Virus record (IMG/VR): IMGVR_UViG_3300006341_000010
Coordinates: 2,407 to 66,406 of that record
DNA from: a virus
Length of the DNA: 64,000 nucleotides
Direction: 5' to 3' (one strand)
Made by a program: the position numbers and the translations under genes. This document shows, in pieces, positions 1 to 64,000 of the stretch. The notes beneath the pieces are model-generated. The model made no database searches. It was given only the letters and a program-made list of their open reading frames with translations, and was not told the origin of the DNA. Each line of letters opens with the position of its first letter. Position 1 is the first letter of the stretch.

Positions 1-193
1 TGACATAAAAGATACCTGCTCGGACTAGCCATTTAAGTTGATCCCCTATGGGTTGTAAGTCTTTATGTAGTTTCTTTACAGAATCACTTAATTCTCCTAT
101 TACTTTATCTGTCTGGTCAGCCCTATACTCTAAGAGTTTCTGTCCTGACTTTAAGGTGCTTAAGTCTTCTCTCATTTTATTGTTATCCTCCAC
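1..193 (-). CDS. Partial small coiled-coil + TM protein, holin-like (XhlA-type); possible dual start GTG193/ATG175
   Basis: Reads (MEDNNK)MREDLSTLKSGQKLLEYRADQTDKVIGELSDSVKKLHKDLQPIGDQLKWLVRAGIFYV to the window edge; two SD sequences; lies at the end of the tail module. Confidence 0.45.
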   Translation of the reverse strand, partial: MEDNNKMREDLSTLKSGQKLLEYRADQTDKVIGELSDSVKKLHKDLQPIGDQLKWLVRAGIFYV

Positions 194-298
194 GGTTGTA
201 TTTCCTCCTTATTGAACCGTTAAACATTGAGGGCAGAAAGTCCTAAGGGCAGTAAGGACTTTAGGGTTTAACGGATATACTGTAAATTACGTGCTAAT

Positions 299-3200
299 CT
301 AAGGAGCGCTGTTAACTAAATCACTTGACAGGAAATTATAACCTATGAAGTGTGCATTGCCTTCTAGGTCTTGTATAGAGGATACAGAAGTTTCTATCTC
401 ATAATAATGATCAGGAGGTAAGTAATTAGTATTCATATTACCTGAACCTGCTACTAATAAAGATATGTCTTGAGTGTTTCCGTTATTATACAAACCAGAT
501 ATATTAGATGATTGATCACTATTCCAAATAGCTAACTGATTTAGTAAGATGTCTTTAGGATAATTACCACTAGCAAATCTACCGAATCTATAGTTCTGAC
601 CTACAATAGATCCATTATATCCATTGTTATTATGGGTATTGTTTGTAGACTGTAGGACTCCATCTATATATATTTTAAATCTAGAATAGTAACTAGTAAT
701 ACTACCAGATGCTACTCCTGTAGTACCTCCATTATAAGCAACAACAACATGTTGCCATTTAGTAGGATCTATTGAGGAGTTAGGGGTAGTTAATTGTAAG
801 TGATTAACGTTAGAACCATAACGTATCCTTAGACGTTTAAGTCCATTATTGTTAGTTTGCTTAATCTCTATGTGTCCATTATTAGTTGTGTCTTGAGCAC
901 CGAAGTAGAATAAAGTTTGACCTGTGTTAGATGCCGAGCCTTTAAACCAGAAGGCTATAGTCCAAGCATCGCTAGCTCCTGAACCATTAGATGATCTCTC
1001 TAGCGCAGTTACTAATGAGGCATTACCTCCTAGATAAGAAGATACACCATCTTGAAACTGTAAGGATTTAGTGTTAGTATATACAGGCTCTACTACATTT
1101 AATGTAACATTAAAATTAACAATACCTCCTAAAGGGTTACCAGCTTTACATGCAATCACATGAGTACCTGTAGTACTAGGTGCAGTACCGTAAAAGTAAC
1201 CAGTAGATTGATTTAACACAGCCCATGAAGGTGCATCTAGCTCACCATACTGAGTCACTATGTCGCTACCAGAGTCTAGGGTTATAGGGACATTGAATGC
1301 TTGATTCTTAGTTATGTCAATAGTCTGGTCACTAATGTCAGGAGCAAAATTAGTAGTAGGTTGAGGCCCTTGTCCTATTTGTTGTACGGAAACGTTAGGG
1401 AGTAAAGTGGAGGTACTACTATAAGAGGTAGCTCCGTAATATAAACTAATAGGAGTACCATTAAGAGTACTGTCCCAAGTCATTATTACTTCACCTCTAT
1501 CTTCATCCCATAGTTCTAATACATTATTATTATTGTACCTTAAAGATACAGTTACGGAATTACCATCTGTCAGATTCCAGTATGGTTGACCGAAGGACGT
1601 ATTATCATATAAACTATTAGATGTGTTTAGAGTCCATCCAGTAGCATTCCCAATTATTTCCTGAACATCCCAACGGAATCGTCCTGTCAAGAAGTTAATA
1701 GGGTTTGACTCTCCAGTTGCTGCTCCTGTGTAACCAATACCAAAACTCCTATTATTACCTGCTGCTGGTAGTTGCCATACTAGTTTATAATTAGGTTCGA
1801 TCTCTAAGTTAGACTTGACGATAGTTTGTTGCTCTATACCATCTGACCATTCTCCGCCTTCAGAGTTATCAAAATCTGCAACTATAGTCCAAGTATCTTT
1901 CCTTTTAATCATAACAGGGAACTTAGCATTGGGTTGGTTATCACCTCCAAAGAATATAGTTTGTGTGTTACCTACTAATGCCGTGTTTGACTTGCCTATG
2001 AGAACAGGTTCTGGATCTGATATATCAAATAAGTACAGGTAGTTATCATTACCATAACGTAACGACAGGGCGGTGTTATTTGAAATAGTGTATCCACTTG
2101 CATACCTACTAGCAACATCCACACCTACTGAAGTCTCCTTAACAGTAGTCCCAAACTTAAAGTTAGTAGACCATTTGTTGTTTAAGAAGATATCTACTTC
2201 ATCGTTAGTTGCTTCACTACCTGAATAAACACCTAAGACGTATTCACCTCCTACCTCATGTGTCCATATATATTCCTCACCCTTCTCTAAGAAATCCCCG
2301 TTGTAGAAAGGTTGTTTATCTTTAATTGCTGATACAACTGACGGATAAGTCACTACATCCCCTGAATTATTACCATAAGCTATGTACCAATCCTCTGCAC
2401 GGGAAGGTAGACTAGACCCATTAATCATATTACTTGCATCAATAGTAATTATACTAGAGTCATTCATCGTTAGTTCTAAATTAGACCCATTTAAAGCACC
2501 ACTAGTTACAAATTTATTTTCATCGACACCTAAGGTAGTTACATCTACAGTAAATGAAGTACCATCCTGTAAGGTAAGAGTTAGGTTGTTGTTAGTCAAG
2601 GCGAAGTTAGTAACTGGATTACCTCCTCCTGATGTAAACCCTACAGTGTTAGTAAATAAATCATTCAGCTGAGTTACAGCTAACGACTGTACTGAGTTAA
2701 CAGCAACTCCATTGATAGTAGCTCCACTGACAGGGACTACGAATTGGATCTTGTCTGTTCCTTTAAGGACTACCTTGATTTCAGTCTTATGTGCTAAGGC
2801 TTGAAGTTCATTAACACTATAAGGGTTAATAAGGGTACCTCCTACACCTTCCCTAACTTCTACGTTGCCTGTGTTAGTTACATTAAAGTCAACAGCAGGG
2901 AATTTCATTGAGTGATTAGAGAAAGGTAACTCATGGTACGAACCAGCTAGAGGAGGGTTAATGGCTTTCTGTCCTATACTGTGATAGGAATTATCCCCTA
3001 AAGCTACCCTAAGGTTTGTTAGATCTACGTCACTGAAGTCGATAGCATAGTCTTGACCGATGAAACCTACATCATCTATATTTATAATATTCTTATCATT
3101 GTCAGCTAAGGCACTTAAAGTTGGGCTTAAGTATATACCAACCTTAGAAACATTAGATCCTAAACCTGTGTAATGGACTTGAGTATCTAGTATCTCAGCG

Positions 3201-4333
3201 ATGAATCGGGCTGCTGGGTTTATAGAGATAGTAGTACCTAATAGATTATAAGCATCATTAATTTGAATACTAGCTTTAGCATCACCTACGTTACCGATAC
3301 CATTATAAGTTGAACGGTTATTATCAAACACGCCACCAGACCTCCAAGTAGCATTGCCTGATCCCCATACACACCATGCAGCATTCCAGTTACCATTAGC
3401 ATCATTGTGTGAGAACTTATTATTAAGACCACCTATGCACAAGTAACCATTGTTAGCGTTGTACGAGCTAGAGTTATTAGCTACTATTATGTTCTGGCAA
3501 CCATAATGGGTAGAGCCAGCAGCCAAGTATATACCTGCCTCTATGTTCTGGCTTGAGCGATTACGAGTTACAACCCCTGCCCCTCCTACACCACAATCTT
3601 GTATCCTAAGTCCCCTAAGATTTTTAGTTGCTTCATTACCTATCATCTCCACGAAAGTACTATTCTCTATCCTAGCAGCTCCTCCATCACTAGCAGCAGA
3701 GCTTGCATAGAATGCTTGAAGATCAGCAGCAGATGAGTCATAGCCTAAAAGACCTGAAGTACCTGAGGGGAGTATAGTGTTTAAGGAAGTACCACTCCAT
3801 CCATTATTAGTAAGGACACAATCTCTTAGTACTACATTTAAAGTATTTTTAGTATGGACACCGTAAGCACCTGAATTTTTTATGTTAAGATTATTAAATG
3901 AATAAGACTTAGTATTATCAAGAGCATCTACATAAAAAGTACTACCATTGTTAGGGTCATAAGTAGTATAACCTACTAAGGTATCTTCTTGTCCATAGAA
4001 GTGTAGGCTCTTGTCAGAAGGTAAAGTTATTTGTGAAGTACCTAGATTGCTACCTTTGATTAAAATACTATCACCATCTGATGCATTAGAGATAGCAGAC
4101 TGGATGGTCTTGTAAGGTCTGATATCGGAACCAGTCTCTACACTACCTGTATAATCAGGGTCAACTACTAGGTTAAAAGAACCTGACGTAGACTCTAAGT
4201 CTGATATATCTAAGGTAGAGTATTTATTAGCTTTAATAGTAGCAGTTCTTTCCTGAACGCTGTCATAGATTATAAAGACATCATCGGAAGAATGGGATGA
4301 AATCTCTGGTAAGTCTGTTATTTTAGTTGCCAT
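299..4333 (-). CDS. Large tail spike/depolymerase-like protein (right-handed beta-helix, Ig-like repeat, C-terminal LamG-like lectin domain)
   Basis: 1344 aa, N/G/S/T-rich with beta-helix-like repeats; APSWAVLNQSTGYFYGTAP Ig-like motif; WTIAFWFK...KWQHVVVAYNG...KIYIDG LamG motif; AAAGGAG SD. Confidence 0.7.
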   Translation of the reverse strand: MATKITDLPEISSHSSDDVFIIYDSVQERTATIKANKYSTLDISDLESTSGSFNLVVDPDYTGSVETGSDIRPYKTIQSAISNASDGDSILIKGSNLGTSQITLPSDKSLHFYGQEDTLVGYTTYDPNNGSTFYVDALDNTKSYSFNNLNIKNSGAYGVHTKNTLNVVLRDCVLTNNGWSGTSLNTILPSGTSGLLGYDSSAADLQAFYASSAASDGGAARIENSTFVEMIGNEATKNLRGLRIQDCGVGGAGVVTRNRSSQNIEAGIYLAAGSTHYGCQNIIVANNSSSYNANNGYLCIGGLNNKFSHNDANGNWNAAWCVWGSGNATWRSGGVFDNNRSTYNGIGNVGDAKASIQINDAYNLLGTTISINPAARFIAEILDTQVHYTGLGSNVSKVGIYLSPTLSALADNDKNIINIDDVGFIGQDYAIDFSDVDLTNLRVALGDNSYHSIGQKAINPPLAGSYHELPFSNHSMKFPAVDFNVTNTGNVEVREGVGGTLINPYSVNELQALAHKTEIKVVLKGTDKIQFVVPVSGATINGVAVNSVQSLAVTQLNDLFTNTVGFTSGGGNPVTNFALTNNNLTLTLQDGTSFTVDVTTLGVDENKFVTSGALNGSNLELTMNDSSIITIDASNMINGSSLPSRAEDWYIAYGNNSGDVVTYPSVVSAIKDKQPFYNGDFLEKGEEYIWTHEVGGEYVLGVYSGSEATNDEVDIFLNNKWSTNFKFGTTVKETSVGVDVASRYASGYTISNNTALSLRYGNDNYLYLFDISDPEPVLIGKSNTALVGNTQTIFFGGDNQPNAKFPVMIKRKDTWTIVADFDNSEGGEWSDGIEQQTIVKSNLEIEPNYKLVWQLPAAGNNRSFGIGYTGAATGESNPINFLTGRFRWDVQEIIGNATGWTLNTSNSLYDNTSFGQPYWNLTDGNSVTVSLRYNNNNVLELWDEDRGEVIMTWDSTLNGTPISLYYGATSYSSTSTLLPNVSVQQIGQGPQPTTNFAPDISDQTIDITKNQAFNVPITLDSGSDIVTQYGELDAPSWAVLNQSTGYFYGTAPSTTGTHVIACKAGNPLGGIVNFNVTLNVVEPVYTNTKSLQFQDGVSSYLGGNASLVTALERSSNGSGASDAWTIAFWFKGSASNTGQTLFYFGAQDTTNNGHIEIKQTNNNGLKRLRIRYGSNVNHLQLTTPNSSIDPTKWQHVVVAYNGGTTGVASGSITSYYSRFKIYIDGVLQSTNNTHNNNGYNGSIVGQNYRFGRFASGNYPKDILLNQLAIWNSDQSSNISGLYNNGNTQDISLLVAGSGNMNTNYLPPDHYYEIETSVSSIQDLEGNAHFIGYNFLSSDLVNSAP

Positions 4334-4347
4334 TATATCTCCTTTAG

Positions 4348-5307
4348 TTATGGATTCTCTAGGGCAGTCACCCTAGCTTTTAGATTATTAAATTCTACTA
4401 TATGTTTTTCATACTGAGTAGTTGTCTCGAATAGTATAGGTTCTTCATCAACATCTATAAATAAAGAACAATCCTCGAAATGTAATGTATTCTTATCTGT
4501 CAAGCTAGCTAAAGAATACTCAGCACATAATAGCTCCTCTAGGTACGCTAGGTACTTAAAGCCATACTCCCTAGCTAACAACCTAGCGTAGATCTTATCA
4601 GGTTCTGCTTCTGAAGGACGTACCTTTAAAGGAGTCCATCTAGTTCTATCACCTTTATTACCTTTGTCTAATAACATCTCGACATGAAGTTGCATACCTG
4701 CTGTCAAGTTACTATGCTCAGGGAAGCTCCAGTTAAAAGTATCTCCTATTTCTAGATCAACACCTTCTAAGATGTCATCATATATCCTTACACCTTCTGA
4801 ACTAGTACCTAAGTATATAGCATAATGTAATCTATCTCCCCTAGATAAAGGTTCCTCAATGATTACATCAATCTCAAATATACTAATAGAAGTATTGAGT
4901 ACTGTATCTAATACGAAAGGGACAGAACCATGAGCAGCTGGTCCTCCCCTAGGTTCTAGGCCTCCACTGCCATCATCAATGACATCCCCAAAGTAAGAAG
5001 CAGTAGCTCTAATAACACCTGAGTCCCCTCTGTTACTTAAATCCCTATGGTCTCGTAGAACTGTAGATGCTGGATATGCCGATGAATTAGTAACTAAGTT
5101 AGTAACCGCTATGTCAGAACCTGAACCTGAGATCTTAATACTCTTATCTAAGAATAAAGAAGATAAGGTAGTTTGTAAAGGTACATCACCTTCTAGTTGC
5201 TCTAGGTCTTCTGAGTATTTAAAGTTATCTAAGGTTTTATAATCTATTTTAGCTAAGGGGCTATTACCTTTCTGTAAACCATGTCTCCACTTAGTTATCT
5301 TAGCCAC
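4348..5307 (-). CDS. Tail-associated protein with C-terminal coiled coil
   Basis: 319 aa, ends LKARVTALENP; co-oriented within tail module. Confidence 0.5.
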   Translation of the reverse strand: MAKITKWRHGLQKGNSPLAKIDYKTLDNFKYSEDLEQLEGDVPLQTTLSSLFLDKSIKISGSGSDIAVTNLVTNSSAYPASTVLRDHRDLSNRGDSGVIRATASYFGDVIDDGSGGLEPRGGPAAHGSVPFVLDTVLNTSISIFEIDVIIEEPLSRGDRLHYAIYLGTSSEGVRIYDDILEGVDLEIGDTFNWSFPEHSNLTAGMQLHVEMLLDKGNKGDRTRWTPLKVRPSEAEPDKIYARLLAREYGFKYLAYLEELLCAEYSLASLTDKNTLHFEDCSLFIDVDEEPILFETTTQYEKHIVEFNNLKARVTALENP

Positions 5308-5611
5308 TCAAAGTACCTCCTACATACGCAGGGGCTGAGGAACTATAAGCTACTAATGTGTTGACAGGGAAGTTAGCCATAATATAAACAGCTGTGACTG
5401 GAGGGCTTGAGGAACTATAAGATTCTCCGGGAGCTAAGGGTAACATTTCTGTTTCCTTATATCTTCGGTTCTCGTCACCTAAGCCTATATAAATAAATTC
5501 TGTGTTTGATAAGTTGTAGATGTCTAACTCTGTCCTATTGGGATCTCTACCAAGAACCATAGTCGGAACAGGGTCAGCAATGTAGGGTTTTGTGTATGAA
5601 ATTGATCCCAT
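5300..5611 (-). CDS. Small virion/tail-associated protein
   Basis: 103 aa, AAAGGAG SD, overlaps the next gene. Confidence 0.5.
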   Translation of the reverse strand: MGSISYTKPYIADPVPTMVLGRDPNRTELDIYNLSNTEFIYIGLGDENRRYKETEMLPLAPGESYSSSSPPVTAVYIMANFPVNTLVAYSSSAPAYVGGTLSG

Positions 5612-5764
5612 TATCTCTCCTTTGTTGGTGTATTATATAGGGTTTGATAACAGGGGAAGGAAATAATTATAAAATAAATTAAAATAATTGAAACTAAAGC
5701 ATAAATAAAAGGTCTTAAACGTTGAACTTTTTAAATAGTTAATATAGTCTAATAAGGAGAACTA

Positions 5765-6307
5765 ATGAAAGATATTAAAGATTATGAAGATTTGTACGCA
5801 ATAACTGAAGATGGTAAGGTTTGGAGCAAGCCTAGACATACAGGATATAGACATATTGGAGGATATTGGATGAAACCTCAGGTATACTCGGAAGGGTATG
5901 AGAGAGTTTTATTATGTAAGGAAGGTAAAGCTACTAGGAAATCTATACACAGGTTAGTAGCGGAAGCTTATCTAGATAGAATAGAAGGTCTAGATGTAGT
6001 GAATCATAAAGATGAAGACAAGTTAAACAATCATTTTAGTAATCTGGAATGGTGTACTACTCAGTATAATGTAGAATATTCAGCAGCTAAACGACGTAAG
6101 CTTGATTTAAGTTTTAAGAAGTGGTATGAATTTGAACACCCAGATCATGGAATAAAGAGAGTAAACAGGGTACAGAGATTAGCTGAGGAGTTTGGTATCA
6201 GTAAAGGACAACTAAGTGGTCTAGTTAATGGCAGACTAAAGTCAGCTAAGGGTTGGGTATTAAAAGATTTATATAAAAATTATATATGTCCTGTAACTTT
6301 TTATTAG
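5765..6307 (+). CDS. NUMOD4-HNH homing endonuclease
   Basis: KDIKDYEDLYAITEDGKVWS (NUMOD4), IHRLVAEAY...VNHKDEDKLNNHFSNLEWCT...N (HNH); AAGGAG SD; inserted antisense to late genes. Confidence 0.9.
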   Translation: MKDIKDYEDLYAITEDGKVWSKPRHTGYRHIGGYWMKPQVYSEGYERVLLCKEGKATRKSIHRLVAEAYLDRIEGLDVVNHKDEDKLNNHFSNLEWCTTQYNVEYSAAKRRKLDLSFKKWYEFEHPDHGIKRVNRVQRLAEEFGISKGQLSGLVNGRLKSAKGWVLKDLYKNYICPVTFY

Positions 6308-6366
6308 AACAGGGATCTAATACTATAGGTCCCTTAAGAAAAGTTTAATAAAAATTAAAATAAAGG

Positions 6367-6395
6367 TTGACAAATGAAAGAAAATATGATATAAT
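6367..6395 (+). promoter_or_regulatory. Consensus sigma70 promoter with extended -10
   Basis: TTGACA(6367-72), 17 bp, TGa-TATAAT(6390-95); AT-rich UP-like region upstream. Confidence 0.85.
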
Positions 6396-6500
6396 ATTAA
6401 TATATACTAAAGTAAATTAACTTAAAGTATAAAGTTGTTATTGATATTGTGAAACAAGTTAATAAGATTCCTTAAGAGTCTTAAAGTATAAGGAACAATA

Positions 6501-6713
6501 ATGACAAAGTTATCAGATATAATGAACTTAGATGAAGTAATTCTAAAATTAATTCTATTACATGATTCCAATAAATCCAAACCTAAACACCCTGTACCTC
6601 CTCTAGCCCTATTGTACGCAGAGTACCTAAGAGAAGGTAGAAAGAATAATGAACCTAATCTATACACCTTCGAAGAATTCTCCCAGATAGCAAAAGGCCC
6701 CAAGGAACCATAA
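6501..6713 (+). CDS. Hypothetical 70-aa protein
   Basis: AAGGA SD, own promoter at 6367, terminator-like hairpin at its end. Confidence 0.6.
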   Translation: MTKLSDIMNLDEVILKLILLHDSNKSKPKHPVPPLALLYAEYLREGRKNNEPNLYTFEEFSQIAKGPKEP

Positions 6714-6737
6714 GGAACCAAGGGGCCTTTGTTGTTT
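6692..6737. terminator. Probable bidirectional terminator between convergent genes
   Basis: AAAGGCCCC...GGGGCCTTT inverted repeat with T-rich flanks on both strands. Confidence 0.55.
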
Positions 6738-9700
6738 TAGTCTAGTTCTTCTGCTAATTTCCCTACACCTTTATGGTATACAGGAGTTAGCTGTTTCATT
6801 AAACCACTTCCATTTATCTCACCTTCAGACATAAGCCTATTTAACTCTGTCCCTACAGCCACAGCATCACCTGCTGTTGGCCCTGCAAAGTTACCTACAC
6901 CATCATAGCCTGAGTATAATGGAGATACTAAGGCAGCACCCGGGGCAACCATAGAAGCTACACCTGTTGCCATCTTAACAGCTACATCCCTTTCGGACTC
7001 AGTGTCTTTAGGTTTAAAACCTTCGGAGTCATAAGCAGCCCAGTATGTCATGGCAGATGTTACACCTAACAACCCACCAATCTTATTCATAGCCTGAACT
7101 TTATTTCCCCTGTTCCACATCTTAGTAGCCTCATCAATAGTAGACATTGCTACCTCATTAGAGAATGTAGAGGTGAATGATTTAAACTGGCCCATCATCC
7201 TTAAGGCACTAGAGTTACTTGATAACCACTTAGCTTTATTAAGTTTGTTAGGGTTAGCTACCATCTCATTAGCAAACCTAGCTGAACCACGCTTGATAGA
7301 TAGATATATTTTATCTTCTACGTTAGCTCCATTCTTCATCCAATCAACTGCAAGATCAGGACTGATGTTCATCCTCGTAAGGAAGTCCCTTCTCCCTGCT
7401 GCATTCTTGTTGTCTGGATTCCTCATCAATCCTTTGATAGACTTTAAGATATCTTGGTTAGCTGCCTCATAAGCAATAGCCCTTGAGTGTTCAGTCCATT
7501 GATGTAAGCCAAATGCTTTCATTAGTTTAGTGTTGACCTTAGCTGGTAGTCCTTCAAGACCTTCACCTACTAGGGCTTCAAGTCTCTCCTGTACCGCAGC
7601 TTCATGGATCAATCCCATCTCCATAGCTTCCTTCCGCATCTGAGCTGGTTGTTTACTCCCTGCTAATGATTTAAGTTTGTTACCACCATAAGCTTTCGCT
7701 AGGGCCTTAAGGGCTCCACCCTCATGCATCTTGAATAAGATAGTAGATGGTTCTAAGGCAGAGGTTAGTGTCACTAGAGGTAGCTTAGAGAAAGCTTGCC
7801 ATGCTAATGCACCATCAGCCGCTGGTTTAAATTTACCTTCACCTCCATAAGAACCTTGAAGTAAGTTATATACATCCCTAATTCCTTCAACTTCCTTCTG
7901 GGTCATAAGTCTACCTGCTTCATCAGACTCTCTAGAGATCTGGTTTAACCAACCTGATAGCTTAGATCCATTATAACCAAACACCCTATCAACCTCAGTC
8001 CTCTTAACACCATTGTTTACATATCTGTTAATAGTAGCTAAGAAGTTTTCATCTAAGTATTCGTTAAGGATTTGGTCAGGGACATCCTTCCACTTCCTGT
8101 GGCCTACTGGCATTGTCTCATTAGTCTTAGAAGTAAACGTAAAGCCATCTCCCTCAACTTCTACATTAGTCCTTGCCTCATCCTTAACCTTATCTAAGTT
8201 CTCCGCTATAGCTCTTACAGAGGCTCTTACATCCTCATACTTATACTTAGGGGTACCATCTTTCTTAGTGACAGTCATGATAGAATCCACTAAGGCCTTT
8301 TGGCTCTCAGGAGTCTCTAGCTTTGTTCTATCATAATAACGTGGTAAGAAGTTAGGGGTCTTATCTACTTCCATTCCAGCATCAACCATGTATTCCCTTA
8401 TGTCATCAAGTACCTTCCTAGTACTATCAGCTGACGCTTGGATGATAGGGTTATCAGATTCCTGTACTCCCCTCATGTGTAGCATAAGTTGTTGTTCACC
8501 ACCTTCAACACCATCAACTAAAGTCTTAACCTCAAGTAACTTAGAGGCATACTCAGATTGCTTGAATGATGTATTCTCTTGGATAGTATACACAGGAGCC
8601 CTGCCTGCTTTACCATTAGAATCCCTAGGACTTAGGGTATCAATAAGTAACTTAGCTGTAGGGGATTGCTTAGTAAGTTTCCTTAATGGAGCAGTGGCAC
8701 TTACCATATAGTTAGAGTACCAATGACCTAAAGCATTCTGAGCCTTAGTAGCTTTGAATTGCCCTGATAAGTCTTGTCCTACAATCCCTTCAACATTAAC
8801 AATCCCTTCCTTAAGGAGGTCAGGGGTTAAGCGTCTTAGGGTATGTTCAGTTCCATCTGAGTCTGAGAACTTCATATAGTTCTGAGTGATCTTAGGTTCC
8901 CTGTTCGTAGATAGATGCCATCGTTGAGCAATATCATCAATCTCTGTTTGATCTCTCTTAGAACCTTTTAGTTCTTCAAGCTTAAGGTTTAAGTCATTGA
9001 TCTCCTGCTCCCCTCTAGCTTCAGCCTTAGCAGCCTTGAGTTCTTCTTTGGCACTTTTGGTCTCAAGGTCTATCATGGCCATAGCTTCTTTATCATCCTT
9101 GTACTTCTTCTTAGATTTCTCTAGTTGTTCTAGCTTGTAGTTCAGGTTATCCATTGTTTCTGTATTAACTATTTCAAAGTTATATACATTACCATTCTGA
9201 TCTACATAAGTCTCAGTAGCTGTGTCTGCTAGTTCCTCATTGATCTTAGACTTCTCTCTAGCTCTATCTAAGTTTAACTCAGTAGAAGATTTCAATTCCT
9301 CTGCAAACTTCCTTGAATTATCTACGTCAGCTTGGTAGTCCATGTTCTCTGAGGTCCCACGGGTTAATACCTTACCACCTAAATGTAAGACAGCACCAAT
9401 AGTAGCATCTACCTTAGCTTGTTCTAAAGCCTTAACGTGATCTAAAGAACCTCTACCTTCCTGTGCTTGTTGTGCTAGGTTATCAATGTAACCAATAGTA
9501 CCACCACCCGCAGCAGCTCCTGTAGTGCCCGCTACGATCTTTGCAACTTGAGTAGTACGTTGGCCCGCCTTAAGAGTTTTAGCAGCTAAACCAGCCGTAT
9601 AGGCCGCCCTACCGGCAGCTATCTCAGGTAGGAACACTAGCTCAGGTTTATTAATAACTTCTTGAACAAAACTCTTAGCTAACTTAGTTGGGTTATCTTT

Positions 9701-10387
9701 GACTTGTTCATAGAACTCCCTCATTGTAGGCATTTCAGAATTAGCAAACTGATCTTGTAAGTAGTTCTGGTATTGCAGTTCATACTTCTGGTTCCATAGT
9801 TTCTTAGCTTGCCTAACTTGCTTATAGTCTGTAAGCTTTACGTTCCCTAGTTCCTTAAGGTTCCTATCAACAATCTCCATTGCCATTGCTCTACCTTCAG
9901 ACTTAGTGTACCCTAGTCTCATAGGATCTTCTATCCCTAGTTCTACTTGTCTTTCCTCATCAGCATAAGTAGAGTTATACCAAGACCAAGCAGCCCTATT
10001 AACTTTACCTATGAATGTTTCATTAGCTAAACTATTACCAACAAATCCAGTCCAGTCTAGGTCCTCGCCTTGTTGTTGTCTTTGTTCAGCATATTGTTTA
10101 AATGATTGTGGTTCATAGAACTTTTCACCTTCAGCTTTAGCAGGGATTTGATCTACCCTGTCTTGAGTCCTACGACCCCTAGCTCTCTGTCTGGTAGTCC
10201 TTGAACTCCTCCGGCTCCTACGTTGTTTAGTTCTACGAGTTGATCTACGAGAACGACTAGAGGATGCCAAAGCATCCCCCATATATACATCCTCTTTGAT
10301 CTCAAAAGGTTCTGAAGAAACCTCAAGGTTTGGTAGAGATTGCCCTACCATCCCTGTAGTTGTGAAATCAATTGCCGTTGTAGTCAT
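6737..10387 (-). CDS. Large internal virion (ejection) protein
   Basis: 1216 aa, helical, last of four co-transcribed core genes as in podovirus ejectosome modules. Confidence 0.65.
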   Translation of the reverse strand: MTTTAIDFTTTGMVGQSLPNLEVSSEPFEIKEDVYMGDALASSSRSRRSTRRTKQRRSRRSSRTTRQRARGRRTQDRVDQIPAKAEGEKFYEPQSFKQYAEQRQQQGEDLDWTGFVGNSLANETFIGKVNRAAWSWYNSTYADEERQVELGIEDPMRLGYTKSEGRAMAMEIVDRNLKELGNVKLTDYKQVRQAKKLWNQKYELQYQNYLQDQFANSEMPTMREFYEQVKDNPTKLAKSFVQEVINKPELVFLPEIAAGRAAYTAGLAAKTLKAGQRTTQVAKIVAGTTGAAAGGGTIGYIDNLAQQAQEGRGSLDHVKALEQAKVDATIGAVLHLGGKVLTRGTSENMDYQADVDNSRKFAEELKSSTELNLDRAREKSKINEELADTATETYVDQNGNVYNFEIVNTETMDNLNYKLEQLEKSKKKYKDDKEAMAMIDLETKSAKEELKAAKAEARGEQEINDLNLKLEELKGSKRDQTEIDDIAQRWHLSTNREPKITQNYMKFSDSDGTEHTLRRLTPDLLKEGIVNVEGIVGQDLSGQFKATKAQNALGHWYSNYMVSATAPLRKLTKQSPTAKLLIDTLSPRDSNGKAGRAPVYTIQENTSFKQSEYASKLLEVKTLVDGVEGGEQQLMLHMRGVQESDNPIIQASADSTRKVLDDIREYMVDAGMEVDKTPNFLPRYYDRTKLETPESQKALVDSIMTVTKKDGTPKYKYEDVRASVRAIAENLDKVKDEARTNVEVEGDGFTFTSKTNETMPVGHRKWKDVPDQILNEYLDENFLATINRYVNNGVKRTEVDRVFGYNGSKLSGWLNQISRESDEAGRLMTQKEVEGIRDVYNLLQGSYGGEGKFKPAADGALAWQAFSKLPLVTLTSALEPSTILFKMHEGGALKALAKAYGGNKLKSLAGSKQPAQMRKEAMEMGLIHEAAVQERLEALVGEGLEGLPAKVNTKLMKAFGLHQWTEHSRAIAYEAANQDILKSIKGLMRNPDNKNAAGRRDFLTRMNISPDLAVDWMKNGANVEDKIYLSIKRGSARFANEMVANPNKLNKAKWLSSNSSALRMMGQFKSFTSTFSNEVAMSTIDEATKMWNRGNKVQAMNKIGGLLGVTSAMTYWAAYDSEGFKPKDTESERDVAVKMATGVASMVAPGAALVSPLYSGYDGVGNFAGPTAGDAVAVGTELNRLMSEGEINGSGLMKQLTPVYHKGVGKLAEELD

Positions 10388-10399
10388 AATCCTCCTCTA

Positions 10400-11938
10400 T
10401 TAGTCTTCCTCCTTAGGCTCCGGTAGGAAATTAAGGAATGAACTTTCTTTATATTCTTTGAATAAGTCTTCGTTAGTTAGCTGTTCCCTAACGGCCTTGA
10501 TGATGTCACTGTTGTCACCTTCAGGGGTGTCAAAGATCATAGGGTCTACTGCTTTAGCTTTAACTAACTTGATTAATGTTTCCATATCCCTAGCTGTGGA
10601 GATCCAAGCATTAGCTTTAATGTAATCTTCATAAGCTTCCTTACCACCACTAACTAAATCATCAGATGTAAACATACCATCTTGTAGTTCAGCATTCCTA
10701 GCATTGAGATATTCTTTCATAAGTCTAGTCTTAAACGCTTGAGCATCTGGGATTGTGTCATCACCCTGAGTCTGGATACCAAAGAATGTATCATTAGCAG
10801 CATTGTCGATTGCCTCAAGTTCTGAAGGATCCCAATCTGCAACCATCTGACCCGGTTGTTTCTTACTATCACCTTCGAACATATAGTCAGCAAGTGTTTC
10901 ATCAGATACAAGCTTAAGAGGTTTCATATTATCAGCTAACTGACCCGGTGTTAATCCCTGTGATAGTTCTGTATTAACAGTGTATGTCCTACCACCTAAG
11001 ACTACATCTAAGTTATCTTTAGCTACATATTGTTCTTGGATAGTCTCTGAACCATCCTCATTAACAGTAACAACAGGATCTAGTTTAGCATAAGGCTTCT
11101 TACCAGTAGGGAACCTAACAACTTTAGTCTCACCAGTATTCTTATCAGTCATGTATAATACATCACTCTCTTTACCTTTACCATCAACAGACTTAGACCA
11201 ATGACTATTGAATTCTTTCTTAGGCTTAGCTATGAATGAATCAAATGTAACACCACCACCTAATGCCTTGCGTTGTTCCATGCCACCTAGAGGTTGTAAG
11301 CTACCATTCTCAGAAGTATCAGAAGCTCCTAAAGGCTCCATAGTCCCTTCAACCTTACCATCCGCTAGGGCTTGTAGTTCTGGACTAGGACCTAAGGTCT
11401 GAGGGGCTTGAGCTGGACGTTCATCTGCCATTGGTACTTCTTGGAACTGAGAGGCTAGTTGTTGTCCATAGATTTCCTCTAATGCTTCCTTCCCTTTCTG
11501 TTCGATTGATTCAGGTTTATCAGAACCACGATAACCATTAACCCAATCTTCTATAGGGCTTGAGGCTTTCTTGATCCCTGAGAACTGAGGCATCTCGAAG
11601 ATAGGTTCTTCCATATCCTTTGGCATCTCCCATCGTGCACCACCTTTAGCTAATAAGGCTACTTCCTCAAACTTCTTACCTGTTAAGATAGAACCTAAGT
11701 GTACCTGACCGGCAGCTGTATTGATATCAGTATTCCCTAGCTGAGCTTTGATTTGTTTATTTCTCTCCCATTGATTATACCGTGCAGCATATTTAGATTT
11801 AGCATTCTCAACCTGTAGTCTATCCTGTAGTTCCTGAACCCTATTGAGTCTTAGCTGCCTACGTCGTTGTTCCTCATTGGAGTATTCTGCTACTCCGGCA
11901 GCACCAGCCAGCAAGGCCCTACCAAAACTTATAGCCAT
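10400..11938 (-). CDS. Internal virion protein
   Basis: 512 aa; N-terminal MAISFGRALLAGAAG followed by coiled coil; position in core module. Confidence 0.6.
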   Translation of the reverse strand: MAISFGRALLAGAAGVAEYSNEEQRRRQLRLNRVQELQDRLQVENAKSKYAARYNQWERNKQIKAQLGNTDINTAAGQVHLGSILTGKKFEEVALLAKGGARWEMPKDMEEPIFEMPQFSGIKKASSPIEDWVNGYRGSDKPESIEQKGKEALEEIYGQQLASQFQEVPMADERPAQAPQTLGPSPELQALADGKVEGTMEPLGASDTSENGSLQPLGGMEQRKALGGGVTFDSFIAKPKKEFNSHWSKSVDGKGKESDVLYMTDKNTGETKVVRFPTGKKPYAKLDPVVTVNEDGSETIQEQYVAKDNLDVVLGGRTYTVNTELSQGLTPGQLADNMKPLKLVSDETLADYMFEGDSKKQPGQMVADWDPSELEAIDNAANDTFFGIQTQGDDTIPDAQAFKTRLMKEYLNARNAELQDGMFTSDDLVSGGKEAYEDYIKANAWISTARDMETLIKLVKAKAVDPMIFDTPEGDNSDIIKAVREQLTNEDLFKEYKESSFLNFLPEPKEED

Positions 11939-11939
11939 A

Positions 11940-12455
11940 TTATTCTCCTTGTGTTAGTTTATCAATCAGGGATTTAGATATGCCCTTAGGGGCTTTGATG
12001 TCTTTAATGTCTGGAGCTTTATCTCCCTCCCCAATCCTTTCACCATCTTGATTAAGCAATTCAACTTCTTCATCTTCATCAAGGTCGAAAGATTCTTCAG
12101 GGTATAATACTAAACCCTCAACCCCTGCCATCTGAGCTATCCCTATAAGTAAGTATATAGTTGGCTCGATCGCTAGGAGCTGTAGGTCTGTAGTGATTTT
12201 ACCTTGAGAGAATGCAGTAAATAAGATTACCTGTGCTACATCTTCCACAGGGATCCCTTTCCTTAGGGGATCTAAGATACCATCTAGGTTATCTTCACTA
12301 GTTAAATTCATAAACATGTCATCAATAAATGATTTAACATCTGTATATTCAGGTGCTGTCTCATATGGTGCAGGGTTCTCGGGATCACTAGTTAAAGATT
12401 CTCCCGGGATTGGTGCATCAAACATGTTCTTCATCCTTGCTTCATCTGGACCCAT
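11940..12455 (-). CDS. Conserved podovirus core-module protein
   Basis: 171 aa, FDAPIPGESLT...PYETAPEY motif, acidic. Confidence 0.55.
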   Translation of the reverse strand: MGPDEARMKNMFDAPIPGESLTSDPENPAPYETAPEYTDVKSFIDDMFMNLTSEDNLDGILDPLRKGIPVEDVAQVILFTAFSQGKITTDLQLLAIEPTIYLLIGIAQMAGVEGLVLYPEESFDLDEDEEVELLNQDGERIGEGDKAPDIKDIKAPKGISKSLIDKLTQGE

Positions 12456-13375
12456 TAGTATCTACCTCCAAAACCTCGTTGCATTCTCATTGATTGTTCT
12501 TGAATCTGTTTCCTCATTGCATCAGATAGGAACTCACCACCACCTGAACCAATACCACCTTGACCTTGAGCACCTACAGTACCAAAGAGACCCATGCCTC
12601 CGCCAGATGTTATAGGTTGATAACCTGTCTGACCACCAGAGAAATCAGTCTGGAGTAAAGCACTACCTACATCAGCAACCTTAGATAACAAACTACCTCC
12701 TGCTACAGAACCAGCCATTGTCTCAGCACCTACATTAGTAGCAGATTGTAAAGCTACCTGTGTAGTCCCTGTGCTTGATAAGCCTTGCATGGTTTGACTA
12801 CCGCCCATAGGGACACCCATTGATTGTCCAGCAACTGGAGTAGCATCCATGAAACCTGTAGGAGCTTGAGAGAATTGAGTTACCGCAGAAGCAGCAGCAT
12901 CTTTAAGAGCCATCTGAGTTGCAGCGTTAGCAGCCTCAGTCATTGCAGCACTACCAGCTTGACCGGTGAATGCATTAGAGAATCCTTGAACTAAAGAATC
13001 CCCTGCGGCCTTAAAGGAACCAGAGGCAATATTACCAATAGCCTCTGAGATACCTGAGGTCATTGAGCCTATAGTCCCTGATACAAAGTTACCTGCATTA
13101 TATACAGCAGAACCTACTGAACCCCAGAAACCTCCGGCAGCCGCAGACGCAGCCCCGAAGGATTGCCACAGGGTAGCAGCGTAGGGCGCTAGGACTGAGA
13201 GGCCTATCATTCCTAAGGGGCCTAGCTTGTCTGAGATCTTAGCTACTGCCCCTAAAGCTTTCTTCCCTACCTTCTTAACAGCCTTCCATGATTTAGATGC
13301 TAACTTCTTAACACCTTTAGCTGCTTTCTTAACTGTCTTCTTGATTCCCTTCCATGCTTTTGATAAGAGTCCCAT
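12455..13375 (-). CDS. Internal virion/ejection protein (G/A-rich, cationic amphipathic N-terminus)
   Basis: 306 aa; MGLLSKAWKGIKKTVKKAAKGVKK then Gly/Ala-rich hydrophobic segment. Confidence 0.65.
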   Translation of the reverse strand: MGLLSKAWKGIKKTVKKAAKGVKKLASKSWKAVKKVGKKALGAVAKISDKLGPLGMIGLSVLAPYAATLWQSFGAASAAAGGFWGSVGSAVYNAGNFVSGTIGSMTSGISEAIGNIASGSFKAAGDSLVQGFSNAFTGQAGSAAMTEAANAATQMALKDAAASAVTQFSQAPTGFMDATPVAGQSMGVPMGGSQTMQGLSSTGTTQVALQSATNVGAETMAGSVAGGSLLSKVADVGSALLQTDFSGGQTGYQPITSGGGMGLFGTVGAQGQGGIGSGGGEFLSDAMRKQIQEQSMRMQRGFGGRY

Positions 13376-13378
13376 ATA

Positions 13379-15685
13379 TTAATCTCCCCAATTATCAAAG
13401 ATACTAGCAGCAGCTTTAGCAAGAGATGTGATGTTACTAGCTGTCTGTGCATCTGTCATTGATTCATTACCTAGGGCAGCAATAGCCATCCTAGTCTTTC
13501 TTTCTTCCTCATTCTCACTAGCTTCAAAAGCCCACTTAGCTTTATCCCTATTCTCCTGCCACATGAATGTTAATGCTTGATTAGATAAGTTAAAGGCATT
13601 CATTGCATTGGCTTGGTTAATAGCATTCTCACCAGCAGTATTAGCTTGGTTCATCTGTCTCCTCCAGTTAACATTCGATTGTTCAATAGCCGTAGCATTC
13701 TGAACGTTGAACTGTTCCCTGTTGAAATCCATTTGAGAATTAAACTGTGATACTTGCATCTCCATCTGAGCATTGAACTTAGCAGTGTCAGCAGCTAGTT
13801 GCATATTAGCAATAGACATCTGTTGATCTAACTGAGCTTGACTAGTCTGTAATTGAGCTTGTGTTTGCTGATTAGCCATGCCAGCTTGTAGATCTAACTG
13901 AGCCTGAGCCTGAGCTTGTTGTGCAGATAATGAAGCACCTTGCATAGAGACTTCAGTTTCTAATTGAGCTTGTTGACTAAAGGCCTGTTGTTCTAATTGA
14001 GCTCTAGTAGCAGCCTGTTTGTTCTGCTCTGCTGTATTGAACTGAGCCATTGAGTTAGCTTGTTGAGCATTGAACTTATCCATCTCAGCTTTAAGGTTAG
14101 CGTTGAATTGATCAGCTTGTTGTTGAGAGGCAGCATTGAATTGTTTAGCAGCATTCTCAGCAGCTTGATTAGATAAAATAGTTTGTTGTCTATTCTGACT
14201 ATCAAGTAAGTTAGCTTGTTGTTCAGCGGATAAGTTAGCTAAGTCCATCTGTAAGAAGTTCCTAGCATTCTCTATCTGAGCTTGTTGTTGTCTATCAGCA
14301 TTAGCCATATCCATAGCAGCGACTGTAGCAGCATTAGATAAAGCAGTTTGTTGTTGGTTACTTAAGTTCTGAGCTGTTAATGACTGGAAGAACTGAGCGT
14401 TAGCTAAGGTAGCTTGCTGTTCATTTGATATGTCTTGTTGGAATACAGCTAGCTTAGCCTTAGCGTCCTGTTGGGCTATAGGCATTGCAGAGTTAATAAT
14501 AGCATTGAACATAGCTTGCTTACCTACAGAACTTGTAGATAATCCTCGGCTAGCCATCATTGCTTCTGCTTGAGCTACCGCAGGCTGTGCCCATGTAGGT
14601 ACATTGCCTTCCTCAAGATCTCCAAGTAAACTATCTAGTTGTCCTTTAACTGTAGCAGAGTTAGGGACCTCATGGGTCTTAGCTTCTACAAGGGCTTTAG
14701 GGTCTACTTGATCTAGTTCTTGGATAGCAGCCTTAGCTAGAGCATCATCACTTAATTCACCTGTTACAGCATCTACTAACTTAGTTACTGAACCTGATGC
14801 AACCTTAGTAGCAGCAGCCTGAGCAGCTAGAGCAGCTTCATACCTAGCCGCAGTAGTAGGAGACACAGAACCTGTAGCAGCTAACTCAGCTTGCCTTGCA
14901 GCTTCTAATTCAGCTACTTGTACACTAGCAGCAGTAGCTTCTTGGAATGGTTGTATAGTAGAAGCAGTTACATTATCAACACTTCCTATAGAACCTGAAG
15001 ATCCTTGTTGTGAACCTACAGCAGCAGGGGCTGTTACTTGTTGACCTCCACTCATCTGCCTGATGGTTTGTTCTTCGCCCTCTTGCATCTCAATAGGTTT
15101 GTATGTTTGCTTAGCGGCATCAGGGATTGTAGGGTCTGTAATCTGATTCCCGATCATAGTCCTTAATGCCTCGTCTGATGTATCTACATTCTCTGCTACT
15201 GGGGTAGTAGGCATTGGACCTACTCCATCATTCAATCCTACCCTGTCCCTTAAGTCTGTCCCTGAGTTACTCTCTGCTGGATGCCAGATCTCTTGACCTC
15301 TTGAGTAACCAGCAAACTCCCTACCATCAGGGCCTATATCGCCTGAGGCCCATCTACCATTCTCACCTGATCCTCGTCCCGGTAAATCTACTTCTTCCCT
15401 AGTAATTTGTTTCATAGGATCAGCACCACCAATGCTTGTAGTCCTCATCATTTCTTGACTAGAAGGTAATGCTGTTGTCTTATATAATTTATCTTCACCA
15501 ATATTAACAGTCCCTGTGCCTTTTACGGGATCTGACCTAAGTGCCCTATCTCGCATAGTAGGAGTTACTAACCCCTCATCAGCAGCTGACAGTTCAGTAG
15601 GCCGCTGTACTCCTACCTTTGAAGGGTCTAAAGTAACCCTTGTATTCATTTGCTCCTTATCGAGCGTTGATTCTTTAAGTGCCAT
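13379..15685 (-). CDS. Q/A/N-rich DNA ejection (pilot/tube) protein
   Basis: 768 aa; QFNA-type 11-residue repeats in the C-terminal half. Confidence 0.65.
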   Translation of the reverse strand: MALKESTLDKEQMNTRVTLDPSKVGVQRPTELSAADEGLVTPTMRDRALRSDPVKGTGTVNIGEDKLYKTTALPSSQEMMRTTSIGGADPMKQITREEVDLPGRGSGENGRWASGDIGPDGREFAGYSRGQEIWHPAESNSGTDLRDRVGLNDGVGPMPTTPVAENVDTSDEALRTMIGNQITDPTIPDAAKQTYKPIEMQEGEEQTIRQMSGGQQVTAPAAVGSQQGSSGSIGSVDNVTASTIQPFQEATAASVQVAELEAARQAELAATGSVSPTTAARYEAALAAQAAATKVASGSVTKLVDAVTGELSDDALAKAAIQELDQVDPKALVEAKTHEVPNSATVKGQLDSLLGDLEEGNVPTWAQPAVAQAEAMMASRGLSTSSVGKQAMFNAIINSAMPIAQQDAKAKLAVFQQDISNEQQATLANAQFFQSLTAQNLSNQQQTALSNAATVAAMDMANADRQQQAQIENARNFLQMDLANLSAEQQANLLDSQNRQQTILSNQAAENAAKQFNAASQQQADQFNANLKAEMDKFNAQQANSMAQFNTAEQNKQAATRAQLEQQAFSQQAQLETEVSMQGASLSAQQAQAQAQLDLQAGMANQQTQAQLQTSQAQLDQQMSIANMQLAADTAKFNAQMEMQVSQFNSQMDFNREQFNVQNATAIEQSNVNWRRQMNQANTAGENAINQANAMNAFNLSNQALTFMWQENRDKAKWAFEASENEEERKTRMAIAALGNESMTDAQTASNITSLAKAAASIFDNWGD

Positions 15686-15763
15686 TATTTCTCCTTATTG
15701 TAAAGTCCCTAGATAAACGGGAAGGTATAGCTGGATGTGCTAGGCCTCTAGGTATAGCTATAG

Positions 15764-16000
15764 TCATTCTCCATTAAATCTATCCCATTCGATTGAGTTA
15801 TAACAATGGTCTTTATCAAACCAGAATAGGGTGTTTATAATTTTCTCTAATGAGATCCAATACCACTTCTGGGTCAGGAGGGCTTTAGCGCCCACCCTCC
15901 CAGAGATCGTATGGTCTTCATTACCATTGAAGATCAACACATTAAAGAATTGATCAATAGCTATCAGTAGCCTAAGTACGTAGGATTTCCGGGACTTCAC
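15764..16000 (-). CDS. Conserved small phage protein of tail-fibre modules
   Basis: LLIAIDQFFNV...NGNEDHTISGRVG...DKDHC motif. Confidence 0.65.
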   Translation of the reverse strand: MKSRKSYVLRLLIAIDQFFNVLIFNGNEDHTISGRVGAKALLTQKWYWISLEKIINTLFWFDKDHCYNSIEWDRFNGE

Positions 16001-16385
16001 TGTCTACTCCATCCGCCAAGGCTTTAGTTACTGCTTCTGCTGAAAGAACCCCTTGGTCCTTAAGGCCTTCAAGTCCTAGTACTAAATCCTCATCATCTAA
16101 GTCAATGTACTCCGAGTCAGCAATTGTTTCTAACTGGGCTTGTACTAAGCTAGATTGTTTAGCTAGTTCAATAAGAGCAGCTCGATTAGCTAGGCCAATC
16201 CGTTTCCAGAAGGCACCTTTAGTAATCTTCCTTATTACTTCAGGTACTGAAAGATCTTCATCAACCTTAGACTGATAACCTTTGATCTCATATACATCCT
16301 TTGATAGTTCCTTTAGGACCCACTGGTGTTTAGTTTCATCAAAGCCTTGTTCAATCCAATAATCTTTATCACCTATTAATTTCAT
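15972..16385 (-). CDS. Tail fibre assembly/chaperone-like protein
   Basis: 137 aa; ITKGAFWKR...YIDLDDEDLVLGL; follows tail fibre. Confidence 0.5.
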   Translation of the reverse strand: MKLIGDKDYWIEQGFDETKHQWVLKELSKDVYEIKGYQSKVDEDLSVPEVIRKITKGAFWKRIGLANRAALIELAKQSSLVQAQLETIADSEYIDLDDEDLVLGLEGLKDQGVLSAEAVTKALADGVDSEVPEILRT

Positions 16386-16398
16386 TTAAATCTCCTTG

Positions 16399-16782
16399 TT
16401 ACATAATTAAAGTATATTTAGATCTATTCCCGCCTACACCTGAGCCTACATTGTTACATGTTACCCTTAATGAGGTTTCAAAGGGAATCTGAAGACCGTA
16501 CTTAACCTGAGAACCTTCGTTTTCTATAACACCAAAGGCTCTCTGTAAATGATATACAGTGCCTGTCATAGTGACACCATCACACGTTATTGTTACGTTA
16601 TAAGTATAATTATTATTATTAACAATCATACCAAAGAGTCCTTTACCTGCAACATTAACAAGGTCCCCAGTAGTTGAGAAAGATTCATTATTAGTAACAG
16701 TTCGGGTTCCTGCTTCTAGTAGGTCTGATAGGTATGTAGCGCCTCCAGATCCTAAGAATTTATCTACGTTTATAATTGCCAT
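16399..16782 (-). CDS. Tail-fibre associated protein
   Basis: 127 aa beta-rich, AAGGAGG SD. Confidence 0.5.
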   Translation of the reverse strand: MAIINVDKFLGSGGATYLSDLLEAGTRTVTNNESFSTTGDLVNVAGKGLFGMIVNNNNYTYNVTITCDGVTMTGTVYHLQRAFGVIENEGSQVKYGLQIPFETSLRVTCNNVGSGVGGNRSKYTLIM

Positions 16783-16794
16783 ATTTATTCCTCC

Positions 16795-19683
16795 TTATGA
16801 GAATGAGACCATGCAAGATACCTGATCATAGAAGTAGATCCTAACAATACCCGGCTTGGTTAGTAATAATTGATCACCAATTCCATAGTGTGTGCCATCA
16901 GGTACATACATGCTTCCTCCTATTGAATTCTCAATTAGTAAGCCTGTGCTAGGGTTATGACTTGAAATAGTAATAACATCACCTGTTGTAAACCCTGGCT
17001 GTAGTTTGATGGTATCACCAGCAGCACTCCATATCTGTAAGTCAGGATCAGTACCGCTATTTGCCCTACTTACTAGCCAATCACTGCCATTACCATGACG
17101 ATAGCTTACAGCTTTCTGAGAAGTCTTAGCCCTCATCCAATTAGCTACAGATGCTTTATCAGCAGTGGCTCGATTATAGTTATCAGAAGCTGCCTCATTC
17201 CTAAACATAATAGCAGCAGTGTCACCTATAAATGCATCGTTAGGATAAGAAGATCTAATTAGCCGACAACTTAAATCACCCTGCCCATCCCTCAAGGGCA
17301 CAGTGTCATTAGTACCATAGTAACTTGTAGTATAACCATTAAGTAAACTAGAGTCAGCAGCTTTTTCAGTTTTCCCTAACTTACTATCATTAAGAGTCTT
17401 ACCTGCTCCTGCTGATAGGGCTTGAGTGGAGCTACTGGTCGTTAGGTTATCAACTACATCACTCTGTAAGAGATACTTATCCTCTAAGCTTACTTCATTC
17501 TCTTTAAGCTCCTTAGCACTCAAGTAGTTCTTAGTGACCCTAACTACTTCTACTGGAATTACGTTAGCGTCCTTAACAGCGTCAGTTGTTTCAGCAGTGA
17601 AGTACATAAGATGTACAGGATTTAGGCCTTCGTTAGTAACAGTACTAATGAAAGCACCTCTGCCATCTTCTGTTGCTTTCCAAGCAGTACCATCATAATA
17701 TGCACCTAATGCTTTAATCAAAGTACCAGTACCATCAAGGATCCACTCAGACGCTCTACCATTATCAAGGAAGTAACCGTCATCGAAGTGTGCTAGGTTC
17801 TTACCGCCTACAGTTAACCTAGGGATTGAAGTTCCCGGAGGTGGTGGGTTAACAGATGAATAAACTTCTGAGGCAGCTACACCACCTACAGCTTGAGCAT
17901 CATTAGATGTAATAGGCCATGTACCACCAAAGTTAGTAGAGTCTACCTGTAGCTGTAAAGAGCTATCGGAAACATGCCAACCAATGTGGATCTTATTGCT
18001 TCCTTGGTTAGTACCACCACCTTGCTCGATTGGTTGATAACCTAAGCGGCTTACGATGTTTGTATAGTAGCTAGGCAGTTGACCGTCTAAACGATCAGAG
18101 TCATATGCGGTATCAGTATTAGATATAGCATCAGTGATACCATAACCAGCTAAGGTATAAGGTTTACCTGTGACTTCTGACCAGTCACTCCTAGGCATTT
18201 CAATCCAGTCAGCATTCTTCCTAACGTAAATCAAATCATCCTGAGGGTTCTCAGGGACATAACCTGCACCTACGGAAGGTAAGTTAGCAAGCTTAGCTAG
18301 GTTAGTGTCATCAACAAAATTAATGTTCGATGTTGAGTTTACTGTATTGATTAGCTCTGGGCCTGAAGCCTTGAAGTCCGCATAGCCTTTAGCAGCTTGT
18401 TGTGTTACTAGTAATCTATCAGAGTCAGCAGCCATAGATCTATCGTTAGATACTACAGAACCTTTAACACCAAGGTTATCAATCTCTAATAAGTTACCTG
18501 ATTCTTGGTCACCAATCTTAGGTATTAAAGCACCACCTGCTAAAGTACCGTCATGGTTGTGACCTGTTGATTCATGGAAAGCTCGGGCTAGCTGATCGAA
18601 CTCTAGGTTACCGTGATCCGCTAGGATTACATCACCATCCATGAAGGAAGCTTGTCTTGTATAACCTTCCACTTCTCCACTACCTCCTATAATTAAGTTA
18701 ACGTTGTAAGGTTGTATCTTAGCGCTAACGTGTGTTGTTTCAATTAAGTTGAAATCAGTAAATGTTATAGTAGCATCATAACTAGTACCTCTGCCAACAA
18801 CCGTTTGGACAAAAGATCCTAGGTTAGGGTTAGCTACTAAGTAAGGTGAATCTGATTTAACTTGGAAGTTCTTCTGGTCTTTAGCTACAAATAGGTCATC
18901 TTCATTAGTGATCTCTATGTCTTCAGCAGCTGAGTCAGTAGCATTGCCACTATTAGAAGTAACCAAAGCGTCAACATACTCAAAACCATTTGATGTTTGT
19001 TTAAATTTAGTTAAAGATATATTGTTTTCTATCTCAGCCCTACAACCACCAAAGACTTTAATACCACTAAATCCATCTCTCTCAGAACTAGCATCATACA
19101 CTATGTTGTTCTTGACTTTAACATTAGGGAGACTGTGAGGAGGTAAGTTGTTATATACTTTAATCCCTTCCCTTGCAGCCCCGTAGCATACGTTAGCTTC
19201 AATGTTAATATCAACTGTTTCTTCATGAGTTATGATGTCAATGTTAGAAGCACCTACCCACTCAGTATCGGACTCATTGCCGATAGATTCAAAGAAGTTC
19301 TCGTGGATATCTATATCTAAGTTTAAGATGTTATCAGTTAGACGTGGACCTTCACCCTTATGTCTAAAGATGAATCCTGTAAGCTCTATAGGTTTCTTAT
19401 TGCTAGGTGATTGACCTGAAGCTATAGAGAATACAATTGATTCATCAGACTGGAAGGTTAAGGTAGTAATTGCTTGTTGGTCATATACCCCATTGAATGC
19501 ATTGTCCGCTTGGATCCTTAGGCCGTTAGGCCATTGACCAACAATGTTTAATCTCTGAGTGAATGCCTCACTATCTTTTACGATAGCTACAGCGGTACTA
19601 CCTAAGTCTACATCCCTGACAGCATCTATCCATAACTGTAGGCTACCATAGGTATTACCATTGTTAGGACAATATACAGCCAT
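16795..19683 (-). CDS. Tail fibre
   Basis: 962 aa mosaic: beta-helix N-terminus, GYTRQAS...GHNHDGT anchor motif, WSEVTGKPYTLAGYGITDA, DSDRLDG and VVDNLTT...ALSA fibre repeats. Confidence 0.8.
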   Translation of the reverse strand: MAVYCPNNGNTYGSLQLWIDAVRDVDLGSTAVAIVKDSEAFTQRLNIVGQWPNGLRIQADNAFNGVYDQQAITTLTFQSDESIVFSIASGQSPSNKKPIELTGFIFRHKGEGPRLTDNILNLDIDIHENFFESIGNESDTEWVGASNIDIITHEETVDINIEANVCYGAAREGIKVYNNLPPHSLPNVKVKNNIVYDASSERDGFSGIKVFGGCRAEIENNISLTKFKQTSNGFEYVDALVTSNSGNATDSAAEDIEITNEDDLFVAKDQKNFQVKSDSPYLVANPNLGSFVQTVVGRGTSYDATITFTDFNLIETTHVSAKIQPYNVNLIIGGSGEVEGYTRQASFMDGDVILADHGNLEFDQLARAFHESTGHNHDGTLAGGALIPKIGDQESGNLLEIDNLGVKGSVVSNDRSMAADSDRLLVTQQAAKGYADFKASGPELINTVNSTSNINFVDDTNLAKLANLPSVGAGYVPENPQDDLIYVRKNADWIEMPRSDWSEVTGKPYTLAGYGITDAISNTDTAYDSDRLDGQLPSYYTNIVSRLGYQPIEQGGGTNQGSNKIHIGWHVSDSSLQLQVDSTNFGGTWPITSNDAQAVGGVAASEVYSSVNPPPPGTSIPRLTVGGKNLAHFDDGYFLDNGRASEWILDGTGTLIKALGAYYDGTAWKATEDGRGAFISTVTNEGLNPVHLMYFTAETTDAVKDANVIPVEVVRVTKNYLSAKELKENEVSLEDKYLLQSDVVDNLTTSSSTQALSAGAGKTLNDSKLGKTEKAADSSLLNGYTTSYYGTNDTVPLRDGQGDLSCRLIRSSYPNDAFIGDTAAIMFRNEAASDNYNRATADKASVANWMRAKTSQKAVSYRHGNGSDWLVSRANSGTDPDLQIWSAAGDTIKLQPGFTTGDVITISSHNPSTGLLIENSIGGSMYVPDGTHYGIGDQLLLTKPGIVRIYFYDQVSCMVSFS

Positions 19684-19694
19684 TGATTACCTCC

Positions 19695-20141
19695 TTAGAA
19701 TGCTAGGTCGTAAATACCAGCTACGTTGAATGATACAGTGATATCACCCGCACGTAAAGATAAAGGTTGACCTCCAGACTTAAGGTCGATAAAACCAATA
19801 GCCCTGCCTGATGTAGCATTTATGATAACAGCTGTTGCAATATCCTGAGGACCATTAGCATCTACTGCCCACGTTACATCTGTTAAGTCTAGGACTGCTC
19901 GGTTGTTAGGGCTGATTGAGTGGACCCAACTAGCAGCAGACACTTTACCTCCTGCTGTGTAACCTGAACCTGACACTTCGTTAGCAGAGATAACATTATC
20001 ACTTAAGTCTGTAGCGTCCCTACTTGGTGTATTAGTAATTAACTTAACCCTAATCTCATCAGACTCAAAGTTATGCTTACCAGTCCCTAGGTCCTGAGGG
20101 TGTCTATAAAAAATATTAACTGGTGAATTAATAATTGCCAT
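19695..20141 (-). CDS. Virion structural protein
   Basis: 148 aa; ANEVSGSGYTAGG motif common in phage structural modules. Confidence 0.6.
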   Translation of the reverse strand: MAIINSPVNIFYRHPQDLGTGKHNFESDEIRVKLITNTPSRDATDLSDNVISANEVSGSGYTAGGKVSAASWVHSISPNNRAVLDLTDVTWAVDANGPQDIATAVIINATSGRAIGFIDLKSGGQPLSLRAGDITVSFNVAGIYDLAF

Positions 20142-20142
20142 A

Positions 20143-21765
20143 TTAAATTCTTCCTCCTGTTATGAAATATAAATCAAACCCTTGAATACTAAAAGGGTCA
20201 TTGTGTTTACCTGAAGGGAATATCCTGAGTGCAGCAGTTTTCCCTGATCCTTCAGTTAACGTAGATACTACCGGATTCCGTGTCGAACCAAACTTAACAT
20301 TATTAGTATTATATCTTGCTTGTCTATAAACAGCAGGGGTTGCTATGTCTCCTGAGTTATACGGAAGGGGCTGATAGGCCTGAGGGCTCTCGTAGTCATA
20401 CTTAACTTGGATGTTAAAGTTAGTCTCACCTTCGGGCTTTAGGTACGTTATGATCTTATGTAAGTTCTTCCTAAATGCTGCATCACCCATATCGAAGTAA
20501 GGGGTTTGGAATAGGAAGGGGATCTCTCTCCCATCAAAGTCACCACCCTCATTGTGAAAGTAAATACCTCCAGTGAAGTTACCTGATACAGTCCTCTCTA
20601 CTCCCTTGTAATATCCGTTATCAATAGCAGATACTTCAAGTCCCCTGAGCTCTGAGAACTGAGGCATGATACCACCTTCCTCATAACCTAGATACATAAT
20701 GAAACCATATGTCGGTAAGTTAACATCGGGCTTAGCTTTCATAAACAATCTATATTGGGAACTATTCCTTATGACTACTGATCTTATATCATAACCATCA
20801 TGGTTCCTTACGATCTCTCGGATCTTGGAGTTGATGTCTGATGATAAGATATTGATATTGATGTCACCTATCCTTTGAGTTGCTGATAGAGTCCTTAGGC
20901 CATCAGGCGCTAGGAACACTAAGTCACCACCAATCTCTTGAATAGAGTTACCATCAACACAGCCTATCCTTTCAGTTACCTGTTCCCTTAGTGGGTTACC
21001 TGATTCTATCCCCGTGACCTTGTGGATAGTGTCTCGGCAGAATACATATAAGGTTCCCCTGAACATCTTTATCCCTACTACTTCATCATTGAATCCTATA
21101 GCACCAGCATTAGCTCCTTCGAAGTTATCGGGCTTTAAGATGTCAGAGTAGTAGATCTCAGTAGGTGCATCTCTCATCCCTGCAATAACAAACTGATCTT
21201 TAAACTTCTCACAATACTTAGCACCTATCATTGTCCCTGTTTCTAAGTTCAGTTCCTTATATAAGAACTTAGCATTGTCCATTGAGTCTCCAGTCACTAC
21301 AGCATAGAAAGGTTTACAGTTATCAGATACACCACATATAATTTTCTTAGTACCTTGATTGAATACCCTAAACTGATAGTGACCTGAGTTCTCCCTAGGG
21401 ATTATAGGGGCTATGTTTAATTCATTCAATGTAATACCATCTGGTTCATTAACATAGTCAATAGATCTATTCAACAAAGCAAACTCAATACCATCGAAGG
21501 TGAAGTATAAGTTAGATGACTTACCAATAAGGAAGCCATCATTATAGATCTTTAACCCATCAATAGAACTAGCACCACCAGCAGGGACTTCACCATTACC
21601 TAGCTTTGTGTAACCGCTAATCCTACGGTAACCGCCATCTACTGCTGGTTCAAAGTTAACTAGCTCAACAGCCCACCCCGGTTTCTTAAGTAACTCTTGG
21701 GTGTTTGATGTTAAGTCTAATCCACCACGACAGGAGATAGGGAATGTTTGTTCCTTTATCGCCAT
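20143..21765 (-). CDS. Tail nozzle (tail tubular protein B / P22 gp10-like)
   Basis: 540 aa beta-propeller-like; GGLDL...NFEP...GGYRRI; SIQEIGGDLVFLAPDGLR; follows adaptor. Confidence 0.75.
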   Translation of the reverse strand: MAIKEQTFPISCRGGLDLTSNTQELLKKPGWAVELVNFEPAVDGGYRRISGYTKLGNGEVPAGGASSIDGLKIYNDGFLIGKSSNLYFTFDGIEFALLNRSIDYVNEPDGITLNELNIAPIIPRENSGHYQFRVFNQGTKKIICGVSDNCKPFYAVVTGDSMDNAKFLYKELNLETGTMIGAKYCEKFKDQFVIAGMRDAPTEIYYSDILKPDNFEGANAGAIGFNDEVVGIKMFRGTLYVFCRDTIHKVTGIESGNPLREQVTERIGCVDGNSIQEIGGDLVFLAPDGLRTLSATQRIGDININILSSDINSKIREIVRNHDGYDIRSVVIRNSSQYRLFMKAKPDVNLPTYGFIMYLGYEEGGIMPQFSELRGLEVSAIDNGYYKGVERTVSGNFTGGIYFHNEGGDFDGREIPFLFQTPYFDMGDAAFRKNLHKIITYLKPEGETNFNIQVKYDYESPQAYQPLPYNSGDIATPAVYRQARYNTNNVKFGSTRNPVVSTLTEGSGKTAALRIFPSGKHNDPFSIQGFDLYFITGGRI

Positions 21766-22466
21766 CTTAACCTCTGTATAGATTGATTACCATATACCCT
21801 CTTCATATCCTTAACTCCCCTTTCGAACTTTTGGAAGCTGAAGGTAGCTTGGTCAATGTTCTCTCTGAATCTCCATACATAATGACTAGCACCATCAACT
21901 AATACATTAGAGAACTGCTCAGGTAAAGGGACTACAGTAACAGCAGATGTAAACCTAGCTGGTCTTTCCCATGCTCTATAGTTAATGTTGTATGTCTTAT
22001 CACTAGGTACTGGGTGTATCCCTATAGACCTACCATCTGCTGATTGATATATTAAACTAGGTTCACCTTTAAGACCTTCGGTAGATCTCCTTTCTAAATA
22101 GTCTTGGTACTCAGGCCAACTTAAGATCCCTATGTCTAAACGGTTACCTGCTTCATCTGTTAGGTAGATATTATCCCAATCTACTAAGTCTTTATATGGA
22201 TCTGTAAGAGGGATCTCATATAGTTCTTGATCAAAGATAGTAGGTAGTTTATTAATACCTGATAAGATAGCTTGTGTTTGCTGTTGATCTTGTGCCTGTA
22301 ACCAAGGCCACTTAGCCTCAGGGGTATTAACTATATCTAGGTAAGCTCGGTTGACTGCATTCTTTGCATAGAGGTGTAACCCTCGGGCTGAGTCTAGCTG
22401 GCTGGATGTAAGAGGAACTTCATTAACTTCATTTAATACTAAGTTAACATAATCTAAGAATGTCAT
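21756..22466 (-). CDS. Head-tail adaptor (tail tubular protein A)
   Basis: 236 aa; MTFLDYVNLVLNEVNEV...AKNAVNRA; directly after capsid. Confidence 0.75.
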   Translation of the reverse strand: MTFLDYVNLVLNEVNEVPLTSSQLDSARGLHLYAKNAVNRAYLDIVNTPEAKWPWLQAQDQQQTQAILSGINKLPTIFDQELYEIPLTDPYKDLVDWDNIYLTDEAGNRLDIGILSWPEYQDYLERRSTEGLKGEPSLIYQSADGRSIGIHPVPSDKTYNINYRAWERPARFTSAVTVVPLPEQFSNVLVDGASHYVWRFRENIDQATFSFQKFERGVKDMKRVYGNQSIQRLRWR

Positions 22467-22485
22467 TTATCCTCCTTTAGATAAC

Positions 22486-22515
22486 AAAAAGGGCCTAGGG
22501 AAATCCCTAAGCCCT
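22486..22515 (-). terminator. Rho-independent terminator after major capsid gene
   Basis: On - strand: AGGGCTTAGGG-ATTT-CCCTAGGCCCT-TTTT. Confidence 0.85.
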
Positions 22516-22538
22516 AAAGGTTTTAGCTATTAACTATA

Positions 22539-23633
22539 TTAAGCTACAGCTTCAAATGCTACGTAACCACCTACTAATGCATCTTCACGTACCATAGCAC
22601 GACCGAATACATGTAAGCCACGAACTACATCAGCGAATGTCTTCTGTGAACGATACTTCTCAGTCTTAACGATTGAGTTAGCAGTAGCAACAGCAGACTT
22701 ATGACCAGCGATCAAGAAGTGTGTTGCATCGCCAGCACTAGCAGCAGTAAGCTTAGGAGCGTTGTTAGTCTTATAGACCTTGAAGCCGCGAATGTCTTCA
22801 GCTACTAAACCATTACGTAGAGTGTTTGGACCTGAACCGTAGTCCATGTTCATTAACTTAGAATCTACGCGAGATAGTTGCTCAACGAACTCAGGTGGAA
22901 CAACAATGTAACGACCTTCTTCTGGTACGTCTAGCTTATCTAGGTATAGAGCAAGCTGTGACATATAGTTAAGCGGATCAATAGTACCTGAAGTACCTTT
23001 AACACCTAGTTTATAAGTGTTAGCTGCTTTAACTAATTCAGTCTCTACCTTAGCAGCAGTATCCGCTGAAGCTAATGCTGTAGGCTGTGCTACTTTACGG
23101 ACTAAGATACCATTGTAAGCTGCACTAGATGCTCGGTTATCCGACTGGATCTTAAGCATTGTATCTTTGAAGTAAGTCAATACGTTTACATCATATGCCA
23201 TCTTCATGTTGTATGTAGCTGCATTAGATGCTAACTGTTCCCAGTTTACGTGAGCTAGCTTAGTTTCAATGTCATCAATCTGGAATTGGAACTTGTAAGC
23301 TTGGTCAAGTACTAGCGTGTGTTCGCTATCTTGGAAATCAGTTGAAGTAATTTCTTCACCACGAGAGTAGCTTGAGATAGCAATCTGTGGTTCTTTGATG
23401 ATTCGAACAGAGTCACCGAAGTTAGAAATCTCACCGAAGTAATCAGTGTTGGTAATTGCTTCTGCTACTGACTCACGACGGAATCGCATAAGTACTGTCT
23501 TCGAAAAGATCTCTGGTACCCATACTGGATCAGTACCATTGCCCGCAGGGCCTTTAAGATCTGTAGTACTTGAACCGTAAAAATGACTCTGAGTTGCCGT
23601 TTGAGTTGGAAGCGAACCGTATAAACCTGCCAT
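22539..23633 (-). CDS. Major capsid protein (HK97 fold)
   Basis: WVPEIFSK...ITNTDYFGEI...GDSVRIIKEP; FADVVRGLHVFG; highly biased codons. Confidence 0.92.
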   Translation of the reverse strand: MAGLYGSLPTQTATQSHFYGSSTTDLKGPAGNGTDPVWVPEIFSKTVLMRFRRESVAEAITNTDYFGEISNFGDSVRIIKEPQIAISSYSRGEEITSTDFQDSEHTLVLDQAYKFQFQIDDIETKLAHVNWEQLASNAATYNMKMAYDVNVLTYFKDTMLKIQSDNRASSAAYNGILVRKVAQPTALASADTAAKVETELVKAANTYKLGVKGTSGTIDPLNYMSQLALYLDKLDVPEEGRYIVVPPEFVEQLSRVDSKLMNMDYGSGPNTLRNGLVAEDIRGFKVYKTNNAPKLTAASAGDATHFLIAGHKSAVATANSIVKTEKYRSQKTFADVVRGLHVFGRAMVREDALVGGYVAFEAVA

Positions 23634-23659
23634 ATTATAAATCTCCTTTATTTATTTAG

Positions 23660-24379
23660 TTATCGTACCATGCCAGCAGCATATGCTTTCATGATATCAT
23701 CATAATTAGCCTCATATTCAGCAGTACTCATCTTTTCGATTTGTTCTCGTGAGTATGCTTTAATGCCTTCAGTACCTGTAGGCGTTGGGGCTCCGCTATT
23801 AACATTAACTGCCTGTGCTGCGGGATCTACAGTAGGCTGGGCTGTAATAGGTTGTTGTTGTTGAGCTTGGGTTGCCAAGAAGTTCTTATAGAACGTTAGG
23901 GCCCTGATAGGTTTGCTTGGATCTAGTTCCTCAGCTAACCAACTTGATAAACCTTCTGCTTCTGCCCAAGCTTTAAAGTTATCATCATTAGCATACTGAA
24001 CGAAATCTGGATGTGCTTTCTGCAATTCCGCAACAGCAGCTTGGCGTTTAGCTTCGTGTAGTTCTGTCTGTAAAGGTTTGATTTGATCTTGAACCATCAT
24101 GTGTGCAACGGTCTCGATAGTACCGAAGTGTTCTGGGTTACGAGCTTTGAAGTCTTCAAGTTCTTCTTTAGTTCGTGGTAAGACAAATTCACCAGTCTTA
24201 GACTTAAGGTCACTTAGCTGTCGCTCTAAGTTGTTACGGGTCTTATCATGGTAGGACTGTAGGTCCTTGTAACGTTTCTCCCAATCTACATTAGGGGTAT
24301 CCTGAATAGGGGCCTGTGCGTTAGGATCTTGAACACCAGTGTCTACGTTTGTAGGTTGGCCTTGGTTAAGTAAACTCAT
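23660..24379 (-). CDS. Capsid scaffolding protein
   Basis: WEKRYKDLQS coiled coil, AHPDF, C-terminal MSTAEYEANYDDIMKAY. Confidence 0.85.
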   Translation of the reverse strand: MSLLNQGQPTNVDTGVQDPNAQAPIQDTPNVDWEKRYKDLQSYHDKTRNNLERQLSDLKSKTGEFVLPRTKEELEDFKARNPEHFGTIETVAHMMVQDQIKPLQTELHEAKRQAAVAELQKAHPDFVQYANDDNFKAWAEAEGLSSWLAEELDPSKPIRALTFYKNFLATQAQQQQPITAQPTVDPAAQAVNVNSGAPTPTGTEGIKAYSREQIEKMSTAEYEANYDDIMKAYAAGMVR

Positions 24380-24421
24380 AAAATAATTTCTCCTTATAAA
24401 TAGTTCCCACTATGGGGTGTA

Positions 24422-24634
24422 CTATAGTTTCCTGATTTGTTCTGGTAAGTCTTTTAATTGAGTGATTAACTCTAACTTACCTTGAATCATATTGATAGAT
24501 CGAATGTCCCTTGAAGTCTTGAGACATTCTATTGTTTCATCTTCGATGAATTCGATGTAGTCTAATAACCTAGACCACTTAGCGTCATCGACCACTAAGA
24601 TCGACAAGCGCTTAATTAATTCTTGTTTAGTCAT
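24422..24634 (-). CDS. Small conserved protein between portal and scaffold
   Basis: 70 aa, ...MIQGKLELITQLKDLPE. Confidence 0.7.
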   Translation of the reverse strand: MTKQELIKRLSILVVDDAKWSRLLDYIEFIEDETIECLKTSRDIRSINMIQGKLELITQLKDLPEQIRKL

Positions 24635-24653
24635 ATATACCTCTTAATATAAA

Positions 24654-26696
24654 TTAAATTTGAGGAGGTTGTTCTCCTGTGACTCCCTCGGAATTACCAG
24701 CTCCTGCGGTATTCCCTGTAAATCCTTGTTCACCTGCCATAGGTGCTTCAGGTCCTTGAGGGTTTGGCGCTTGGCCTCCAGCTTGTTGTCCCATGGTTGC
24801 CTGTAGCTGAGCATAAGCCATAGCTTCTTCAGGGCTGTTAAGTATCTCCTCCGGTGAGATCTCCATTTGGACTGCTAGGTCCTTCACGATTGTTTGTAGG
24901 CGAATGAACGGGGCCAGTGCAGGGTTTGTGCTTAATTGTAAGAATGTCTGTAATTTAGCAGCCTTCCGTTCCTTAGAGATTAGGTTATGAGAACCTAGAG
25001 CTTTAACTTCTAAGTCACCTTTGATCTCAGGGAATTCCTTAGTCTTGAACTGCATGTTCCATTGGAAGTATGCCTGACCAATTGGCTTTAACAGGTGGTC
25101 ATCAATATTCCTAATTACATTCTTAATTGACATTGAAGCTGAGTCCATTAACATAGCTAAACCACTTGATGTCCTGCCTGTACCTGATACACCAGTTTGT
25201 CCATGTAAGATAGATTGAATACCTGTAGCTTCATCTGTCATCTGCCTGAACTGAGAGAACATCTGCATATTCTGTTGTGATACGTTAGGGATGTTGATAG
25301 CATTAACTGCTTGTCCCTGTGCACCAGCTTGTCGTTCAAAGATCTTACCGGGATATACTGTCATATCTTCGTTAGCTCGTAAGGCAGAGGTATCTACATC
25401 TAAGATAACATTACCAGATAGCATAGCATTCTCTACTGCTAGCCTAGCCATCCCATTCATTAATACTTGTAAGTCTTCCATTAGTTCTGGTACACCTACA
25501 CCGTATATTGAATATGGGTCTTGTTCATATGGGAATATAAAGTAAGGGATCCTTGAAGGTTGGAATGGATTGACATTAACCCTTAAGATCTCATCACCAC
25601 ATACCCATGCATTAACTTGAACAGTGTTCATTGTAAAGTCTGGGATATCTAAACCAAATTCTTCCCTAGCCATCTTAGCATCCATGTAACCCCAATACTC
25701 TAATACCTCATACAACTCATGCTCGTTCTCATAGTTTGCATCTGGACGTAGAGAAGTCTCAAAGGACCTAAGGGTGTAGTTACCAGACTCATAGCATAGT
25801 TTCTCAATTGCCATAACATTAAAGCCCGGCATGTTAGATAGGTTTCTAAGTTGACTCTTATTGAAACGATGACGTTCAACTATATAACTAATATCTTCCT
25901 GACAGAAAGCATTAGGGTCAATATATAAATCCCACATAGATACAAAGTCTAAGCGGGGTTTAAGTTTATATTCTGTAACAGGGCCTTGGTTGCCATAGGT
26001 TACTACAGGGCTATTCTCTGTGAAGGGTCCTTTCATTGCACCAGTACCTAGCATACATGCTTCATAGATAGCTTTCCTTAATGCAGTCTTAGCTTTAGTT
26101 TCCTCTAACTGATCGAAGATAGTCTTCTCCATCATCCTAGCTGCTTGCTTAGCTGGCTGTAACTGAGTACCTTGTCCTGTTATATCAATCCCTTCTTCGA
26201 ACATCTCAGGATTTAACTTCTTAGAATAAGCTTCACCTAATACATCTTGCATGTCAGCTTGTGTAGTACCCGGTGCTAGTTCTGCACCATCACCTTCATA
26301 GCCTACATCCAAAGGATTCTGAGGACCTGCTGCTTCTTGTTGCTCTTGTTTAATGTGAGCAAACTCTGCAATACCATCAGGCCTTGTAGTCGCTTGGATC
26401 GAAAGGGGGAAGTTATCATTACCTAGTAAAGCTTCTGATACTTGAGAGTATGCTGCCTTAGTCTTAGTAGATGTAGTCCTTACATAGATTGATTTTAATT
26501 CTGAATCAGGACGTAAGCCTGACCCTTTATCTTCCCCTCGCATAGCTTTAACATTATCTAGCCATTGATTTTGTTTTGTATTCCTTGATCTATCAGCTTC
26601 TTCTAACTTATCTTTAATGAAAGCAACCAGTGGATTCACTGGCTGTCCTTCGAGTTCTTGTTCTAATAGATCTTTTTCTTTCTTATCTTCTAACAT
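24654..26696 (-). CDS. Portal protein
   Basis: LGTGAMKGPF, WDLYIDP, YGVGVPELM motifs; start moved to ATG 26696 behind AAGGAG SD. Confidence 0.9.
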   Translation of the reverse strand: MLEDKKEKDLLEQELEGQPVNPLVAFIKDKLEEADRSRNTKQNQWLDNVKAMRGEDKGSGLRPDSELKSIYVRTTSTKTKAAYSQVSEALLGNDNFPLSIQATTRPDGIAEFAHIKQEQQEAAGPQNPLDVGYEGDGAELAPGTTQADMQDVLGEAYSKKLNPEMFEEGIDITGQGTQLQPAKQAARMMEKTIFDQLEETKAKTALRKAIYEACMLGTGAMKGPFTENSPVVTYGNQGPVTEYKLKPRLDFVSMWDLYIDPNAFCQEDISYIVERHRFNKSQLRNLSNMPGFNVMAIEKLCYESGNYTLRSFETSLRPDANYENEHELYEVLEYWGYMDAKMAREEFGLDIPDFTMNTVQVNAWVCGDEILRVNVNPFQPSRIPYFIFPYEQDPYSIYGVGVPELMEDLQVLMNGMARLAVENAMLSGNVILDVDTSALRANEDMTVYPGKIFERQAGAQGQAVNAINIPNVSQQNMQMFSQFRQMTDEATGIQSILHGQTGVSGTGRTSSGLAMLMDSASMSIKNVIRNIDDHLLKPIGQAYFQWNMQFKTKEFPEIKGDLEVKALGSHNLISKERKAAKLQTFLQLSTNPALAPFIRLQTIVKDLAVQMEISPEEILNSPEEAMAYAQLQATMGQQAGGQAPNPQGPEAPMAGEQGFTGNTAGAGNSEGVTGEQPPQI

Positions 26697-26704
26697 ATGT
26701 CTCC

Positions 26705-28705
26705 TTAACTGAAGTAACCGTTGTATCTCTCCCAAGCTTTAGTCTTCTTCACGTTGTTCATCAAGAAGTCTTGTGTCACCGTTTGAGGTCTAGCCATACA
26801 AAGGTATCTCAATGTATCTAAAAGATCCCAGTGGTGCCTACGGCCTAGAGAGAACATCCTAGTATCATCAATATCGTTAGGGCTATTCTCTTTTGCTTGA
26901 GCTGTTTTAAGTTGGTCTATTAATTTTGTACAGGAGCTATGAACGTAGATCATTGGAGCTCCGTGCAAACCATCTAAAAGTCTCTGGTTCACTTGTTCCC
27001 ACCCAGCTTCCCTGTTCCTATCAGCAGGTCGTAAGCGGAAGCCTAGTTTCTGCATAGTCTCAAGGTTTGAAGGGCCTGTATGTCCTGTCATCTTAAAGGC
27101 TGACCAGTCCATAACCCTATCTGTAATAGGAGTATAAACTTCTTTCTGTTCTAACTCTACAATCTTCTGGCCCCATTGCATTACAGTCTTCTGGATCATC
27201 TCCAACTCCCTGTAGATATGGAAGGCCCCTGTGTCTGGATCAATAGCAGCCCATAAACATGTAGCTGGATCGTTCCATCCGTAGTCCATTGAAGTAATAA
27301 CAGGCCAGTGTAAGGGAGGAAGTTCCTCTGTCACATGCTTATCTACTTCGAATCCAAAGAATCCATCCTCTACTGTGTCCCAATCACCATACAATAACTG
27401 TCTCATCTTAGTTTCTGGTAGCTGACGTAGGATCTTTTCGTACTCACCGTCCTCTGAGAGGTAAGGGTTGTCGAACATCGTAGCAGGGATGAACTTATAA
27501 GTAATATCATCTACTTTAAATGGTTTATTGTAGGGAGCTGGGTCGATAAAGCGTTGTTTAACCCATGGAGCACCGCCGGGGTTACCAGTACATCGGATAT
27601 AACAGGTGATCTCTGGGTCTGTAGTCCTTAATCGGGAGAATAAGAAGTCAAATGCTTCTGGTGAACGTTGTAATTGGATCTCATCCCACCCAATGTAGGA
27701 ATATGGTAGACCAATGTAGCGTTCTTTATCATCTGGCTTGTCCATGTAACCAAATTCTAAGGTAGCTCCACTAGGGAAAGACCATATCATCTTTGATTCA
27801 TTGAACTTAGCTCCCGGGAAAGCTTTGGGGTAAAGGTTCTTAGTAACAGATATTAGTTCTTTAAGCTCTGAGTTCCTCCGTCGAATGATCAAGCTCCTCA
27901 TTGCTGCTCTATGAGCGAAGCGAACTGCATCAATAACAAGAGCATATGACTTACCACCACCTGCTGCACCACCATATAAGACTACTTTCTCGGGAGCTGC
28001 GAGGAATTCTGCCTGTTTAGGTGTAGGCTTAAAGAGGATTTGGTCTTCAGGGACCTCAGGTTCCTCAAAGTCTGCCTCCTTGGAGTTAGTTTTTGCTTTA
28101 GCGATTAACTCATCAAGGCCATTATTAACAGGTTTATCTAATTCCTTAGCTGTTAACATCCCTTCCTTAGCGTTCTTAACGATCTTCTTCTTTTCTTTAG
28201 CTTCTTCTTTCTGTAATTTCTTTATCTTAGCCCTACGTTCCTTCTGGATCTGGTTGTCCCTTTGGGCTTCCCTTCGTTGTCTCTTGACTTTCCGTTCCTC
28301 AGTAGCATTCTTAACCTTAGCTTTGACTGTCTTCGGTAGGGGCTTAAGGAACCCAAGGTCTTCCTCTAGCCTATCCAAAGCATTAACTACTGATTGTTGT
28401 GATCTAATGTCAATACCATAGCTTTTGAATACATTCATTGCTTCCCTGTATGACATATTCCCTTTAAACCTTATCCTATCTAAACAACTAATCATAGGGA
28501 TCAATTGTTCCGCTACTGGTCGTGCTTCATGGACTCCATCAATCTTGGTGTATCCTAATGACACTGAACCGGTAGCTCGCTTATTCTTAGTAAACAACTC
28601 AATAGCTGCTTCATTAAGTTCTGGATTAAGCTCTAACCACTCCTTCAGGGTAAATGGATCAATAGGTACTTGATGCTCACTGCCGTCGGGTAATAATACT
28701 TTCAT
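26705..28705 (-). CDS. terL: Terminase large subunit with ~220-aa N-terminal extension
   Basis: PTPKQAEFL, YGGAAGGGKS Walker A, IGWDEI Walker B, CTGNPGG, MDYGWND nuclease, DLLDTLRY. Confidence 0.93.
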   Translation of the reverse strand: MKVLLPDGSEHQVPIDPFTLKEWLELNPELNEAAIELFTKNKRATGSVSLGYTKIDGVHEARPVAEQLIPMISCLDRIRFKGNMSYREAMNVFKSYGIDIRSQQSVVNALDRLEEDLGFLKPLPKTVKAKVKNATEERKVKRQRREAQRDNQIQKERRAKIKKLQKEEAKEKKKIVKNAKEGMLTAKELDKPVNNGLDELIAKAKTNSKEADFEEPEVPEDQILFKPTPKQAEFLAAPEKVVLYGGAAGGGKSYALVIDAVRFAHRAAMRSLIIRRRNSELKELISVTKNLYPKAFPGAKFNESKMIWSFPSGATLEFGYMDKPDDKERYIGLPYSYIGWDEIQLQRSPEAFDFLFSRLRTTDPEITCYIRCTGNPGGAPWVKQRFIDPAPYNKPFKVDDITYKFIPATMFDNPYLSEDGEYEKILRQLPETKMRQLLYGDWDTVEDGFFGFEVDKHVTEELPPLHWPVITSMDYGWNDPATCLWAAIDPDTGAFHIYRELEMIQKTVMQWGQKIVELEQKEVYTPITDRVMDWSAFKMTGHTGPSNLETMQKLGFRLRPADRNREAGWEQVNQRLLDGLHGAPMIYVHSSCTKLIDQLKTAQAKENSPNDIDDTRMFSLGRRHHWDLLDTLRYLCMARPQTVTQDFLMNNVKKTKAWERYNGYFS

Positions 28706-29097
28706 TAACTCTCCTGTTTCTCTACTACAATTGCTTCTGCTTGTTCTTGTTTAACTGGCATAAGGATAACAGGGGTTGCTGTTACCTGTTCAACCTCACG
28801 GTACTTAGCACCTACACCAATCCTATCGAATGCTTCCTTAGCTGCGTTAAGCCTGATCTCACCCTTAGGGGTACTACCATCTTCATCCATAGCGTTTCGT
28901 AAAGTACTCACAGCCTTAGGGGCCAACAGGGATATCTCTGTCTCTGCCATGTCTGCTAATACTGATTTGTTTCTAGCTACTACTTTCCTTACATGTCCTA
29001 CAGACAGTTCGCAGCGTCTAGCTACTTCAGTTATTGAACCTAGTTCATAGATTAGTTCTAAGATTAGTAGGTCCTTTTCATTTACATCTTTAGTCAT
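28705..29097 (-). CDS. Terminase small subunit (putative)
   Basis: N-terminal HTH (SITEVARRCELS), RLNAAKEAFDRIG; directly upstream of terL. Confidence 0.75.
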   Translation of the reverse strand: MTKDVNEKDLLILELIYELGSITEVARRCELSVGHVRKVVARNKSVLADMAETEISLLAPKAVSTLRNAMDEDGSTPKGEIRLNAAKEAFDRIGVGAKYREVEQVTATPVILMPVKQEQAEAIVVEKQES

Positions 29098-29189
29098 TAG
29101 TCTCTCCTTTAGATCTTTAGGACTCTCTAGGCCCTTTGTAAAATATATTAACTTATTACTTATTAATCATAGTAATAATAAATACATAT

Positions 29190-29224
29190 AAAAAAAGGAA
29201 CTCTAGAGTGATCTAAAGTTCCTT
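29190..29224 (-). terminator. Rho-independent terminator after sigma factor gene
   Basis: On - strand: AAGGAACTTTAGA-TCAC-TCTAGAGTTCCTT followed by a T tract. Confidence 0.8.
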
Positions 29225-29276
29225 AAGAACTCCTAAGTTTTTAAAGGAGGAACGAGGTGGCAGTATTAATTTGTGC

Positions 29277-29801
29277 TTAAATAATTTGTTTTTCTTTAAT
29301 TTTGTTTAATATGTTATAGAAAGATCTATGTGGGATACCTAATTCTTCATATATATCTTTACCCTTATCACCCCCTAAGGCCTTAAGGTATATCTCTTTT
29401 TCAACAGGGGTTAGGTATTTAAGATTATCAGTAAGGGATATTAATTTGAACAGGGGATCAGGTTCATTAGGATCATTATCTAAATGTTTATCTACAGTAA
29501 CATCTTCATCTTCATCATAATTATCACTACCTACTACAACGTTTAAATCTAAATCTCTTTGTTTCCTATACTGATCTATACATACAAACCTAATAGCTTT
29601 CCTAATATAAGCTTTATTAACTTTACCTTGATTTGATTTAAATACCTTTAACAGGACTTCTTGAGTAATTTCATTAGCAGTCATTCTATTGTAGTGGTAT
29701 AATATTTTATTAGAATTACTTTCATTGATATATTTTAATACTTCTCTAGTAGTATATTTAACAAGGTCATTATCAAAATTAAATAAATGTTCTTGGTTCA
29801 T
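29277..29801 (-). CDS. ECF-type RNA polymerase sigma factor (probable late sigma)
   Basis: Region 2-like EITQEVLLKVF...AYIRKAIRFVCIDQYRK; region 4-like LTPVEKEIY...G..GKDIYEELGI. Confidence 0.8.
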   Translation of the reverse strand: MNQEHLFNFDNDLVKYTTREVLKYINESNSNKILYHYNRMTANEITQEVLLKVFKSNQGKVNKAYIRKAIRFVCIDQYRKQRDLDLNVVVGSDNYDEDEDVTVDKHLDNDPNEPDPLFKLISLTDNLKYLTPVEKEIYLKALGGDKGKDIYEELGIPHRSFYNILNKIKEKQII

Positions 29802-29840
29802 GTTGTTAAGTTCTCCTTAATTACTTTAAGATATCTATAT

Positions 29841-29869
29841 ATTATAGCATACTTTTAATGATTTGTCAA
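29841..29869 (-). promoter_or_regulatory. Consensus sigma70 promoter of sigma factor gene
   Basis: On - strand: TTGACA, 17 bp, TGc-TATAAT. Confidence 0.85.
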
Positions 29870-29939
29870 GGATTATTTTAAATAAATCACTAAGAACTGT
29901 TATATAGATCTCTTACTCCCTGTTTATTACCCTTAGAGT

Positions 29940-30050
29940 CTTACAGTACTTACAGTAGAGATACAAGTACTACAAGGACTACAAGGTAACTACAGGGACT
30001 ACAAGGTAACTACAGGGTAACCACAGGGTAACCACAGGGCCTAAGGGGAT
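29940..30050. repeat. Short tandem repeat array (CTACAAGG / TAACTACAGGG / TAACCACAGGG units)
   Basis: tacaaggactacaaggtaactacagggactacaaggtaactacagggtaaccacagggtaaccacaggg. Confidence 0.85.
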
Positions 30051-30189
30051 AGTGTAAGCAGTCAGTAGTGATCTAAGTTGGACACCATATGAAATCTTAT
30101 AAAATTTATATGTCCCTGTTAAACTGCATGGGGACCCCTACTGTCCCTTTAGACCCCTAAGCATCTCTAAGCCCACAAGTCTGTATGTA

Positions 30190-30550
30190 TAAGCGTCTAG
30201 CGTTGTAGACACTTAGACGTCTATCTATCTAAGCATCTAGCGTTGTAGATACTTATCCATCCATCACCTAGAGATCTACAAGGCTACAAGGCTACAAGGC
30301 TATAGGGCTATAGGTCTACAAGGCTAGACTGATAGACTGATAGACTTATAGACTTATAGACGTCTACAAGGCTTTAAGGGTAGACAGCTAGCCGCTTAAA
30401 GGGCCTTAGGGCTATCCTCCTAGCCTTAAAGCCCTCCAGCCCTCTAGCCCTCCAAGTATCTATAAGTCTCTACCTCTAGCCCTCCAGCCCTCTAGCCATC
30501 TACAAGGCTCTAAGGCTCTAAGAGCCCACAAGAGGTCTAGGGGCTATAAG
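30190..30550. repeat. Second short-repeat array (CTACAAG, ATAGACT, CCCTCCAGCCCTCTAG, TCTAGCGTTGTAGA units)
   Basis: ctacaaggctacaaggctacaagg; gactgatagactgatagacttatagacttatagac; gccctccagccctctagcc twice; tctagcgttgtaga twice. Confidence 0.85.
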
Positions 30551-30705
30551 TTTATCTATCTGCACGTACGTATACGCACACGTATATAACTAACTAATAA
30601 CTTCTAACAGGGTGTTTAAGGGCTATAGGTCTGTAAGGGGTGAAATAAAAACATCAATAAAAACAACAATTAACAAACTATTTTAAATTTATTTCAATTT
30701 AATGC

Positions 30706-30735
30706 TTGCAATTAAAATAACATCTGGGCTACTAT
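30706..30735 (+). promoter_or_regulatory. Early promoter P1 (putative)
   Basis: TTGCAA, 18 bp, TACTAT with AT-rich UP-like element. Confidence 0.5.
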
Positions 30736-30825
30736 TTAAATCGTCAACGGGGCAACGCTTCAATAGGTTATCCCAAGGTGCTAAGCTAGACCTTAAAAGT
30801 TTTTCAATTAATTTTGATTTAACGG

Positions 30826-30853
30826 TTGACAAGGCAAACAGGTGGTTTATAAT
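30826..30853 (+). promoter_or_regulatory. Strong early promoter P2 (rrn-like)
   Basis: TTGACA, 16 bp, TATAAT, followed by GACCTCC; UP-like AT tract. Confidence 0.85.
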
Positions 30854-30919
30854 GACCTCCACAAGCTGAGAAAACAGCTTTAACAATCCCTCACTGGCTC
30901 ATATGCTACAGGTGTTATT

Positions 30920-31122
30920 TAATAATTTAGGTTTATACTGGGTAGCTATCTACTCAGTTAGCAAGACTAGAAGCAGCTAGAGGTACAAACTAGCTCACTA
31001 CTAGCAATTGCGTTAACTTTTAGCTGATTCCTCTAGGTAAGGCTATGATAAAGATAATTGCGTTGTGAACCCTGAGCGAGCCTTGATGAACTGACTTACT
31101 TCTCTTAGCCCCTAAATTATTA
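30920..31122 (+). ncRNA. Candidate structured RNA 1
   Basis: 12-bp closing stem TAATAATTTAGG/CCTAAATTATTA; internal hairpins; no ORF. Confidence 0.5.
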
Positions 31123-31123
31123 T

Positions 31124-31136
31124 TGCTCTTTAACAA
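31124..31136 (+). promoter_or_regulatory. boxA antitermination element
   Basis: TGCTCTTTAACAA, exact rrn boxA consensus. Confidence 0.85.
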
Positions 31137-31137
31137 C

Positions 31138-31350
31138 TTGGTTAATTGATTCTTTCAATATATATTTCTTTTGTAGTAATACGATTAATGTATATTGACC
31201 AATCCCCTTAGAACTTGAAGTTATCTAGTGGTAACACTAGACGTACTCCCTGTTTCATAGTATGAACTCCCTGTTTAGTCCAGTCCTAGAGGTGGATAAT
31301 AGTATAAACGAATAGTCGTTGGTGGTTGGTTGAATCAGATAGTTAACCAA
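31138..31350 (+). ncRNA. Candidate structured RNA 2
   Basis: Closing stem TTGGTTAATTGATTC/GAATCA(GATA)GTTAACCAA; TCAATATATATT/AATGTATATTGA stem; TCTAGTG-GTAA-CACTAGA GNRA hairpin. Confidence 0.5.
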
Positions 31351-31363
31351 TTAGTTAAAGTGT

Positions 31364-31413
31364 TAAACTATCAAGCCCTTAAGGCCATTAGGTCTTAGGG
31401 GTTTGGTGGTTTA
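31364..31413 (+). promoter_or_regulatory. Long hairpin, probable RNase III processing site
   Basis: TAAACTATCAAGCCCTTAAGGCC-ATTA-GGTCTTAGGGGTTTGGTGGTTTA. Confidence 0.7.
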
Positions 31414-31482
31414 TTCAAAGTCTATTATCTTTAGTAGGCTTTGACACTTTAATTAACGTAAACACAATGTAAGGAGTCAGTT

Positions 31483-32136
31483 ATGACTACACAAGTAAAT
31501 ACTATCAATACTACCCTATCAGCGGCACAACTACTAGCTAAGATTGAAGAAGTAACAGCAGCGGAAAGAGTTACCAAAGCTGGCCTGTCAGTCTTATCAC
31601 GTGAACTGTTAGCTCATGCGTACGAACACGGAGACGTACAGTTAATCAATACCTTAATGGGTACTGATGATTCTGGTAATTTCCGTTTAACACCTATGAA
31701 CTGGCGTACAGCGGCTATGTATTTCAATAACTTCGTTGCTTTCACTAGCAACTATGAGAAAGACGTACAAGCATTTGCCACTAAAGGTCGTGGTAATCGT
31801 CAGGCATTAGTTTTCAATAAGAAATCTAAGGCTAAGTACGAGCGCTTATTGCCTACTGTTGAAGCATGGTTAGCAGAACCAACCAATGATATTTGGTCAT
31901 GGTCTGATGAAAATGTAACAATGGATGATAAGCAGGTAGATTATCTTAAGAACATTGCTAATGATATTTCAAAAGCAATGGACGAAGAAAAAGGTAATCA
32001 TAGTGCTGTAGAAGTATTAGCGACTATTATTGATAATACTGATATTGACCTAGCAACACTTAAAGCGTTCTTAGAGCGCCCTGTTGAAAGTCCAGCGGTA
32101 CAAGGTGAACCAGAAACAACACAAGTAGCAGCATAG
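31483..32136 (+). CDS. First early protein, function unknown
   Basis: 217 aa, AAGGAG SD, ends QVAA. Confidence 0.75.
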   Translation: MTTQVNTINTTLSAAQLLAKIEEVTAAERVTKAGLSVLSRELLAHAYEHGDVQLINTLMGTDDSGNFRLTPMNWRTAAMYFNNFVAFTSNYEKDVQAFATKGRGNRQALVFNKKSKAKYERLLPTVEAWLAEPTNDIWSWSDENVTMDDKQVDYLKNIANDISKAMDEEKGNHSAVEVLATIIDNTDIDLATLKAFLERPVESPAVQGEPETTQVAA

Positions 32137-32140
32137 CCTA

Positions 32141-32199
32141 GTGTTATACTCGAATCCCTTAAGGCCTTATAGGTCTTAGGGGCTTCTATGAATAACATT
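32141..32199 (+). promoter_or_regulatory. T7 R1.1-type RNase III site
   Basis: TGTTA-TACTC-GAATCCCTTAAGGCC..GGTCTTAGGGGCTTC-TATGAA-TAACA. Confidence 0.75.
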
Positions 32200-32224
32200 A
32201 ATTAACTAAATATGGAATATAACT

Positions 32225-32470
32225 ATGAATAACGTATCTTTCACGATTACGACTAAGCTAAATAATACCAGTGTATTAACTTATAAGGGTTTAACTGCTA
32301 GATCTATGTTTATTAACTTCTATTGTGGGGTTAAAGGGACTGTAAGTCCATCTAGTACTATGCTAGATACAGCTAGTAAGATATTTGATATACTACGAGA
32401 TGGTAATGGTATATATGTTGATCCTGACGGTAATTCATACATGATGCTTGACTTAGATCAAGATAAGTAA
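32225..32470 (+). CDS. Hypothetical early protein
   Basis: 81 aa ORF between RNase III hairpins. Confidence 0.65.
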   Translation: MNNVSFTITTKLNNTSVLTYKGLTARSMFINFYCGVKGTVSPSSTMLDTASKIFDILRDGNGIYVDPDGNSYMMLDLDQDK

Positions 32471-32525
32471 TAAACTAGTAGCCCTTTAGGTCTTTAAGTC
32501 CTAAGGGGTTATTATGATTATTATT
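32467..32525 (+). promoter_or_regulatory. T7 R1.1-type RNase III site
   Basis: TAATA-AACTA-GTAGCCCTTTAGG..CCTAAGGGGTTAT-TATGAT-TATTA. Confidence 0.7.
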
Positions 32526-32554
32526 TAATCCATTAACTACTAAAGGTAATAACT

Positions 32555-32737
32555 ATGCTAAATAATTTATATGATGAATACCCTATTGACTGTAAACCTA
32601 AAGTTCAAATCAAAGGTAATATTGTCATGAATAAACATGGTGATGTTGTATGTTCAGTTGGATGCTTAGAGGCTTATTTCTCTAATCAACTAACACCCAA
32701 GGCTAAAGAAGTAATAGAGAGTTATTTATATGTCTAG
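32555..32737 (+). CDS. Hypothetical early protein
   Basis: 60 aa; contains VMNKHGDVVCSV. Confidence 0.6.
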   Translation: MLNNLYDEYPIDCKPKVQIKGNIVMNKHGDVVCSVGCLEAYFSNQLTPKAKEVIESYLYV

Positions 32738-32912
32738 TATATTTTATGTAATCACTGTTATATTGTTAGTACTTGCATTTATTGCCAACCTATTAAGTTC
32801 CATACCATTTTTAATTAAATCTAAGGAATTTCATCAAGGTTGTGCGGTAAGTTATGCAATTAGTGGGTTCATAGTCCTAATAATAGGGCTAATTCTCACT
32901 GTAAGCGTCTAG
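32730..32912 (+). CDS. Small two-TM membrane protein
   Basis: 60 aa, two hydrophobic stretches. Confidence 0.6.
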   Translation: MSSIFYVITVILLVLAFIANLLSSIPFLIKSKEFHQGCAVSYAISGFIVLIIGLILTVSV

Positions 32913-33012
32913 GAGCGCTTTTAAGAGGGTATCTGGTACAATGGTACTGGGTATCTTCCTAAAAGCTCTTACAATCCCGTATAGGGCTTTATAACTAACT
33001 AAGGAAATAACT

Positions 33013-33168
33013 ATGAGCAGAAAAATGATTAATGTAACAATCCACCGTCCAGCAGTTTCTCAAATCCAAGAGATTCCTAAGGCTAAACAAGTTCTAGTAA
33101 TGAACAAGTATGGTGTTGTTAAATCTATTTGCCAAAAAGCTGACTATAAGATGAGTTCAGCGGCCTAA
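33013..33168 (+). CDS. Small early protein (51 aa, not in ORF track)
   Basis: AAGGA SD; MSRKMINVTIHRPAVSQIQEIPKAKQVLVMNKYGVVKSICQKADYKMSSAA. Confidence 0.65.
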   Translation: MSRKMINVTIHRPAVSQIQEIPKAKQVLVMNKYGVVKSICQKADYKMSSAA

Positions 33169-33503
33169 GTGCAGACTCGAAGCCCTTTAGACCATCCAGC
33201 CTTGTTGCGTTCACCGTAATGGCTAAAAGGTCTGAGGGGTTTCTCTGGGTGTACTTTCCCATATTCCTTTAAATATATACTCAAAGCTATTTAAATCTGT
33301 TGATTACCCAATAGTGGTGGTTTAAGTAGCTTTTATGAATATATTTCCATTCCTTATATTTATGTATGATATACTCAAAGTCCTTGTTGCAGCAGGGGCT
33401 TTTATGAATATCATAGATGTTCCTTTTAGTTAATGTTATACTCAAAGTCCTTAGGTTTTCGTAGATCTCTGATCTCTTCCTAGGGGCTTTTTTGAATAAC
33501 ATT
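33168..33503 (+). repeat. Array of four RNase III-type hairpins with no intervening genes
   Basis: Hairpins at ~33168-33255, 33271-33346, 33365-33415, 33432-33503; hairpins 2-4 share TACTCAAAG...GCTTTT(A/T)TGAATA. Confidence 0.8.
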
Positions 33504-33533
33504 TCGTTATTTATTTAACTAATAAACAAAACT

Positions 33534-34088
33534 ATGAATGTATTTTACCTTAATCACGACCCTGAGCAGGCTGCATTAGATCATTGTAGTCAGCATAGAG
33601 GTAAGATGATAATAGAATATTGCCAGATATTGAGTACAGCTCACCGGCTTTTAGATAACATTGATGATGATAACGAAGATTACTATAAAGTAACTCATGT
33701 TAATCATCCCTCTGTTGTCTGGGCTAGGGAGTCTAAGTACAATTATATGTGGGTATATCGTTGTATGGCTAAATTAGCTCAGTTAATGCCTAATATAGCC
33801 CCTCAGCGCCTTGTGAAGCTATTATCTAAACCGCCGATGAATATACCCTCTACCCCATTCTTTTATCCTCCTGTAGCAGCTCCTAGTTGCTTTAAGGAGT
33901 TAGCTAAACGGAATGGTGTTGTGTATGCTTATCAACATTATTGTAACTACAAGTTCTTCGTTTGGAGAATTAGAGACTATAAGCAGCGGATATATGTTTA
34001 TTTTCATAATCGACCATCATGGTATGTTAGGCTTAAGAAACCTAACTGGGATTATGTTAATGAAGTTATAGAAGCTGATATGAAGTAG
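33534..34088 (+). CDS. Pyrimidine-dimer DNA glycosylase (DenV)-related protein
   Basis: MNVFYLNHDPEQAALDHCSQHRGKMIIEYCQILSTAH...THVNHPSVVWARES..NY.W. Confidence 0.75.
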   Translation: MNVFYLNHDPEQAALDHCSQHRGKMIIEYCQILSTAHRLLDNIDDDNEDYYKVTHVNHPSVVWARESKYNYMWVYRCMAKLAQLMPNIAPQRLVKLLSKPPMNIPSTPFFYPPVAAPSCFKELAKRNGVVYAYQHYCNYKFFVWRIRDYKQRIYVYFHNRPSWYVRLKKPNWDYVNEVIEADMK

Positions 34089-34133
34089 CAAACTCGATGC
34101 AGTCTCATTAGGCTGTATTTATGATTGTTATTA
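34086..34133 (+). promoter_or_regulatory. T7 R1.1-type RNase III site
   Basis: TAGCA-AACTC-GATGCAGTCT..AGGCTGTATT-TATGAT-TGTTA. Confidence 0.7.
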
Positions 34134-34155
34134 ATCAAAACTAAGAGAGTTAATT

Positions 34156-34752
34156 ATGAAAAGTCAATTTAGAGCTGTCAATGAGATAACTTTACCATAT
34201 ATCAATGGTGAGTTTTCTATGATCCCTTTCGACCTTGAGACTCTCTCAGGTTTACCCCGAGATTTACAAAAGGTTGCTAAGGATATGCTCCAAGGTCTTA
34301 AAACCCTCACTGGAACTGCTTATTTTACCATTCACGGTAAGACCTTGAAGGCCAAAGGGACTTTAAGACGTGGTGGGGCGCACATTGATGGCAACTATGA
34401 GCCACACTTGATGTCCTTTGGGGGTTCAGGTGGTGGTAATGGTTGGAAAGTTGGTGAAAATGGCCCTGCTATTAACACTAACTTGCACGATAGACAGTAT
34501 AATAATCCTAACGGTGGTGTTATCTTGGCTACAAACTTCGCTAGCTGCTTAGGTTGGCAAGGTGAGTACGATGGTATGCCTAATGTTGGTGGTGATTGTA
34601 GTCATATTAAGCTAGATCAGCCTGAATTGCTCAAAGAAGACCTAGTGTATTATGGTAATAACCACTTTATACATGAATCTTTGCCTGTTGACAGAGACGT
34701 CCACCGTGTATTTGCTCGGATAACGTTACCTGAAGACCATATATACCAGTAG
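34156..34752 (+). CDS. 2OG-Fe(II) oxygenase-like protein
   Basis: GAHIDG (HxD) ... FIHESLP ... RVFARIT. Confidence 0.6.
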   Translation: MKSQFRAVNEITLPYINGEFSMIPFDLETLSGLPRDLQKVAKDMLQGLKTLTGTAYFTIHGKTLKAKGTLRRGGAHIDGNYEPHLMSFGGSGGGNGWKVGENGPAINTNLHDRQYNNPNGGVILATNFASCLGWQGEYDGMPNVGGDCSHIKLDQPELLKEDLVYYGNNHFIHESLPVDRDVHRVFARITLPEDHIYQ

Positions 34753-34797
34753 CAAACTAGAAGCAACCCTACGGGGTTGTTTTTATGATTGTTATTT
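34749..34797 (+). promoter_or_regulatory. T7 R1.1-type RNase III site
   Basis: TAGCA-AACTA-GAAGCAACCC-TACG-GGGTTGTTTT-TATGAT-TGTTA. Confidence 0.7.
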
Positions 34798-34842
34798 ATA
34801 CAATCTAACACTTTGTTTAAACTAATATGGAGTTATTTAACT

Positions 34843-35031
34843 ATGAAATATTTTAAAGTTGTATCGAATGTTACTGGTAAAACGGTTGTATCAGGGATTA
34901 ATAAGAAATCAACTGCTAAAGCTGACAGAGATAAACTGAACGCTGACGCAGGTTTTGTGTTTAATCCCGAAAAACCTAACGCCCCTATGCCTTTTAAGGT
35001 ATCTAAGGACGTCGATCACCCTAAGTACTAG
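34843..35031 (+). CDS. Hypothetical early protein
   Basis: GGAG SD places the start at ATG 34843 (MKYFKVV). Confidence 0.65.
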   Translation: MKYFKVVSNVTGKTVVSGINKKSTAKADRDKLNADAGFVFNPEKPNAPMPFKVSKDVDHPKY

Positions 35032-35040
35032 GAGGCTATT

Positions 35041-36120
35041 ATGGCTAATTGGTACGATAAAGGTAATTTTGTCTTTAAGGACTTAGAGAGCTATAAGATC
35101 TTCATTGATAAGGTAGTAGACTATTTTGAAATAGGATGTACTGATGAAGAACAGGATAGTCTCCTATCTTGGGAGTATTCTGAAAACGAATGGGAACGCA
35201 TAACACAGACGTATGATGAAGGAGGTAATGCTTTTTCTAGATACCTCTGCTTTTCTTCCCCTTACGTTAAAGGAAAAATCAATGATAATGATGGTAGTTT
35301 AGACCTTTATGATTTAATCGTTGACGGTAATAGTACCTATACATACAGGAAAGTCCCTATCAACCAAAAGATCTTTAATGAGCTTATTGAAACTAAACAC
35401 CTAGTTCCCAAAAAAGTTAACCCTAAACAGTTAACCTTTTGGAATGCTAAGGCAGGGATGTATATCACTAATGCAGGTGCTAGAAATTGTACCTTTAAAC
35501 TCAGGGAAATAAGGCATGTATGCGGTAGTGAGATTGTTCTATGTAACGGTTCTAAGATCACTACAGATAGTCAGTGTAGTTATTGGTCAATCTTAGAGAA
35601 CTCTGAAGTTGAGCCTCTATATAAGGAATACTTCGAAGCGTATGAAGATACCCATACTTTCTATAAGAAGTGGGTTGAAAAACAAATTAAAGCAGTTAAA
35701 GTTGAACCACCACAGGAAAATACAACAATGCAAAAGTTAAAACAAACAGCAGTAGCAACAGCAGTAGCAAACAAATCAGCGGGTATTGAAGCAGCTAAGT
35801 TAAAAGTAGGTAAAACTGCTAATAATGCAGCGGCTAAGATGATTAAGCCTAAACTCCCTATGGGTTTTAAAGGTGCAGCAGACCATCCCCTGTTTAAAAT
35901 TGCAATTGCTAATGCAGCATCCTTCGCAGTCCAGCAGATAGGTTCTCAGAACCCTAAAGCTCTTGCGATTACCGAAGCCATGATGACCTCAGCTTACTAT
36001 GAGCTAGTAGATCAGATTGACGTTGAGGGTATGCTTGATGAACTTCTAGGTAAGTTCAATGGCTCAGCGGTTGATAAGCTCGTAGAAGCTAAGGCCGAAC
36101 AAATTACTATTGATGAGTAA
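35041..36120 (+). CDS. Two-domain hypothetical protein; possible internal start at 35728
   Basis: 359 aa; AGGAGG SD; Ala/Lys-rich helical C-terminal domain preceded by CAGGA...ATG. Confidence 0.7.
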   Translation: MANWYDKGNFVFKDLESYKIFIDKVVDYFEIGCTDEEQDSLLSWEYSENEWERITQTYDEGGNAFSRYLCFSSPYVKGKINDNDGSLDLYDLIVDGNSTYTYRKVPINQKIFNELIETKHLVPKKVNPKQLTFWNAKAGMYITNAGARNCTFKLREIRHVCGSEIVLCNGSKITTDSQCSYWSILENSEVEPLYKEYFEAYEDTHTFYKKWVEKQIKAVKVEPPQENTTMQKLKQTAVATAVANKSAGIEAAKLKVGKTANNAAAKMIKPKLPMGFKGAADHPLFKIAIANAASFAVQQIGSQNPKALAITEAMMTSAYYELVDQIDVEGMLDELLGKFNGSAVDKLVEAKAEQITIDE

Positions 36121-36166
36121 TAAACTAGTAGCCCTTAAGTAATTAGGGGCTATTATGATTGTTATT
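36118..36166 (+). promoter_or_regulatory. T7 R1.1-type RNase III site upstream of tRNA
   Basis: AATA-AACTA-GTAGCCCTTAA-GTAA-TTAGGGGCTAT-TATGAT-TGTT. Confidence 0.7.
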
Positions 36167-36186
36167 CTTGGAGATTAACTAATTAA

Positions 36187-36263
36187 GTCCTCGTAGCTCA
36201 GATGGATAGAGCGACGGCCTCCTAAGCCGTAGGTCACTGGTTCGAATCCAGTCGGGGACGCCA
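36187..36263 (+). tRNA. tRNA-Arg(CCT)
   Basis: GTCCTCG/CGGGGAC acceptor stem, AGCTCAGATGGATAGAGC D-arm, ACGGC-CTCCTAA-GCCGT anticodon arm, GGTTCGAATCC T-arm, encoded CCA. Confidence 0.95.
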
Positions 36264-36346
36264 TATTGTGAGTAAGCCTATCGCTATATAAGATATACGG
36301 CTGGGGTACAGCGATGTAACAGGTTCGAGTCCTAACCACAATACCA
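36264..36346 (+). other. tRNA-like element / pseudo-tRNA
   Basis: TATTGTG/CACAATA stem + CCA, AGG-TTCGAGT-CCT T-loop, no canonical D or anticodon arm. Confidence 0.55.
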
Positions 36347-36373
36347 CATTAACTAACTAAAGAGGAATAGATT

Positions 36374-36517
36374 ATGATTATATTAGCAATGATATTTTCT
36401 TTCATATTCGCCCTGTTTGCTATGGTAAATAGTGAAGAAGAAAACCATGTACGTTGTGTTATCTATTGGGCTTTGAGTCTTGTTTGTATCTCTTATATTT
36501 ACCTACAGACTAACTAA
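36374..36517 (+). CDS. Small membrane protein (47 aa)
   Basis: GAGGA SD; two hydrophobic segments. Confidence 0.55.
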   Translation: MIILAMIFSFIFALFAMVNSEEENHVRCVIYWALSLVCISYIYLQTN

Positions 36518-36530
36518 TAGAGGAAACATT

Positions 36531-36722
36531 ATGGAAATTTATTTAATAGGTTTAGTAGTTAGTCTCGTACTTTGTATTTTACTTGAGTTGTTCCTACCTA
36601 GTAAGGTTGATTCTGGGACTGTAGGTGGTATTATGTTTACCATGGCTATATTATCATGGGCAGGGGTATTACTTCTGTTTTGTGGGTGTATAGCTAAAGC
36701 CCTTAAGTACCTAAGGAGTTAA
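36531..36722 (+). CDS. Small membrane protein
   Basis: GAGGA SD before MEIYLIG; two TM segments. Confidence 0.65.
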   Translation: MEIYLIGLVVSLVLCILLELFLPSKVDSGTVGGIMFTMAILSWAGVLLLFCGCIAKALKYLRS

Positions 36723-36723
36723 C

Positions 36724-36948
36724 ATGTTCTCATTCTCAGTATATTTAATTTCAATAGCTATCATTTGGTTGTTTGGTTATGTATTTATACTCACAGATAA
36801 CCAAACTGAACCTAATGTTAAAGTATTATCTGTATCATTTGTATGCTTAATCCTCAGTACCCTAGGGCCTGTAGGGGCTTTATGGATGGTATTTTCTGTC
36901 TTACTTATCGTAACTCAATTATTATGGAACAAATATGTGCGAGGATAG
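36724..36948 (+). CDS. Small membrane protein
   Basis: AAGGAG SD; hydrophobic. Confidence 0.65.
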   Translation: MFSFSVYLISIAIIWLFGYVFILTDNQTEPNVKVLSVSFVCLILSTLGPVGALWMVFSVLLIVTQLLWNKYVRG

Positions 36949-37111
36949 CAGGGTATTAGAAGCAATAGCAACAGTGTTGTTGGTGGTTTTTGCATTAGTA
37001 TGTTATTTACACGAACCCTTTTACATTAAGTTAACAGGCGGAGTGTTAGTTGGTTTGATTATAATTATAAATATTATTGATTATTTCGAATCAAAGGTTG
37101 ACAAGAAGTGA
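36935..37111 (+). CDS. Small membrane protein (58 aa)
   Basis: Two hydrophobic segments; overlaps previous gene. Confidence 0.5.
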   Translation: MCEDSRVLEAIATVLLVVFALVCYLHEPFYIKLTGGVLVGLIIIINIIDYFESKVDKK

Positions 37112-37126
37112 AAAGTGTGATATAAT
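37098..37126 (+). promoter_or_regulatory. Consensus sigma70 promoter with extended -10
   Basis: TTGACA(37098-103), 17 bp, TGa-TATAAT(37121-26). Confidence 0.85.
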
Positions 37127-37201
37127 ATTAAGTATACCTTAAGGTCTTTAGGTTTATTTATTATTTATATCTATAATATTAATTAATATAGGAATATAAC
37201 T

Positions 37202-37831
37202 ATGATAGATTATATCTTTAGTACCTTTGGGTACATACCTGTCCTTAAGAGTCTTGCAGTATTATTAATTACTATGATTCTCTTATCCATCCTAGCTTTA
37301 GTAGTTAATGCTATTGCTTACTTCGCTTTAGCTCAAGATGATTTAGACAAACCCCTGTTTAAAATCACTGGGTTATTCTCTAAGATCTTTAAGTTCTTAA
37401 TGGTTCCTCAGATTAAATGGAACAGTAATTATTACTCTTATACTTGGGGTAATTTACTCCCTTTCCTATCTAATAAATTATTCACAAATCATGAATATAC
37501 CCAATGTTATCTACGGAAATATGGTGATGATTCAATTGGTGGTTGTTCAGATTATAAAAGAGCATTGGATTGCTACCTAGAACCTAATCACTCCTCAGCT
37601 ACCTTAGGTATATCTTTTTGGCATATAGCTTGTTTGCTATTCCGCTTAGTACTTGCTGGTATATTCCTTGATTTATCTTTATTAGCTTTTACCTACTCCC
37701 CTCTCGCAACTTTATCTGTCCTAGGTACTATCTCTACCCTGTTCGCTACCCGATTCATCTCTAAGAAGCTGTGGAAAGTTACGGCTAAAACTGACAACCA
37801 TGAAGACCGTATCTCTAAGTTAGAAGGTTAA
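37202..37831 (+). CDS. Membrane protein paralogue 1
   Basis: TM, QDDLDKPLF, variable loop, TMs, KLWKVTAKTDNHEDRISKLEG. Confidence 0.75.
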   Translation: MIDYIFSTFGYIPVLKSLAVLLITMILLSILALVVNAIAYFALAQDDLDKPLFKITGLFSKIFKFLMVPQIKWNSNYYSYTWGNLLPFLSNKLFTNHEYTQCYLRKYGDDSIGGCSDYKRALDCYLEPNHSSATLGISFWHIACLLFRLVLAGIFLDLSLLAFTYSPLATLSVLGTISTLFATRFISKKLWKVTAKTDNHEDRISKLEG

Positions 37832-37836
37832 TAATT

Positions 37837-38436
37837 ATGTCTGTGTTAGTAGCTTATTTATATTTAGCAGGGGCTTATATATCAGCCTCTTTTATCTGCT
37901 TAGTTCTAGGGATAGTGGTTTACTACCTGTTGTCACAAGATAAACTCGATAAACCTCTGTTCGATAGCTTCACCTTGTTTAACAAGATCTTTAAGCCTTT
38001 CATGCAACCTTATGTTAGGGTAAATGGTGGTTGTTTTTATCTTGAAGAATTATCTGAAGATGATAAGAGGTTAGTGTTTAAAGAAGATACTGATTACTTG
38101 CCTCGATATGCTTACTTAGATCGTGATGGTGATTTAGATTATACCACTAGGGAAATCCCTAAGATCTTTGAGTTCGCTAAGGACTATAAGGAACATGAGA
38201 CAGAGATTTGCTTTGATATTATCAAGTTAATCAGGTGGTTCTTTATTGGTGCGTTGGTTGCTTGGGGCTGTGACTTTGGCTTTACTACCTTTGCTGGTTA
38301 TCCAGTAGTAACCTTAAGTATCTTAGGTACTATAGTTGCTGGTGTTTCTATTAGATTCCTATCAGGTCGTCTCTGGAAAGTAACAGCTAAAACTAATAAT
38401 CATGAGACCCGAATTAAGAAACTAGAAGGTGAGTAA
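37837..38436 (+). CDS. Membrane protein paralogue 2
   Basis: TM, QDKLDKPLF, variable loop, TMs, RLWKVTAKTNNHETRIKKLEGE. Confidence 0.75.
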   Translation: MSVLVAYLYLAGAYISASFICLVLGIVVYYLLSQDKLDKPLFDSFTLFNKIFKPFMQPYVRVNGGCFYLEELSEDDKRLVFKEDTDYLPRYAYLDRDGDLDYTTREIPKIFEFAKDYKEHETEICFDIIKLIRWFFIGALVAWGCDFGFTTFAGYPVVTLSILGTIVAGVSIRFLSGRLWKVTAKTNNHETRIKKLEGE

Positions 38437-38438
38437 TT

Positions 38439-39140
38439 ATGTTAGAGTTCTTACAAAATTATTTAATGGTATCTATGTCTTGGGTAACTATCATGATATC
38501 GTTGGTTACATTAGGAGCAAGTGGGGTGCTATTTGCTTGGCTTGTTAACTACTCCTTGAACCAAGAGGCTTGGGGTGAAGATAAGTTCTGCGCTATTAAA
38601 ACTGTATGTGATTTCATTGGTAATATTACATATTGTAAGGTTCCTAAGGCTATTATTGGTGATGATAGTTATGTCTTTTACTATAAAGGTAATGAGCTAG
38701 AGAAAGTACCATCGTATGAATATAGAGAGCAGTATCATTTATGGGATAGGATATTAGGTCAGTATTATTCTCCTCCTTGCGATGATCTTATCTCCCTGAT
38801 GAGGGTACACCACTGCGAGAAAGTATCTACCTACGTGAGGAGAGCTGATGGAGGCTGTAACTTAACTTATAAGAAAATTAAAGGTCAGGTATCTACTGAG
38901 ATGGAAGTTAAGGCAAGGTCTTGCTTCACTTGGAGAGGTCTCTTAGCTGCTGTAGTTTTAGACTTAACATTCTATGTGTTTACTTTAGCTCCTGTAGCTA
39001 CCTTGAGTATCTTAGGCTTAGCCTCTACGATATATTCAACCCGTTGGTTGTCAGGTAAGCTTGCTAAGACAACTCAAGCTAAGGATAATCACGAAGAACG
39101 GATAACTAAACTGGAGAAAGATGATGATAAAACCGAGTAA
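38439..39140 (+). CDS. Membrane protein paralogue 3
   Basis: TM, variable loop, PVATLSILG, KLAKTTQAKDNHEERITKLE. Confidence 0.75.
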   Translation: MLEFLQNYLMVSMSWVTIMISLVTLGASGVLFAWLVNYSLNQEAWGEDKFCAIKTVCDFIGNITYCKVPKAIIGDDSYVFYYKGNELEKVPSYEYREQYHLWDRILGQYYSPPCDDLISLMRVHHCEKVSTYVRRADGGCNLTYKKIKGQVSTEMEVKARSCFTWRGLLAAVVLDLTFYVFTLAPVATLSILGLASTIYSTRWLSGKLAKTTQAKDNHEERITKLEKDDDKTE

Positions 39141-39372
39141 GTTATTTTATTTGTGGTTAACAGTAGTATCTATTAATGCCGCAGTCTTAATCCCTACTGT
39201 CTTCTTGTTTAATTATTATGAAAGCATAGGCCATTGGTCATCAGGGGCTTGGGAGTTTATGTTAATCTGTGTTACGGCTACTAAAACTCTCCTCTGGATT
39301 ATTGGTTTAGTGGGTGGTATATGCGATAAGAAATTCTTTACTGAGGTAGAGGGAGAGGGAGAGGGACGATGA
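39121..39372 (+). CDS. Small membrane protein
   Basis: 83 aa, two TM segments. Confidence 0.6.
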   Translation: MMIKPSKLFYLWLTVVSINAAVLIPTVFLFNYYESIGHWSSGAWEFMLICVTATKTLLWIIGLVGGICDKKFFTEVEGEGEGR

Positions 39373-39524
39373 AGACATTAGCTTTAGTTATCTTATTCAT
39401 AGCGATGTTAGTTGGCTTGGTATTAACTACTAAGTTATTATTAATTACTACCTCGATGGTGGTATTGATATTGCTTGGTCGTTATAGTACTAAGCTAATC
39501 CCTATGAAACAGAAGTGGGATTAA
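39369..39524 (+). CDS. Small membrane protein (51 aa)
   Basis: ATGA overlap, GAGGG SD, hydrophobic. Confidence 0.55.
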   Translation: MKTLALVILFIAMLVGLVLTTKLLLITTSMVVLILLGRYSTKLIPMKQKWD

Positions 39525-39527
39525 GGT

Positions 39528-39701
39528 ATGAAGCTATTTATCCTATCAGTTATATTCTTAGTAGTAGGTATTGTGATATTAATTTTAGCAATTAATGCCT
39601 CACTAGGTACTACTAGAGACATAGAAGCTAGTCCTTTCTTGGGATGTGTTGGTGGTTTCTTTATTACCCAATCAATTAATATGTTTTACTCATTAATGTA
39701 G
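39528..39701 (+). CDS. Small membrane protein (57 aa)
   Basis: MKLFILSVIFLVVGIVILILAIN... Confidence 0.55.
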   Translation: MKLFILSVIFLVVGIVILILAINASLGTTRDIEASPFLGCVGGFFITQSINMFYSLM

Positions 39702-39751
39702 TTGTAGACTCCATGTCCTTAAGGTTCTTAGGGGCATGTATGGTTGCAATT
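39701..39751 (+). promoter_or_regulatory. T7 R1.1-type RNase III site
   Basis: TTGTA-GACTC-CATGTCCTTAAG..CTTAGGGGCATG-TATGGT-TGCAA. Confidence 0.7.
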
Positions 39752-39770
39752 GAAACCAAAAGGAGGTTAT

Positions 39771-40001
39771 ATGTTAGTAACCTTAGATGATGGAACGGTT
39801 ATAGAAATAGGTGGTACAGTCATGGTAGTAAGAGACTCAACCACGTTGTTCCCCTCTAACTTACCTATGGAAATCTGTAATATCTATAAGTCAGTAACTA
39901 CAGGGACAGTAGCGGTGATGCTTAAGTCACCAAGGGGTGTAAGGATGAACTTTAAAATACAAAACTTAAGAGCAGGTACAATAAATGTTCACGGTAAATA
40001 A
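39771..40001 (+). CDS. Hypothetical protein
   Basis: AAGGAGG SD places the start at ATG 39771. Confidence 0.65.
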   Translation: MLVTLDDGTVIEIGGTVMVVRDSTTLFPSNLPMEICNIYKSVTTGTVAVMLKSPRGVRMNFKIQNLRAGTINVHGK

Positions 40002-40215
40002 AAAGGTAGCACTTGTAGTATCTCAGGGTACAACCACTGAGTTAGCTACAGCTGATGGTGGATGTCATCTTGAGAAAGGTGAACGGGTAAGTGCATTAGA
40101 GATCACATCAATCAGTGGTCAGATGTTCTATGCTCTACGTAAGAAGTCACAGAAGCTTATCTTATTTAAGCCTGAGACTTTCGGTTCTTTTAATAATTTT
40201 TTAGGAGCATTTTAA
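39985..40215 (+). CDS. Hypothetical protein
   Basis: 76 aa, overlaps previous gene. Confidence 0.55.
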   Translation: MFTVNKKVALVVSQGTTTELATADGGCHLEKGERVSALEITSISGQMFYALRKKSQKLILFKPETFGSFNNFLGAF

Positions 40216-40216
40216 G

Positions 40217-41137
40217 ATGCCAAATGTTAGATTAGTTTTTGAAGGCGGTCAATCAGGCCGTGACTCAGGTGGTTGCTTTGGGTTCTCAGGTCGTCATGGT
40301 GATTGTCGTACTCGTTTCCGTAACGACTGTGGTGGAGTCCCTGTTACTAACTACATCTATGAGTTTTACAATAGTGTAAGAGGTGATCATTCTGCTGATA
40401 GTGATGCTAAGTTCATGCTTGATTACTTAGCTACCCAGTCACCTTGGCGTAAGTATGTTAATGGATTAAATATTGAACAAGGTAGATTGAACCGTGCAGG
40501 TAATGAAGTAGATATCAAGACAGACATTCCAGGCCATGCTGTGATTGGTACAGCTTCTATGTTCCGTTTTGTAGTTTACTTACACAATGGTAACAAACAC
40601 GTCCTCAAGGCCTTTAAAACTGCATGTGACCTAGGTTGTAATCCTAACATAGCTTTTGTTACTTGTGTCTTAGGTTACGGCTTGAACTCCCAGCCTCAGA
40701 ACTCTGCTTATAGCACTTCGTTGAACGCTTACCCTGATATCGGTGACGACACTCCGTTTGATTTCAGCAGGATTGCTTTGTCAGATTTCCAAGCCATCAT
40801 TGCTGGTACTTGGGAGTACAAAGATAATGATAGTAATCCTTTCCCTAAGTACCGAGACACTGGTCGTTATCAACAAGAGATCTTGAACTCTTTCAGGACT
40901 GGTAATTTCAGTTTCCCTCAGTATGTACAACGTCGTTTCTATCAGAGTGGTAGTTATGTAGCGCCTCGTAGTCAAGGCAGTCGTGGTTTAGGCAGAAGTA
41001 CTAGCCAATCATTAACAGTGCACAACAACCAAGTCTGTATTGAACCTCTATCTCTTATCGGTGTAGCCTTACAGCTAGATGCAGAGGTTAAGAAGTTCGG
41101 GACATTCCAATCAATTAACTTACATCACGGGGTATAA
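40217..41137 (+). CDS. Hypothetical protein heading the peptide-ligase cluster
   Basis: 306 aa, AGGAG SD, TAATG coupling to the GGCT gene. Confidence 0.7.
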   Translation: MPNVRLVFEGGQSGRDSGGCFGFSGRHGDCRTRFRNDCGGVPVTNYIYEFYNSVRGDHSADSDAKFMLDYLATQSPWRKYVNGLNIEQGRLNRAGNEVDIKTDIPGHAVIGTASMFRFVVYLHNGNKHVLKAFKTACDLGCNPNIAFVTCVLGYGLNSQPQNSAYSTSLNAYPDIGDDTPFDFSRIALSDFQAIIAGTWEYKDNDSNPFPKYRDTGRYQQEILNSFRTGNFSFPQYVQRRFYQSGSYVAPRSQGSRGLGRSTSQSLTVHNNQVCIEPLSLIGVALQLDAEVKKFGTFQSINLHHGV

Positions 41138-41547
41138 TGATGTCAGTAACTCCAGCTTCAGTAATGGTAGGTGGCTTATGCTTTGTGTATGGGTCACTCA
41201 GAAAGGGTCTTGGTAACCACCGAGTTATCCAAGGTAGTAAACAACAAGATGATGGCGTGTTACCTAAGGGCTTCAGGATGCGTAGCCTTGGTGGTTTCCC
41301 TGCGATCTTTAAGACCGATGAGGAACATGAAACCCCTATCAAAGTAGAGGTGTATGAGGTAGCTGATAAACCTCAGGCCCAAAGGCTTGATAGTCTTGAG
41401 GGTTATCCTATGTTCTATAACCGTGAGGTTGTTACCCTTGAGGATGGTCGTCAGGGTTGGGTATACTTCATTGAGAATGAGGTAGGTTACTTACGTAATC
41501 AGTTAGTAAGTGATGGTGATTGGTACAAATTTGTAATGGGAGGTTAA
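41137..41547 (+). CDS. Gamma-glutamylcyclotransferase (AIG2/YtfP-like)
   Basis: FVYGSLRKG...NH...LDSLEGYP..YNR...WVYF. Confidence 0.9.
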   Translation: MMSVTPASVMVGGLCFVYGSLRKGLGNHRVIQGSKQQDDGVLPKGFRMRSLGGFPAIFKTDEEHETPIKVEVYEVADKPQAQRLDSLEGYPMFYNREVVTLEDGRQGWVYFIENEVGYLRNQLVSDGDWYKFVMGG

Positions 41548-41967
41548 TTGCAGAAAGATTTAACAACAATCCTCAAACATACAGAAGAATGTAACGGCTG
41601 TATGGTTTGGACAAGGGCTTTAAATACCGATGGGTATCCTCGTGCTTTGATCGAGGGCAACAGTAATGCTAAGGTTCATAGAGTTGTTTATGAACTAGCT
41701 AATGATAAGGACATCTCAGGTTATGTTGTTAGACATACATGTGATGACCCTAAGTGTATTAACCCTAATCACTTAATCATTGGTACTCCTACTGATAATG
41801 TAAGGGATAGATGTGAACGTGGAAGAACACACCATCAAGTCCTTGACGAGGAGAAGGAAGCTGTTAAGGTACTAAGGGAACAGGGTATTACCTACCTTAG
41901 TATAGCCCAGCAGTTAGGTATCTCCTATAAAAGAGTAGAGTACATCGTAAATAAATTTATTAAATAG
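41548..41967 (+). CDS. HNH homing endonuclease
   Basis: C..WT...HRVVYEL...VRHTCDDPKCINPNHLIIGTPTDNVRD; C-terminal HTH. Confidence 0.9.
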   Translation: MQKDLTTILKHTEECNGCMVWTRALNTDGYPRALIEGNSNAKVHRVVYELANDKDISGYVVRHTCDDPKCINPNHLIIGTPTDNVRDRCERGRTHHQVLDEEKEAVKVLREQGITYLSIAQQLGISYKRVEYIVNKFIK

Positions 41968-41993
41968 CCTTTAAAGAGGCGGAGGATAGTCCC

Positions 41994-43523
41994 ATTTGTG
42001 GTTTAGTAGGTGTAGCTGGTAACTTAATCCAGCGTGATGTAACTTTGTTTGGTCAGATGCTTTTAGCAGATGTGTTCCGTGGTAAACATGCAACAGGTGT
42101 AATGCGAGTAGCCCATAATGGTCAGGCAATGTCTGTTCAACATGCCAAGTTAGCTATGTCATCAAAGTATTTCTTAGACTTACCTGTGTATGATTTAATC
42201 ACTGGCATTTCTCAATCATTAACAATCCTTGCAGGTCATAACCGCCATGCAACTAAAGGTGCATCAGACAATCATAAGTTTGCTCACCCATTTAAGCATG
42301 GTCACATTACCTTAATGCACAATGGTTCTTTAACTTCTCACTACAACCTAACACGTGGTACTAGTGAAACATTTACAGTAGACAGTGAAGCTATTTGTTT
42401 TGCAATGTCTCGTGGTGAAGCACATGAAGTTATCCCTCAGCTTAACGGTGCCTTTGCTTTAGTGTGGGTTGATGAAGAAAAACAAACCCTTAACTTCGTA
42501 AGAAACTCAGAGCGCCCACTCCACCTAGCATTTGATGAACGCTTAGGTAAGATCTACTGGGCATCAGAAAAAGATATGCTTAAGTGGTTACTTGATCGTG
42601 ACATGACGATGGCATCAGGTGGTTTCCGTTATGATCGTACAGAAGAACTGCCGGTGGGTGAGATCTGGTCTTTCCCAATCAACCAAAATTCTGTAGATCT
42701 TAAGGGCTGCGAGGTGACCTCAGTGGAAGTCTCTAAGCCCTTTACGTACACTGGCTATGGCAATTACGTCGGGGGTACTAACACAAAAAAAAGTCAGGGC
42801 GCAAACAACGCAAGCGCCAGCGCAAACAAGACAAGCGTCACCACAGGAAACTCAAACACCGGTAGTGTTAACAAAACTACTGGGACTAGCACTACTGGTA
42901 ACAGCAGTACTGGAATCCCTTGCCATGCAGCAGTGGATAACAGCGTTGGTACTGAGTACTTGCTTACTCCTAGTCTGGAAACGACTCTGAAAGCTTCATC
43001 TTCTAAGGTGTTAGACCATCTAGGTCGTCAGCAGATTGGTGTTCGCTCTTACATTAATGCCGCTGACCAGCAAGCAACTGAGTTAGATAAGCGAATCCCT
43101 TTCTTCATCAAGAGCTTTGCTGTATATCCATCATCTGTTAACAAAGAACCTGAGAAAATATTGGGTTGTTTGAAAGGGAAGATGGTTGAGTATCCTTTCT
43201 CTGATATTATTATCCATGCTTGTACTAAGATGAAGTTTGATGAGTTGGTAGCTGAAGGTAACTCTATTGGTAGCTCTTACATTCAAGGCATCAAAGCTGA
43301 AGATACAGCTAAGCAGTTAGGTAAGTTGTCTGACTCACAAGCTAAGCTATTGTTTGATGTTGTCCTACGTGGTGATACTATTAAGCAGGTAGAAGAAGTA
43401 ACTAACTACTTGTTTGATATGAATGAGATCCCTTCTTCATGGAAAGTATCTCAAGAACCTGAGGTCGTTAAGGGCATTGAGTTAGTAGTTGAGCAAGAGA
43501 AAGAACTAGCTCAAAAGAAGTAA
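41994..43523 (+). CDS. Class II glutamine amidotransferase (Ntn hydrolase), AUU start
   Basis: ATT-TGT-GGT = (M)CGLVGVAG 8 nt after GGAGG; RGKHATG, GHNRHAT, AHPF, HNGSL, VDSE, GAFALVW, RNSERPL. Confidence 0.9.
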   Translation: MCGLVGVAGNLIQRDVTLFGQMLLADVFRGKHATGVMRVAHNGQAMSVQHAKLAMSSKYFLDLPVYDLITGISQSLTILAGHNRHATKGASDNHKFAHPFKHGHITLMHNGSLTSHYNLTRGTSETFTVDSEAICFAMSRGEAHEVIPQLNGAFALVWVDEEKQTLNFVRNSERPLHLAFDERLGKIYWASEKDMLKWLLDRDMTMASGGFRYDRTEELPVGEIWSFPINQNSVDLKGCEVTSVEVSKPFTYTGYGNYVGGTNTKKSQGANNASASANKTSVTTGNSNTGSVNKTTGTSTTGNSSTGIPCHAAVDNSVGTEYLLTPSLETTLKASSSKVLDHLGRQQIGVRSYINAADQQATELDKRIPFFIKSFAVYPSSVNKEPEKILGCLKGKMVEYPFSDIIIHACTKMKFDELVAEGNSIGSSYIQGIKAEDTAKQLGKLSDSQAKLLFDVVLRGDTIKQVEEVTNYLFDMNEIPSSWKVSQEPEVVKGIELVVEQEKELAQKK

Positions 43524-43677
43524 TAACGATGGGGTATACTGTTGCGAGTGTGATGCACCATTCACCCGTGAAGATGCCCTGTCGTTTGGTATGTACCTAG
43601 ACGGAGATAAGAAAGAATTTATCTGTGACGTCTGTGTATTCTATGAAAAGAATCCTGAGATGGAGAAAAAATTATGA
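43510..43677 (+). CDS. Start-less Zn-ribbon reading frame (possible frameshift extension of GATase)
   Basis: SNNDGVYCCECDAPF...FICDVCVFYEKNPEMEKKL*; stop forms ATGA overlap with next gene. Confidence 0.5.
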   Translation, partial: LKRSNNDGVYCCECDAPFTREDALSFGMYLDGDKKEFICDVCVFYEKNPEMEKKL

Positions 43678-44498
43678 GTACTATCATAGTAGATGGTGTA
43701 GCAGTTGACTTAACTGTTGGGTGTGATCCTGAGCTGTTCGTAAAGGACGAGCAGGGTCTTGTTTCAGCACATGGTATGGTTGAAGGAACTAAAGAAGCTC
43801 CTAGTCCAGTAGAGAAAGGGGCTATCCAAGTTGACGGAATGGCCTTGGAGTTCAACATCAACCCAGCTGAAAGCCGTGAGGTGTTTATCGTTAATACGAT
43901 GTCTGTCATGCAAGACTTAGTAAAGAAAATTCCTCAGGGTCATACCCTAGTAGTAGCCCCAACTGCTAACTTTGGTAAAGCTTTAATTGACCAGCAGCCT
44001 GATGAAGCTAAAGAGCTAGGTTGCTCTGCTGATTACAATGCATACATGCAAGGTGCAGCTAACCCTAAGCCCAACGGCGACGTTGATTTCCGTACGGCGG
44101 GTGGTCATATCCATGTGGGCTTCACTGAGAACGCTCACTCATCAGATCAGGAACACCAAGCTATCTGTCAAGAGATCATTAAGATGATGGACTTAATGCT
44201 CGGTGTTCCTTCAGTCCTTTTAGATGACGACAAGAAACGTCGTAGTCTTTACGGTGCTGCTGGTGCTTACCGCTCTAAGCCTTATGGTGTAGAGTATCGT
44301 TCGCTTAGTAACTTCTGGTTAAAGAGCAAGGAGTACATTGGTTGGGTCTATGACCAGACTGAAGTTACTATCAAGAAAGTCTTGGAAGGTTTAGATGTTT
44401 CGGAAGATGCTGCTAAAATCCAAAGAGTTATTAACAGCTCTGATAAACAAGGAGCTAAAGAACTCATTCGTAAATACAACATTCAGTTACCAGTTTAG
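43674..44498 (+). CDS. phiEco32-like COOH-NH2 ligase type 2
   Basis: VGCDPELFV, QVDGMALEFN, ELGCSADYNAY, RTAGGHIHVG, RRSLYGAAG..R.KPYGVEYRSLSNFW. Confidence 0.9.
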   Translation: MSTIIVDGVAVDLTVGCDPELFVKDEQGLVSAHGMVEGTKEAPSPVEKGAIQVDGMALEFNINPAESREVFIVNTMSVMQDLVKKIPQGHTLVVAPTANFGKALIDQQPDEAKELGCSADYNAYMQGAANPKPNGDVDFRTAGGHIHVGFTENAHSSDQEHQAICQEIIKMMDLMLGVPSVLLDDDKKRRSLYGAAGAYRSKPYGVEYRSLSNFWLKSKEYIGWVYDQTEVTIKKVLEGLDVSEDAAKIQRVINSSDKQGAKELIRKYNIQLPV

Positions 44499-44508
44499 GA
44501 GGAAGATA

Positions 44509-45150
44509 ATGCCTGATATTAATATTAGTTCACGCTACCGTGGTTCAGGTGACATCTCTATGCGTCACAATGATACCTATGTAGGTGTAGTACAACGTGA
44601 TGGTTCGGTTACTCCTTATCGTTGTCATGGTGCTAGTAGCTCAGATAGTATCTCTATCTCTAAGGTCCAAGGGTTCCAAGGGGATAGTGATATGAACATC
44701 GGACTGAATGATGATCGCTTGTTACTTGATCGTCCTCAGTGTGGTTATGCTACCCTAAGGAATGTTGATGGTGATAAGACAGCAGTGTACTTCTGTACTC
44801 GTGCCCTTCGCCAGTACAAACGTTCTTTAGTTTACTCACACCTACATCGTACCCCTGCTGGTAGTGGCCGAGGGGTGGACTATAGTGACCGTGGGAACTT
44901 AGGGGCTGCCTTGTTTACATTCTTCAATGATGTATATTCTTCTGTTGAGAATGCAGTGAATGAACTCAAAGACACTGACGCTGTTTCAATAGCGATTGGT
45001 AGTAAGTTTGCCTTAGCTAAGCATGAAGATAAAGGTATTGTCCTTTACTACAAGCGAGCAATAGTAGGTTGGTATGATCTTGAAGAAGAACAAGTCAAGT
45101 TAGTTAGTAGTTATCAACATCTTCAAGAACAATTAGAGGAGATCTCTTGA
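44509..45150 (+). CDS. Hypothetical protein of the ligase cluster
   Basis: AGGAGG SD places the start at ATG 44509 (MPDINIS). Confidence 0.7.
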   Translation: MPDINISSRYRGSGDISMRHNDTYVGVVQRDGSVTPYRCHGASSSDSISISKVQGFQGDSDMNIGLNDDRLLLDRPQCGYATLRNVDGDKTAVYFCTRALRQYKRSLVYSHLHRTPAGSGRGVDYSDRGNLGAALFTFFNDVYSSVENAVNELKDTDAVSIAIGSKFALAKHEDKGIVLYYKRAIVGWYDLEEEQVKLVSSYQHLQEQLEEIS

Positions 45151-46052
45151 TGTTAGTCAGTGAAATTATTGGACGTAGTTCAGGTGGTTTAGCAGGTGAG
45201 TTGGGCTTAATGGTATCAGGTACTAAGGTAGGGGTAGAGATTGAGATCCAAACAAACTCTAGCTCCCATCCAGTGGATCGCTCAGAGTATTGGCGACCAG
45301 TATCTGAGGGTTCAGTACAGGGCTTTGAGATTGTTCTACGTGAACCTCAAGGCGGTACTGATTTAGTATCAGCTCTTGAGGAAGCTGAATCATTGGTTGA
45401 TAGAATGGGTGGGAATGAGAAGTTCCCTGAGATGACTTCAGTCCATGTCCATGTTGATGTCCGTGACATGACAGAGATCCAGTTGTTTAACTTCCTCACA
45501 TTAGCAATCATGTTCGAGCCTGTGTTATACAATTATGTAGAACCACATCGAAACAAGAACCACTTCTGTTTGCCAATGTCTGATGCTGATGATGTACTTG
45601 GTCGCTTGTATCGTTTGGTATCTCGCTACCGTCAGCATGGTAACATCAACCGTGATCAGTTACGATCTCTATTCTCACCAGATGAAGTTAAGTATGCAGG
45701 TATTAACTTAAGTTCCATCCCGCACTACGGTTCCCTTGAGTTCCGAATGCACCATGGTACTGCAAGTTCTACCGCGTTGATCCGATGGATTAATGTCCTG
45801 TTAAAGATGCATCAGTATGCTATGGAACCTAACCGTTCCCCTAATAACATCCTTGATACTAAGATTGAGGTTGGGATTGAAACAATATTCCAACAAGTCC
45901 TTGGCCAATACTCAGGTGTGTTATCATACGAAGGCGTTGACGATGATATATTAGATGGGATCAGGAATGCACAGGACTTCGTTGCACTGTTCGCTCAGCC
46001 TGCGGGACGTAATGTCCTACAGGATATCCCTAATCAAACCCTAGGAGGATAA
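45147..46052 (+). CDS. Putative amidoligase (COOH-NH2 ligase family)
   Basis: VGVEIEI, EGSV.GFE, TSVHVHVDV, KYAGINL, GSLEFRMHHGT. Confidence 0.88.
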   Translation: MMLVSEIIGRSSGGLAGELGLMVSGTKVGVEIEIQTNSSSHPVDRSEYWRPVSEGSVQGFEIVLREPQGGTDLVSALEEAESLVDRMGGNEKFPEMTSVHVHVDVRDMTEIQLFNFLTLAIMFEPVLYNYVEPHRNKNHFCLPMSDADDVLGRLYRLVSRYRQHGNINRDQLRSLFSPDEVKYAGINLSSIPHYGSLEFRMHHGTASSTALIRWINVLLKMHQYAMEPNRSPNNILDTKIEVGIETIFQQVLGQYSGVLSYEGVDDDILDGIRNAQDFVALFAQPAGRNVLQDIPNQTLGG

Positions 46053-46053
46053 T

Positions 46054-47904
46054 ATGTCTAGGATTTTAATCATGGCACCTCGGGTTTCTGATGGTGCAAG
46101 GGCTTTAGCTGTAAGCTTATCTGAACTTGATGGTGTAGTAGCTCGTTATCGTCGCTTGGACCGAAGGGGTGTAGGCCGTTACAGTAATGTCAACCTAGCT
46201 ATCAACTGGGGCTGTGGGAATGGGGGTGAACCTGTAACCCCTTCTCAGTTCAATGCATTTGGTAGTCATCTGCAAGTGTTAAACCCAAGGACATGGCGAG
46301 CTACTAATAAGCTTATGGCTTTCGAAACTATTAGGCGTTGGAATAGAGACCACTCTAATGATGAACAAATTAACATCCCTGAGTTTTGTACTAGCTTAGG
46401 GGGGGCTCGTGAATGGGCAGGGAATGGTGGTGTATTCTGTAGGACTCAGTTACGTGGTCACTCAGGAACAGACATTGTAGTTGCCCGTCATCCTCGTGAT
46501 ATAGTCGAAGCTCCCTTATACACCAAGCTAGTCAACAAGCGACATGAGTTCCGATTACATGTAGCAGGTGGTCAAGTTATTGATGGTGTAAGGAAGGCCT
46601 TTAGACAAGATGTCCCTGAAAGCCAACGGAACTATGATGTCAGGAACCATGCAGCAGGTTCAGTATTCATCCGTTCAGGTCGTTCATTGTCTTCCTTACA
46701 GATGGATCCTGTAGCTCAAGCAATGGCAGTCAATGCCTGTAGGGCTTTAGGTTTAGACTTCGGTGCAGTTGATATGATGACTGACCAAGAGGGTAACTTC
46801 TATATCCTCGAAGTCAATACGGCTCCGGGTCTTGAGGCTACTACCTTAGCTCGTTACACTGATGCATTCCATAAGATCTCCCGTGGTGAACGCGTTCTAC
46901 GTTGGCAAGATCTTCCACTTAACCCTAACGCAACAACTGAAACACAAACTCAAACTCAAGAAACTAATAGTCAGGAGACTACTATGCCAGCACTAACTCT
47001 ATCAATCCAAACATTACGTAATCACCGTGAAGCACGTCAGGCTCTAGAGGGTCAGACAGTTACACCTACTAATGAATTCCGTGGTTCTACTTTAACAGCA
47101 GGTCGAGCTTATGAAGTCCGCCACTGTACTGTAGGTGACAACGGTCAGGTACGTTTGACTGTCCATAACGATCAAGGACGTGCCCAACGTTACACTTTGA
47201 ACACCAATAACTTCCGATTAGGTGGTCAATCAGCAGCCCCTCAGCTGCCTGAAGCTCAGGCTAACAACGAAGTAGATACATCACTACCTGTTGATTCACC
47301 TTTACGTTGTGTACGTTTACAGGATGGCAGTCAGGTAAACGTAGGTGGTCAGGCTCAGTTCAATCTAAGCAATAGCCGATTCCTAAGCCAAGATACCCCA
47401 TACACTGTTGCTGAGATCCGAGTTGGTTCTGAGACTGGTACTGCATTCTTAGGTATTAATGTTGAAGGTCGAGTCCGTCGCTGGCGTTTAGATTCTTTCT
47501 CTAATGGTGAGCGTGTAGCAGCAACAGCTCAAGCTACTACCTCTAACTCTAGTAGTCAGAATCGACCTAGTGAATCCCTTCAGACCTCAACAGGACAACG
47601 AGTTGAAGTGGGTACGCTAGTACGAGTTAATAGCAGAAACGGTAACCACGGTATCCGAGTAGGTACTTCAGGTACTGTTCGATCTATTAATGTGAGCAAT
47701 GGTACTTTAGTGATTGAAGGTCAGACTCGTGCTATCAATGTACGTCGAGTTGAAGTAGTTACTCCTGAGCAGGTTCAGCAAGAGAACCAAATCCGTGAGC
47801 AACAAAACAATACAGTGAGTGTTTCATTTGCTGGTACGAACTACCGAATCCGTAGTCGTGACCAACAACAAGTACAAACATTACTTAACCAATTAACTGT
47901 GTAA
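46054..47904 (+). CDS. ATP-grasp ligase with C-terminal repeated small beta (SH3/KOW-like) domains
   Basis: INWG, ATNKL, GHSG.DIV, LYTK..KRHEFRLHV, LGLDFGAVD, ILEVNTAPGL. Confidence 0.88.
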   Translation: MSRILIMAPRVSDGARALAVSLSELDGVVARYRRLDRRGVGRYSNVNLAINWGCGNGGEPVTPSQFNAFGSHLQVLNPRTWRATNKLMAFETIRRWNRDHSNDEQINIPEFCTSLGGAREWAGNGGVFCRTQLRGHSGTDIVVARHPRDIVEAPLYTKLVNKRHEFRLHVAGGQVIDGVRKAFRQDVPESQRNYDVRNHAAGSVFIRSGRSLSSLQMDPVAQAMAVNACRALGLDFGAVDMMTDQEGNFYILEVNTAPGLEATTLARYTDAFHKISRGERVLRWQDLPLNPNATTETQTQTQETNSQETTMPALTLSIQTLRNHREARQALEGQTVTPTNEFRGSTLTAGRAYEVRHCTVGDNGQVRLTVHNDQGRAQRYTLNTNNFRLGGQSAAPQLPEAQANNEVDTSLPVDSPLRCVRLQDGSQVNVGGQAQFNLSNSRFLSQDTPYTVAEIRVGSETGTAFLGINVEGRVRRWRLDSFSNGERVAATAQATTSNSSSQNRPSESLQTSTGQRVEVGTLVRVNSRNGNHGIRVGTSGTVRSINVSNGTLVIEGQTRAINVRRVEVVTPEQVQQENQIREQQNNTVSVSFAGTNYRIRSRDQQQVQTLLNQLTV

Positions 47905-47919
47905 TAACTAGGAGGTAAT

Positions 47920-48156
47920 ATTAATTACAACTTCTCAAATCTATCCTTGAAACAGATAGTAGGGTTGTTATGGGCAGACCAGAACCTGAGAGACTTTGGT
48001 GATCGTCATAGATTACTAACCTCTCAGGAAAGGAATAGCTGCTTTGCAATCCTAGGGAATCTTTCCGATGAAGAACTTGAAAGACTTCAAGGTGAGACCC
48101 CGTACTTCACATTGCTTGATTTACATCAGGCAAACCTAGACAACGTTACACTTTAA
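47920..48156 (+). CDS. Hypothetical protein (probable AUU start)
   Basis: AGGAGGTAAT-ATT in frame with the 47947 ORF. Confidence 0.55.
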   Translation: MNYNFSNLSLKQIVGLLWADQNLRDFGDRHRLLTSQERNSCFAILGNLSDEELERLQGETPYFTLLDLHQANLDNVTL

Positions 48157-48197
48157 TTAATCTTTATTCTTTAATAATATAGGAGAACTATACACAC

Positions 48198-48650
48198 ATG
48201 GCAAAGACAATCAAACAACGCGGTTCAGTTTTATTCTCAGCAATTGCAGACTTCGCTAAATTCAATAATCAATCAACAGGTAAGTATGAATTAGTACTTA
48301 CATTGAATGACGATCAGCGAGCAGATGCAGAGAGTAATGGTGTAGGAATCAACGTTAAAGATTATCAAGGTCAAGAACAAGCAACTGCTAAGTTTAAATC
48401 TAAGTTCAAGCTAGAGAAAGGCATGGTAGTTGATCGCTTTAAGAATCCTTATGTGGATGCTGAAGGTAACATCAAGGAAATCCCTCGTGGTTCTGAAGTT
48501 GTTGTGTTCGCTACATCTAAGCCATACTCATTCGCTGGTAAGACAGGGGTTACAAACTACCTGAATGCTATCCAGATTATTGAGGAAGCTAACTCTATTG
48601 ACTTCGAAGATTTCTCTGAGGAGTTAGAGGTGCAAGACGTTGAGTTCTAA
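48198..48650 (+). CDS. ssDNA-binding protein (T7 gp2.5-like)
   Basis: GKYELVL, IPRGSEV, YLNAIQII, acidic tail ending in F. Confidence 0.8.
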   Translation: MAKTIKQRGSVLFSAIADFAKFNNQSTGKYELVLTLNDDQRADAESNGVGINVKDYQGQEQATAKFKSKFKLEKGMVVDRFKNPYVDAEGNIKEIPRGSEVVVFATSKPYSFAGKTGVTNYLNAIQIIEEANSIDFEDFSEELEVQDVEF

Positions 48651-48843
48651 ACCAACGTATGAGGAGCTAGAGAGGGATCATGCGTTCCTCTTTGCTGCCT
48701 ACAAGCAAACCAAACAAAAACTAGAGGAGCTTGAAGGAGAGTTCATTAAACTAGAGAGCTTGGTGGAGCATATCCATCAGGCCTCAGGCTCTTACATTCA
48801 AGCTAAACTTGATAGTGTACCTGAAGCGGAGGATAAAGATTAG
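48640..48843 (+). CDS. Small coiled-coil protein
   Basis: 67 aa, GAGG SD, TTG start. Confidence 0.6.
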   Translation: MSSKPTYEELERDHAFLFAAYKQTKQKLEELEGEFIKLESLVEHIHQASGSYIQAKLDSVPEAEDKD

Positions 48844-50551
48844 TAACTTTCTAGGATCAGGGTTCCCATGCCCTGATTGTGGTAGCTCTAACGCTGTGGC
48901 AGAATATCACAATGGTATGTTCTGTCATAAGTGTCAGAGTAAATTCCCTAGCAAGGAAAAGTATTTCCAAGCTACTGGTGTAGCCCCTAAGCACCCTCAA
49001 GTAAACGATGGTGATCAGGCTATGCCTATGGACTCAGAGATTAAACAATCAACTCAGAGATTCAATATCCCTGAGGAGTTCGAGGGATCTAAACAAAAGC
49101 ATCGGGGTATTCAACCTGATGTATTGAACCGATATGGGATTAGGTTCAACGCAAGTGGTGACATGTTCACTATGATTAGGGACAAGGAAGGGAATCCATC
49201 AGGCGCTCAGATCTGTAAGGGCCAAAGGGATGAGAAAGGTAGGAAGAAGATTACAGCTATGGGTGATGTCAAAGATAAGGCTCTTATCGGACAACACTTA
49301 GCAGGTGGTAATGGTAATAGGTTAGTTATTACAGAGGGTTATCTAGATGCCTGTTCGGCTAGCATGATGCTAAATGGTAGATACCCTGTAGTCTCTGTCC
49401 TAAATGGTACAGGCTCAGCAGCTAAAGACTTTAAGAATAACATTGATTTCATTGAGCAGTATGATGAAGTTGTTATTTGTTTTGATAATGATAAACCCGG
49501 TCGTGAAGCAGCTAAAGAATGTGCTAACTTAATTACTCCCGGCAAAGCTAAGATAGTACCATTGGCTAAGTACAAGGATGCCAATGACTTCCTAGTCCAA
49601 GGACAGGTAAAAGAATTTGTTAAGTATTTCTGGGAGGCTAAGCGTCATCAGCCTGACGGGATCATAAACCTAGCAGATATCTTTGACCAAGTGTTAGAGG
49701 AAGATGAGAAACCTTCAACCCCTTATCCTTGGGAAGGCCTGAATGAAATGCTAGATGGTATCAGGACATCTGAATTAGTTACAATAACGTCTGGTTCAGG
49801 TATGGGTAAGTCTAGTATCGTACGAGAATTAGAGTATCACCTATTAACTACAACAGAAGATAAGATAGGGATCTTGGCATTAGAAGAAACACCAGTAAGA
49901 ACCACTCAAGGTATTATGGGTATCCATTGTAACTCTCAGTTGCATAGGAAAAAGTACAGGGATTTAGTTGACCCTAAGACCTATAAGGAAGCGTTCATGG
50001 CAACCGCAGGAACAGGTAGGTTAGTTGCTTATGATCACTTCGGTTCTACTTCTGGTGATAACTTGATTGCCCAGATCAGGTATATGATTAAAGGCTTAGG
50101 CTGTAAGCATGTAGTCTTAGATCACTTATCAATTGTAGTTAGTTCTCAAGAAGATGGTGGAGATGAGAGGAAGAACATCGACGCTATCATGACTAAGCTT
50201 AGGCAGCTAGTGCAAGAGACTGATGTCTCTATGTTCCTAGTGTCACACTTACGGAGAGCTTCAGGGGATAAGGGCCATGAGAATGGTGCTGAAGTTTCCC
50301 TTGCACAACTCCGAGGATCACAAGCTATTGCTCAGTTGAGTGATGCAGTGATTGCATTAGAGCGTGACCAGCAAGCAGAGAATGAGAAAGAAGCCAACCT
50401 TACCCGTCTCCGTGTACTTAAGTCTAGGTACACAGGACAGACAGGGATTGCAACCCACCTGTGGTTTGATCCTGATACTGGTAGGATGGTAGAGATTGGA
50501 GATACTGAAAAGGTTAAGGAGTTTTTAGCACCAGATGTTGAGGAATTTTAA
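48839..50551 (+). CDS. DNA primase/helicase (T7 gp4-like), probable AUU start
   Basis: CPDCGS...CHKC Zn finger, ITEGYLD/FDNDKPG TOPRIM, SGSGMGKS, VLDHLS, LRGSQAIAQLSD. Confidence 0.95.
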   Translation: MSNFLGSGFPCPDCGSSNAVAEYHNGMFCHKCQSKFPSKEKYFQATGVAPKHPQVNDGDQAMPMDSEIKQSTQRFNIPEEFEGSKQKHRGIQPDVLNRYGIRFNASGDMFTMIRDKEGNPSGAQICKGQRDEKGRKKITAMGDVKDKALIGQHLAGGNGNRLVITEGYLDACSASMMLNGRYPVVSVLNGTGSAAKDFKNNIDFIEQYDEVVICFDNDKPGREAAKECANLITPGKAKIVPLAKYKDANDFLVQGQVKEFVKYFWEAKRHQPDGIINLADIFDQVLEEDEKPSTPYPWEGLNEMLDGIRTSELVTITSGSGMGKSSIVRELEYHLLTTTEDKIGILALEETPVRTTQGIMGIHCNSQLHRKKYRDLVDPKTYKEAFMATAGTGRLVAYDHFGSTSGDNLIAQIRYMIKGLGCKHVVLDHLSIVVSSQEDGGDERKNIDAIMTKLRQLVQETDVSMFLVSHLRRASGDKGHENGAEVSLAQLRGSQAIAQLSDAVIALERDQQAENEKEANLTRLRVLKSRYTGQTGIATHLWFDPDTGRMVEIGDTEKVKEFLAPDVEEF

Positions 50552-50553
50552 TA

Positions 50554-52623
50554 ATGGACGAAGATCGTTTAGAAGAATTGATAGCAAGAGCGACGCAACT
50601 CAGAGAGCACCACCGGTCGATGGAGGAGTTCTTCACTAGTCAAGGCACTGAATATGTCACTTGGTCGTTCCCTGCTGAGGCAGATCTCCATGAAGAACTA
50701 TGTGATGAGGACTTAATATGAGTAATGTAGTTAGGGTAATGTATTATGGTGCCTATTCCCGAGAGGTTGTAGGTGTTCCTTACTTTAATTCAGGCAGAGA
50801 TCGGATTGATGAAGGAGACTGCGTGACTGAAGGGAAGGAAAACGATGGGTGGATTAACTTCCACCAAGACCCTGAGCACCTTTTAGGCAGTGGTATACCT
50901 TGTAGATCTAATTGTCAATGGGAGTCTCTGATATGAGTGATGTCAGGCGGGTAGTGTTCCGGGACGTGCAGATAGTAACGGAAGATTTTAATCACAACAT
51001 AGTTAATGGCCACACTATAAGACATGATGGTCTTACACTTTTCTGTGATTCTGATTGGGGTAGCTTAAATTATAGTGACGACCCTATGTATCTAATAGGC
51101 TCTAGATCAACGAAGTGGGGCTGCCAGTGGGAGGACTTAGTATGAGCGATGTTATATCTATTATGTATAGGCAAACAAACTATATAGGTCCTGTTGATGA
51201 AGTGATCCATAGGAATAACGGTAGACATAAGGTAGAGGGATTCCATACATTACTAGCTTCAGGCGAGGAACGTCATGATGATGGTCAAATATTTTTCTAC
51301 ATGGATGATAGATACCTACTAAGAACAGGCACAATATGTCCTTATAGTGGAACTCAATGGGAGTATCTGATATGAAAGTCATGGCAGTTTATGAGAAACA
51401 AACTACTTACCTTGGGGATCAGATAGACCATTGGATGTCAGGGATCTTAGCTTACACCAATACTACCTTATCACAATTCACCTTGTTAGATTGTATAGGC
51501 AATCATGCTATCTGTAGTAATAGTTTCTTAGTTGAGAGACCTGTTAACACAAACGTAATAGTGGAGGAATTAGTATGATTATTCAGGAAGATAAAGTAAT
51601 TGCTGTTAAGAGACTTGATCAATCAATCCCCTCTAGGAGTTTCATTTATCATAGAGCTTATGATGTCCAACATTTTATAGCTAGTTGTGATGAAGATGAT
51701 GAGACAAGGACATTGAAGAAAGACTCATCCCTTAACATGTTTAATTATGTGGAGGAATTGATATGACCATAGTATCAGTAGATGTAGAAGTAGATCTAGA
51801 TGACATTGACTTCGATGTTCTTAAGGACTATGTGTTAGAGGATCTAACGGACGATGAGATCTGTAGGGAAAGGGACTTGTATTCTGGGGAAGACTATGAA
51901 AGTCTTGAAGAAGAACTTGAGGATCTTAGAGGTCTAATAGCAGAGCTTCGGAGAGATATGTCAAACATGGAGAGGTTAGAGTAATGAAGGTTTTCTTAGT
52001 TAAGTGGAGGGATAGATTTATAGTAGGGGAGGCGGAGAGAGATGTAGAAATATACAGTGAAACTTTCCAGTACTATAATATCCGAGGGGAAGGGGTAGAC
52101 TATCAGACCGGTAGGATCTTAAACTCTAATGATGCCTTATGCTTCGACTATAGCTGGTTTGATAGATTCCCTGATCCCTTTTGGTATGCAGAGAGGTTGG
52201 TATGATATTAAGGAACGGTGATGTTGTTTCATTCTATGATGGTAATACTTATTATTACCCTAATAAACCCTTAGTCATAGAAGATTCTAGATCAGGAAAC
52301 CCAGAGTTTTGCTCAGGGATTGCTGATGAAGATAACATAGCAGTTACTTCAGGCATGCTCAGGGATAGGGAAGAAGCCCAGAGGCGTTGGCTTAATTCAA
52401 GTGATAGTATGATAGAGTATTTAATATGATAGTAGAAGATGGTGATGTGATAGCTCTTATAGGCTTTCATGGTAATAGGTTCTTTAGGGACTTAGAAGGA
52501 CAAGCGTTTGAAGTAATTGGATATAACCTAGATTTATTTAGGTTCTCATTTCAAGGCCATAGTTACCCTTGGGCGCGAGATTCTAGAACGTGGCGAGTAG
52601 GAGGTTGTGAATTATTAATTTAG
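50554..52623 (+). CDS. Array of ten translationally coupled small proteins (starts 50554, 50718, 50933, 51142, 51372, 51575, 51763, 51984, 52202, 52426)
   Basis: 55-77 aa each, joined by ATGA/TAATG overlaps; nine end in E-x-L-I/V. Confidence 0.75.
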
Positions 52624-52639
52624 AGGAGGTAATAGAAGC

Positions 52640-54520
52640 TTGCGGTTAAGCTTTGATATAGAAGGTAACGGTCTATTAGATCAAGTTACTACAATCCACT
52701 GTATTGTTACAGAGGATATTGATACAGGTGAATGCAGAGAGTTTGAGCCTCATGAGATTGAAGAAGGTGTTAAGCATTTAATGCAAGCATCTACTCTCAT
52801 AGGACATAACATTCTTGGCTATGACTTACCTGCTATCAAGAAACTTTATGGTGAGGAGTTTAAAGGTGAGACCTTAGATACCTTAGTATTATCTAGGCTA
52901 GCTAGGCCTGACAGATCTTTACACCCTCAGTGCCCTGCGAAAGTATGGGATGAACACAACCAGAAAGATAAAGCTGTTGGCCCACATACCCTTATGAACT
53001 TAGGGTACTACGCTGGTTTGAACAAAGGTGACTTTGGATCTGAAGCAGGGTGGGAGTATTACAGCAAAGAGATGTTAGAGTATTGTAAGCAGGATGTATT
53101 AGTTACAACACGGATATATAACTATCTCAAGAAAGAACTTCAGGGCTTTAGTGATCAATGTATTTTACTTGAACACCAATTCAATTATAGAATCCAACAA
53201 CAGATGGAACATGGTTGGTTCTTTGACATTGATAATGCTATGGAGTTAGAAGCAGAGTTAACTGAGAAGATGATGGAGCTAGAGGATGAGGTTCATAAGA
53301 CCTTTAAACCCATGGCTAAGTTCATTAGAGAGATACAACCAAGGGTGGTCAAGTCCGGTGGGTTATCTTCTGTTGGACTTAAGTTCCTAGAGAACTACCA
53401 AAACGTAGTACCTATCCCTGATTGGATTGATGGGGAGTATGGTGTTGAATACATCAATGGTGAATTCTCAAGGATTGATTGGGTTGAATTTAATCTAGGT
53501 TCAAGACAACAAATTGCTGATCAGTTACTCATGAGAGGATGGAAACCTAAAGAGTATACCGAGAATGGAAACATAATCGTAAACGAAAAGGTGTTGGGAT
53601 CTATTGCTTCTAAGTTTGAGGAAGCTAAGTTGCTTGCTGATTACTTCATGATCTCAAAGAAAAAGTCTATGGTATCTTCATGGATTGAGAAATACAATAG
53701 TGATACCGGTAGGATCCATGGGTATGTGAATACCTTAGGTGCTGCAACAAGACGTTGTACCCACTCCGGCCCTAACCTAGCACAAGTACCTGCGTCTAAG
53801 ACAGACAAAGAGGGGCACTTGGTCTTTGGGTTTGAGGGAGGTTATGGCGCTGACTGTAGGAAGTTATTCACTGTACCTCGTGGTTATAAGCAGGTAGGTT
53901 GTGATGCTAGTGGCTTAGAGCTTAGATGCTTAGCCCACTATATGAACGACAAAGAATACACTGACTTAATCTTACACGGTGACATCCACTCATATAACCA
54001 AAAGGCTGCTGGTTTACCTACCCGAAACAACGCAAAGACTTTCATCTATGGTTTCCTATATGGAGCTGGTGATGCTAAGATCGGAGAGATTGTTAATGGT
54101 ACAGCTAAAGACGGTAAGAGATTAAAGACAGCGTTCCTTAATTCCCTGCCGAGTCTTAAGAAGCTGAAGGAAGGTGTAGCAGTAGCAGCAACAAGAGGTT
54201 GGTTGAAGTCAATTGATGGTAGTAAGATCAGGATTAAATCTGAACATGCTGCATTAAACTTCTTATTGCAATCAGCAGGTGCTATTGTTATGAAGCAATG
54301 GCTCGTGTTAGTCTGTGAACAGGCAGACAAAGAACAATTGGACTATCATCCCGTTGGTAATATCCATGATGAAGGCCAATTCGAAGTAGCAGATAAGGAT
54401 GTTAAAAGGTTCTGTGAGATCTGTGAATCATCTATGAATAAGGCTGGTGAAATGCTAGGCTTCCGTTGTCAGATTGATGGCGAGGCTATGGTAGGTTCAT
54501 CGTGGGCAGCGACGCATTGA
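52640..54520 (+). CDS. Family A DNA polymerase (T7 gp5-like)
   Basis: FDIEGNG, GHNILGYD, DASGLELRCLAHY, RNNAKTFIYGFLYG, NIHDE. Confidence 0.95.
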   Translation: MRLSFDIEGNGLLDQVTTIHCIVTEDIDTGECREFEPHEIEEGVKHLMQASTLIGHNILGYDLPAIKKLYGEEFKGETLDTLVLSRLARPDRSLHPQCPAKVWDEHNQKDKAVGPHTLMNLGYYAGLNKGDFGSEAGWEYYSKEMLEYCKQDVLVTTRIYNYLKKELQGFSDQCILLEHQFNYRIQQQMEHGWFFDIDNAMELEAELTEKMMELEDEVHKTFKPMAKFIREIQPRVVKSGGLSSVGLKFLENYQNVVPIPDWIDGEYGVEYINGEFSRIDWVEFNLGSRQQIADQLLMRGWKPKEYTENGNIIVNEKVLGSIASKFEEAKLLADYFMISKKKSMVSSWIEKYNSDTGRIHGYVNTLGAATRRCTHSGPNLAQVPASKTDKEGHLVFGFEGGYGADCRKLFTVPRGYKQVGCDASGLELRCLAHYMNDKEYTDLILHGDIHSYNQKAAGLPTRNNAKTFIYGFLYGAGDAKIGEIVNGTAKDGKRLKTAFLNSLPSLKKLKEGVAVAATRGWLKSIDGSKIRIKSEHAALNFLLQSAGAIVMKQWLVLVCEQADKEQLDYHPVGNIHDEGQFEVADKDVKRFCEICESSMNKAGEMLGFRCQIDGEAMVGSSWAATH

Positions 54521-54598
54521 TTTATATTTATTTACATTCTTGGTGTAACTTTCCCCAATTGATTAAGTCTAAATGGTTTTATAATTGATGGAGGTAAC

Positions 54599-55018
54599 AT
54601 GCAGAATAATCATTTAACAGGAATGGCTTCTGAGTATAAAGTAGCTGAGCATTATACTAGAGAAGGCTATGCCGTTTACTGGACTATGATGTCTCAATCT
54701 AGGGACGACATAGTAATAAGGAAAGGCAATGAGTTCACTAGGGTACAGGTGAAGACCGGTACTTGGGTTCAGTCTGGTAAGTATAAATATTTACAATGTA
54801 GACTCAGGTCTGACAGAAGAAACGGAGGGACGTATGCCCCTTACACTCTTGAAGACTGTGACGTAGTAGTTATAGTTGAAGGGGATAGGCTATGGGAAAT
54901 ACCTGTAGCATGTGTTGCTGAAAGAACTAACATAACCTTGGATACTACTAACCCTACACCGAAAGCTAGTCAGAAAGATTACAACCCTGACGACTGGCTA
55001 GTAACTAACGGGAGGTAA
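54599..55018 (+). CDS. PD-(D/E)XK endonuclease (group I intron-associated type)
   Basis: G...E...GY.V...D.....RVQVKT. Confidence 0.75.
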   Translation: MQNNHLTGMASEYKVAEHYTREGYAVYWTMMSQSRDDIVIRKGNEFTRVQVKTGTWVQSGKYKYLQCRLRSDRRNGGTYAPYTLEDCDVVVIVEGDRLWEIPVACVAERTNITLDTTNPTPKASQKDYNPDDWLVTNGR

Positions 55019-55020
55019 CA

Positions 55021-55410
55021 ATTAAAACTGGAACAACTAATGAGCTTAAGGCTATGAGTTACTATAGTTCTAAGGGGTATGATATTTATATCCCTGTAGA
55101 CTCTAGTAGGATAGACTTCATTGCTCATAAGGACGAGGAACTATTAAAGATCCAAGTTAAAACTTGTTCAAAGAGGAGATACAAGGACACAGAATATCGT
55201 GTTGCAATCTTATCTTCTCGTAGAGGTAACGGTAACGTTGGCAACTATAAGTTGTCTGAGATAGATGAGTGCTTTGTCGTTGATAAAGATGCAGCTTGGA
55301 GGATTCCATTCAAAGCTGTGTACCCTAACATCTCAGTAATGCTAGATTCAAATAGGAAAGAGTACAAGCCTAAGCATAATCTTCCAGTGGAAGACTGGAG
55401 GGTGTACTAA
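55021..55410 (+). CDS. Second PD-(D/E)XK endonuclease, AUU start
   Basis: (M)KTGTTNELKAMSYYSSKGYDI...IDFI...KIQVKT. Confidence 0.75.
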   Translation: MKTGTTNELKAMSYYSSKGYDIYIPVDSSRIDFIAHKDEELLKIQVKTCSKRRYKDTEYRVAILSSRRGNGNVGNYKLSEIDECFVVDKDAAWRIPFKAVYPNISVMLDSNRKEYKPKHNLPVEDWRVY

Positions 55411-56297
55411 TTCTTAGAGTAGCTATATTGGATGCAGATATCGCAGTGTATCATGTATCAATTTCATGTGAACGTGAATCAAGACTGGAGGTAGTCAAAG
55501 AGACTATGGACTTATACATCAAGAACTGGCTATCATGTGCTGGGGCTGATGAGTATGTAGGTTATATAACAGAGTCGAAAGCTAACTTCAGAATACAACG
55601 TGCTTCTACTTGGCCTTATAAGGGTCAAAGGAAGAAAGCTAAACCCAAATGGTACTTGGCGATGCGAGAGTATGTCCAAGAACAATGGGGGTTTCAGAAT
55701 GTTATTGGGATTGAGGCCGATGATGCCTTGACTATAGCAGCTGAGAAACTTAAAGCTGAGGGTAAGGAGCCAGTGATTGTGACAGAGGATAAAGATCTCT
55801 TACAATACCCTGCTCTCCATTACAACCCTAACAAATCACATAATGTGTTTAGGATCTCAGAGGCTGAGGGTCACTATAACCTATGGCATCAAGTCATAAC
55901 AGGTGATAGGACTGATAACATTCCCGGTGTGTCACATGCCATTACCGAAACTAGGACAGGGACTTACAATAGATCTATCTCCGAGAGTGATTTACTTCCC
56001 GAGGATAAGATTAAATTGTTTAAGAAATATCCTAGGCAAGAACAGTATGGTAAATCCAGTGCAGCTAAATACTTAGAACAATTTCCACCTGAGGAATATC
56101 CCCTCAGGGTCTGGGAGTTATATGTAGATAAGTATGAGGACTTAGAGGATGAAGGTTCCTATGGATATGGGGACTTAAGATTCCATGAGACCTTTGATTT
56201 AATCTACATGTTAGTCAAAGAACCTGAAGGGGTTGAGGTCTTGGTAGAACCTAAGAAACCTCCAGTCCCTGAGGGAATTAAATTTTTAGATTTTTAA
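55410..56297 (+). CDS. 5'-3' exonuclease (T7 gp6-like), AUU start
   Basis: (M)LRVAILDADI, NFR, YKGQR, EADD, DKDLLQ, GDRTDNIPG. Confidence 0.9.
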   Translation: MLRVAILDADIAVYHVSISCERESRLEVVKETMDLYIKNWLSCAGADEYVGYITESKANFRIQRASTWPYKGQRKKAKPKWYLAMREYVQEQWGFQNVIGIEADDALTIAAEKLKAEGKEPVIVTEDKDLLQYPALHYNPNKSHNVFRISEAEGHYNLWHQVITGDRTDNIPGVSHAITETRTGTYNRSISESDLLPEDKIKLFKKYPRQEQYGKSSAAKYLEQFPPEEYPLRVWELYVDKYEDLEDEGSYGYGDLRFHETFDLIYMLVKEPEGVEVLVEPKKPPVPEGIKFLDF

Positions 56298-56314
56298 ATT
56301 AATATAGGAGGGAT

Positions 56315-57172
56315 ATGCCTATGGCTATCCGACATCATGGTAGGCCTAATGGTAGTGCCTTGCGACTGCCAAGTAGTAGTACTCAACACAACAGCACAGT
56401 TGCTGCTATCTTGGATGGGTTAGGTACCCAGATTAGACTTAACAACTTATATCTTAGAGAAAATCATGGTGTAGAGATTGACTTCCACATCGCTGGTAGT
56501 TATGCTTTATATGCTTGGCTGAGGCAGGGGTCTCATGAATCTAATCTTTTCATCCCTAATGACCTTGACATCTTTGTGGGTATTAGGATTGTAGATGAGG
56601 AGAAGTTTAATGAGAGAGATGATACTTTCATTAACATAAGGGAAACACCTGATGGGTTTAGTGAGTTAGAAGCTTATAAGCTCCAGATTATAAATGGCCG
56701 AGTAACTCATATGATAGGGTCTGTATTTCATGCCTTCCCTGCTAGTAGTTACTCATCTAGCCGTCTATCTGGGCTTCTCCATCGGAGAGATGCTACTTCT
56801 GAAAGTTCGTATAATACTTTACCTGATGTATTCTCATGCTATAGACTCAATATGGAAAACGCTAATATTCCAGACGTGGGTACAGTCCTTCCTAATTTAA
56901 ATATCATATTCAGACGAGACTTGATAGGGAATGGCTTTGATGAGAACCTGACAACCTTGTTTGATTCCTTTGATTTGTCTTTAACTAAGGCTGCAATATC
57001 TATTACTAATACACGAGGTAGACCACATCAAATCTTTATGAGTGTTGATGATTCCTTCAGGGAATCTATACAACAAAGGGTATGTGATTTTACTCTTGAA
57101 CCTCCTACAGGAGATAGGAAACAGAAGTATGAGGAGAGGTTGAGGGCTATGGGGTTTGACTGGACATGGTAG
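56315..57172 (+). CDS. Nucleotidyltransferase (CCA-adding/poly(A) polymerase head-like)
   Basis: HIAGSYAL...PNDLDIFV...FDSFDLSLTKAAI. Confidence 0.6.
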   Translation: MPMAIRHHGRPNGSALRLPSSSTQHNSTVAAILDGLGTQIRLNNLYLRENHGVEIDFHIAGSYALYAWLRQGSHESNLFIPNDLDIFVGIRIVDEEKFNERDDTFINIRETPDGFSELEAYKLQIINGRVTHMIGSVFHAFPASSYSSSRLSGLLHRRDATSESSYNTLPDVFSCYRLNMENANIPDVGTVLPNLNIIFRRDLIGNGFDENLTTLFDSFDLSLTKAAISITNTRGRPHQIFMSVDDSFRESIQQRVCDFTLEPPTGDRKQKYEERLRAMGFDWTW

Positions 57173-57389
57173 TATTTAGTCATATATACTCAGGGGATTG
57201 TTATGAGTTCAATCCCCAAACTCACCCTAGGACCATAAGGTCCTTAATGGAATTAATAGACTTCGAGATGTTAATATGAACATCAGAGTATTTAGACATC
57301 TATTCTCAGACCACTGTTATCAGTTTTGCTTTGGCAGTAACGCTTGTGCTATTATGATGGATAATAATAACTATGAGGAATTAATATAA
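57166..57389 (+). CDS. Two paralogous 37-aa proteins (57166-57279, 57276-57389)
   Basis: VFSHIYSGDCYEF vs VFRHLFSDHCYQF; end EMLI and EELI; ATGA overlap. Confidence 0.6.
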
Positions 57390-57467
57390 TGGAATATAGT
57401 TTGATGCTACCTGATAGCGTAGTAGATACAATTTTTAACGATCAATCTTTAATGGAGATGTTACCAA

Positions 57468-57734
57468 ATGAAGAAACACTTATTGAAACAGAAGACCTTG
57501 ACCTTGTTGGTCTTGATACACCGAGGCTTCCTGACGAAGGAGCAATCGGCTGAGCTGACAGATGAGCAGGTTTTAGAGAATGTACCGGAGAATCAAGGTA
57601 CATACATCTATCGCCCTGATGATTCATCTGAAGCAAGAGTATCAGCATTCACATACCGTTGGGTTAAGCAACGGGTGAAACAAAACCCTGATGTGACAGC
57701 TGAGGAACTCCTAAAGTCTGCGGGGTTTAAGTAA
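57468..57734 (+). CDS. Hypothetical protein
   Basis: 88 aa, GGAG SD. Confidence 0.6.
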   Translation: MKKHLLKQKTLTLLVLIHRGFLTKEQSAELTDEQVLENVPENQGTYIYRPDDSSEARVSAFTYRWVKQRVKQNPDVTAEELLKSAGFK

Positions 57735-57735
57735 T

Positions 57736-58173
57736 ATGACTAGGAAAAGGTTCTTCCCTGCAAGACCTAAAGGTCTACCAACAGGATACGACTCGTGGCC
57801 TGAGTATAATCTCCACCAAGGCTTACTTAAGGACGAGGAGTTCCACCCTCCCAAAGTAAGCTACGTGGTTGAACGGAAGTATGAACCTGACTTCAAGATA
57901 GAACATGATGATGGTGTGTATCTATTGGAGTTTAAGGGTTACTTCAGGGATAGTTCGGAGGCCTCTAAGTATGTATGGGTAAGGAAAGCTTTACCTGAAG
58001 ATCATGAGTTGTTATTTATATTTGACAACCCTAACAAACCAATCCACTTCAAACCCAAGAGACAGAAGTGTGGGACTAAGATGACCCACGGTCAATGGGC
58101 TGAGAAGAATGGGTTTAATTATTTTGACGAACAAGGTTTCACCGAGTTCTATAAGGAATTAAAAGATGAATAA
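57736..58173 (+). CDS. Endonuclease I / Holliday junction resolvase (T7 gp3-like)
   Basis: YDSWPE, YEPDF, LEFKGYF, QWAEKNGF. Confidence 0.85.
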   Translation: MTRKRFFPARPKGLPTGYDSWPEYNLHQGLLKDEEFHPPKVSYVVERKYEPDFKIEHDDGVYLLEFKGYFRDSSEASKYVWVRKALPEDHELLFIFDNPNKPIHFKPKRQKCGTKMTHGQWAEKNGFNYFDEQGFTEFYKELKDE

Positions 58174-58453
58174 AGCAGTAGTAATTAATTTTAGTTGTGT
58201 GTTTAATTATGCTAAACGTGAGTTTGGTATTGAATGGAATGCATGTTGTGAATTGTTCCACGATTCAGGCTACTTCGAGTACCCTAGGTGCCATGAGGTA
58301 GACTTATGCTTTGATGGTGATGAAGATACCCTCTCTAAGGAAGACATCTTAGCAATTGATGATAGTTATTCTAAAGCTAAGGTGATATTCTTTAAGTACT
58401 TAGAGACACAAGATATTCCTAAGGGCTTTGCTGTTATGGTGGATAATGACTGA
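58166..58453 (+). CDS. Hypothetical protein
   Basis: 95 aa, AAGGA SD. Confidence 0.6.
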   Translation: MNKAVVINFSCVFNYAKREFGIEWNACCELFHDSGYFEYPRCHEVDLCFDGDEDTLSKEDILAIDDSYSKAKVIFFKYLETQDIPKGFAVMVDND

Positions 58454-58510
58454 TAAACTTCAGAAGATGAATAAGCTAGACATTTTATTTTATTTAACAG
58501 GAGCTGTCGT

Positions 58511-58864
58511 GTGGGGCAGCCTATTAGGATTAGGAGCTATTGCATGTGTGATGTATGTGTTAAGTTAAAGAAAGAACAACAGAAAGAACCGGTGTCTATG
58601 TCACCATCAGACGCTATGAAGATTAACAAAGCCATACAGTTAGGTAAGTATGACAAGGTTATCATCGGTTCTACTGCGGTAGGTACGAAGCAGGAAGTTA
58701 TTGTAGATGTCTATGATGTCTTACGAGCATTTAATGTGACAGACCCTGCCCTTGCCCATGGCATTAAGAAAGCCTTATGCCCGGGACAGCGTGGGTCTAA
58801 AGGTCCTAAGCAGGATATTGATGAAGCTATTAAGTCCTTGGAGAAATTCAAAGAGGTAGTGTAA
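58511..58864 (+). CDS. Conserved phage protein (DUF3310-like)
   Basis: DVYDVLRAFNVTDPALAHGIKKALCPGQRGSK...DIDEAI. Confidence 0.65.
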   Translation: MGQPIRIRSYCMCDVCVKLKKEQQKEPVSMSPSDAMKINKAIQLGKYDKVIIGSTAVGTKQEVIVDVYDVLRAFNVTDPALAHGIKKALCPGQRGSKGPKQDIDEAIKSLEKFKEVV

Positions 58865-59082
58865 TGGCTATATATCTGGACGTGAGATATCCTAGAGTTC
58901 TATTCTGTGATTGTATCCAAGATATTTATAGAGATAGGAGAGGCTTTAGTTATATGAGGGAGGCTTCTCTAGTATTAGAGAGAGACCCTAACGACCCTGA
59001 GCATTCGTTCAAGGTTCTTAAAGACCGGATGACTGGTGAGATAGGAATCTGGGTAGATGATTTATATTATAAGGAGTACTAA
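58864..59082 (+). CDS. Hypothetical protein
   Basis: 72 aa, TAATG coupling. Confidence 0.55.
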   Translation: MAIYLDVRYPRVLFCDCIQDIYRDRRGFSYMREASLVLERDPNDPEHSFKVLKDRMTGEIGIWVDDLYYKEY

Positions 59083-59086
59083 CAAC

Positions 59087-59488
59087 TTGTCATTAGAACA
59101 ACAGGTAATTCAATTCAACGAGACATACAAACCAGATCAACGAAACCTAGTAGCTGCAATCCCAGATCCTGAGGGGATGCAAGCGTGGGTATCTATTGTA
59201 GGTGAGGAGTTCCAAGAACTTCATGAAGCCTATGAGGCTGGTGATATTGTCCAATACTATGATGCCTGTATTGATGTTATCTATGCGATGGCACAACAGA
59301 TGAACCTATATGGTTTCCCTATAGACCTAGGGTTACGTGAGGTTCAACGTTCAAACATGTCGAAGCTAGATGAGGATGGTAAGCCTATCATTCGTGAGGA
59401 TGGTAAGGTTCTTAAGGGCCCTAACTTTAGTGAGCCTGATTTCAAGAAGATCTTGGAGGATCAAGTTGAAAACAATAGTACATGTTAA
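59087..59488 (+). CDS. MazG-like NTP pyrophosphohydrolase
   Basis: EEFQEL..A...DACID, EVQRSNMSK, REDGKVLKGPN; TTG start after AAGGAG. Confidence 0.85.
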   Translation: MSLEQQVIQFNETYKPDQRNLVAAIPDPEGMQAWVSIVGEEFQELHEAYEAGDIVQYYDACIDVIYAMAQQMNLYGFPIDLGLREVQRSNMSKLDEDGKPIIREDGKVLKGPNFSEPDFKKILEDQVENNSTC

Positions 59489-59699
59489 TCAGCATGTGAT
59501 CAAGAAGAACAGGAAGGATGGGACTCAAGATCCTGTCCTTACCTGTAAGACCTATAAGGATAATAGGTATGGGATGGAAGCAATCATAAAGGATGATCAA
59601 GGTAAGGAAGTCGGTAGGTTTATCTATAGCCCTGACAAACCTTTATCTTGTGGAGCCCATGTATGGTTTGAAACAAGGAATAGAGTTGAAGTTATCTAA
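59466..59699 (+). CDS. Conserved phage hypothetical protein
   Basis: GGAGG SD, TTG start; KTIVHVNQHVI...PDKPLSCGAHVWFET. Confidence 0.7.
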   Translation: MKTIVHVNQHVIKKNRKDGTQDPVLTCKTYKDNRYGMEAIIKDDQGKEVGRFIYSPDKPLSCGAHVWFETRNRVEVI

Positions 59700-60006
59700 G
59701 CTTAAGCATAGGAAAGCTAGGCTCGACCGGAACATTAGAGGTTGTTTATATGTAGCATACCATCGTAGATTAAAGAAGTACTACGTTGGTGTTACATCTA
59801 AATCATTTAATGAACGGTACGAGAGGAGAGATCCTAAGCACCACTTCTCGAATGCATTTTATAAAGAGCCATGTGCCTTTGACATATGGATTTATAAGTT
59901 CAATAACATTGAGAATGCATACAGGATGGAAAAGAAACTGGTAACTTGGAAGGAAGTTAACAGTGGTAAGTATTATAATAAGATTCCCGGAGGTAGGAAT
60001 GACTAA
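59686..60006 (+). CDS. GIY-YIG endonuclease
   Basis: GCLYVAY...YYVGVT...ER...E...YN. Confidence 0.7.
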   Translation: MKLSKLKHRKARLDRNIRGCLYVAYHRRLKKYYVGVTSKSFNERYERRDPKHHFSNAFYKEPCAFDIWIYKFNNIENAYRMEKKLVTWKEVNSGKYYNKIPGGRND

Positions 60007-60154
60007 ACAAGATCAAGCACTAACTGATTATGAGATTGAGAAACAACAGAAAATGGAAGAAGCTGAGGAACGTAAGGCAAAGAAGATCAAACTTCGTCAA
60101 CGTCGGAAGACCCGTCATTACTTTGCAGGGACTGAGGGGCATGAGTGTGAATAA
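59999..60154 (+). CDS. Small basic protein
   Basis: GGAGG SD, MTKQDQAL... Confidence 0.55.
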   Translation: MTKQDQALTDYEIEKQQKMEEAEERKAKKIKLRQRRKTRHYFAGTEGHECE

Positions 60155-60365
60155 AGATTCTAAATCAATGATAAAGGTTACTTTTGATGATGGATATAGT
60201 TCCTTGTTTTTCCATGATGAATATCTAGATGATGTCTCAGCTAAAGAAATAGCAGAGATTAGGGTGAGAGAGCTTCAACTTCTAAGTGATCGTAGTTTAG
60301 AGATAGATAAAGTTAAACACACTAATATAAAACCATTAGATAAACTCAAAGGAGAACAATCATAG
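60141..60365 (+). CDS. Hypothetical protein
   Basis: MSVNKDSK..., GAGGGG SD. Confidence 0.55.
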   Translation: MSVNKDSKSMIKVTFDDGYSSLFFHDEYLDDVSAKEIAEIRVRELQLLSDRSLEIDKVKHTNIKPLDKLKGEQS

Positions 60366-61021
60366 AACAGTCAGTTAAGTTAGTAGGTAAATCAGTACCA
60401 GTACTTGAGAACCTTAAAGACCTAAACGAACTCTTAGCCTACCAAGCTAAGGTGTCAAACCTTGAGACTCAAGACGATATGACAAGAGCACAACGCCTGT
60501 TAAAGTATTGTGCGGAGCATGGTCACTGGTCTGTATTTGAAATGGGTAATATCAACTTCGAGATTGTGACTACCCGTGACATTAGTCGACAGATCTTACG
60601 ACACCGGTCATTCAGTTTCCAAGAGTTCTCACAACGATACAGTGAAGCACAACGATTCACTATCCAACGTGAGGCTAGGTTACAGGATGAAACAAACAGG
60701 CAGAACTCTATTGACTCTGAGAGCGACCAGCTACAGGATCAATTCAAGGAACTGCAAGCTATGACCCTAGCAACCGCAGCAAGGGCATACCACTCAGCCT
60801 TATCAATGGGGATAGCTAAGGAATGTGCAAGATCTCTGTTACCTGAAGGCCTTACAGAATCTAAGATGTATATGAATGGGACTGTGAGATCATGGATCCA
60901 CTACATCAAGGTTAGGGAAGGTAATGGTACCCAGAAAGAACACATGCAATTAGCTAACATGATTAAGAAAATATTACTTGAAGAACTACCAGTACTTAAG
61001 GAGGTACTAGAAGATGAGTAA
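60362..61021 (+). CDS. thyX: Flavin-dependent thymidylate synthase, probable AUA start
   Basis: HWSVFE, RQILRHRSFSFQEFSQRY, ECARSLLP; N-terminal SVKLV strand lies upstream of the track's GTG. Confidence 0.95.
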   Translation: MEQSVKLVGKSVPVLENLKDLNELLAYQAKVSNLETQDDMTRAQRLLKYCAEHGHWSVFEMGNINFEIVTTRDISRQILRHRSFSFQEFSQRYSEAQRFTIQREARLQDETNRQNSIDSESDQLQDQFKELQAMTLATAARAYHSALSMGIAKECARSLLPEGLTESKMYMNGTVRSWIHYIKVREGNGTQKEHMQLANMIKKILLEELPVLKEVLEDE

Positions 61022-61104
61022 ACGTAACAATAATGGTGACGGTGGATTGATTTTCTTTGCAATCGCCTTGATTGTATTATGTATGTTATAAGAGGATAAT
61101 ATAA

Positions 61105-61578
61105 ATGAATAACTACCATGAAGCATATGATTTAGAGGGAGAGTTAAAGGTCAGCCTTGAGTTGGCCTGTGACTTCGAGGGGTTCAAGGAAGATTATTAC
61201 CTATGTCCTGCTGGCTACAAGACCATAGGCCACGGCAGGAACTGTGAGGCTTATCCATTAACAGATGATGAGCCTTATCCGATGACAGTCGAGTACTCTA
61301 AGGAATGGACATTAGATTTCCTTAAGACCGAGAGGCGATTAGCTATTGCTAAGTGGCCTTGGTTAGTAACTCAACCACCTAGTGTCAGGATTATTATTAC
61401 TGACATGGCATTTAACTTAGGGATCTCTAAGCTCTCACGCTTCAGGAAGATGTTAGCAGCTATAGCAGCTGGTAGTTATCTTGAGGCAGCTGAGGAGCTG
61501 AAGGATTCCTTGTATTATGTCCAGACAGGTCGTCGAGCTAAGACCCATTATGAATCTTTAAAATATTTAGGAGCATAA
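61105..61578 (+). CDS. Lysozyme (GH24-like endolysin)
   Basis: FEGFKEDYYLCPAGYKTIGHG, DMAFNLG, QTGRRA. Confidence 0.85.
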   Translation: MNNYHEAYDLEGELKVSLELACDFEGFKEDYYLCPAGYKTIGHGRNCEAYPLTDDEPYPMTVEYSKEWTLDFLKTERRLAIAKWPWLVTQPPSVRIIITDMAFNLGISKLSRFRKMLAAIAAGSYLEAAEELKDSLYYVQTGRRAKTHYESLKYLGA

Positions 61579-61581
61579 AGA

Positions 61582-63414
61582 TTGTTTAAGATTGAAACAC
61601 ATGATTTCAACTGGTTGACGGAGGAGGCTAAGACCCTCCTTCAAGACTACTATGTTCAGGATGGTGAGTCTATCCCTGAGTTATTCCAACGAGCAAGTAT
61701 CAGCTATTGCTTTGGTGATTATAAGTTAGCTGAAAGGATCTATGGGTACGTTAAGAACCAATGGTTCATGTTCTCATCCCCTATCCTTTCCAATGGTACC
61801 TTGCATGACTGGCCGCTGAAGAAAGATCCTTGGATTGGATCAAGGTTCAGGAGGAATCAACGTTGGTTATCTAAGCAAGAGAAACCACGAGGCTTACCTA
61901 TCAGTTGTTTCCTAAGCTATGTCCCTGATACTATTGAAGGACAGTTCGATGCTGACGAGGAGATGTCTAGATTATCAGTAGCAGGTGGTGGCGTAGGTCA
62001 GCACTTAGGTATGCGAGGGGTTACATCAAAGAGTCCCGGTGCTATCCCTTACGCTAAGAATGTAGATGCTAAGATCATGTACTACAAGCAAGGTGAAACC
62101 CGTAAGGGTGCAGTAGCTTGTTACTTAGATGTATCACACCCTGACATCCTTGAGTTCATAGGGATCAGGAAGCCATCAGGTGGTGACCCTAACCGGAAAG
62201 CATTTAATATCCACAACGCTGTGAACATCACTGATGATTTCATGGAAGCTGTAGCTAATGATTGGGATTGGGATCTTGTAGCCCCTAATAACTTTGAGGT
62301 CGTTGAGACCGTTAAGGCTAGGGTTATCTGGGAATCATTACTTGAGACTAGGTATAAGACAGGTGAACCTTACCTGAATAATATCTCAGCAGCTAATCGT
62401 AATTTGCCATTAGAGATGCAACGACAAGGACTTCAGATCCATGGTAGTAACCTCTGTAATGAGATCCACTTACCTACAGATAAAGATAGGACAGCAGTAT
62501 GTTGTTTATCTTCTGTTAACCTAGCTTACTATGATGACTGGGTTAGGACTGACATGGTTAAAGATTTAATTACATTCCTTGATAATGTTATTGAATACTT
62601 TATTACTATGGCTCCTAAGGAAATGCACAAGGCTGTATACTCAGCATTACGATCTCGTGACCTAGGCCTTGGGGCTATGGGTTGGCATGAGTACTTACAG
62701 AAGAATGACATCCCATTTGATAGCGGAGGCTTTAATAGTGCCATACAAAAGACTAATCAGTTGTTTAGTGAGATCAAACGACAAGCCGTACAGGCCACTA
62801 AAGCCTTGGCAAAGGTACGTGGCATTGCTCCTGATAGCTATATTCGCAGGCATAGAAATTGCCATCTACTGGCGATAGCTCCTAATGCCAATAGCTCCAT
62901 AATCCTAGGGACCTCGCCGTCCATAGAACCTTGGAAGTCTAATGGTTTCATGAGAAGGACTCGGGTTGGTAGTTACATGGTTAAGAACCCTACCTTAGAT
63001 AAGTACATTAAGGATAAGTTCCCTGAGAAGTATGAGGACTTATGGGATAGGATCATTAAGGCTGAAGGTTCAGTACAAGATATAGAGGAGTTCCCGGGTG
63101 ATATTAAACGTTGTCACAAGACAGCTGATGAGATACCACAAGAACATATCATTGTCCAAGGTAGACACAGGCAACAACATCTATGTCAAGGGCAATCCAT
63201 TAATGTATTCTTTAAGGCTGGCGAATCCAAAGCTAGGTTTAATTATATCCATGCAATGGCATTCGCACCGGCAATGGATGGAGTTCCTCTTAAAGGATTG
63301 TATTATACTAGAACCAAAGCCTTGAAGAAAGGTGAGGATATAGGGAAGCAGGTGGAGCGTGAGGCTCTTAAGGACTTCTCTGATGAACCAAATTGTATTA
63401 GTTGTGAGGGTTAA
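61582..63414 (+). CDS. nrdA: Ribonucleotide reductase class I alpha subunit
   Basis: FSSPILSN, ISCF, GGGVG, SNLCNEI, IAPNANSS, C-terminal CISCEG. Confidence 0.95.
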   Translation: MFKIETHDFNWLTEEAKTLLQDYYVQDGESIPELFQRASISYCFGDYKLAERIYGYVKNQWFMFSSPILSNGTLHDWPLKKDPWIGSRFRRNQRWLSKQEKPRGLPISCFLSYVPDTIEGQFDADEEMSRLSVAGGGVGQHLGMRGVTSKSPGAIPYAKNVDAKIMYYKQGETRKGAVACYLDVSHPDILEFIGIRKPSGGDPNRKAFNIHNAVNITDDFMEAVANDWDWDLVAPNNFEVVETVKARVIWESLLETRYKTGEPYLNNISAANRNLPLEMQRQGLQIHGSNLCNEIHLPTDKDRTAVCCLSSVNLAYYDDWVRTDMVKDLITFLDNVIEYFITMAPKEMHKAVYSALRSRDLGLGAMGWHEYLQKNDIPFDSGGFNSAIQKTNQLFSEIKRQAVQATKALAKVRGIAPDSYIRRHRNCHLLAIAPNANSSIILGTSPSIEPWKSNGFMRRTRVGSYMVKNPTLDKYIKDKFPEKYEDLWDRIIKAEGSVQDIEEFPGDIKRCHKTADEIPQEHIIVQGRHRQQHLCQGQSINVFFKAGESKARFNYIHAMAFAPAMDGVPLKGLYYTRTKALKKGEDIGKQVEREALKDFSDEPNCISCEG

Positions 63415-63418
63415 TTAG

Positions 63419-64000
63419 TTGAGCTTATTTGAAGCTAAAGAAACGTACAAGCCATTCAATTATGAGTGGGCAGTACAACGTGCTGAAATGCATGAGAAGA
63501 TTCACTGGGGTACTTGGGAGGTAGACCTCGGTGAAGATGTTAAAGACTGGAAGTCTAATAAGATGACTGATAAGGACAAGGATTTTATTACCCAAGTCCT
63601 TAGGTTATTCACTCAGTCTGACTGTCAGGTAGAGAATAACTACCTTGACTACCTCTTACCTAAGTTCAAGAATAATGAGATCAGGATGATGTACCAATCA
63701 TTCGCTAACCGTGAGGGTGAACACCAACGAGCATATGCCTTGTTGAATGATACCCTAGGTTTCCCTGACTCAGAGTATTCTACGTTCTTAGACTATGAAG
63801 CAATGGCTAACAAGATTGACTTCATGAAAGATATTGATGTCCACTCCCTGTCTGGTACTGGATTGGCACTGGCCAATTTCATTATGTCAGAGGGTGTATC
63901 ATTGTTTGGTTCATTCGCTATGCTCCTTAACTACCAGCGACGTGGCCTTATGAAAGTGATGTGTACTGTAGTTGAGTGGTCGATTAGGGATGAGTCAGAG
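63419..64000 (+). CDS. nrdB: Ribonucleotide reductase beta subunit (partial)
   Basis: MSLFEAKETYKPFNYEWA...HEKIHW...LFTQSD...REGEHQRAY...EGVSLFGSF...WSIRDE. Confidence 0.95.
   Translation, partial: MSLFEAKETYKPFNYEWAVQRAEMHEKIHWGTWEVDLGEDVKDWKSNKMTDKDKDFITQVLRLFTQSDCQVENNYLDYLLPKFKNNEIRMMYQSFANREGEHQRAYALLNDTLGFPDSEYSTFLDYEAMANKIDFMKDIDVHSLSGTGLALANFIMSEGVSLFGSFAMLLNYQRRGLMKVMCTVVEWSIRDESE

Follow-up and report, generated by a model that had tools for sequence, protein, structure and literature searches.

Several genes in the replication module of this phage appear to begin with ATT or ATA, which raises the question of whether these codons are genuine starts and, if so, what such weak starts do there. 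The stretch analysed (the window) comprises 64,000 nt from a complete 66-kb phage contig. The first-pass annotation had claimed that strong Shine–Dalgarno (SD) sequences point to five ATT codons and one ATA codon, and we confirmed the coordinates, SD energies, and upstream stops of all six (Table 1), which are referred to here, together with ATC, as ATH. Each has a strong SD 2–8 nt upstream (2–7 nt when counted from the end of the duplex), and the SD/anti-SD duplexes reach −8.7 to −11.7 kcal/mol when calculated with the usual bacterial 16S 3′ end, a sequence that may not be the host's. The six codons lie −5 to +26 nt relative to the upstream stop, and three of them form the mimics of stop/start overlaps that had been described (TAATT, ATTAG, and ATAG). 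In five of the six genes no start-like codon intervenes between the in-frame stop and the ATH codon, which precedes the conserved residues; the primase is the exception, having an in-frame TTG (48809) and GTG (48815) upstream of its ATT, both without an SD (ΔG +0.1) and at places where relatives carry stops. SD-backed codons numbered 6 among 26 pre-canonical ATH codons (five genes) against 20 among 969 internal in-frame ATH codons (2.1%; binomial P = 1.2e-5). The median SD energy within the window was −9.7 for ATH and −7.6 for ATG starts, a comparison that is ascertainment-biased because ATH starts were picked partly on SD strength. Local mRNA folding around ATH starts was no different from that around ATG starts (p = 0.46).

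Table 1. Genes of the window with ATH or TTG starts, their initiation signals, and the codons found at the orthologous start in relatives.
Feature	Coordinates	Strand	Start region	In-frame stop just 5′	First canonical codon downstream (codons)	Orthologous start in relatives
HNH endonuclease	41548..41967	+	TTG directly after in-frame TAA, SD GGGAGG
Class-II glutamine amidotransferase	41981..43523	+	SD GGAGG 41981-85, ATT 41994, Cys codon 41997, stop 43521-23	TAA 41961	17	ATG (M-C-G) L003, Slicky01, G001, L113, L022; ATT L115
o47920, conserved 78-aa ORF, function unassigned	47910..48156	+	SD AGGAGG 47910-15, ATT 47920	TAA 47905	9	ATA L003, L113; ATC G001, Slicky01, L115
67-aa ORF	48640..48843	+	TTG start			TTG at same codon L003, L111; TTG one codon upstream of aligned position L113
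Primase/helicase	48828..50551	+	SD GGAGG 48828-32, ATT 48839 overlapping upstream stop (ATTAG 48839-43)	TAG 48752		ATT L003, L111, L115; ATC L113; ATA Slicky01; ATG G001 and more distant relatives
Family-A DNA polymerase	52622..54520	+	SD AGAGGAGGT, TTG 52640, Exo I motif FDIE residues 5-8			ATT Slicky01, G001; ATA L003, L111, L112, L113
PDDEXK_b, second PD-(D/E)XK nuclease paralogue	55010..55410	+	SD GGGAGG 55010-15, upstream stop 55016-18, ATT 55021	TAA 55006	11	ATT/ATC/ATA in 6/6
5′-3′ exonuclease	55397..56297	+	SD GGAGG 55397-401, ATT 55410 overlapping upstream stop (TAATT 55408-12)	TAA 55377	6	ATT L003 (TGA TTT ATT); ATC or ATT L112, L113; TTG Slicky01; GVG G001; ATG at same position L016-L019
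MazG-like pyrophosphohydrolase	59087..59488	+	TTG behind AAGGAG			ATT L112, L113; ATA or ATT Slicky01 (ATH cases ambiguous because of an ATG 4-6 codons downstream); ATG G001
GIY-YIG endonuclease	59686..60006	+	TTG start; Pfam GIY-YIG match			ATG aligned to window TTG (incl. L113)
ThyX thymidylate synthase	60349..61021	+	SD AAGGAG 60349-54, ATA 60362 overlapping upstream stop (ATAG 60362-65)	TAA 60341	30	ATA Slicky01; ATT L113; ATG G001
Ribonucleotide reductase large subunit, nrdA	61582..63414	+	TTG one codon (AGA) after in-frame TAA			TTG Slicky01, directly after in-frame stop
Ribonucleotide reductase small subunit, nrdB	63419..64000, runs off window	+	TTG directly after in-frame TAG			TTG Slicky01; ATA G001

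Alignments of the encoded proteins suggest that the N-termini lie at the ATH codons. The amidotransferase matches GATase_6 (8.5e-16) and GATase_7 (4.3e-9) in Pfam and had no match in a sequence search of the PDB. Class-II glutamine amidotransferases use Cys1 as the nucleophile, and orthologue alignments agree with the earlier placement of this Cys at residue 2: the (M/I)-C-G N-terminus is found in the window, L003, Slicky01, G001, L113, L115, and L022, and the ATT of L115 has the same GCGGAGGATAGTCC motif ahead. Two other motifs said to be restored by an ATT start, G-x3-E of PDDEXK_b and AILDAD of the exonuclease, also held up against their orthologues, and the Pfam PDDEXK_5 profile begins its match at residue 3 of the PDDEXK_b product. 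Among the PDDEXK_b orthologues, the 11 codons preceding ATG 55054 have changed at third positions, and over 161 codon pairs from pre-canonical stretches third-position differences are in excess (45/31/89). The o47920 gene of L003 and G001 has no alternative start because an in-frame stop lies 2–3 codons upstream. The TTG starts reported for the polymerase, nrdA, nrdB, MazG-like, HNH, and GIY-YIG genes are likewise present, and we add one at 48640.

The relatives compared were six uncultured contigs, two of which (L111 and L112) may be near-identical and are both included in the counts, and Pseudoalteromonas phage Slicky01, seven in all. Slicky01, a phage of Pseudoalteromonas tunicata, is the only cultured member found of a clade of marine phages with podophage-like genomes of roughly 65 kb (39–43% GC; window 40%), within which the start-codon arrangement is evidently heritable. 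Aligning start codons with homologues, which the first-pass annotation had proposed as a check, gave 37 ATH among 50 orthologous starts (nine genes, up to eight genomes), with canonical codons at the same position otherwise (7 ATG, 5 TTG, and 1 GTG). ATH was found in 6/6 genomes for both o47920 and PDDEXK_b and in 6/7 for the primase (the exception being the ATG of G001). A canonical codon only 3–6 codons away makes the Slicky01 cases of all three genes, and the L111 primase, ambiguous. The polymerase starts with ATH in 6/6 relatives and so in 6/7 clade members, the window with its TTG being the exception, against none of 58 outgroup polymerases (50 ATG, 4 TTG, and 4 GTG). In a screen for ATH codons with an SD, the clade gave 32 matches among 416 replication-strand ORFs, and the 154 outgroup loci gave 5 among 3582 (Fisher p = 3e-27; P values for the clade, here and below, overstate independence because its genomes are related). 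Of the six Slicky01 matches one is spurious, the ORF concerned lying antisense to a conserved gene of the packaging region. For the polymerase SD, the median is −11.75 kcal/mol over six clade sequences, whereas the 58 outgroup orthologues, all of which start canonically, have a median of −6.9 (p = 9e-5). This polymerase comparison is the only one of the SD comparisons that is free of ascertainment bias.

Within the window, weak starts are concentrated in the 41–64 kb module, where 13 of 38 genes use ATH or TTG versus 1 of 45 elsewhere; for ATH alone the counts are 6/38 and 0/45 (Fisher p = 0.007), or 6 of the 83 genes of the 66-kb genome. The proposed restriction of ATH to middle and replication genes holds for the window, but not for the relative G001, where two genes of the structural strand also start with ATH. 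The accompanying statement that early and structural genes use ATG is exact for the early genes (22/22) and needs amending for the structural ones, where 20 of 23 have ATG, two GTG, and one a doubtful TTG. About two thirds of the middle genes (24/38) also start with ATG. Between ~44 and 64 kb we found neither a sigma-70 promoter match of 11/12 or 12/12 nor a + strand terminator hairpin exceeding five stem pairs; perfect sigma-70 promoters occur at 30826 and 37098.

We favor, with a probability of about 0.6, the reading that enzyme dose within long, promoter-poor operons is set by attenuated translation, through the pairing of a weak start with an extended SD. Initiator tRNA would then read the ATT and ATA codons as true starts, each lying close behind an SD of unusual strength that presents it, in a tightly packed and apparently promoter-poor module. 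Initiation at ATH, and likewise at TTG, would be reliable but attenuated, to roughly a tenth of AUG by published reporters, giving a low dose of the nucleases, primase/helicase, polymerase, ThyX, amidotransferase, and ribonucleotide reductase relative to ATG-started early and structural genes; selection may maintain this reduction. In the reporter studies, AUU and UUG gave 6–8-fold less than AUG/GUG in E. coli (PMC3592434), AUA gave 7.5% and AUU/AUC 5% of AUG output (PMC5499595), and Staphylococcus aureus non-canonical starts, all with extended SDs and conserved, gave ~10% (PMC13009471), so that AUU/AUA output overall lies at ~5–15% of AUG. Dosage damping, one of two interpretations offered in the first-pass annotation, fits all that was seen, including SDs stronger than those of ATG starts, interchange with TTG, GTG, and ATG, and tightly packed operons.

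It is barely credible that the ATH codons are not starts, with initiation at downstream canonical codons or errors in assembly. A TTG does lie close by in the exonuclease and o47920 (6 and 9 codons downstream), but the downstream canonical codons have weak SDs (ΔG +2.4 to −3.7) and vary in position between relatives. Starting there would also remove Cys2 of the amidotransferase, the CxxC zinc finger of the primase (which lies upstream of every downstream canonical codon), 30 conserved ThyX residues, and the Exo I motif of the relatives' polymerase. Against assembly error, the trait is present in eight independent assemblies, and contigs from other samples show the same letters at every start codon they span (X2 at 47920, 48839, 52640, 55021, and 55410; X4 at 55410; and X5, from a second study, at 48839). 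Nearly neutral decay is a less remote alternative, though still an unlikely one: AT-biased mutation would turn ATG into ATA or ATT, tolerated in translationally coupled genes with strong SDs, with compensatory SD strengthening and without any selected device. It would explain why ATT, ATA, ATC, TTG, GTG, and ATG replace one another freely at a single orthologous site, why the amidotransferase start is ATG in 4/6 genomes, why every ATH start lies within 26 nt of the upstream stop, and why the weaker codon goes with the stronger SD in the polymerase comparison. By a rough count, third-position turnover among ATT, ATA, and ATC, with one change to ATG, does not depart significantly from neutral expectation, and active selection for weakness is therefore not demonstrated by it. 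Decay fits poorly, however, with the persistence of ATH at o47920, PDDEXK_b, the polymerase, and the primase despite divergence down to ~50–67% protein identity, or with 154 outgroup loci of mean 43% GC that are almost without ATH starts, and mutation pressure alone would not predict enrichment in a single module.

The other interpretation offered at first pass, a switch acting through inhibition of IF3 proofreading, found no support and seems to us quite improbable. Under it, AUH and UUG initiation of middle (and some late) genes would be poor at first and efficient once licensed by an infection-induced change in proofreading, which could come from an early phage protein modifying or sequestering IF3 or from a shift in the IF3:ribosome ratio or ppGpp; the identity of the start codon would then serve the replication module by timing its translation or sensing the state of the host. 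In its favor, none of the 22 early genes of the window has a weak start and such starts set in with the middle module, IF3 is described as discriminating against non-canonical starts (PMC9723500), and T7-like kinases phosphorylate IF1, IF2, and IF3 and have been suggested to favor late mRNAs (PMC6375957). Yet scans of 40 proteins against Pfam and 42 against PHROGs turned up neither a kinase nor any family that is IF3-like or otherwise related to translation, a negative that weighs little given that family matches are lacking for most of the 22 early ORFs. The two structural-strand ATH starts of G001 also speak against a switch, and the prevalence of ATG among middle and nearly all late genes means that there is no class-wide dependence on one. 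Still more doubtful is a sensor of host physiology, in which ppGpp or nutrient limitation would depress non-AUG starts disproportionately and throttle translation of replication genes in starved hosts. PMC5499595 describes a severe effect of nutrient limitation and ppGpp on every non-AUG mRNA, the efficiency of the ccpN AUA rose from ~10% to ~30% in rich medium (PMC13009471), and the runs found to carry these sequences are marine plankton metagenomes, with no RNA run among those listed; but the idea is wholly extrapolated from extracts of E. coli and reporters in S. aureus, and the sequence offers no feature that would separate a sensor from plain attenuation.

SD-led attenuation at AUH codons is of a known kind (infC, pcnB, and S. 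aureus ccpN), and it is the scale here that is unusual. In E. coli infC and pcnB, as in the phage, an SD-led AUU stands near the stop of the upstream cistron (UAA GGU AUU at infC; PMC3592434, which cites Binns & Masters 2002 for pcnB) and inefficient initiation limits output. These are single host genes, whereas the phage uses ATH in 6/83 genes, and in the polymerase and primase across the clade. Moreover, the infC product, IF3, regulates the expression of its own gene, while the phage ATH genes encode no translation factor but an amidotransferase, a primase/helicase, a PD-(D/E)XK nuclease, an exonuclease, ThyX, and a 78-aa protein. S. aureus cvfC1 (AUU), ccpN (AUA), and infC (AUA) share the combination of non-canonical start and extended, start-proximal SD, both conserved across relatives (PMC13009471). 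There, however, only a few sites in the whole genome (infC, cvfC1, ccpN, and citZ) are described, validated by Ribo-Ret, whereas the phage sites are viral, far denser, and predicted from sequence. A T4 rIIB AUG-to-AUA mutant and AUA/AUU/AUC constructs of the phage HB-3 hydrolase reach a similar ~5–15% of AUG (PMC5499595), but these are laboratory mutants or constructs, and usage in the clade is natural, conserved, and genome-wide. The T7 gp0.7 kinase is a precedent for the phage action on initiation factors that a switch would need; unlike T7, the proteins scanned here include no kinase homologue, and the T7 literature covered (PMC6375957) reports no use of AUH starts.

Gene finders restricted to ATG, GTG, and TTG will mis-annotate these phages and cut off their N-termini: the GenBank polymerase CDS of Slicky01 is 23 codons short and has lost the Exo I motif, and its thymidylate synthase CDS is 41 codons short. 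Comparable truncations are likely in metagenomic protein catalogues. Judging from their genomes, this group of phages places many DNA-replication genes, including the primase and DNA polymerase, on very rare ATT, ATA, or ATC starts behind strong ribosome-binding sites. The clade appears to offer a natural, conserved system of AUU/AUA/AUC initiation in core genes (DNA polymerase, primase/helicase, ThyX, and nucleases), and because Slicky01 is cultured, the parts played by IF3 proofreading, extended SDs, and coupling can be tested in infection. The rare starts probably keep the replication enzymes at a low dose, and start-codon choice would then be used, or at least tolerated, as a viral expression knob at the level of the module.

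Six genes in the metabolism and replication module of the window begin, very probably for at least five of them, at ATT or ATA, codons which we group with ATC as ATH. The first-pass annotation had placed these starts behind strong Shine-Dalgarno (SD) sequences; each codon is found where it was claimed, with an SD/anti-SD duplex of -8.7 to -11.7 kcal/mol, and the stop/start overlaps it described (TAATT, ATTAG, ATAG) are present. At five sites no canonical codon precedes the ATH codon, an in-frame stop lies 4-10 codons upstream, and the next ATG, GTG or TTG, 6-30 codons downstream, has a weak SD (dG +2.4 to -3.7). For the primase, the in-frame TTG/GTG upstream of the ATT lacks an SD, and relatives carry stops at that place. 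An SD at least as strong as -8.7 kcal/mol, at a spacing of 2-9, accompanies just 2.1% (20 of 969) of the in-frame ATH codons inside genes. The proportion is 6 of 26, from 5 genes, for ATH codons that precede the first canonical codon by more than two codons (binomial P=1.2e-5). Contigs derived from four DNA runs, representing other samples and one further study, were used solely to check the letters of the start codons; X4 and X5 cover the stretch partly. The start codons are unchanged wherever covered: contig X2 confirms four ATT codons and the polymerase TTG at 52640, X5 confirms 48839 and X4 confirms 55410. The 13 differences between X2 and the window all lie away from covered start codons. 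The runs listed as carrying window positions 47800-56400 included no RNA run.

Features of the window, with start codons in the window and in its relatives (ATH counts are per genome, window included)
Feature	Position (strand)	Start codons in window	Start codons in relatives	ATH
Structural and packaging genes (23 in structural block)	up to about 30 kb (-)	ATG 20, GTG 2, TTG 1 (doubtful), ATT 0, ATA 0
Perfect 12/12 sigma-70 promoter	29841-29869 (-)
Perfect 12/12 sigma-70 promoter	30826-30853 (+)
Small early ORFs (22 in early block)	31.5 to 41.1 kb (+)	ATG 22, GTG 0, TTG 0, ATT 0, ATA 0
tRNA-Arg(CCT), single	36187-36263 (+)
Perfect 12/12 sigma-70 promoter	37098-37126 (+)
Metabolism and replication module (38 genes, 41-64 kb)	41.1 kb to window end	ATG 24, GTG 1, TTG 7, ATT 5, ATA 1
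Peptide/amidoligase cluster, phiEco32-like	41137-47904 (+)
Amidotransferase	41994	ATT	ATT in L115, ATG in 4	2/6
Zinc-ribbon ORF	43510-43677 (+)
o47920 (conserved 78-aa ORF)	47920	ATT	ATA, ATC	6/6
Small ORF	48640	TTG
Primase	48839	ATT	ATT, ATA, ATC; ATG in G001	6/7
Polymerase		TTG	ATT or ATA in 6	6/7
Second PD-(D/E)XK nuclease	55021	ATT	ATT, ATC, ATA	6/6
Exonuclease	55410	ATT	ATT, ATC; TTG in Slicky01, GTG in G001	4/6
95-aa ORF	58166-58453 (+)
ORF of 117-aa product	58511-58864 (+)
MazG-like	59087	TTG	ATH in 3, ATG in G001	3/5
GIY-YIG	59686	TTG	ATG in L113 (aligned)
ThyX	60362	ATA	ATA, ATT; ATG in G001	3/4
NrdB		TTG	TTG in Slicky01, ATA in G001	1/3

The window covers bases 2407-66406 of a 66,406-bp IMG/VR virus contig that is complete according to CheckV; among named phages, Pseudoalteromonas phage vB_PtuP_Slicky01 (OQ508958.1) is nearest to it. 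Pfam matches in the module comprise a gamma-glutamyl cyclotransferase-like protein, HNH, class-II glutamine amidotransferase, two amidoligases, an ATP-grasp protein, primase/helicase, family-A polymerase, two PD-(D/E)XK nucleases, 5'-3' exonuclease, endonuclease I, a MazG-like protein, GIY-YIG, ThyX, lysozyme, NrdA and NrdB. In our curated start-codon table of 83 window genes, ATH starts account for 6/38 genes in the module versus 0/45 elsewhere (p=0.007), and ATH and TTG together for 13/38 versus 1/45 (p=0.00016). The TTG starts previously assigned to the HNH, polymerase, MazG-like, GIY-YIG, nrdA and nrdB genes are all right, and the small ORF at 48640 adds another. That early and structural genes use ATG is true of the whole early block but only of most of the structural one.

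Orthologous starts were compared in seven relatives: Slicky01 (L001), a 19-kb IMG/VR fragment (L003), a 64.8-kb IMG/VR contig taken whole (G001) and four metagenome loci (L111, L112, L113 and L115), with L113 coming from a 64-kb contig. The alignment of homologous start codons upholds the proposed starts, with ATH at 37 of 50 positions over nine genes, window included, and ATG at seven, TTG at five and GTG at one. Many of the relatives' ATH starts are unambiguous because a stop lies 0-4 codons upstream, as in the start regions of the L003 primase (TAG GGA GAT GAA GTA ATT) and exonuclease (TGA TTT ATT), the Slicky01 polymerase (TAA ATT, with FDIE as residues 6-9) and the G001 o47920 (TAA CAA CAG ATC). 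The start is ambiguous where a canonical codon stands within 3-6 codons of it, as it does for the primase, o47920 and second PD-(D/E)XK nuclease of Slicky01, the L111 primase and the three MazG-like ATH cases. The stretches between ATH and the first canonical codon evolve in the way coding sequence does: over 161 codon pairs, differences by codon position number 45/31/89 (chi-square p=6e-8). In this count the ThyX pair loses register past codon 15, and the G001 primase is omitted.

The trait is specific to this clade. Among polymerases from 80 IMG/VR loci (about 44-46% identical), the N-terminus was scorable in 59, which start with ATG (50), TTG (4), GTG (4) and ATA (1, the L003 contig again). 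We also applied a mechanical screen to ORFs of 60 codons or more, asking for an ATH with a strong SD that precedes the first canonical codon by more than two codons. In the clade sequences, 32 of the 416 replication-strand ORFs match (13 per 100 kb); one Slicky01 match is a false positive, as this ORF runs antisense to a packaging-region gene that is conserved. In 154 outgroup loci (1.58 Mb) the two strands gave 5/3582 and 11/3426 ORFs, or 0.3 and 0.7 per 100 kb. On the opposite strand of the clade there were two matches, both in G001 (L027-L030; plus strand, 25880 and 37748). These structural-strand starts are an ATC (SD TAAGGAGGTGATCT) in the gene of a tail-fibre-like protein and an ATT (SD TAAGGAGGATATT) in a homologue of window gene 5611-5300, which itself starts with ATG. 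The restriction to replication genes noted in the first-pass annotation therefore stands within the window but has exceptions in the clade. CHOED and Aeromonas phage 1233, whose primase is about 43% identical and which have their own RNA polymerase, are too distant and served as controls only.

What recurs at these starts is an ATH codon directly behind an extended SD, often GGAGG(A/T)AAT. SD strength can be compared without bias in the polymerase, whose median is -11.75 kcal/mol in the clade (n=6) versus -6.9 in the outgroup (n=58, canonical starts; p=9e-5). The divergent early region is flanked by three perfect sigma-70 promoters, of which two carry an extended -10 TG. From about 44 kb to the window end there is neither an 11/12 or 12/12 sigma-70 match nor a plus-strand terminator hairpin with more than five stem pairs, and on the plus strand such promoter matches are absent from the whole 41-64 kb module. 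The module therefore looks like a long polycistronic RNA, on which translation would be the available knob. For the six ATH starts of the window, the distance to the upstream stop ranges from -5 to +26 nt, a gap by which ATH and ATG genes cannot be told apart, so translational coupling is compatible with the pattern and not specific to it. In earlier studies, AUU, AUA and AUC give roughly 5-15% of the output of AUG, with UUG similarly weak (PMC3592434, PMC5499595), and S. aureus shows the same pairing, its conserved non-canonical starts carrying extended SDs and yielding about 10% (PMC13009471). We favour, with a probability of roughly 0.6, SD-compensated attenuation, in which a weak start joined to an extended SD would keep enzymes, and nucleases that could be toxic, at a fixed low dose; both the lower output and selection for it are inferred.

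The alternatives fare less well. That the ATH codons are not starts at all is disfavoured, as SDs, orthologues, codon-position differences and the clade screen all weigh against it. One option in the first-pass annotation was that the phage inhibits IF3 proofreading and so licenses the replication genes. A T7 kinase that acts on IF1-3 provides a precedent (PMC6375957), and re-initiation is reduced when IF3 is overexpressed (PMC2268962); however, most middle and late genes start with ATG, Pfam and PHROG detected no kinase or factor-like protein among the window proteins scanned, and such a switch appears quite improbable. Neutral drift under AT pressure accounts for the free interchange of codons at orthologous starts, and third-position changes, by a rough count, do not depart significantly from neutrality, but outgroup loci of similar composition (mean 43% GC; clade 39-43%) lack the trait and ATH persists in 6/6 genomes in two genes and 6/7 in two more, which leaves drift unlikely. 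A ppGpp or nutrient sensor acting through non-AUG starts, hinted at only by PMC5499595 and PMC13009471, is improbable.

Several further readings were rejected. Folding from -30 to +33 shows no significant difference from ATG starts (ATH p=0.46, TTG p=0.16), which speaks against compensation by an open translation initiation region. Sequencing or assembly error, a different genetic code and a special tRNA are disfavoured, since eight assemblies agree, ATG starts are plentiful in the same genomes and Arg-CCT is the sole tRNA found. In the overlapping cases, frameshift fusion to the upstream ORF is countered by the SD at start spacing and by orthologues with canonical codons at the same position.

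The early region of the Slicky01 record is likewise annotated with a tRNA-Arg. Slicky01 and other clade members also keep the amidoligase cluster, which in the window consists of a GGACT cyclotransferase, class-II amidotransferase, COOH-NH2 ligase, amidoligase_2 and ATP-grasp protein; the amidotransferase gave 0 matches as a PDB sequence query. A conserved zinc-ribbon ORF (CxxC...CxxC) opens in the +1 frame 14 nt before the amidotransferase stop (43521-23), and in the window no ATG/GTG/TTG or ATH precedes its first CxxC. This overlap is common to all six clade genomes examined. L003, L113 and L115 have the ORF in the +1 frame, with a 0-frame ending in ..AAG AAG TAA or ..AAG AAG CAC TGA; Slicky01 (0-frame end GCT AAA AAA AAG TAG) and G001 (TCA AAG TAG) have it in the -1 frame. 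Only L113 (GTG/ATG) and L115 (TTG) offer it a start codon. It may represent a recoding fusion or a novel mode of initiation. Elsewhere in the module, the match of the 117-aa product to phrog_2452 is confined to the C-terminal half of the profile (115-214 of 235), and the 95-aa ORF adjoining it upstream is a candidate for the N-terminal half of a phrog_2452-like protein; if it supplies that half, 58166-58864 (+) might be a split or recoded gene.

A practical side of these starts is that two Slicky01 genes initiated at ATT or ATA have shortened CDSs in GenBank. The polymerase CDS (35410-37224, 604 aa) begins 23 codons downstream of an SD-led ATT and the thymidylate synthase CDS (29702-30244, 180 aa) 41 codons downstream of an SD-led ATA, and both annotated proteins therefore lack conserved N-terminal residues. 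Another Slicky01 ORF, with no window homologue, has an apparent ATA start behind AAAGGAG. The mechanism class is already known from infC and pcnB in E. coli and from cvfC1 and ccpN in S. aureus, and our literature search, within the texts it covered, found no report of systematic ATT/ATA starts in phages. What appears to be new is that about 7% of the genes of a virus lineage, polymerase and primase included, start at AUH and that this use is conserved across genomes.

What the first reader, a model, noticed from the sequence alone, without database searches (positions are those of the whole stretch)
42771..42865. dnaX-like -1 ribosomal frameshift signal in the GATase gene giving a highly basic tail
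Seen: just after the Ntn domain there is an SD-like GGGGG (42771-75), then ~10 nt later an in-frame slippery heptamer A_AAA_AAA (42785-91, in an A8 run), then a GGCGC/GCGCC hairpin starting 6 nt downstream (42798-42818). The -1 frame reads KSGRKQRKRQRKQDKRHHRKLKHR* (TAG 42863-65), while the 0 frame is a low-complexity linker with atypical C-ending codons, as expected for dual coding. Established: internal SD + slippery heptamer + hairpin is the bacterial -1 PRF architecture. Inference: a ~290-aa GATase with a nucleic-acid- or membrane-binding tail is made alongside the 509-aa form, and the ratio could sense tRNA-Lys.
Basis: partly seen in the sequence, partly recalled or inferred. Interest (0 to 1): 0.78.

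Follow-up and report, generated by a model that had tools for sequence, protein, structure and literature searches.

The report
Conserved frameshift site in phage amidotransferase
A marine phage enzyme gene keeps a run of eight A's, preceded by a ribosome-binding-like motif, exactly at the junction between its two domains, and distant relatives keep the same signal, so some ribosomes very probably slip back one base and make a short, enzyme-domain-only protein beside the full-length one.

Summary
GGGGG lies at 42771-75, an in-frame A_AAA_AAA inside an A8 run at 42785-92, and a 5-bp GGCGC/GCGCC hairpin at 42798-42818. The -1 frame ends at TAG 42863-65 after a 26-codon basic tail.

It is more than chance. 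This is the only in-frame A_AAA_AAR heptamer among 56 Lys-Lys pairs in the window's 51 long ORFs, and 52 of those pairs start with AAG.

Three homologues at about 50% protein identity keep an A8 in the same phase and place. A 41% homologue has A_AAA_AAG there. All five have GGRGG(T) 9-15 nt upstream, built with rare GGR Gly codons or AGG, and it is the only or one of two such motifs in each gene. In all five the -1 frame stops within 8-26 codons, just after the folded GATase domain.

Best reading: a dnaX-like programmed -1 frameshift makes a GATase-only isoform of about 290 aa (confidence 0.6).

Not conserved: the long basic tail and the hairpin. Open points: a share of transcriptional slippage on A8, and an oddly open +1 frame.

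A second, start-less Zn-ribbon junction lies at the gene's 3' end. This scan noted a similar site before in a crAss-like phage amidotransferase (e1-6020886, unchecked). Searches of print found none.

The parts
41994..43523 (+). Gene for a 509-aa two-domain protein: class II (Ntn) glutamine amidotransferase domain, disordered linker, conserved C-terminal domain. It probably starts at ATT 41994, directly before the catalytic Cys codon.
   Evidence: Translation. Pfam GATase_6 58.6 bits (cut-off 27) and GATase_7 36.9 bits (cut-off 25). phrog_4736 E 2e-78. AF2 model mean pLDDT 82. The frame upstream of ATT holds no ATG/GTG/TTG back to TAA 41961, and GGAGGA lies 7 nt before ATT.
41997..42743 (+). 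GATase / Ntn hydrolase domain (aa 2-250)
   Evidence: VIA-align Z 24.0, rmsd 2.4, 210 residues aligned to the GlmS glutaminase domain 1xff_A, model range 2-245. pLDDT is mostly above 85.
42750..42920 (+). Disordered Ser/Thr/Asn/Gly-rich linker (aa 253-309); the recoding signal sits at its start
   Evidence: pLDDT below 50 for residues 253-309. The linker varies in length and sequence among homologues.
42771..42776 (+). Internal Shine-Dalgarno-like GGGGGT (codons GGG GGT of a conserved Gly-Gly), 9 nt before the heptamer
   Evidence: It is the only GGRGG in the gene. The same motif lies 14-15 nt upstream of the heptamer in the 4 other loci. The first Gly uses rare GGG/GGA, whereas the other conserved Gly-Gly is GGT GGT.
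42785..42792 (+). A8 run holding the in-frame slippery heptamer A_AAA_AAA (42785-42791); 0-frame codons ACA AAA AAA AGT
   Evidence: It is the only in-frame A_AAA_AAR in 51 ORFs of the window. An A8 in the same phase is kept in L019, L002 and L021, and A_AAA_AAG in L022.
42798..42818 (+). Predicted hairpin GGCGC / 11-nt loop / GCGCC, starting 6 nt after the heptamer; a second 4-bp hairpin follows at 42820-42838
   Evidence: MFE fold. It is in the best 2-5% of positions of the gene at 30-45 nt. It is weak and not conserved as a structure.
42785..42865 (+). -1 frame tail of 26 codons (17 of them Lys/Arg/His) ending at TAG 42863-65. The shifted product would be 264 + 26 = 290 aa.
   Evidence: It is longer than under synonymous resampling (P = 0.008) in this window only.
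42921..43520 (+). C-terminal domain (aa 310-509), which the shifted product lacks. It is confined to this phage clade and its fold is not identified.
   Evidence: pLDDT about 90 in the full-length model. There is only a weak OB/S1-like resemblance, Z 4.3-4.7. tblastn of this part hits 1 phage record of 50,697.
43510..43677 (+). Zn-ribbon ORF (CxxC...CxxC) in the +1 frame with no start codon, overlapping the gene's end (CAA AAG AAG TAA). It is a probable second recoding junction of the same gene.
   Evidence: There is no canonical start before the first Cys in 6 of 7 loci. The ribbon is fused in frame in L016, P0017 and P0021.

Best explanation
The A-run is a programmed -1 ribosomal frameshift site of the dnaX type.

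Proposed mechanism:
- Ribosomes translate the GATase gene with the two Lys-tRNAs on AAA AAA (42786-91).
- They are held back by pairing of the anti-SD of 16S rRNA with GGGGGT, 9 nt upstream. The small GC hairpin 6 nt downstream may add to this.
- A fraction of ribosomes slip back one base onto A_AAA_AAA and read KKK... in the -1 frame.
- These ribosomes stop at TAG 42863-65.

The result is a ~290-aa protein: the complete Ntn-glutaminase domain plus a short tail. It is made from the same mRNA as the 509-aa protein, which also carries the linker and the clade-specific C-terminal domain. By analogy with dnaX tau/gamma, the short form would be a catalytic module freed from whatever the C-terminal domain binds in the phage's peptide-ligase cluster (GGCT, COOH-NH2 ligase, amidoligase, ATP-grasp).

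Shown: the signal, its rarity in this genome, and its retention in relatives.
Inferred: that ribosomes shift, the ratio of products, and the role of the short form.
For: (1) Anatomy. The in-frame X_XXY_YYZ heptamer, SD-like motif, hairpin and early -1 stop are all present.

(2) The genome avoids such sites. Of 56 KK dipeptides in 51 ORFs, 52 begin with AAG, and only this one is A_AAA_AAR. It is the only coding A/T run of 7 or more.

(3) Retention.
- Window, L019, L002 and L021 (49-54% protein identity) all have NNA AAA AAA AGY.
- The preceding residue varies (Thr, Thr, Gly, Ile) but its third base stays A. L022 (41%) has GTA AAA AAG.
- The 8 other KK dipeptides in these five genes all start with AAG.
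- The A-run is the only contiguous invariant block in a 126-column DNA alignment.
- On a quick tree the A8 proteins form one clade (SH-aLRT 99) with tip branches of 0.26-0.6 changes per site, so synonymous sites should be saturated.

(4) SD-like motif. GGRGG occurs 1-2 times per gene, and in 5 of 5 genes one copy lies 9-15 nt before the heptamer. The background chance is 0.008-0.017 per gene. It is built from GGG/GGA GGT or GGG AGG, whereas the other conserved Gly-Gly is GGT GGT in 4 of 4. A review passage gives 9-14 nt as the spacing for SD-like stimulators of -1 shifts. It also calls them a major feature of dnaX and of about 56% of IS elements (PMC5009743, passages read).

(5) L022's A6G is too short for RNA-polymerase slippage, but it is the classical ribosomal heptamer (review passage).

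(6) The site lies about 12 residues after the last strand of the GATase fold, at the start of the disordered linker. The short product is therefore a whole domain.

(7) The -1 frame stops after 8-26 codons in 5 of 5 loci.

(8) A stem starts 6-9 nt after the heptamer in 4 of 5 loci.
Against: - There are no RNA, ribosome-profiling or protein data. No RNA run holds the sequence.
- A_AAA_AAA is much less shift-prone than A_AAA_AAG in E. coli (PMC5009743 passage), yet 4 of the 5 loci use it.
- Downstream structures differ in every locus and are weak to moderate. Own-gene percentiles are 0.02-0.28 for the window, 0.03-0.19 for L019, 0.02-0.47 for L002 and 0.09-0.15 for L021. L022 has none.
- Measured from the last G, the SD spacing is 15 nt in three loci, 1 nt beyond the 9-14 nt quoted.
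- The four A8 loci are one clade, so this is retention of one origin plus one sister lineage, not many independent origins.
- 4 of the 9 loci that reach the C-terminal domain (L001, L023, L016, L005) have no Lys heptamer there. The signal is therefore dispensable for the family.
- Gly-Gly and Lys-Lys-Ser could be kept partly as residues.
- The exact conservation of the 8th A, and a +1 frame kept open only in the A8 loci, fit polymerase slippage better than ribosomal slippage.
Confidence: 0.6

Rival explanations
1. The recoding is real but is mainly transcriptional. RNA polymerase slips on the A8 template run and makes A9 mRNAs (-1 frame: short basic-tailed GATase) and A7 mRNAs (+1 frame: GATase with a hydrophobic tail of 40-67 residues), as in Thermus dnaX or A-run IS elements.
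For: - The run length is exactly 8 in 4 of 4 loci of the clade. The eighth A is kept by Ser AGY rather than the commoner TCN codons (AGY is 30% of Ser codons window-wide), although the heptamer does not need it.
- Baranov et al. report IS elements with 8 As in place of 9 and suggest that slippage is productive on eight As in some organisms (PMC1088944, passages read).
- The +1 frame after the run is open for 40-67 codons in the four A8 loci. The longest +1 open stretch of each gene exceeds whole-gene synonymous permutation with P = 0.008, 0.074, 0.033 and 0.057, against 0.93, 0.87, 0.73 and 0.16 in four loci without A8.
Against: - Efficient bacterial slippage is documented for runs of 9 (review passages).
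- L022 has only A6G and its +1 frame stops after 3 codons.
- An SD-like motif at -1-stimulating distance has no role in polymerase slippage, yet it is kept in 5 of 5 loci.
- No consistent hairpin abuts the run upstream.
- The +1 frame's hydrophobicity follows from the ACT/AGT/GGT codons of the linker. The +1 test was thought of after seeing the data.
Confidence: 0.15
2. There is no programmed recoding. The Gly-Gly...Lys-Lys-Ser stretch is kept for the protein or for translation kinetics, for example an SD-like plus poly-A pause at the domain boundary that helps the GATase domain fold. Alternatively, the A8 is a mutable DNA tract tolerated in a linker, and any shifted product is noise.
For: - GG and KKS are also conserved as residues in P0001 and P0003-P0006.
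- The -1 tails are neither conserved in sequence nor, outside the window, longer than expected.
- 4 of 9 related loci do without the heptamer.
- The hairpins are weak.
- There is no expression evidence.
Against: - Residue-level conservation does not explain the rare GGG/GGA codon in 4 of 4 loci and AGG in L022.
- It does not explain AAA AAA in 4 of 4 genes that otherwise write Lys-Lys as AAG-AAR (8 of 8 other pairs).
- It does not explain the conserved third-position A of a varying preceding residue.
- L023 keeps AGG AGG (Arg-Arg) at the homologous place, so the nucleotide motif is kept while the residues change.
- The phage avoids such runs everywhere else.
- A pause signal made of exactly the elements that cause -1 shifting would itself cause shifting.
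Confidence: 0.2

Closest known systems
E. coli dnaX tau/gamma programmed -1 frameshift (A_AAA_AAG, upstream SD-like stimulator, downstream stem-loop)
   Same: - A Lys-Lys heptamer, and an internal SD-like motif at -1-stimulating distance.
- A stem beginning a few nt downstream.
- A -1 frame that stops early, so the shifted product is a truncated protein lacking the C-terminal domains (review passages).
   Different: - 4 of 5 loci use A_AAA_AAA(A), a weaker heptamer in E. coli.
- The stem is short (5 bp here) and not conserved.
- The tail is 8-26 codons rather than one.
- The gene is a phage Ntn amidotransferase, unrelated to dnaX.
- Nothing is shown experimentally.
Thermus thermophilus dnaX and A-run IS elements: transcriptional slippage on A9 (or A8)
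   Same: A homopolymeric A run inside a gene gives a shorter product through mRNAs with extra As (PMC1088944 and PMC5009743 passages).
   Different: - The run is 8, not 9, and a sister lineage has only A6G.
- An SD-like element accompanies the run.
- In Thermus both alternative frames stop nearby. Here the +1 frame stays open for 40-67 codons.
IS3/IS911/IS1 orfA-orfB and phage tail-chaperone G/GT -1 frameshifts
   Same: They use A_AAA_AAR-type or similar heptamers. IS elements often have an upstream SD (about 56%; review passage). Heptamers are conserved across divergent phages.
   Different: There the shift lengthens the product by fusing two ORFs, whereas at 42785 it shortens it. The IS-like arrangement does apply to the gene's 3' end in Slicky01, where A_AAA_AAG TAG is followed by a start-less Zn ribbon in the -1 frame.
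   Same: The same enzyme class, the same place (the linker between two domains), and the same predicted outcome (an enzyme-only short form).
   Different: It is an AI note whose sequences I could not see or test.
Class II (Ntn) glutamine amidotransferases GlmS/PurF/AsnB, and the phage peptide-ligase clusters with GAT-II, GGCT, COOH-NH2 ligase, amidoligase and ATP-grasp (Iyer et al. 2009, recalled, not read here)
   Same: An N-terminal Cys, Pfam GATase_6/7 matches, and Z 24 to the GlmS glutaminase domain. The neighbouring genes match that cluster.
   Different: The C-terminal partner domain is not a known synthase domain. Recoding has not been described for these genes in the papers searched.

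Membership tests
dnaX-type programmed -1 ribosomal frameshift cassette | Slippery heptamer X_XXY_YYZ in the 0 frame | tested here: met
   A_AAA_AAA at 42785-91 with codons ACA AAA AAA. The same is found in L019, L002 and L021, and A_AAA_AAG in L022.
dnaX-type programmed -1 ribosomal frameshift cassette | SD-like sequence about 9-14 nt 5' of the shift site | tested here: met
   GGRGG(T) lies 9 nt (window), 14 nt (L022) or 15 nt (L019, L002, L021) before the heptamer, counted from the last G. Counting the following T, each is one less. The motif occurs only 1-2 times per gene. The spacing rule is from PMC5009743.
dnaX-type programmed -1 ribosomal frameshift cassette | Stable stem-loop or pseudoknot 5-9 nt 3' of the heptamer | tested here: inconclusive
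   Stems start 6-9 nt downstream in 4 of 5 loci. They are short or bulged, differ in sequence, and are only moderately unusual: z = -1.76, -0.18, -3.23, -2.25 and +0.20. L022 has none.
dnaX-type programmed -1 ribosomal frameshift cassette | The -1 frame gives a defined alternative product, and the signal is conserved among homologues | tested here: met
   The -1 frame stops after 8-26 codons in 5 of 5 loci. The signal is kept at 41-54% protein identity.
dnaX-type programmed -1 ribosomal frameshift cassette | Shifted protein demonstrated, and dependent on the heptamer and stimulators | not testable with these tools
   No RNA holder is listed. There is no proteomics and no reporter assay.
Programmed transcriptional slippage site | Homopolymeric A/T run long enough for RNAP realignment (9 in the documented bacterial cases; 8 suggested for some) | tested here: inconclusive
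   A8 in 4 loci and A6G in L022. Thresholds are from the passages.
Programmed transcriptional slippage site | mRNA population with a variable number of As | not testable with these tools
   Only DNA contigs were available. Contigs of X1 and X2 (possible sources of this DNA) show A8 without indel.
Class II (Ntn) glutamine amidotransferase domain | Catalytic Cys as the first residue after the initiator, and the GATase class II fold | tested here: met
   TGT directly follows the ATT start. Pfam GATase_6 and GATase_7 are above their cut-offs. Z 24.0 to 1xff_A over 210 residues. Cys2 is invariant in 12 of 12 aligned sequences.
Class II (Ntn) glutamine amidotransferase domain | Fused or partnered synthase/acceptor domain that uses the ammonia | tested here: inconclusive
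   The C-terminal domain has no Pfam hit and no Atlas feature hit. There are only weak OB/S1-like structural rows, Z 4.3-4.7.

The most novel reading that the evidence does not exclude
The gene is a recoding hub that turns one mRNA into a nested set of three or four proteins, using Lys-codon slip sites at both domain junctions:
- GATase alone (-1 at the A8).
- GATase-linker-CTD (standard decoding).
- GATase-CTD-Zn ribbon, by a +1/-2 event at AA_AAG_AAG_TAA. In Slicky01 this would be a -1 event at A_AAA_AAG_TAG, and in L023 at A_AAG_TAG.
- In the A8 lineage, perhaps also a GATase with a hydrophobic +1-frame tail, made from A7 transcripts.

The stoichiometry of the phage's peptide-ligase machinery would then be set by slippage on Lys codons rather than by separate genes.
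Probability: 0.25. Interest if true: 0.82.

Novelty: new member of a known kind. Interest (0 to 1): 0.62.

Why it matters
- Conserved, productively used -1 frameshifts in bacteria and phages are few outside dnaX, IS elements and tail chaperones. A new one in an enzyme gene, kept across more than one substitution per amino-acid site, adds a case where recoding separates a catalytic domain from its targeting domain.
- It matters for annotation. Gene callers list one 488-492-aa protein, miss the ATT start, and leave the Zn ribbon unannotated.
- It matters for the unsolved function of the GATase/GGCT/amidoligase/ATP-grasp clusters that are widespread in phages. The cluster may need a free glutaminase as well as a tethered one.
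- Together with the 3' junction and the earlier crAss-like note, it suggests that phage class II amidotransferases use recoding repeatedly at domain boundaries.

Tried and rejected
- Closer relatives. Loci came from the search for related loci instead. Extra viral scans with P0006 and P0033 gave no new clade member. DNA for P0005, P0006, P0010, P0011, P0014 and P0033 therefore stays unseen; they show Lys-Lys at the same place only at protein level.
- Expression. No RNA holder is listed. Contigs of X4 and X5 do not cover the A-run. X1 and X2 may be the source of this DNA and only confirm A8.
- C-terminal domain. There is no Pfam hit and no usable Atlas feature hit, with structure rows below TM 0.5. 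A PDB profile search gave only weak myomesin rows, E 0.005 or worse, which I take as chance. The CTD-only AF2 model was poor, at pLDDT 52. The VIA wide search gave only OB/S1-like rows at Z 4.3-4.7. The fold is left open.
- Internal initiation at the SD-like motif was rejected. No ATG/GTG/TTG follows it in any of the five loci.
- Stem-loop-driven polymerase slippage. No consistent hairpin abuts the run upstream.
- I first dismissed the open, hydrophobic +1 frame as a by-product of the linker's composition. The hydrophobicity is, but the openness exceeds synonymous resampling in the A8 loci only. It is kept as unexplained.
- 'Basic tail conserved' was rejected. The tails are 8-26 codons, L022's is not basic, and only the window's is longer than expected.
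- Distant homologues. In 28 loci, 6 of 20 Lys-Lys pairs in the 70 residues after the GATase core are A_AAA_AAR, against 6 of 66 elsewhere (Fisher one-sided P = 0.028). This is suggestive only, and their upstream motifs are inconsistent.
- Paper searches for recoding in these genes, for the cluster and for Slicky01 gave nothing on this point. Supplements were not consulted.
- The tree is the quick one; the careful search did not finish.
Full report
**What is there.**
The window is 64 kb of a 66,406-bp virus record rated complete. At 41994-43523 (+) lies a gene whose product (509 aa, P0001) begins ATT-TGT. The frame is closed 11 codons upstream, holds no ATG/GTG/TTG, and GGAGGA lies 7 nt before the ATT. 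ATT is therefore the likely start, placing the catalytic Cys first.
- GGGGG at 42771-75.
- An A8 run at 42785-92 read ACA AAA AAA AGT in frame, so A_AAA_AAA is a proper X_XXY_YYZ heptamer.
- GGCGC/GCGCC (42798-802 / 42814-18, 11-nt loop), starting 6 nt after the heptamer.
- A -1 frame of 26 codons, KKKSGRKQRKRQRKQDKRHHRKLKHR, ending at TAG 42863-65.

**The gene.**
- Pfam finds GATase_6 (58.6 bits, cut-off 27) and GATase_7 (36.9 bits, cut-off 25) in residues 74-196 and nothing further on.
- An AlphaFold2 model from a 32-sequence alignment (mean pLDDT 82.4) shows three parts: a well-folded N-terminal domain to about residue 250, a disordered stretch at 253-309 (pLDDT below 50), and a second well-folded domain at 310-509.
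- The first domain matches the GlmS glutaminase domain with Z 24.0, rmsd 2.4 over 210 residues.
- The second domain has only weak OB/S1-like rows (Z 4.3-4.7), no Atlas feature hit, and one tblastn hit among 50,697 phage records (Slicky01).
- The neighbours are GGCT (41137-41547), an inserted HNH endonuclease (41548-41967), COOH-NH2 ligase (43674-44498), amidoligase (45147-46052) and an ATP-grasp protein (46054-47904).
- The heptamer codes residues 265-266, about 12 residues after the last strand of the GATase fold. A -1 shift would therefore give the whole GATase domain plus a tail: 264 + 26 = 290 aa.

**Is it chance?**
A single A8 in 64 kb of 29% A would not be surprising on composition alone, but this genome avoids such runs.
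- There are only two A/T runs of 7 or more. The other is intergenic.
- In 51 ORFs of at least 100 aa there are 56 Lys-Lys dipeptides. 52 start with AAG, although AAG is only 56% of Lys codons. Exactly one is an in-frame A_AAA_AAR: this site.

**Relatives.**
- No close relative exists in the collections. The best non-self proteins are 48-52% identical by BLASTP and 49-54% in the alignment.
- DNA was obtained for nine loci whose match reaches the C-terminal domain: the window, L019, L002 (the same contig as L020 and L042), L021, L022, L001 (Slicky01), L023, L016 and the partial L005.
- In L019, L002 and L021 the linker begins with an A8 run in the same codon phase: ACA AAA AAA AGT, GGA AAA AAA AGC, ATA AAA AAA AGT.
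- In L022 (41%) it begins with GTA AAA AAG, the classical A_AAA_AAG.
- The residue before the lysines differs (Thr, Thr, Gly, Ile, Val), but its third base is always A.
- The eight other Lys-Lys pairs in these five genes all start with AAG.
- In a DNA alignment of the region, the A-run is the only contiguous invariant block.
- On a quick maximum-likelihood tree the A8-bearing proteins form one clade (SH-aLRT 99) with tip branches of 0.26-0.6 changes per amino-acid site. The L022 group (P0012, P0010, P0014, all with Lys-Lys there) is a sister lineage. The Slicky01 pair, inside the same larger clade, lacks the site.
- L001, L023, L016 and L005 have no Lys heptamer at the junction.
- So the count is 5 of 9 loci, in two lineages, with at least one loss or a second gain.

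**The upstream motif.**
- GGRGG occurs only once or twice in each of the five genes. In all five, one copy lies 9 nt (window), 14 nt (L022) or 15 nt (L019, L002, L021) before the heptamer. The chance of that per gene is 0.008-0.017.
- It is always followed by T, which extends the match to the SD consensus by one base.
- It is written with the rare codons GGG or GGA for the first Gly. GGR is 12-41% of Gly codons in these genes. The other conserved Gly-Gly of the protein is GGT GGT in 4 of 4.
- In L022 the residues are Gly-Arg (GGG AGG). In L023, which has no heptamer, they are Arg-Arg (AGG AGG). The nucleotide motif therefore outlasts the residues.
- The review by Atkins et al. (passages read) gives 9-14 nt as the distance at which SD-like sequences stimulate -1 shifts. 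It calls them a major feature of dnaX and of an estimated 56% of IS elements.

**Downstream structure.**
- A stem begins 6-9 nt after the heptamer in 4 of 5 loci, but each one is different. The window has 5 bp, L019 has 6 bp with an 11-nt loop, L002 has a long hairpin (z = -3.2), L021 has a bulged stem, and L022 has none.
- Against all positions of the same gene, the window's site is in the best 2% (30 nt) and 5% (45 nt), but only 28% at 60 nt. The other loci range from 2% to 47%, and L022 is worse than average.
- I count this as compatible with a stimulator, not as evidence on its own.

**The tail.**
- The window's 24 overlapped 0-frame codons end in C 13 times, against 16.5% window-wide (binomial 3e-5).
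- The -1 ORF is longer than in 99.2% of synonymous resamplings.
- The other four tails (8, 9, 14, 16 codons) are of ordinary length (P = 0.71, 0.33, 0.28, 0.91). L022's is not basic.
- What is conserved is an early stop, that is, a truncated protein. A particular tail is not conserved.
- The local GC richness may serve either the hairpins or a lineage-specific tail.

**Ribosome or polymerase?**
For the ribosome:
- the SD-like motif;
- the canonical A6G heptamer in the sister lineage, which is too short for polymerase slippage;
- the absence of an upstream hairpin abutting the run.

For the polymerase:
- The run is exactly eight in four deeply diverged loci, and the eighth A is kept through the minority Ser codons AGY.
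- A_AAA_AAA is a much weaker ribosomal shifter than A_AAA_AAG in E. coli.
- Eight As have been proposed to suffice for slippage in some organisms.
- The +1 frame behind the run is open for 40-67 codons in the A8 loci. Whole-gene synonymous permutation gives P = 0.008, 0.074, 0.033 and 0.057 for them, against 0.93, 0.87, 0.73 and 0.16 for four loci without A8. This test was devised after seeing the data, and the hydrophobic character of that frame follows from the linker's codons, so it stays an unexplained observation.

I put ribosomal -1 frameshifting first (0.6), mainly-transcriptional slippage second (0.15), and no programmed recoding third (0.2).

**Likely role (inference).**
As with dnaX tau and gamma, one mRNA would give a full-length protein, whose C-terminal domain presumably docks it to a partner or substrate of the ligase cluster, and a free catalytic domain. 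Most distant phage homologues share only the GATase domain with this protein; tblastn matches typically cover residues 1-236 to 1-248. This shows that the domain works in other contexts. The phage carries only tRNA-Arg(CCU), so Lys decoding is the host's. The idea that the ratio senses tRNA-Lys was not tested.

**Second junction.**
- The gene ends CAA AAG AAG TAA.
- A Zn-ribbon ORF (43510-43677) opens four codons before the stop, in the +1 frame, and has no start or near-cognate codon before its first Cys.
- The same holds in L002, L021 and L022 (no canonical start; only near-cognate codons in L021 and L022). Only L019 has ATG.
- In Slicky01 the ribbon is in the -1 frame directly behind A_AAA_AAG TAG. 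In L023 it lies behind A_AAG TAG. In L016, P0017 and P0021 it is fused in frame.
The comparison made here supports it and suggests that this gene family uses Lys-codon slippage at both domain junctions.

**Known or new.**
- Full-text searches for frameshifting together with glutamine amidotransferase and phage returned no paper on such a site (listings only). Searches on the cluster and on Slicky01 added nothing.
- This scan holds an earlier, unchecked note of a similar -1 site in the linker of a crAss-like phage amidotransferase (e1-6020886).
- In 28 more distant loci, slippery Lys-Lys encodings are enriched just after the GATase core: 6 of 20 against 6 of 66, P = 0.028.
- The mechanism is a known kind. 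The gene family and the two-junction arrangement are new.

**Limits.**
- There are five loci and two lineages, with no relative closer than about 50%.
- There are no RNA or protein data.
- The tree is a quick one.
- The spacing and shiftiness rules come from E. coli, and the host is unknown.
- The Iyer et al. 2009 description of the cluster is recalled, not read.

Noticed in passing
window 43510-43677 (and L002, L019, L021, L022, L001, L023): A Zn-ribbon ORF has no start codon and overlaps the end of the GATase gene (AA_AAG_AAG_TAA; +1 frame). There is no canonical start before the first Cys in 6 of 7 loci. In Slicky01 it sits in the -1 frame behind A_AAA_AAG TAG, in L023 behind A_AAG TAG, and it is fused in frame in L016, P0017 and P0021. 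It is a probable second recoding junction.
   Followed up: partly
window 41994-41999: The gene appears to start at ATT (SD GGAGGA 7 nt upstream, no other start in the open frame), directly before the catalytic Cys. A roughly 95%-identical contig of run X5 reads ATG at that place (loose end). Homologues L008, L011, L040, P0009 and P0040 also read Ile-Cys there. The gene caller's version (P0002, 488 aa) starts 21 codons too late and lacks the nucleophile.
   Followed up: partly
window 42757-42990, +1 frame: The +1 frame behind the A8 is open for 67 codons (91 counting upstream) and is hydrophobic. It is the longest +1 open stretch of the gene in all four A8 loci, and longer than synonymous permutation gives (P = 0.008-0.074). 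This is not so in four loci without A8. It is unexplained, and could be a third product from A7 transcripts.
   Followed up: partly
window 41548-41967: An HNH endonuclease gene is inserted between the GGCT and GATase genes. In L002 the GGCT gene ends 25 nt before the GATase start, with no such insert, and in L001 the preceding annotated CDS ends 23 nt before it.
   Followed up: no
L023 2757-2762; window 36187-36263: L023 has tandem rare Arg codons AGG AGG (a perfect SD) at the place of the Gly-Gly motif but no slippery heptamer after it. The window's only tRNA is tRNA-Arg(CCU), which reads AGG. Any link was not examined.
   Followed up: no
L011 3705, L013 3732, L029 705, L036 2816 and 2831, L031 1290: More distant GATase homologues carry in-frame A_AAA_AAG/A just after the GATase core, with -1 frames of 8-24 codons. 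Relative to the rest of these genes this is an enrichment: 6 of 20 against 6 of 66 Lys-Lys pairs, P = 0.028.
   Followed up: partly
window 46399-46405: A G7 run lies inside the ATP-grasp gene and is the only other homopolymer of 7 or more in coding sequence. It starts at codon position 1, so it is not an in-frame X_XXY_YYZ heptamer (phase worked out from the ORF start).
   Followed up: no
proteins P0009, P0019, P0024, P0025, P0027 (no DNA seen): At the place of Lys-Lys, these clade members have a conserved Gly-Lys preceded by Gly-Gly or Arg-Gly. That could hide G_GGA_AAG-type heptamers. It could not be checked without DNA.
   Followed up: no

What the first reader, a model, noticed from the sequence alone, without database searches (positions are those of the whole stretch)
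45147..57389. A set of lysine-depleted proteins centred on the ATP-grasp/amidoligase genes: candidate Lys-directed conjugation system or tRNA-Lys-independent module
Seen (hand counts): the 616-aa ATP-grasp protein has only 5 Lys, all in the catalytic domain, and none in its last ~340 aa, while being Arg-rich. The amidoligase has 6/301, the 47920 ORF 1, and the nucleotidyltransferase (56315) 5/285. The ten small ORFs at 50554-52623 have 13 Lys in ~690 aa and the two 37-aa ORFs at 57166-57389 have none. Neighbouring SSB has 14/150, and an AT-rich genome should favour AAA/AAG. Established: ATP-grasp and COOH-NH2 ligases form amide/isopeptide bonds, GGCT-family enzymes cleave gamma-glutamyl-amine bonds, and host PrrC and PARIS AriB cleave tRNA-Lys. 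Inference: either (a) the cluster is a write/erase system ligating Glu or peptides onto Lys and its components have shed Lys to avoid self-modification, or (b) these proteins must be translated after tRNA-Lys is destroyed.
Basis: partly seen in the sequence, partly recalled or inferred. Interest (0 to 1): 0.88.

Follow-up and report, generated by a model that had tools for sequence, protein, structure and literature searches.

The report
Lysine-free ligase proteins in a phage
A marine phage enzyme that makes amide bonds, and several proteins near it, have almost no lysine, and distant relatives show the same loss, which hints that this long-unexplained phage gene cluster attaches something to lysine-like amines.

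Summary
The window covers most of a 66.4-kb phage (GC 40%, mean Lys 6.1%) that shares gene order with Pseudoalteromonas phage Slicky01.

- **ATP-grasp protein.** The 616-aa RimK-like protein has 5 Lys and 64 Arg (binomial p = 1.4e-11). Its last 342 residues have none.
- **Nature of the loss.** It is seen only in the reading frame. GC3 does not differ from that of other genes.
- **Homologues.** All 22 other full-length homologues (33-43% identity) have 0.5-1.8% Lys. Of 76 homologues with a C-terminal extension, 72 have at most 3% Lys there, including 17 of 20 whose catalytic domain has normal Lys.
- **Other Lys-poor proteins.** Amidoligase_2 tracks the ATP-grasp protein in Lys content. The 285-aa nucleotidyltransferase-like family is also Lys-poor (6 of 6 homologues of similar size). 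phiEco32 shows the same split: ligases poor, GATase and COOH-NH2 ligase normal.
- **Small ORFs.** The Lys-poor small-ORF arrays occur only in the Slicky01-like lineage and are probably a separate phenomenon.

Best reading (0.4): these are lysine deserts that protect carboxylate-amine ligases from acylating themselves. This would imply a lysine-like amine acceptor. The tRNA-Lys reading is weak, because invariant Lys codons remain and the genes sit among Lys-rich replication genes.

The scan had noted this cassette in other genomes, but none of the eight notes it returned mentions lysine depletion.

The parts
40217..41137 (+). 306-aa protein of unknown family, first gene of the cassette. Moderately Lys-poor (10 Lys, 20 Arg).
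   Evidence: p = 0.019. No Pfam or PHROG hit. Homologues in L001-L003 have a median of 3.9% Lys.
41137..41547 (+). Gamma-glutamyl(amine) cyclotransferase, AIG2-like (GGACT). 5.1% Lys.
   Evidence: PF06094, E = 3.8e-20, 73.1 bits against a cut-off of 22.8. Matches phiEco32 gp77 at 31% identity, E = 2.8e-12.
41548..41967 (+). HNH endonuclease inserted in the cassette. Normal Lys, and AGR Arg codons unlike its neighbours.
   Evidence: PF13392, E = 4e-8. Codon usage.
42045..43523 (+). Class-II glutamine amidotransferase. Normal Lys (7.3%).
   Evidence: PF13522, E = 8e-16. phrog_4736, E = 5e-72. Counts.
43674..44498 (+). phiEco32-like COOH-NH2 ligase type 2. Normal Lys (7.3%).
   Evidence: PF14395, 36.9 bits against a cut-off of 25. 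phrog_3815, E = 3e-84.
44509..45150 (+). 213-aa protein of unknown fold, homologous to phiEco32 gp85. 9 Lys, 15 Arg.
   Evidence: BLASTP against gp85, E = 1.2e-6. phrog_11055. Neither Pfam nor the Atlas gave an answer.
45147..46052 (+). Amidoligase_2 (glutamine-synthetase-like carboxylate-amine ligase). Lys-poor: 6 Lys, 18 Arg in 301 aa.
   Evidence: PF12224, 40 bits against a cut-off of 22. p = 6e-4. Its Lys level co-varies with that of the ATP-grasp protein (rho = 0.50, p = 2e-4).
46054..46875 (+). RimK/Ddl/LysX-like ATP-grasp catalytic domain, holding all 5 Lys of the protein.
   Evidence: Pfam RimK and Dala_Dala_lig_C, both above cut-off. Foldseek match to RimK 4iwx, E = 3.7e-13. K86 and K181 are invariant, as are D240, E253 and N255, in 23 of 23 sequences.
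46876..47904 (+). Lys-free tail of 342 aa: a linker, three beta-barrels (the third SH3/KOW-like) and a helix-hairpin-helix.
   Evidence: K-free run. Models. VIA-align best match 5oho_B: Z 8.8, rmsd 1.7, 59 residues aligned. Across 23 homologues this half holds 37 Lys and 606 Arg in 6,974 residues.
47947..48156 (+). 69-aa ORF with 1 Lys (78 aa if read from 47920), conserved downstream of the ATP-grasp gene in this lineage.
   Evidence: Homologues in four loci, among them L002, L003 and L004.
50554..52623 (+). Ten overlapping small acidic ORFs (55-86 aa) between primase and polymerase. 13 Lys, 51 Arg in 709 aa.
   Evidence: The arrays at the same position in L001-L004 are also Lys-poor, but those in 8 other loci are not. 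No PHROG family at E <= 0.01.
56315..57172 (+). 285-aa protein resembling a Pol-beta/PolyA_pol-head (Gad2-like) nucleotidyltransferase. 5 Lys, 23 Arg.
   Evidence: Atlas feature and structure leads. No Pfam hit. Its 6 homologues of similar size have 1.9-3.3% Lys. The Slicky01 homologue has 4 Lys in 260 aa.
57166..57553 (+). Three coupled micro-ORFs (37, 37 and 54 aa) with no Lys.
   Evidence: Whether they are expressed was not tested.

Best explanation
The Lys-poor large proteins are components of the phiEco32-type phage amidoligase cassette. They have evolved 'lysine deserts' because their own chemistry endangers lysine. ATP-grasp and glutamine-synthetase-like ligases activate a carboxylate as an acyl-phosphate and pass it to an amine. 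If the natural acceptor is a protein lysine, or a lysine-like primary amine, then any lysine on the enzyme could be acylated by mistake. The same holds if the activated carboxylate sits on a bound protein. Selection has therefore replaced every dispensable Lys with Arg, Gln, Asn, Ser or Thr. This applies most strongly to the domains fused to the catalytic domain.

Shown here: the depletion, its conservation, its occurrence in extensions I could not relate by BLAST, its co-variation with Amidoligase_2, and intact catalytic motifs. Inferred: the reason for it, and that the acceptor is lysine-like. The Lys-poor small-ORF arrays are probably a separate, lineage-specific trait of unknown cause.
For: 1. 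**Codon or residue level, not composition.** The loss is about ten-fold for in-frame AAA and four-fold for in-frame AAG. Off-frame changes are far smaller. GC3 is unchanged.
2. **Deep conservation.** All 22 other full-length homologues (33-43% identity) have 0.5-1.8% Lys and 8-11% Arg. Only K86 and K181 are invariant Lys. In columns that vary and contain Arg, Lys is a rare partner (52 cases, against 308 Thr, 303 Asn and 293 Gln).
3. **The fused segment is the core of the signal.** 72 of 76 homologues with an extension of at least 40 aa have at most 3% Lys there. This includes 17 of 20 whose catalytic domain has normal Lys: catalytic domains 368 Lys in 5,475 residues, extensions 54 in 2,286. 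Extensions outside the window's clade show no BLAST similarity to the window's (46 of 76 no hit at E <= 10, 3 more only above E = 1).
4. **At least two origins.** On a FastTree tree of catalytic domains, Lys depletion of the catalytic domain appears in a large clade and separately in L034/L038/P0027.
5. **Co-variation.** After normalising to housekeeping genes, the ATP-grasp Lys level co-varies with Amidoligase_2 (rho = 0.50, p = 2e-4, n = 49). It does not with COOH-NH2 ligase (rho = 0.11) or GGACT (rho = 0.20).
6. **Same split in E. coli phage phiEco32.** ATP-grasp gp80 has 2.0% Lys, amidoligase gp84 2.5%, gp85 2.9% and nucleotidyltransferase gp73 1.1%. GATase has 6.8% and COOH-NH2 ligase 6.7%. 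PaP3 orf43 has 1.7%.
7. **Association with GGACT.** Loci with a GGACT-like gene have a lower catalytic-domain Lys level (median 5.1% against 7.7%, Mann-Whitney p = 0.004).
8. **Fold.** The catalytic domain resembles RimK and LysX, enzymes that act on protein carboxylates.
9. **Precedent.** Lysine deserts that limit self-modification are described for ubiquitin ligases and proposed for pupylation (passages read in PMC10665810 and PMC13696103).
Against: - No modification, substrate or activity was measured.
- Characterised RimK, LysX and Ddl enzymes are not known to be Lys-poor. The 11 most distant hits, three of them labelled RimK-type ligases by their source, have 10.6-15.3% Lys.
- Most phages with a short ATP-grasp form have normal Lys (median about 7%). 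Vibrio phage VPp1 has 8.5% Lys with Lys in its tail. P0028, L071 and P0037 have Lys-rich tails. The chemistry alone therefore does not force depletion.
- GATase and COOH-NH2 ligase of the same cassette are not depleted.
- The correlations are not corrected for shared ancestry. The GGACT model was built from relatives of the window's gene.
- This idea does not obviously explain why a nucleotidyltransferase-like protein and small acidic ORFs are Lys-poor too.
- The tree was read without support values and with a midpoint root.
Confidence: 0.4

Rival explanations
1. Host-driven avoidance. The Lys-poor proteins, especially the small acidic ORFs and the Gad2-like nucleotidyltransferase, are host-takeover or anti-defence proteins. 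They shed Lys to escape a host system that tags or degrades proteins through lysine, such as ubiquitin-like conjugation.
For: - The small-ORF arrays are Lys-poor only in the Slicky01-like lineage: the window and L001-L004 have 0.6-2.9% Lys, 40 Lys in 2,154 aa. Eight other loci have 5.9-11.8% at the same position. That pattern fits a host-specific pressure.
- The arrays turn over fast. None of the ten window ORFs had a BLASTP match in any fetched locus or a PHROG family at E <= 0.01. They nevertheless stay Lys-poor.
- The 285-aa protein has Atlas leads to Gad2, an anti-Gabija family.
- A host-driven reading has been proposed for Mycobacterium phages (passages in PMC13696103).
Against: - The ATP-grasp and amidoligase depletion recurs in phages of unrelated hosts: E. 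coli, Pseudomonas and marine contigs.
- Structural and replication proteins have normal Lys.
- No host Lys-directed system was identified, and the host is unknown.
- Early-region small ORFs, the usual home of takeover genes, are Lys-rich (7.4%).
Confidence: 0.17
2. A module independent of tRNA-Lys. These proteins must still be translated when a host anticodon nuclease (PrrC, RloC or PARIS AriB type) has destroyed tRNA-Lys.
For: - The selection acts on in-frame Lys codons.
- Five ORFs have no Lys codon at all (50554, 52426, 57166, 57276, 57389).
- The ORFs overlap start to stop, so a stall in one would spread to the next.
Against: - The ATP-grasp protein keeps 5 Lys codons, with K86 and K181 invariant in 23 of 23 sequences. 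The amidoligase keeps 6 and the 285-aa protein 5. Without tRNA-Lys none of them could be completed.
- The genes sit among SSB (9.3% Lys), primase (7.6%) and polymerase (7.8%) on the same strand.
- Early genes are Lys-rich.
- ARAGORN finds only tRNA-Arg(CCT).
- No RNA ligase or polynucleotide kinase appeared among the proteins scanned. Not every ORF was scanned.
- The depletion follows the fused extension across many phage lineages, which a host nuclease does not predict.
Confidence: 0.06
3. A structural or binding preference for Arg. The extension and its partners bind an anionic or aromatic-rich target for which guanidinium groups are needed, and Lys is lost as a side effect.
For: - The extension is Arg-rich (8.7% across homologues).
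- Its third barrel resembles KOW/SH3 domains of ribosomal protein L24 and of Spt5 (Z 8.8 to 5.6 across the 50 rows).
- Arg rises 1.8-fold in the Lys-poor set.
Against: - A preference would lower Lys, not remove it for 342 residues across sequences only 33-43% identical.
- Lys is replaced mostly by uncharged Thr, Asn, Gln and Ser, not only by Arg.
- Total Lys plus Arg falls from 12.7% to 9.6%, and the ATP-grasp protein is nearly neutral (net +2%).
- Extensions with no BLAST similarity to each other share the trait.
- From my recall, natural KOW proteins are Lys-rich.
Confidence: 0.12
4. A compositional relic. The cassette came from a high-GC, Arg-rich and Lys-poor donor and has only partly adjusted to this genome.
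For: - The cassette uses CGN Arg codons (62-97% of Arg codons), whereas six other genes tested here (primase, polymerase, exonuclease, 56315, ribonucleotide reductase and 24654-26735) use mostly AGR. SSB is an exception, with only 4 Arg codons, all CGN.
- Its GC is slightly higher (0.42-0.47 against 0.40).
Against: - GATase and COOH-NH2 ligase share the CGN usage but have 7.3% Lys.
- GC3 is no higher than elsewhere.
- Depletion persists at 33-43% identity in contigs of GC 0.40-0.49.
- Small ORFs of GC 0.33-0.46 that use AGR codons are also Lys-poor.
Confidence: 0.03

Closest known systems
phiEco32-type phage amidoligase cassette (Iyer, Abhiman, Burroughs and Aravind 2009, Mol Biosyst 5:1636). 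The paper is not held in the library; I know it through its citation in PMC10580990 and through Pfam family names.
   Same: The same gene set: GGACT, class-II GATase, COOH-NH2 ligase type 2, a gp85-like protein, Amidoligase_2 and a RimK-like ATP-grasp protein, placed next to the replication genes. Five of these match phiEco32 gp77, gp83, gp86, gp85, gp84 and gp80 by BLASTP.
   Different: Here the ATP-grasp protein carries a 342-aa Lys-free extension of three beta-barrels, against about 130 aa in phiEco32. An HNH endonuclease is inserted. My literature searches found no mention of lysine depletion in this cassette.
Lysine deserts in ubiquitin ligases (Slx5, San1, VHL, SOCS1) and the proposed link to pupylation (Szulc et al. 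2023, PMC10665810; review PMC13696103; passages read)
   Same: Long, conserved Lys-free regions in components of a machinery that makes amide bonds to lysine. The remaining Lys cluster in one domain. The ATP-grasp protein meets both published criteria (at least 150 aa, and at least 50% of the protein).
   Different: The enzymes here are ATP-grasp and glutamine-synthetase-like ligases of a phage of Gram-negative hosts, and no tag protein or protease partner is known. Unlike the Mycobacterium-phage case, GC bias is excluded here (GC 40%, in-frame only).
RimK (ribosomal protein S6 glutamate ligase) and LysX/ArgX (ligases of the LysW carrier)
   Same: Best structural matches of the catalytic domain: 4iwx at E = 3.7e-13, also 5zct, 3vpb and 5k2m. 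The Pfam RimK hit is above its cut-off. The ATP-grasp D...E-x-N motif is invariant.
   Different: Sequence identity is only 13-17%. The phage protein has a large extension. The Lys depletion is not shared by the 11 most distant hits, three of them labelled RimK-type ligases by their source (10.6-15.3% Lys). Neither substrate nor product was tested.
Phage answers to tRNA-Lys anticodon nucleases (PrrC countered by T4 Pnk/Rnl1; PARIS countered by a T5 tRNA-Lys).
   Same: Both concern Lys codons during infection.
   Different: This genome has no tRNA-Lys gene, and I found no RNA repair enzyme among the proteins scanned. Lys codons are reduced but not removed in the large proteins.

Membership tests
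ATP-grasp superfamily, RimK-like | Sequence match to the RimK or Ddl C-terminal ATP-grasp models above the curated cut-off | tested here: met
   PF08443, 25.5 bits against 21. PF07478, 26.7 bits against 24.
ATP-grasp superfamily, RimK-like | ATP-grasp fold with the conserved Mg/ATP-binding D...E-x-N motif and phosphate-binding Lys | tested here: met
   Foldseek match to RimK 4iwx at E = 3.7e-13. D240, E253, N255, K86 and K181 are invariant in 23 of 23 sequences. The profile aligns GAVD...lEvNTaPG to Ddl.
ATP-grasp superfamily, RimK-like | Adds glutamate to the C-terminus of ribosomal protein S6 | not testable with these tools
   This needs a biochemical assay.
phiEco32-type amidoligase cassette | Co-located GGACT, class-II GATase, COOH-NH2 ligase type 2, Amidoligase_2 and ATP-grasp genes | tested here: met
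   All five Pfam families score above cut-off at 41137-47904. Five genes have BLASTP matches in phiEco32.
Lysine desert (criteria of Szulc et al. 2023) | A continuous Lys-free region of at least 150 aa, or covering at least 50% of the protein | tested here: met
   The ATP-grasp protein has 342 aa, or 56%. It is the only ORF called in the window that meets both criteria. Two tail-fibre-like proteins have runs of 156-158 aa.
Lysine desert (criteria of Szulc et al. 2023) | Conserved in homologues and not explained by GC content | tested here: met
Pupylation-like tagging (PafA, Dop, Pup) | A small tag protein ligated through its C-terminal Glu to a substrate Lys | not tested
   I did not search for a Pup-like gene. 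The small ORFs end in hydrophobic residues.
tRNA-Lys-nuclease escape module | The needed proteins are free of Lys codons | tested here: not met
   5, 6 and 5 Lys codons remain in the three large proteins, two of them invariant. Only five micro-ORFs have none.
tRNA-Lys-nuclease escape module | A phage tRNA-Lys gene or tRNA repair enzymes | tested here: inconclusive
   ARAGORN finds only tRNA-Arg(CCT) in the window. None appeared among the proteins scanned, but not every ORF was scanned.
Gad2 / PolyA_pol-head nucleotidyltransferase (for 56315-57172) | Match to the family model | tested here: inconclusive
   The Atlas gives a feature score of 0.95 and structural TM of 0.47-0.68 to clusters partly labelled Gad2 or PolyA_pol. 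There is no Pfam hit. PF26128 is not in the local library.

The most novel reading that the evidence does not exclude
The phiEco32-type cassette is a phage-encoded protein-lysine conjugation system. The ATP-grasp and Amidoligase_2 enzymes would attach glutamyl or short peptide groups to lysines of host (or phage) proteins. The beta-barrel extension would recruit the targets, and GGACT would recycle gamma-glutamyl-lysine. The enzymes, and in this lineage a set of small co-expressed proteins, would have become lysine-free to stay unmodified. This would be a pupylation-like tagging system in phages of Gram-negative bacteria.
Probability: 0.22. Interest if true: 0.85.

Novelty: new variant of a known kind. 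Interest (0 to 1): 0.62.

Why it matters
According to a 2023 paper (PMC10580990) and the earlier notes of this scan, the function of the phiEco32-type amidoligase cassette is still untested. My tblastn search matched the ATP-grasp protein in 312 sequenced phage records.

A conserved, GC-independent lysine desert in its ligases is a sequence-level clue to the chemistry. It points to a lysine-like amine acceptor, or to a protein-borne activated carboxylate. That turns an open question into direct experiments: open-search mass spectrometry for Lys adducts, and Arg-to-Lys restoration. These are feasible in phiEco32 and E. coli, where the same pattern holds.

It also gives the lysine-desert field a phage example that lacks the GC confound affecting the Mycobacterium-phage data.

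Tried and rejected
- **Recent Lys-to-Arg transitions served by the phage tRNA-Arg(CCT).** Rejected for the cassette, where the extra Arg codons are mostly CGT and CGA. The small ORFs do use AGR (39 of 51), close to the genome's general habit.
- **Nucleotide-level avoidance of AAA and AAG.** Rejected. The large loss is in-frame.
- **The C-terminal E-E-L-I/V motif of the small ORFs as a protein signal.** It coincides with a GAGGA Shine-Dalgarno sequence plus an ATGA stop-start overlap for the next gene. I did not pursue it.
- **The extension as a fused copy of the 'lysine-less GcvH-like partner' noted earlier by the scan.** ORFs downstream of short ATP-grasp genes in my loci vary and have normal Lys. 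Fold search gave SH3/KOW/BAH-like barrels, not a clear lipoyl fold. Not supported, but not excluded.
- **Complex prediction of the ATP-grasp protein (A1) with Amidoligase_2 (A3).** No answer: score 0.00 against a mark of 0.32. This is not evidence either way.
- **Atlas search with the 213-aa protein (44509-45150).** No usable hit.
- **Word-based search for homologues of the 285-aa protein.** It found only the protein itself. The exhaustive search found 7 others, one of them a 1,048-aa protein that I set aside.
- **PHROG scan of the ten small ORFs.** Nothing at E <= 0.01.
- **Literature.** Searches found no experimental work on the cassette and no mention of its lysine depletion. Iyer et al. 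2009 is not held, so I did not read its text. Supplements were not consulted.
- **Limits of my ORF calls.** I used a greedy longest-ORF rule, so they include some spurious small ORFs and some start codons that are too early.

Full report
**What the window is.** The window is 64,000 of the 66,406 bases of a phage genome with GC 40%. Its nearest named relative is Pseudoalteromonas phage vB_PtuP_Slicky01, which has the same gene order across this region. Positions 40217-47904 hold the phiEco32-type amidoligase cassette, in this order:
- a 306-aa protein of unknown family;
- GGACT (PF06094, E = 3.8e-20);
- an inserted HNH endonuclease;
- a class-II GATase;
- COOH-NH2 ligase type 2;
- a 213-aa homologue of phiEco32 gp85;
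- Amidoligase_2;
- a 616-aa RimK-like ATP-grasp protein.

SSB, primase-helicase, ten small ORFs, DNA polymerase, two PD-(D/E)XK proteins, a 5'-3' exonuclease, a 285-aa protein and further micro-ORFs follow on the same strand.

Over 95 called ORFs (20,476 aa) the genome averages 6.10% Lys and 4.75% Arg.
- The ATP-grasp protein has 5 Lys and 64 Arg (p = 1.4e-11). Its Lys lie at residues 86, 158, 162, 181 and 274, leaving a 342-aa Lys-free tail. That is the longest such run in the window and the only one above half of its protein.
- Amidoligase_2 has 6 Lys in 301 aa (p = 6e-4).
- The 285-aa protein has 5 Lys in 285 aa (p = 4e-4).
- The ten small ORFs have 13 Lys and 51 Arg in 709 aa (p = 3.5e-8).
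- The two 37-aa ORFs and the next 54-aa ORF have none.
- The ORF read from 47920 has one.
- GATase and COOH-NH2 ligase type 2, in the same cassette, have 7.3% Lys each.

**Composition does not explain it.** In a pooled Lys-poor set (2,353 codons) Lys is 1.7%, against 8.3% in a pooled normal set (5,036 codons). Arg rises 1.8-fold, and Asn, Gln and Ser rise modestly. In-frame AAA falls from 3.53% to 0.34% and in-frame AAG from 4.75% to 1.11%. In the other two frames AAA is 1.55 and 0.92% in the poor set against 1.36 and 1.48%, and AAG is 2.81 and 1.21% against 4.23 and 0.79%, so the off-frame changes are much smaller. GC3 of the cassette genes is 0.27-0.40, the same as elsewhere.

**The depletion is conserved.** A search of 5.8 billion proteins gave 78 hits at E <= 1e-5.
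- The query and all 22 other full-length forms (557-625 aa, 33-43% identity) have 0.5-1.8% Lys and 8.1-10.8% Arg.
- Of the 44 hits P0024-P0067 (338-904 aa, mostly shorter), 23 have at most 2.2% Lys and 21 have 2.9-9.0%.
- The 11 most distant hits, three of them labelled RimK-type ligases by their source, have 10.6-15.3%.

In the alignment of the 23 full-length forms only K86 and K181 are invariant Lys. K158 is kept in 16 sequences and K162 in 12. The half beyond residue 300 holds 37 Lys and 606 Arg in 6,974 residues. In variable columns that contain Arg, Lys appears 52 times, against 308 Thr, 303 Asn and 293 Gln. Slicky01 repeats the pattern: ATP-grasp 5 Lys in 628 aa, the 260-aa homologue of the 285-aa protein 4 Lys, and small ORFs after the primase with 0, 2 and 4 Lys.

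**The fused segment is where the signal sits.** I fetched 80 IMG/VR loci that encode relatives, called their ORFs and split each ATP-grasp protein into a catalytic domain and an extension with an HMM.
- Forms without an extension (about 250 aa) have a median near 7% Lys.
- Of 76 proteins with an extension of at least 40 aa, 72 have at most 3% Lys in it.
- Among the 20 distinct ones whose catalytic domain has normal Lys (368 Lys in 5,475 residues, 6.7%), 17 still have an extension with at most 3% Lys. Extensions overall hold 54 Lys in 2,286 residues, and 34 of those Lys come from P0028, L071, P0037 and P0066.
- The window's extension has no BLAST similarity to extensions outside its own clade. 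46 of 76 give no hit at E <= 10, and 3 more hit only above E = 1.
- On a FastTree tree of catalytic domains (midpoint root, support values not examined), Lys loss in the catalytic domain marks one large clade and, separately, L034/L038/P0027.

**Structure.** AlphaFold2 on the 23-sequence alignment gave a mean pLDDT of 82.7.
- The N-terminal 290 residues match RimK, Ddl, LysX/ArgX and the graspetide ligases (4iwx at E = 3.7e-13).
- The extension, modelled alone at pLDDT 73.6, is three beta-barrels followed by a helix-hairpin-helix.
- The third barrel resembles KOW/SH3 domains. The best match is 5oho_B at Z 8.8, rmsd 1.7 and 59 aligned residues. Many L24 proteins follow at Z 6-7.5. The tool warns that such scores can reflect a common arrangement only.

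**Partners.**
- After normalising to housekeeping genes, the ATP-grasp Lys level correlates with that of Amidoligase_2 (rho = 0.50, p = 2e-4, n = 49). It does not correlate with COOH-NH2 ligase (rho = 0.11) or GGACT (rho = 0.20). The test is not corrected for phylogeny.
- In L034 and L038, a different phage group with GC 0.49, Amidoligase_2 has 0.7% Lys and the ATP-grasp protein 0.9%.
- In E. coli phage phiEco32, gp80 (ATP-grasp) has 2.0% Lys, gp84 (amidoligase) 2.5%, gp85 2.9% and gp87 2.8%. The 'nucleotidyltransferase' gp73 has 1.1%, with a weak PolyA_pol-head hit at E = 0.002, below cut-off. GATase has 6.8% and COOH-NH2 ligase 6.7%.
- Pseudomonas phage PaP3 orf43 has 1.7%. Vibrio phage VPp1 is an exception at 8.5%.
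- The window's 285-aa protein has Atlas leads to Gad2 and PolyA_pol-head nucleotidyltransferases. An exhaustive HMMER search found seven other proteins. The six of similar size (226-274 aa, 29-37% identity) have 1.9-3.3% Lys and 6.6-8.4% Arg. The seventh, of 1,048 aa with 0.2% Lys, I set aside.
- Loci with a GGACT-like gene have a lower catalytic-domain Lys level (median 5.1% against 7.7%, p = 0.004). This too is uncorrected for ancestry, and the model was built from relatives of the window's gene.

**The small ORFs look like a separate matter.** Between primase and polymerase, the window and L001-L004 have 0.6-2.9% Lys (40 Lys and 166 Arg in 2,154 aa). Eight other loci with small ORFs at that position have 5.9-11.8%, and they include L034, which has a long, Lys-poor ATP-grasp protein. 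The ORFs near the phiEco32 cassette are Lys-rich. The window's ten ORFs are strongly acidic (net charge -9.7%) and use AGR Arg codons (39 of 51), whereas the cassette uses CGN. None of the ten had a BLASTP match in any fetched locus, and none has a PHROG family at E <= 0.01. Three of them (50718, 50912, 51115) look like paralogues by eye. Their shared C-terminal E-x-L-I/V coincides with the Shine-Dalgarno sequence and the ATGA overlap of the next gene.

**Interpretation.** The best-supported reading is a lysine desert that protects carboxylate-amine ligases, and whatever is tethered to them, from acylating their own lysines. This is analogous to the deserts described for ubiquitin ligases and proposed for pupylation (passages read in PMC10665810 and PMC13696103). 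It implies that the cassette's acceptor is a lysine or a lysine-like amine, or that the activated carboxylate is carried on a protein. The presence of a GGACT-family enzyme fits gamma-glutamyl-amine chemistry. PMC2954230 (passages read) documents the family's gamma-glutamylamine cyclotransferase activity. That gamma-glutamyl-epsilon-lysine is a substrate is my recall.

I give this reading 0.4 because no chemistry was measured and many relatives are not depleted. It also does not clearly cover the nucleotidyltransferase-like protein or the small ORFs.

The rivals are:
- a host Lys-directed pressure (0.17), which fits the lineage-restricted small ORFs best;
- an Arg-specific binding need (0.12);
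- tRNA-Lys independence (0.06);
- a compositional relic (0.03).

The rest is unassigned.

**Novelty.** The cassette itself is known, and this scan has noted it in several other genomes. None of the eight notes returned mentions lysine depletion. My literature searches found no paper that links this cassette to lysine loss. The published phage lysine-desert data that I read concern pan-proteomes of Mycobacterium, Escherichia and Bacillus phages, with an acknowledged GC confound.

Noticed in passing
window 40217-47904, compared with 48809-57172, 61582-63414 and 24654-26735: The whole amidoligase cassette, except the inserted HNH gene, uses CGN (mostly CGT) for 62-97% of its Arg codons. Primase, polymerase, exonuclease, the 285-aa gene, ribonucleotide reductase and 24654-26735 use mostly AGA/AGG (CGN 23-46%) at the same GC3. 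SSB is an exception with only 4 Arg codons, all CGN. The difference has the same direction in L001-L004. It includes the Lys-normal GATase and COOH-NH2 ligase, so it is separate from the Lys loss.
   Followed up: partly
window 36187-36263: The only tRNA gene is tRNA-Arg(CCT), which reads AGG, the commonest Arg codon of the non-cassette genes. Slicky01 also carries a tRNA-Arg at the matching position.
   Followed up: partly
L082 (phiEco32) 13443-14756: phiEco32 gp73, annotated as a nucleotidyltransferase and placed next to the polymerase exonuclease subunit, has only 5 Lys and 34 Arg in 437 aa. It has a sub-threshold PolyA_pol-head hit (E = 0.002). It shares a P-x-D-x-D-I-F motif with the window's 285-aa protein but no significant BLAST match.
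   Followed up: partly
window 41548-41967 and 59593-60006: An HNH endonuclease gene sits between the GGACT and GATase genes of the cassette. A second protein resembling a homing endonuclease lies at 59593-60006.
   Followed up: no
window 54599-55018 and 55054-55410: Two adjacent PD-(D/E)XK_5 endonuclease paralogues lie between the polymerase and the exonuclease.
   Followed up: no
window 37202-39140: Three consecutive genes of about 200-230 aa (37202, 37837, 38439) all match the same single protein in L002. Two of them hit phrog_36157, so they look like a tandem triplication.
   Followed up: no
P0085 (search hit, 1,048 aa): A 1,048-aa protein that matches a short part of the 285-aa protein in six stretches has only 2 Lys (0.2%).
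   Followed up: no
L083 (PaP3) 9205-10401: PaP3 orf46, annotated as similar to a glutamine-fructose-6-phosphate aminotransferase, has 1.8% Lys and 8.0% Arg. The neighbouring 517-aa orf45 has 5.4%. The annotation may be shifted by one gene, with orf46 being the amidoligase. I did not check this.
   Followed up: no
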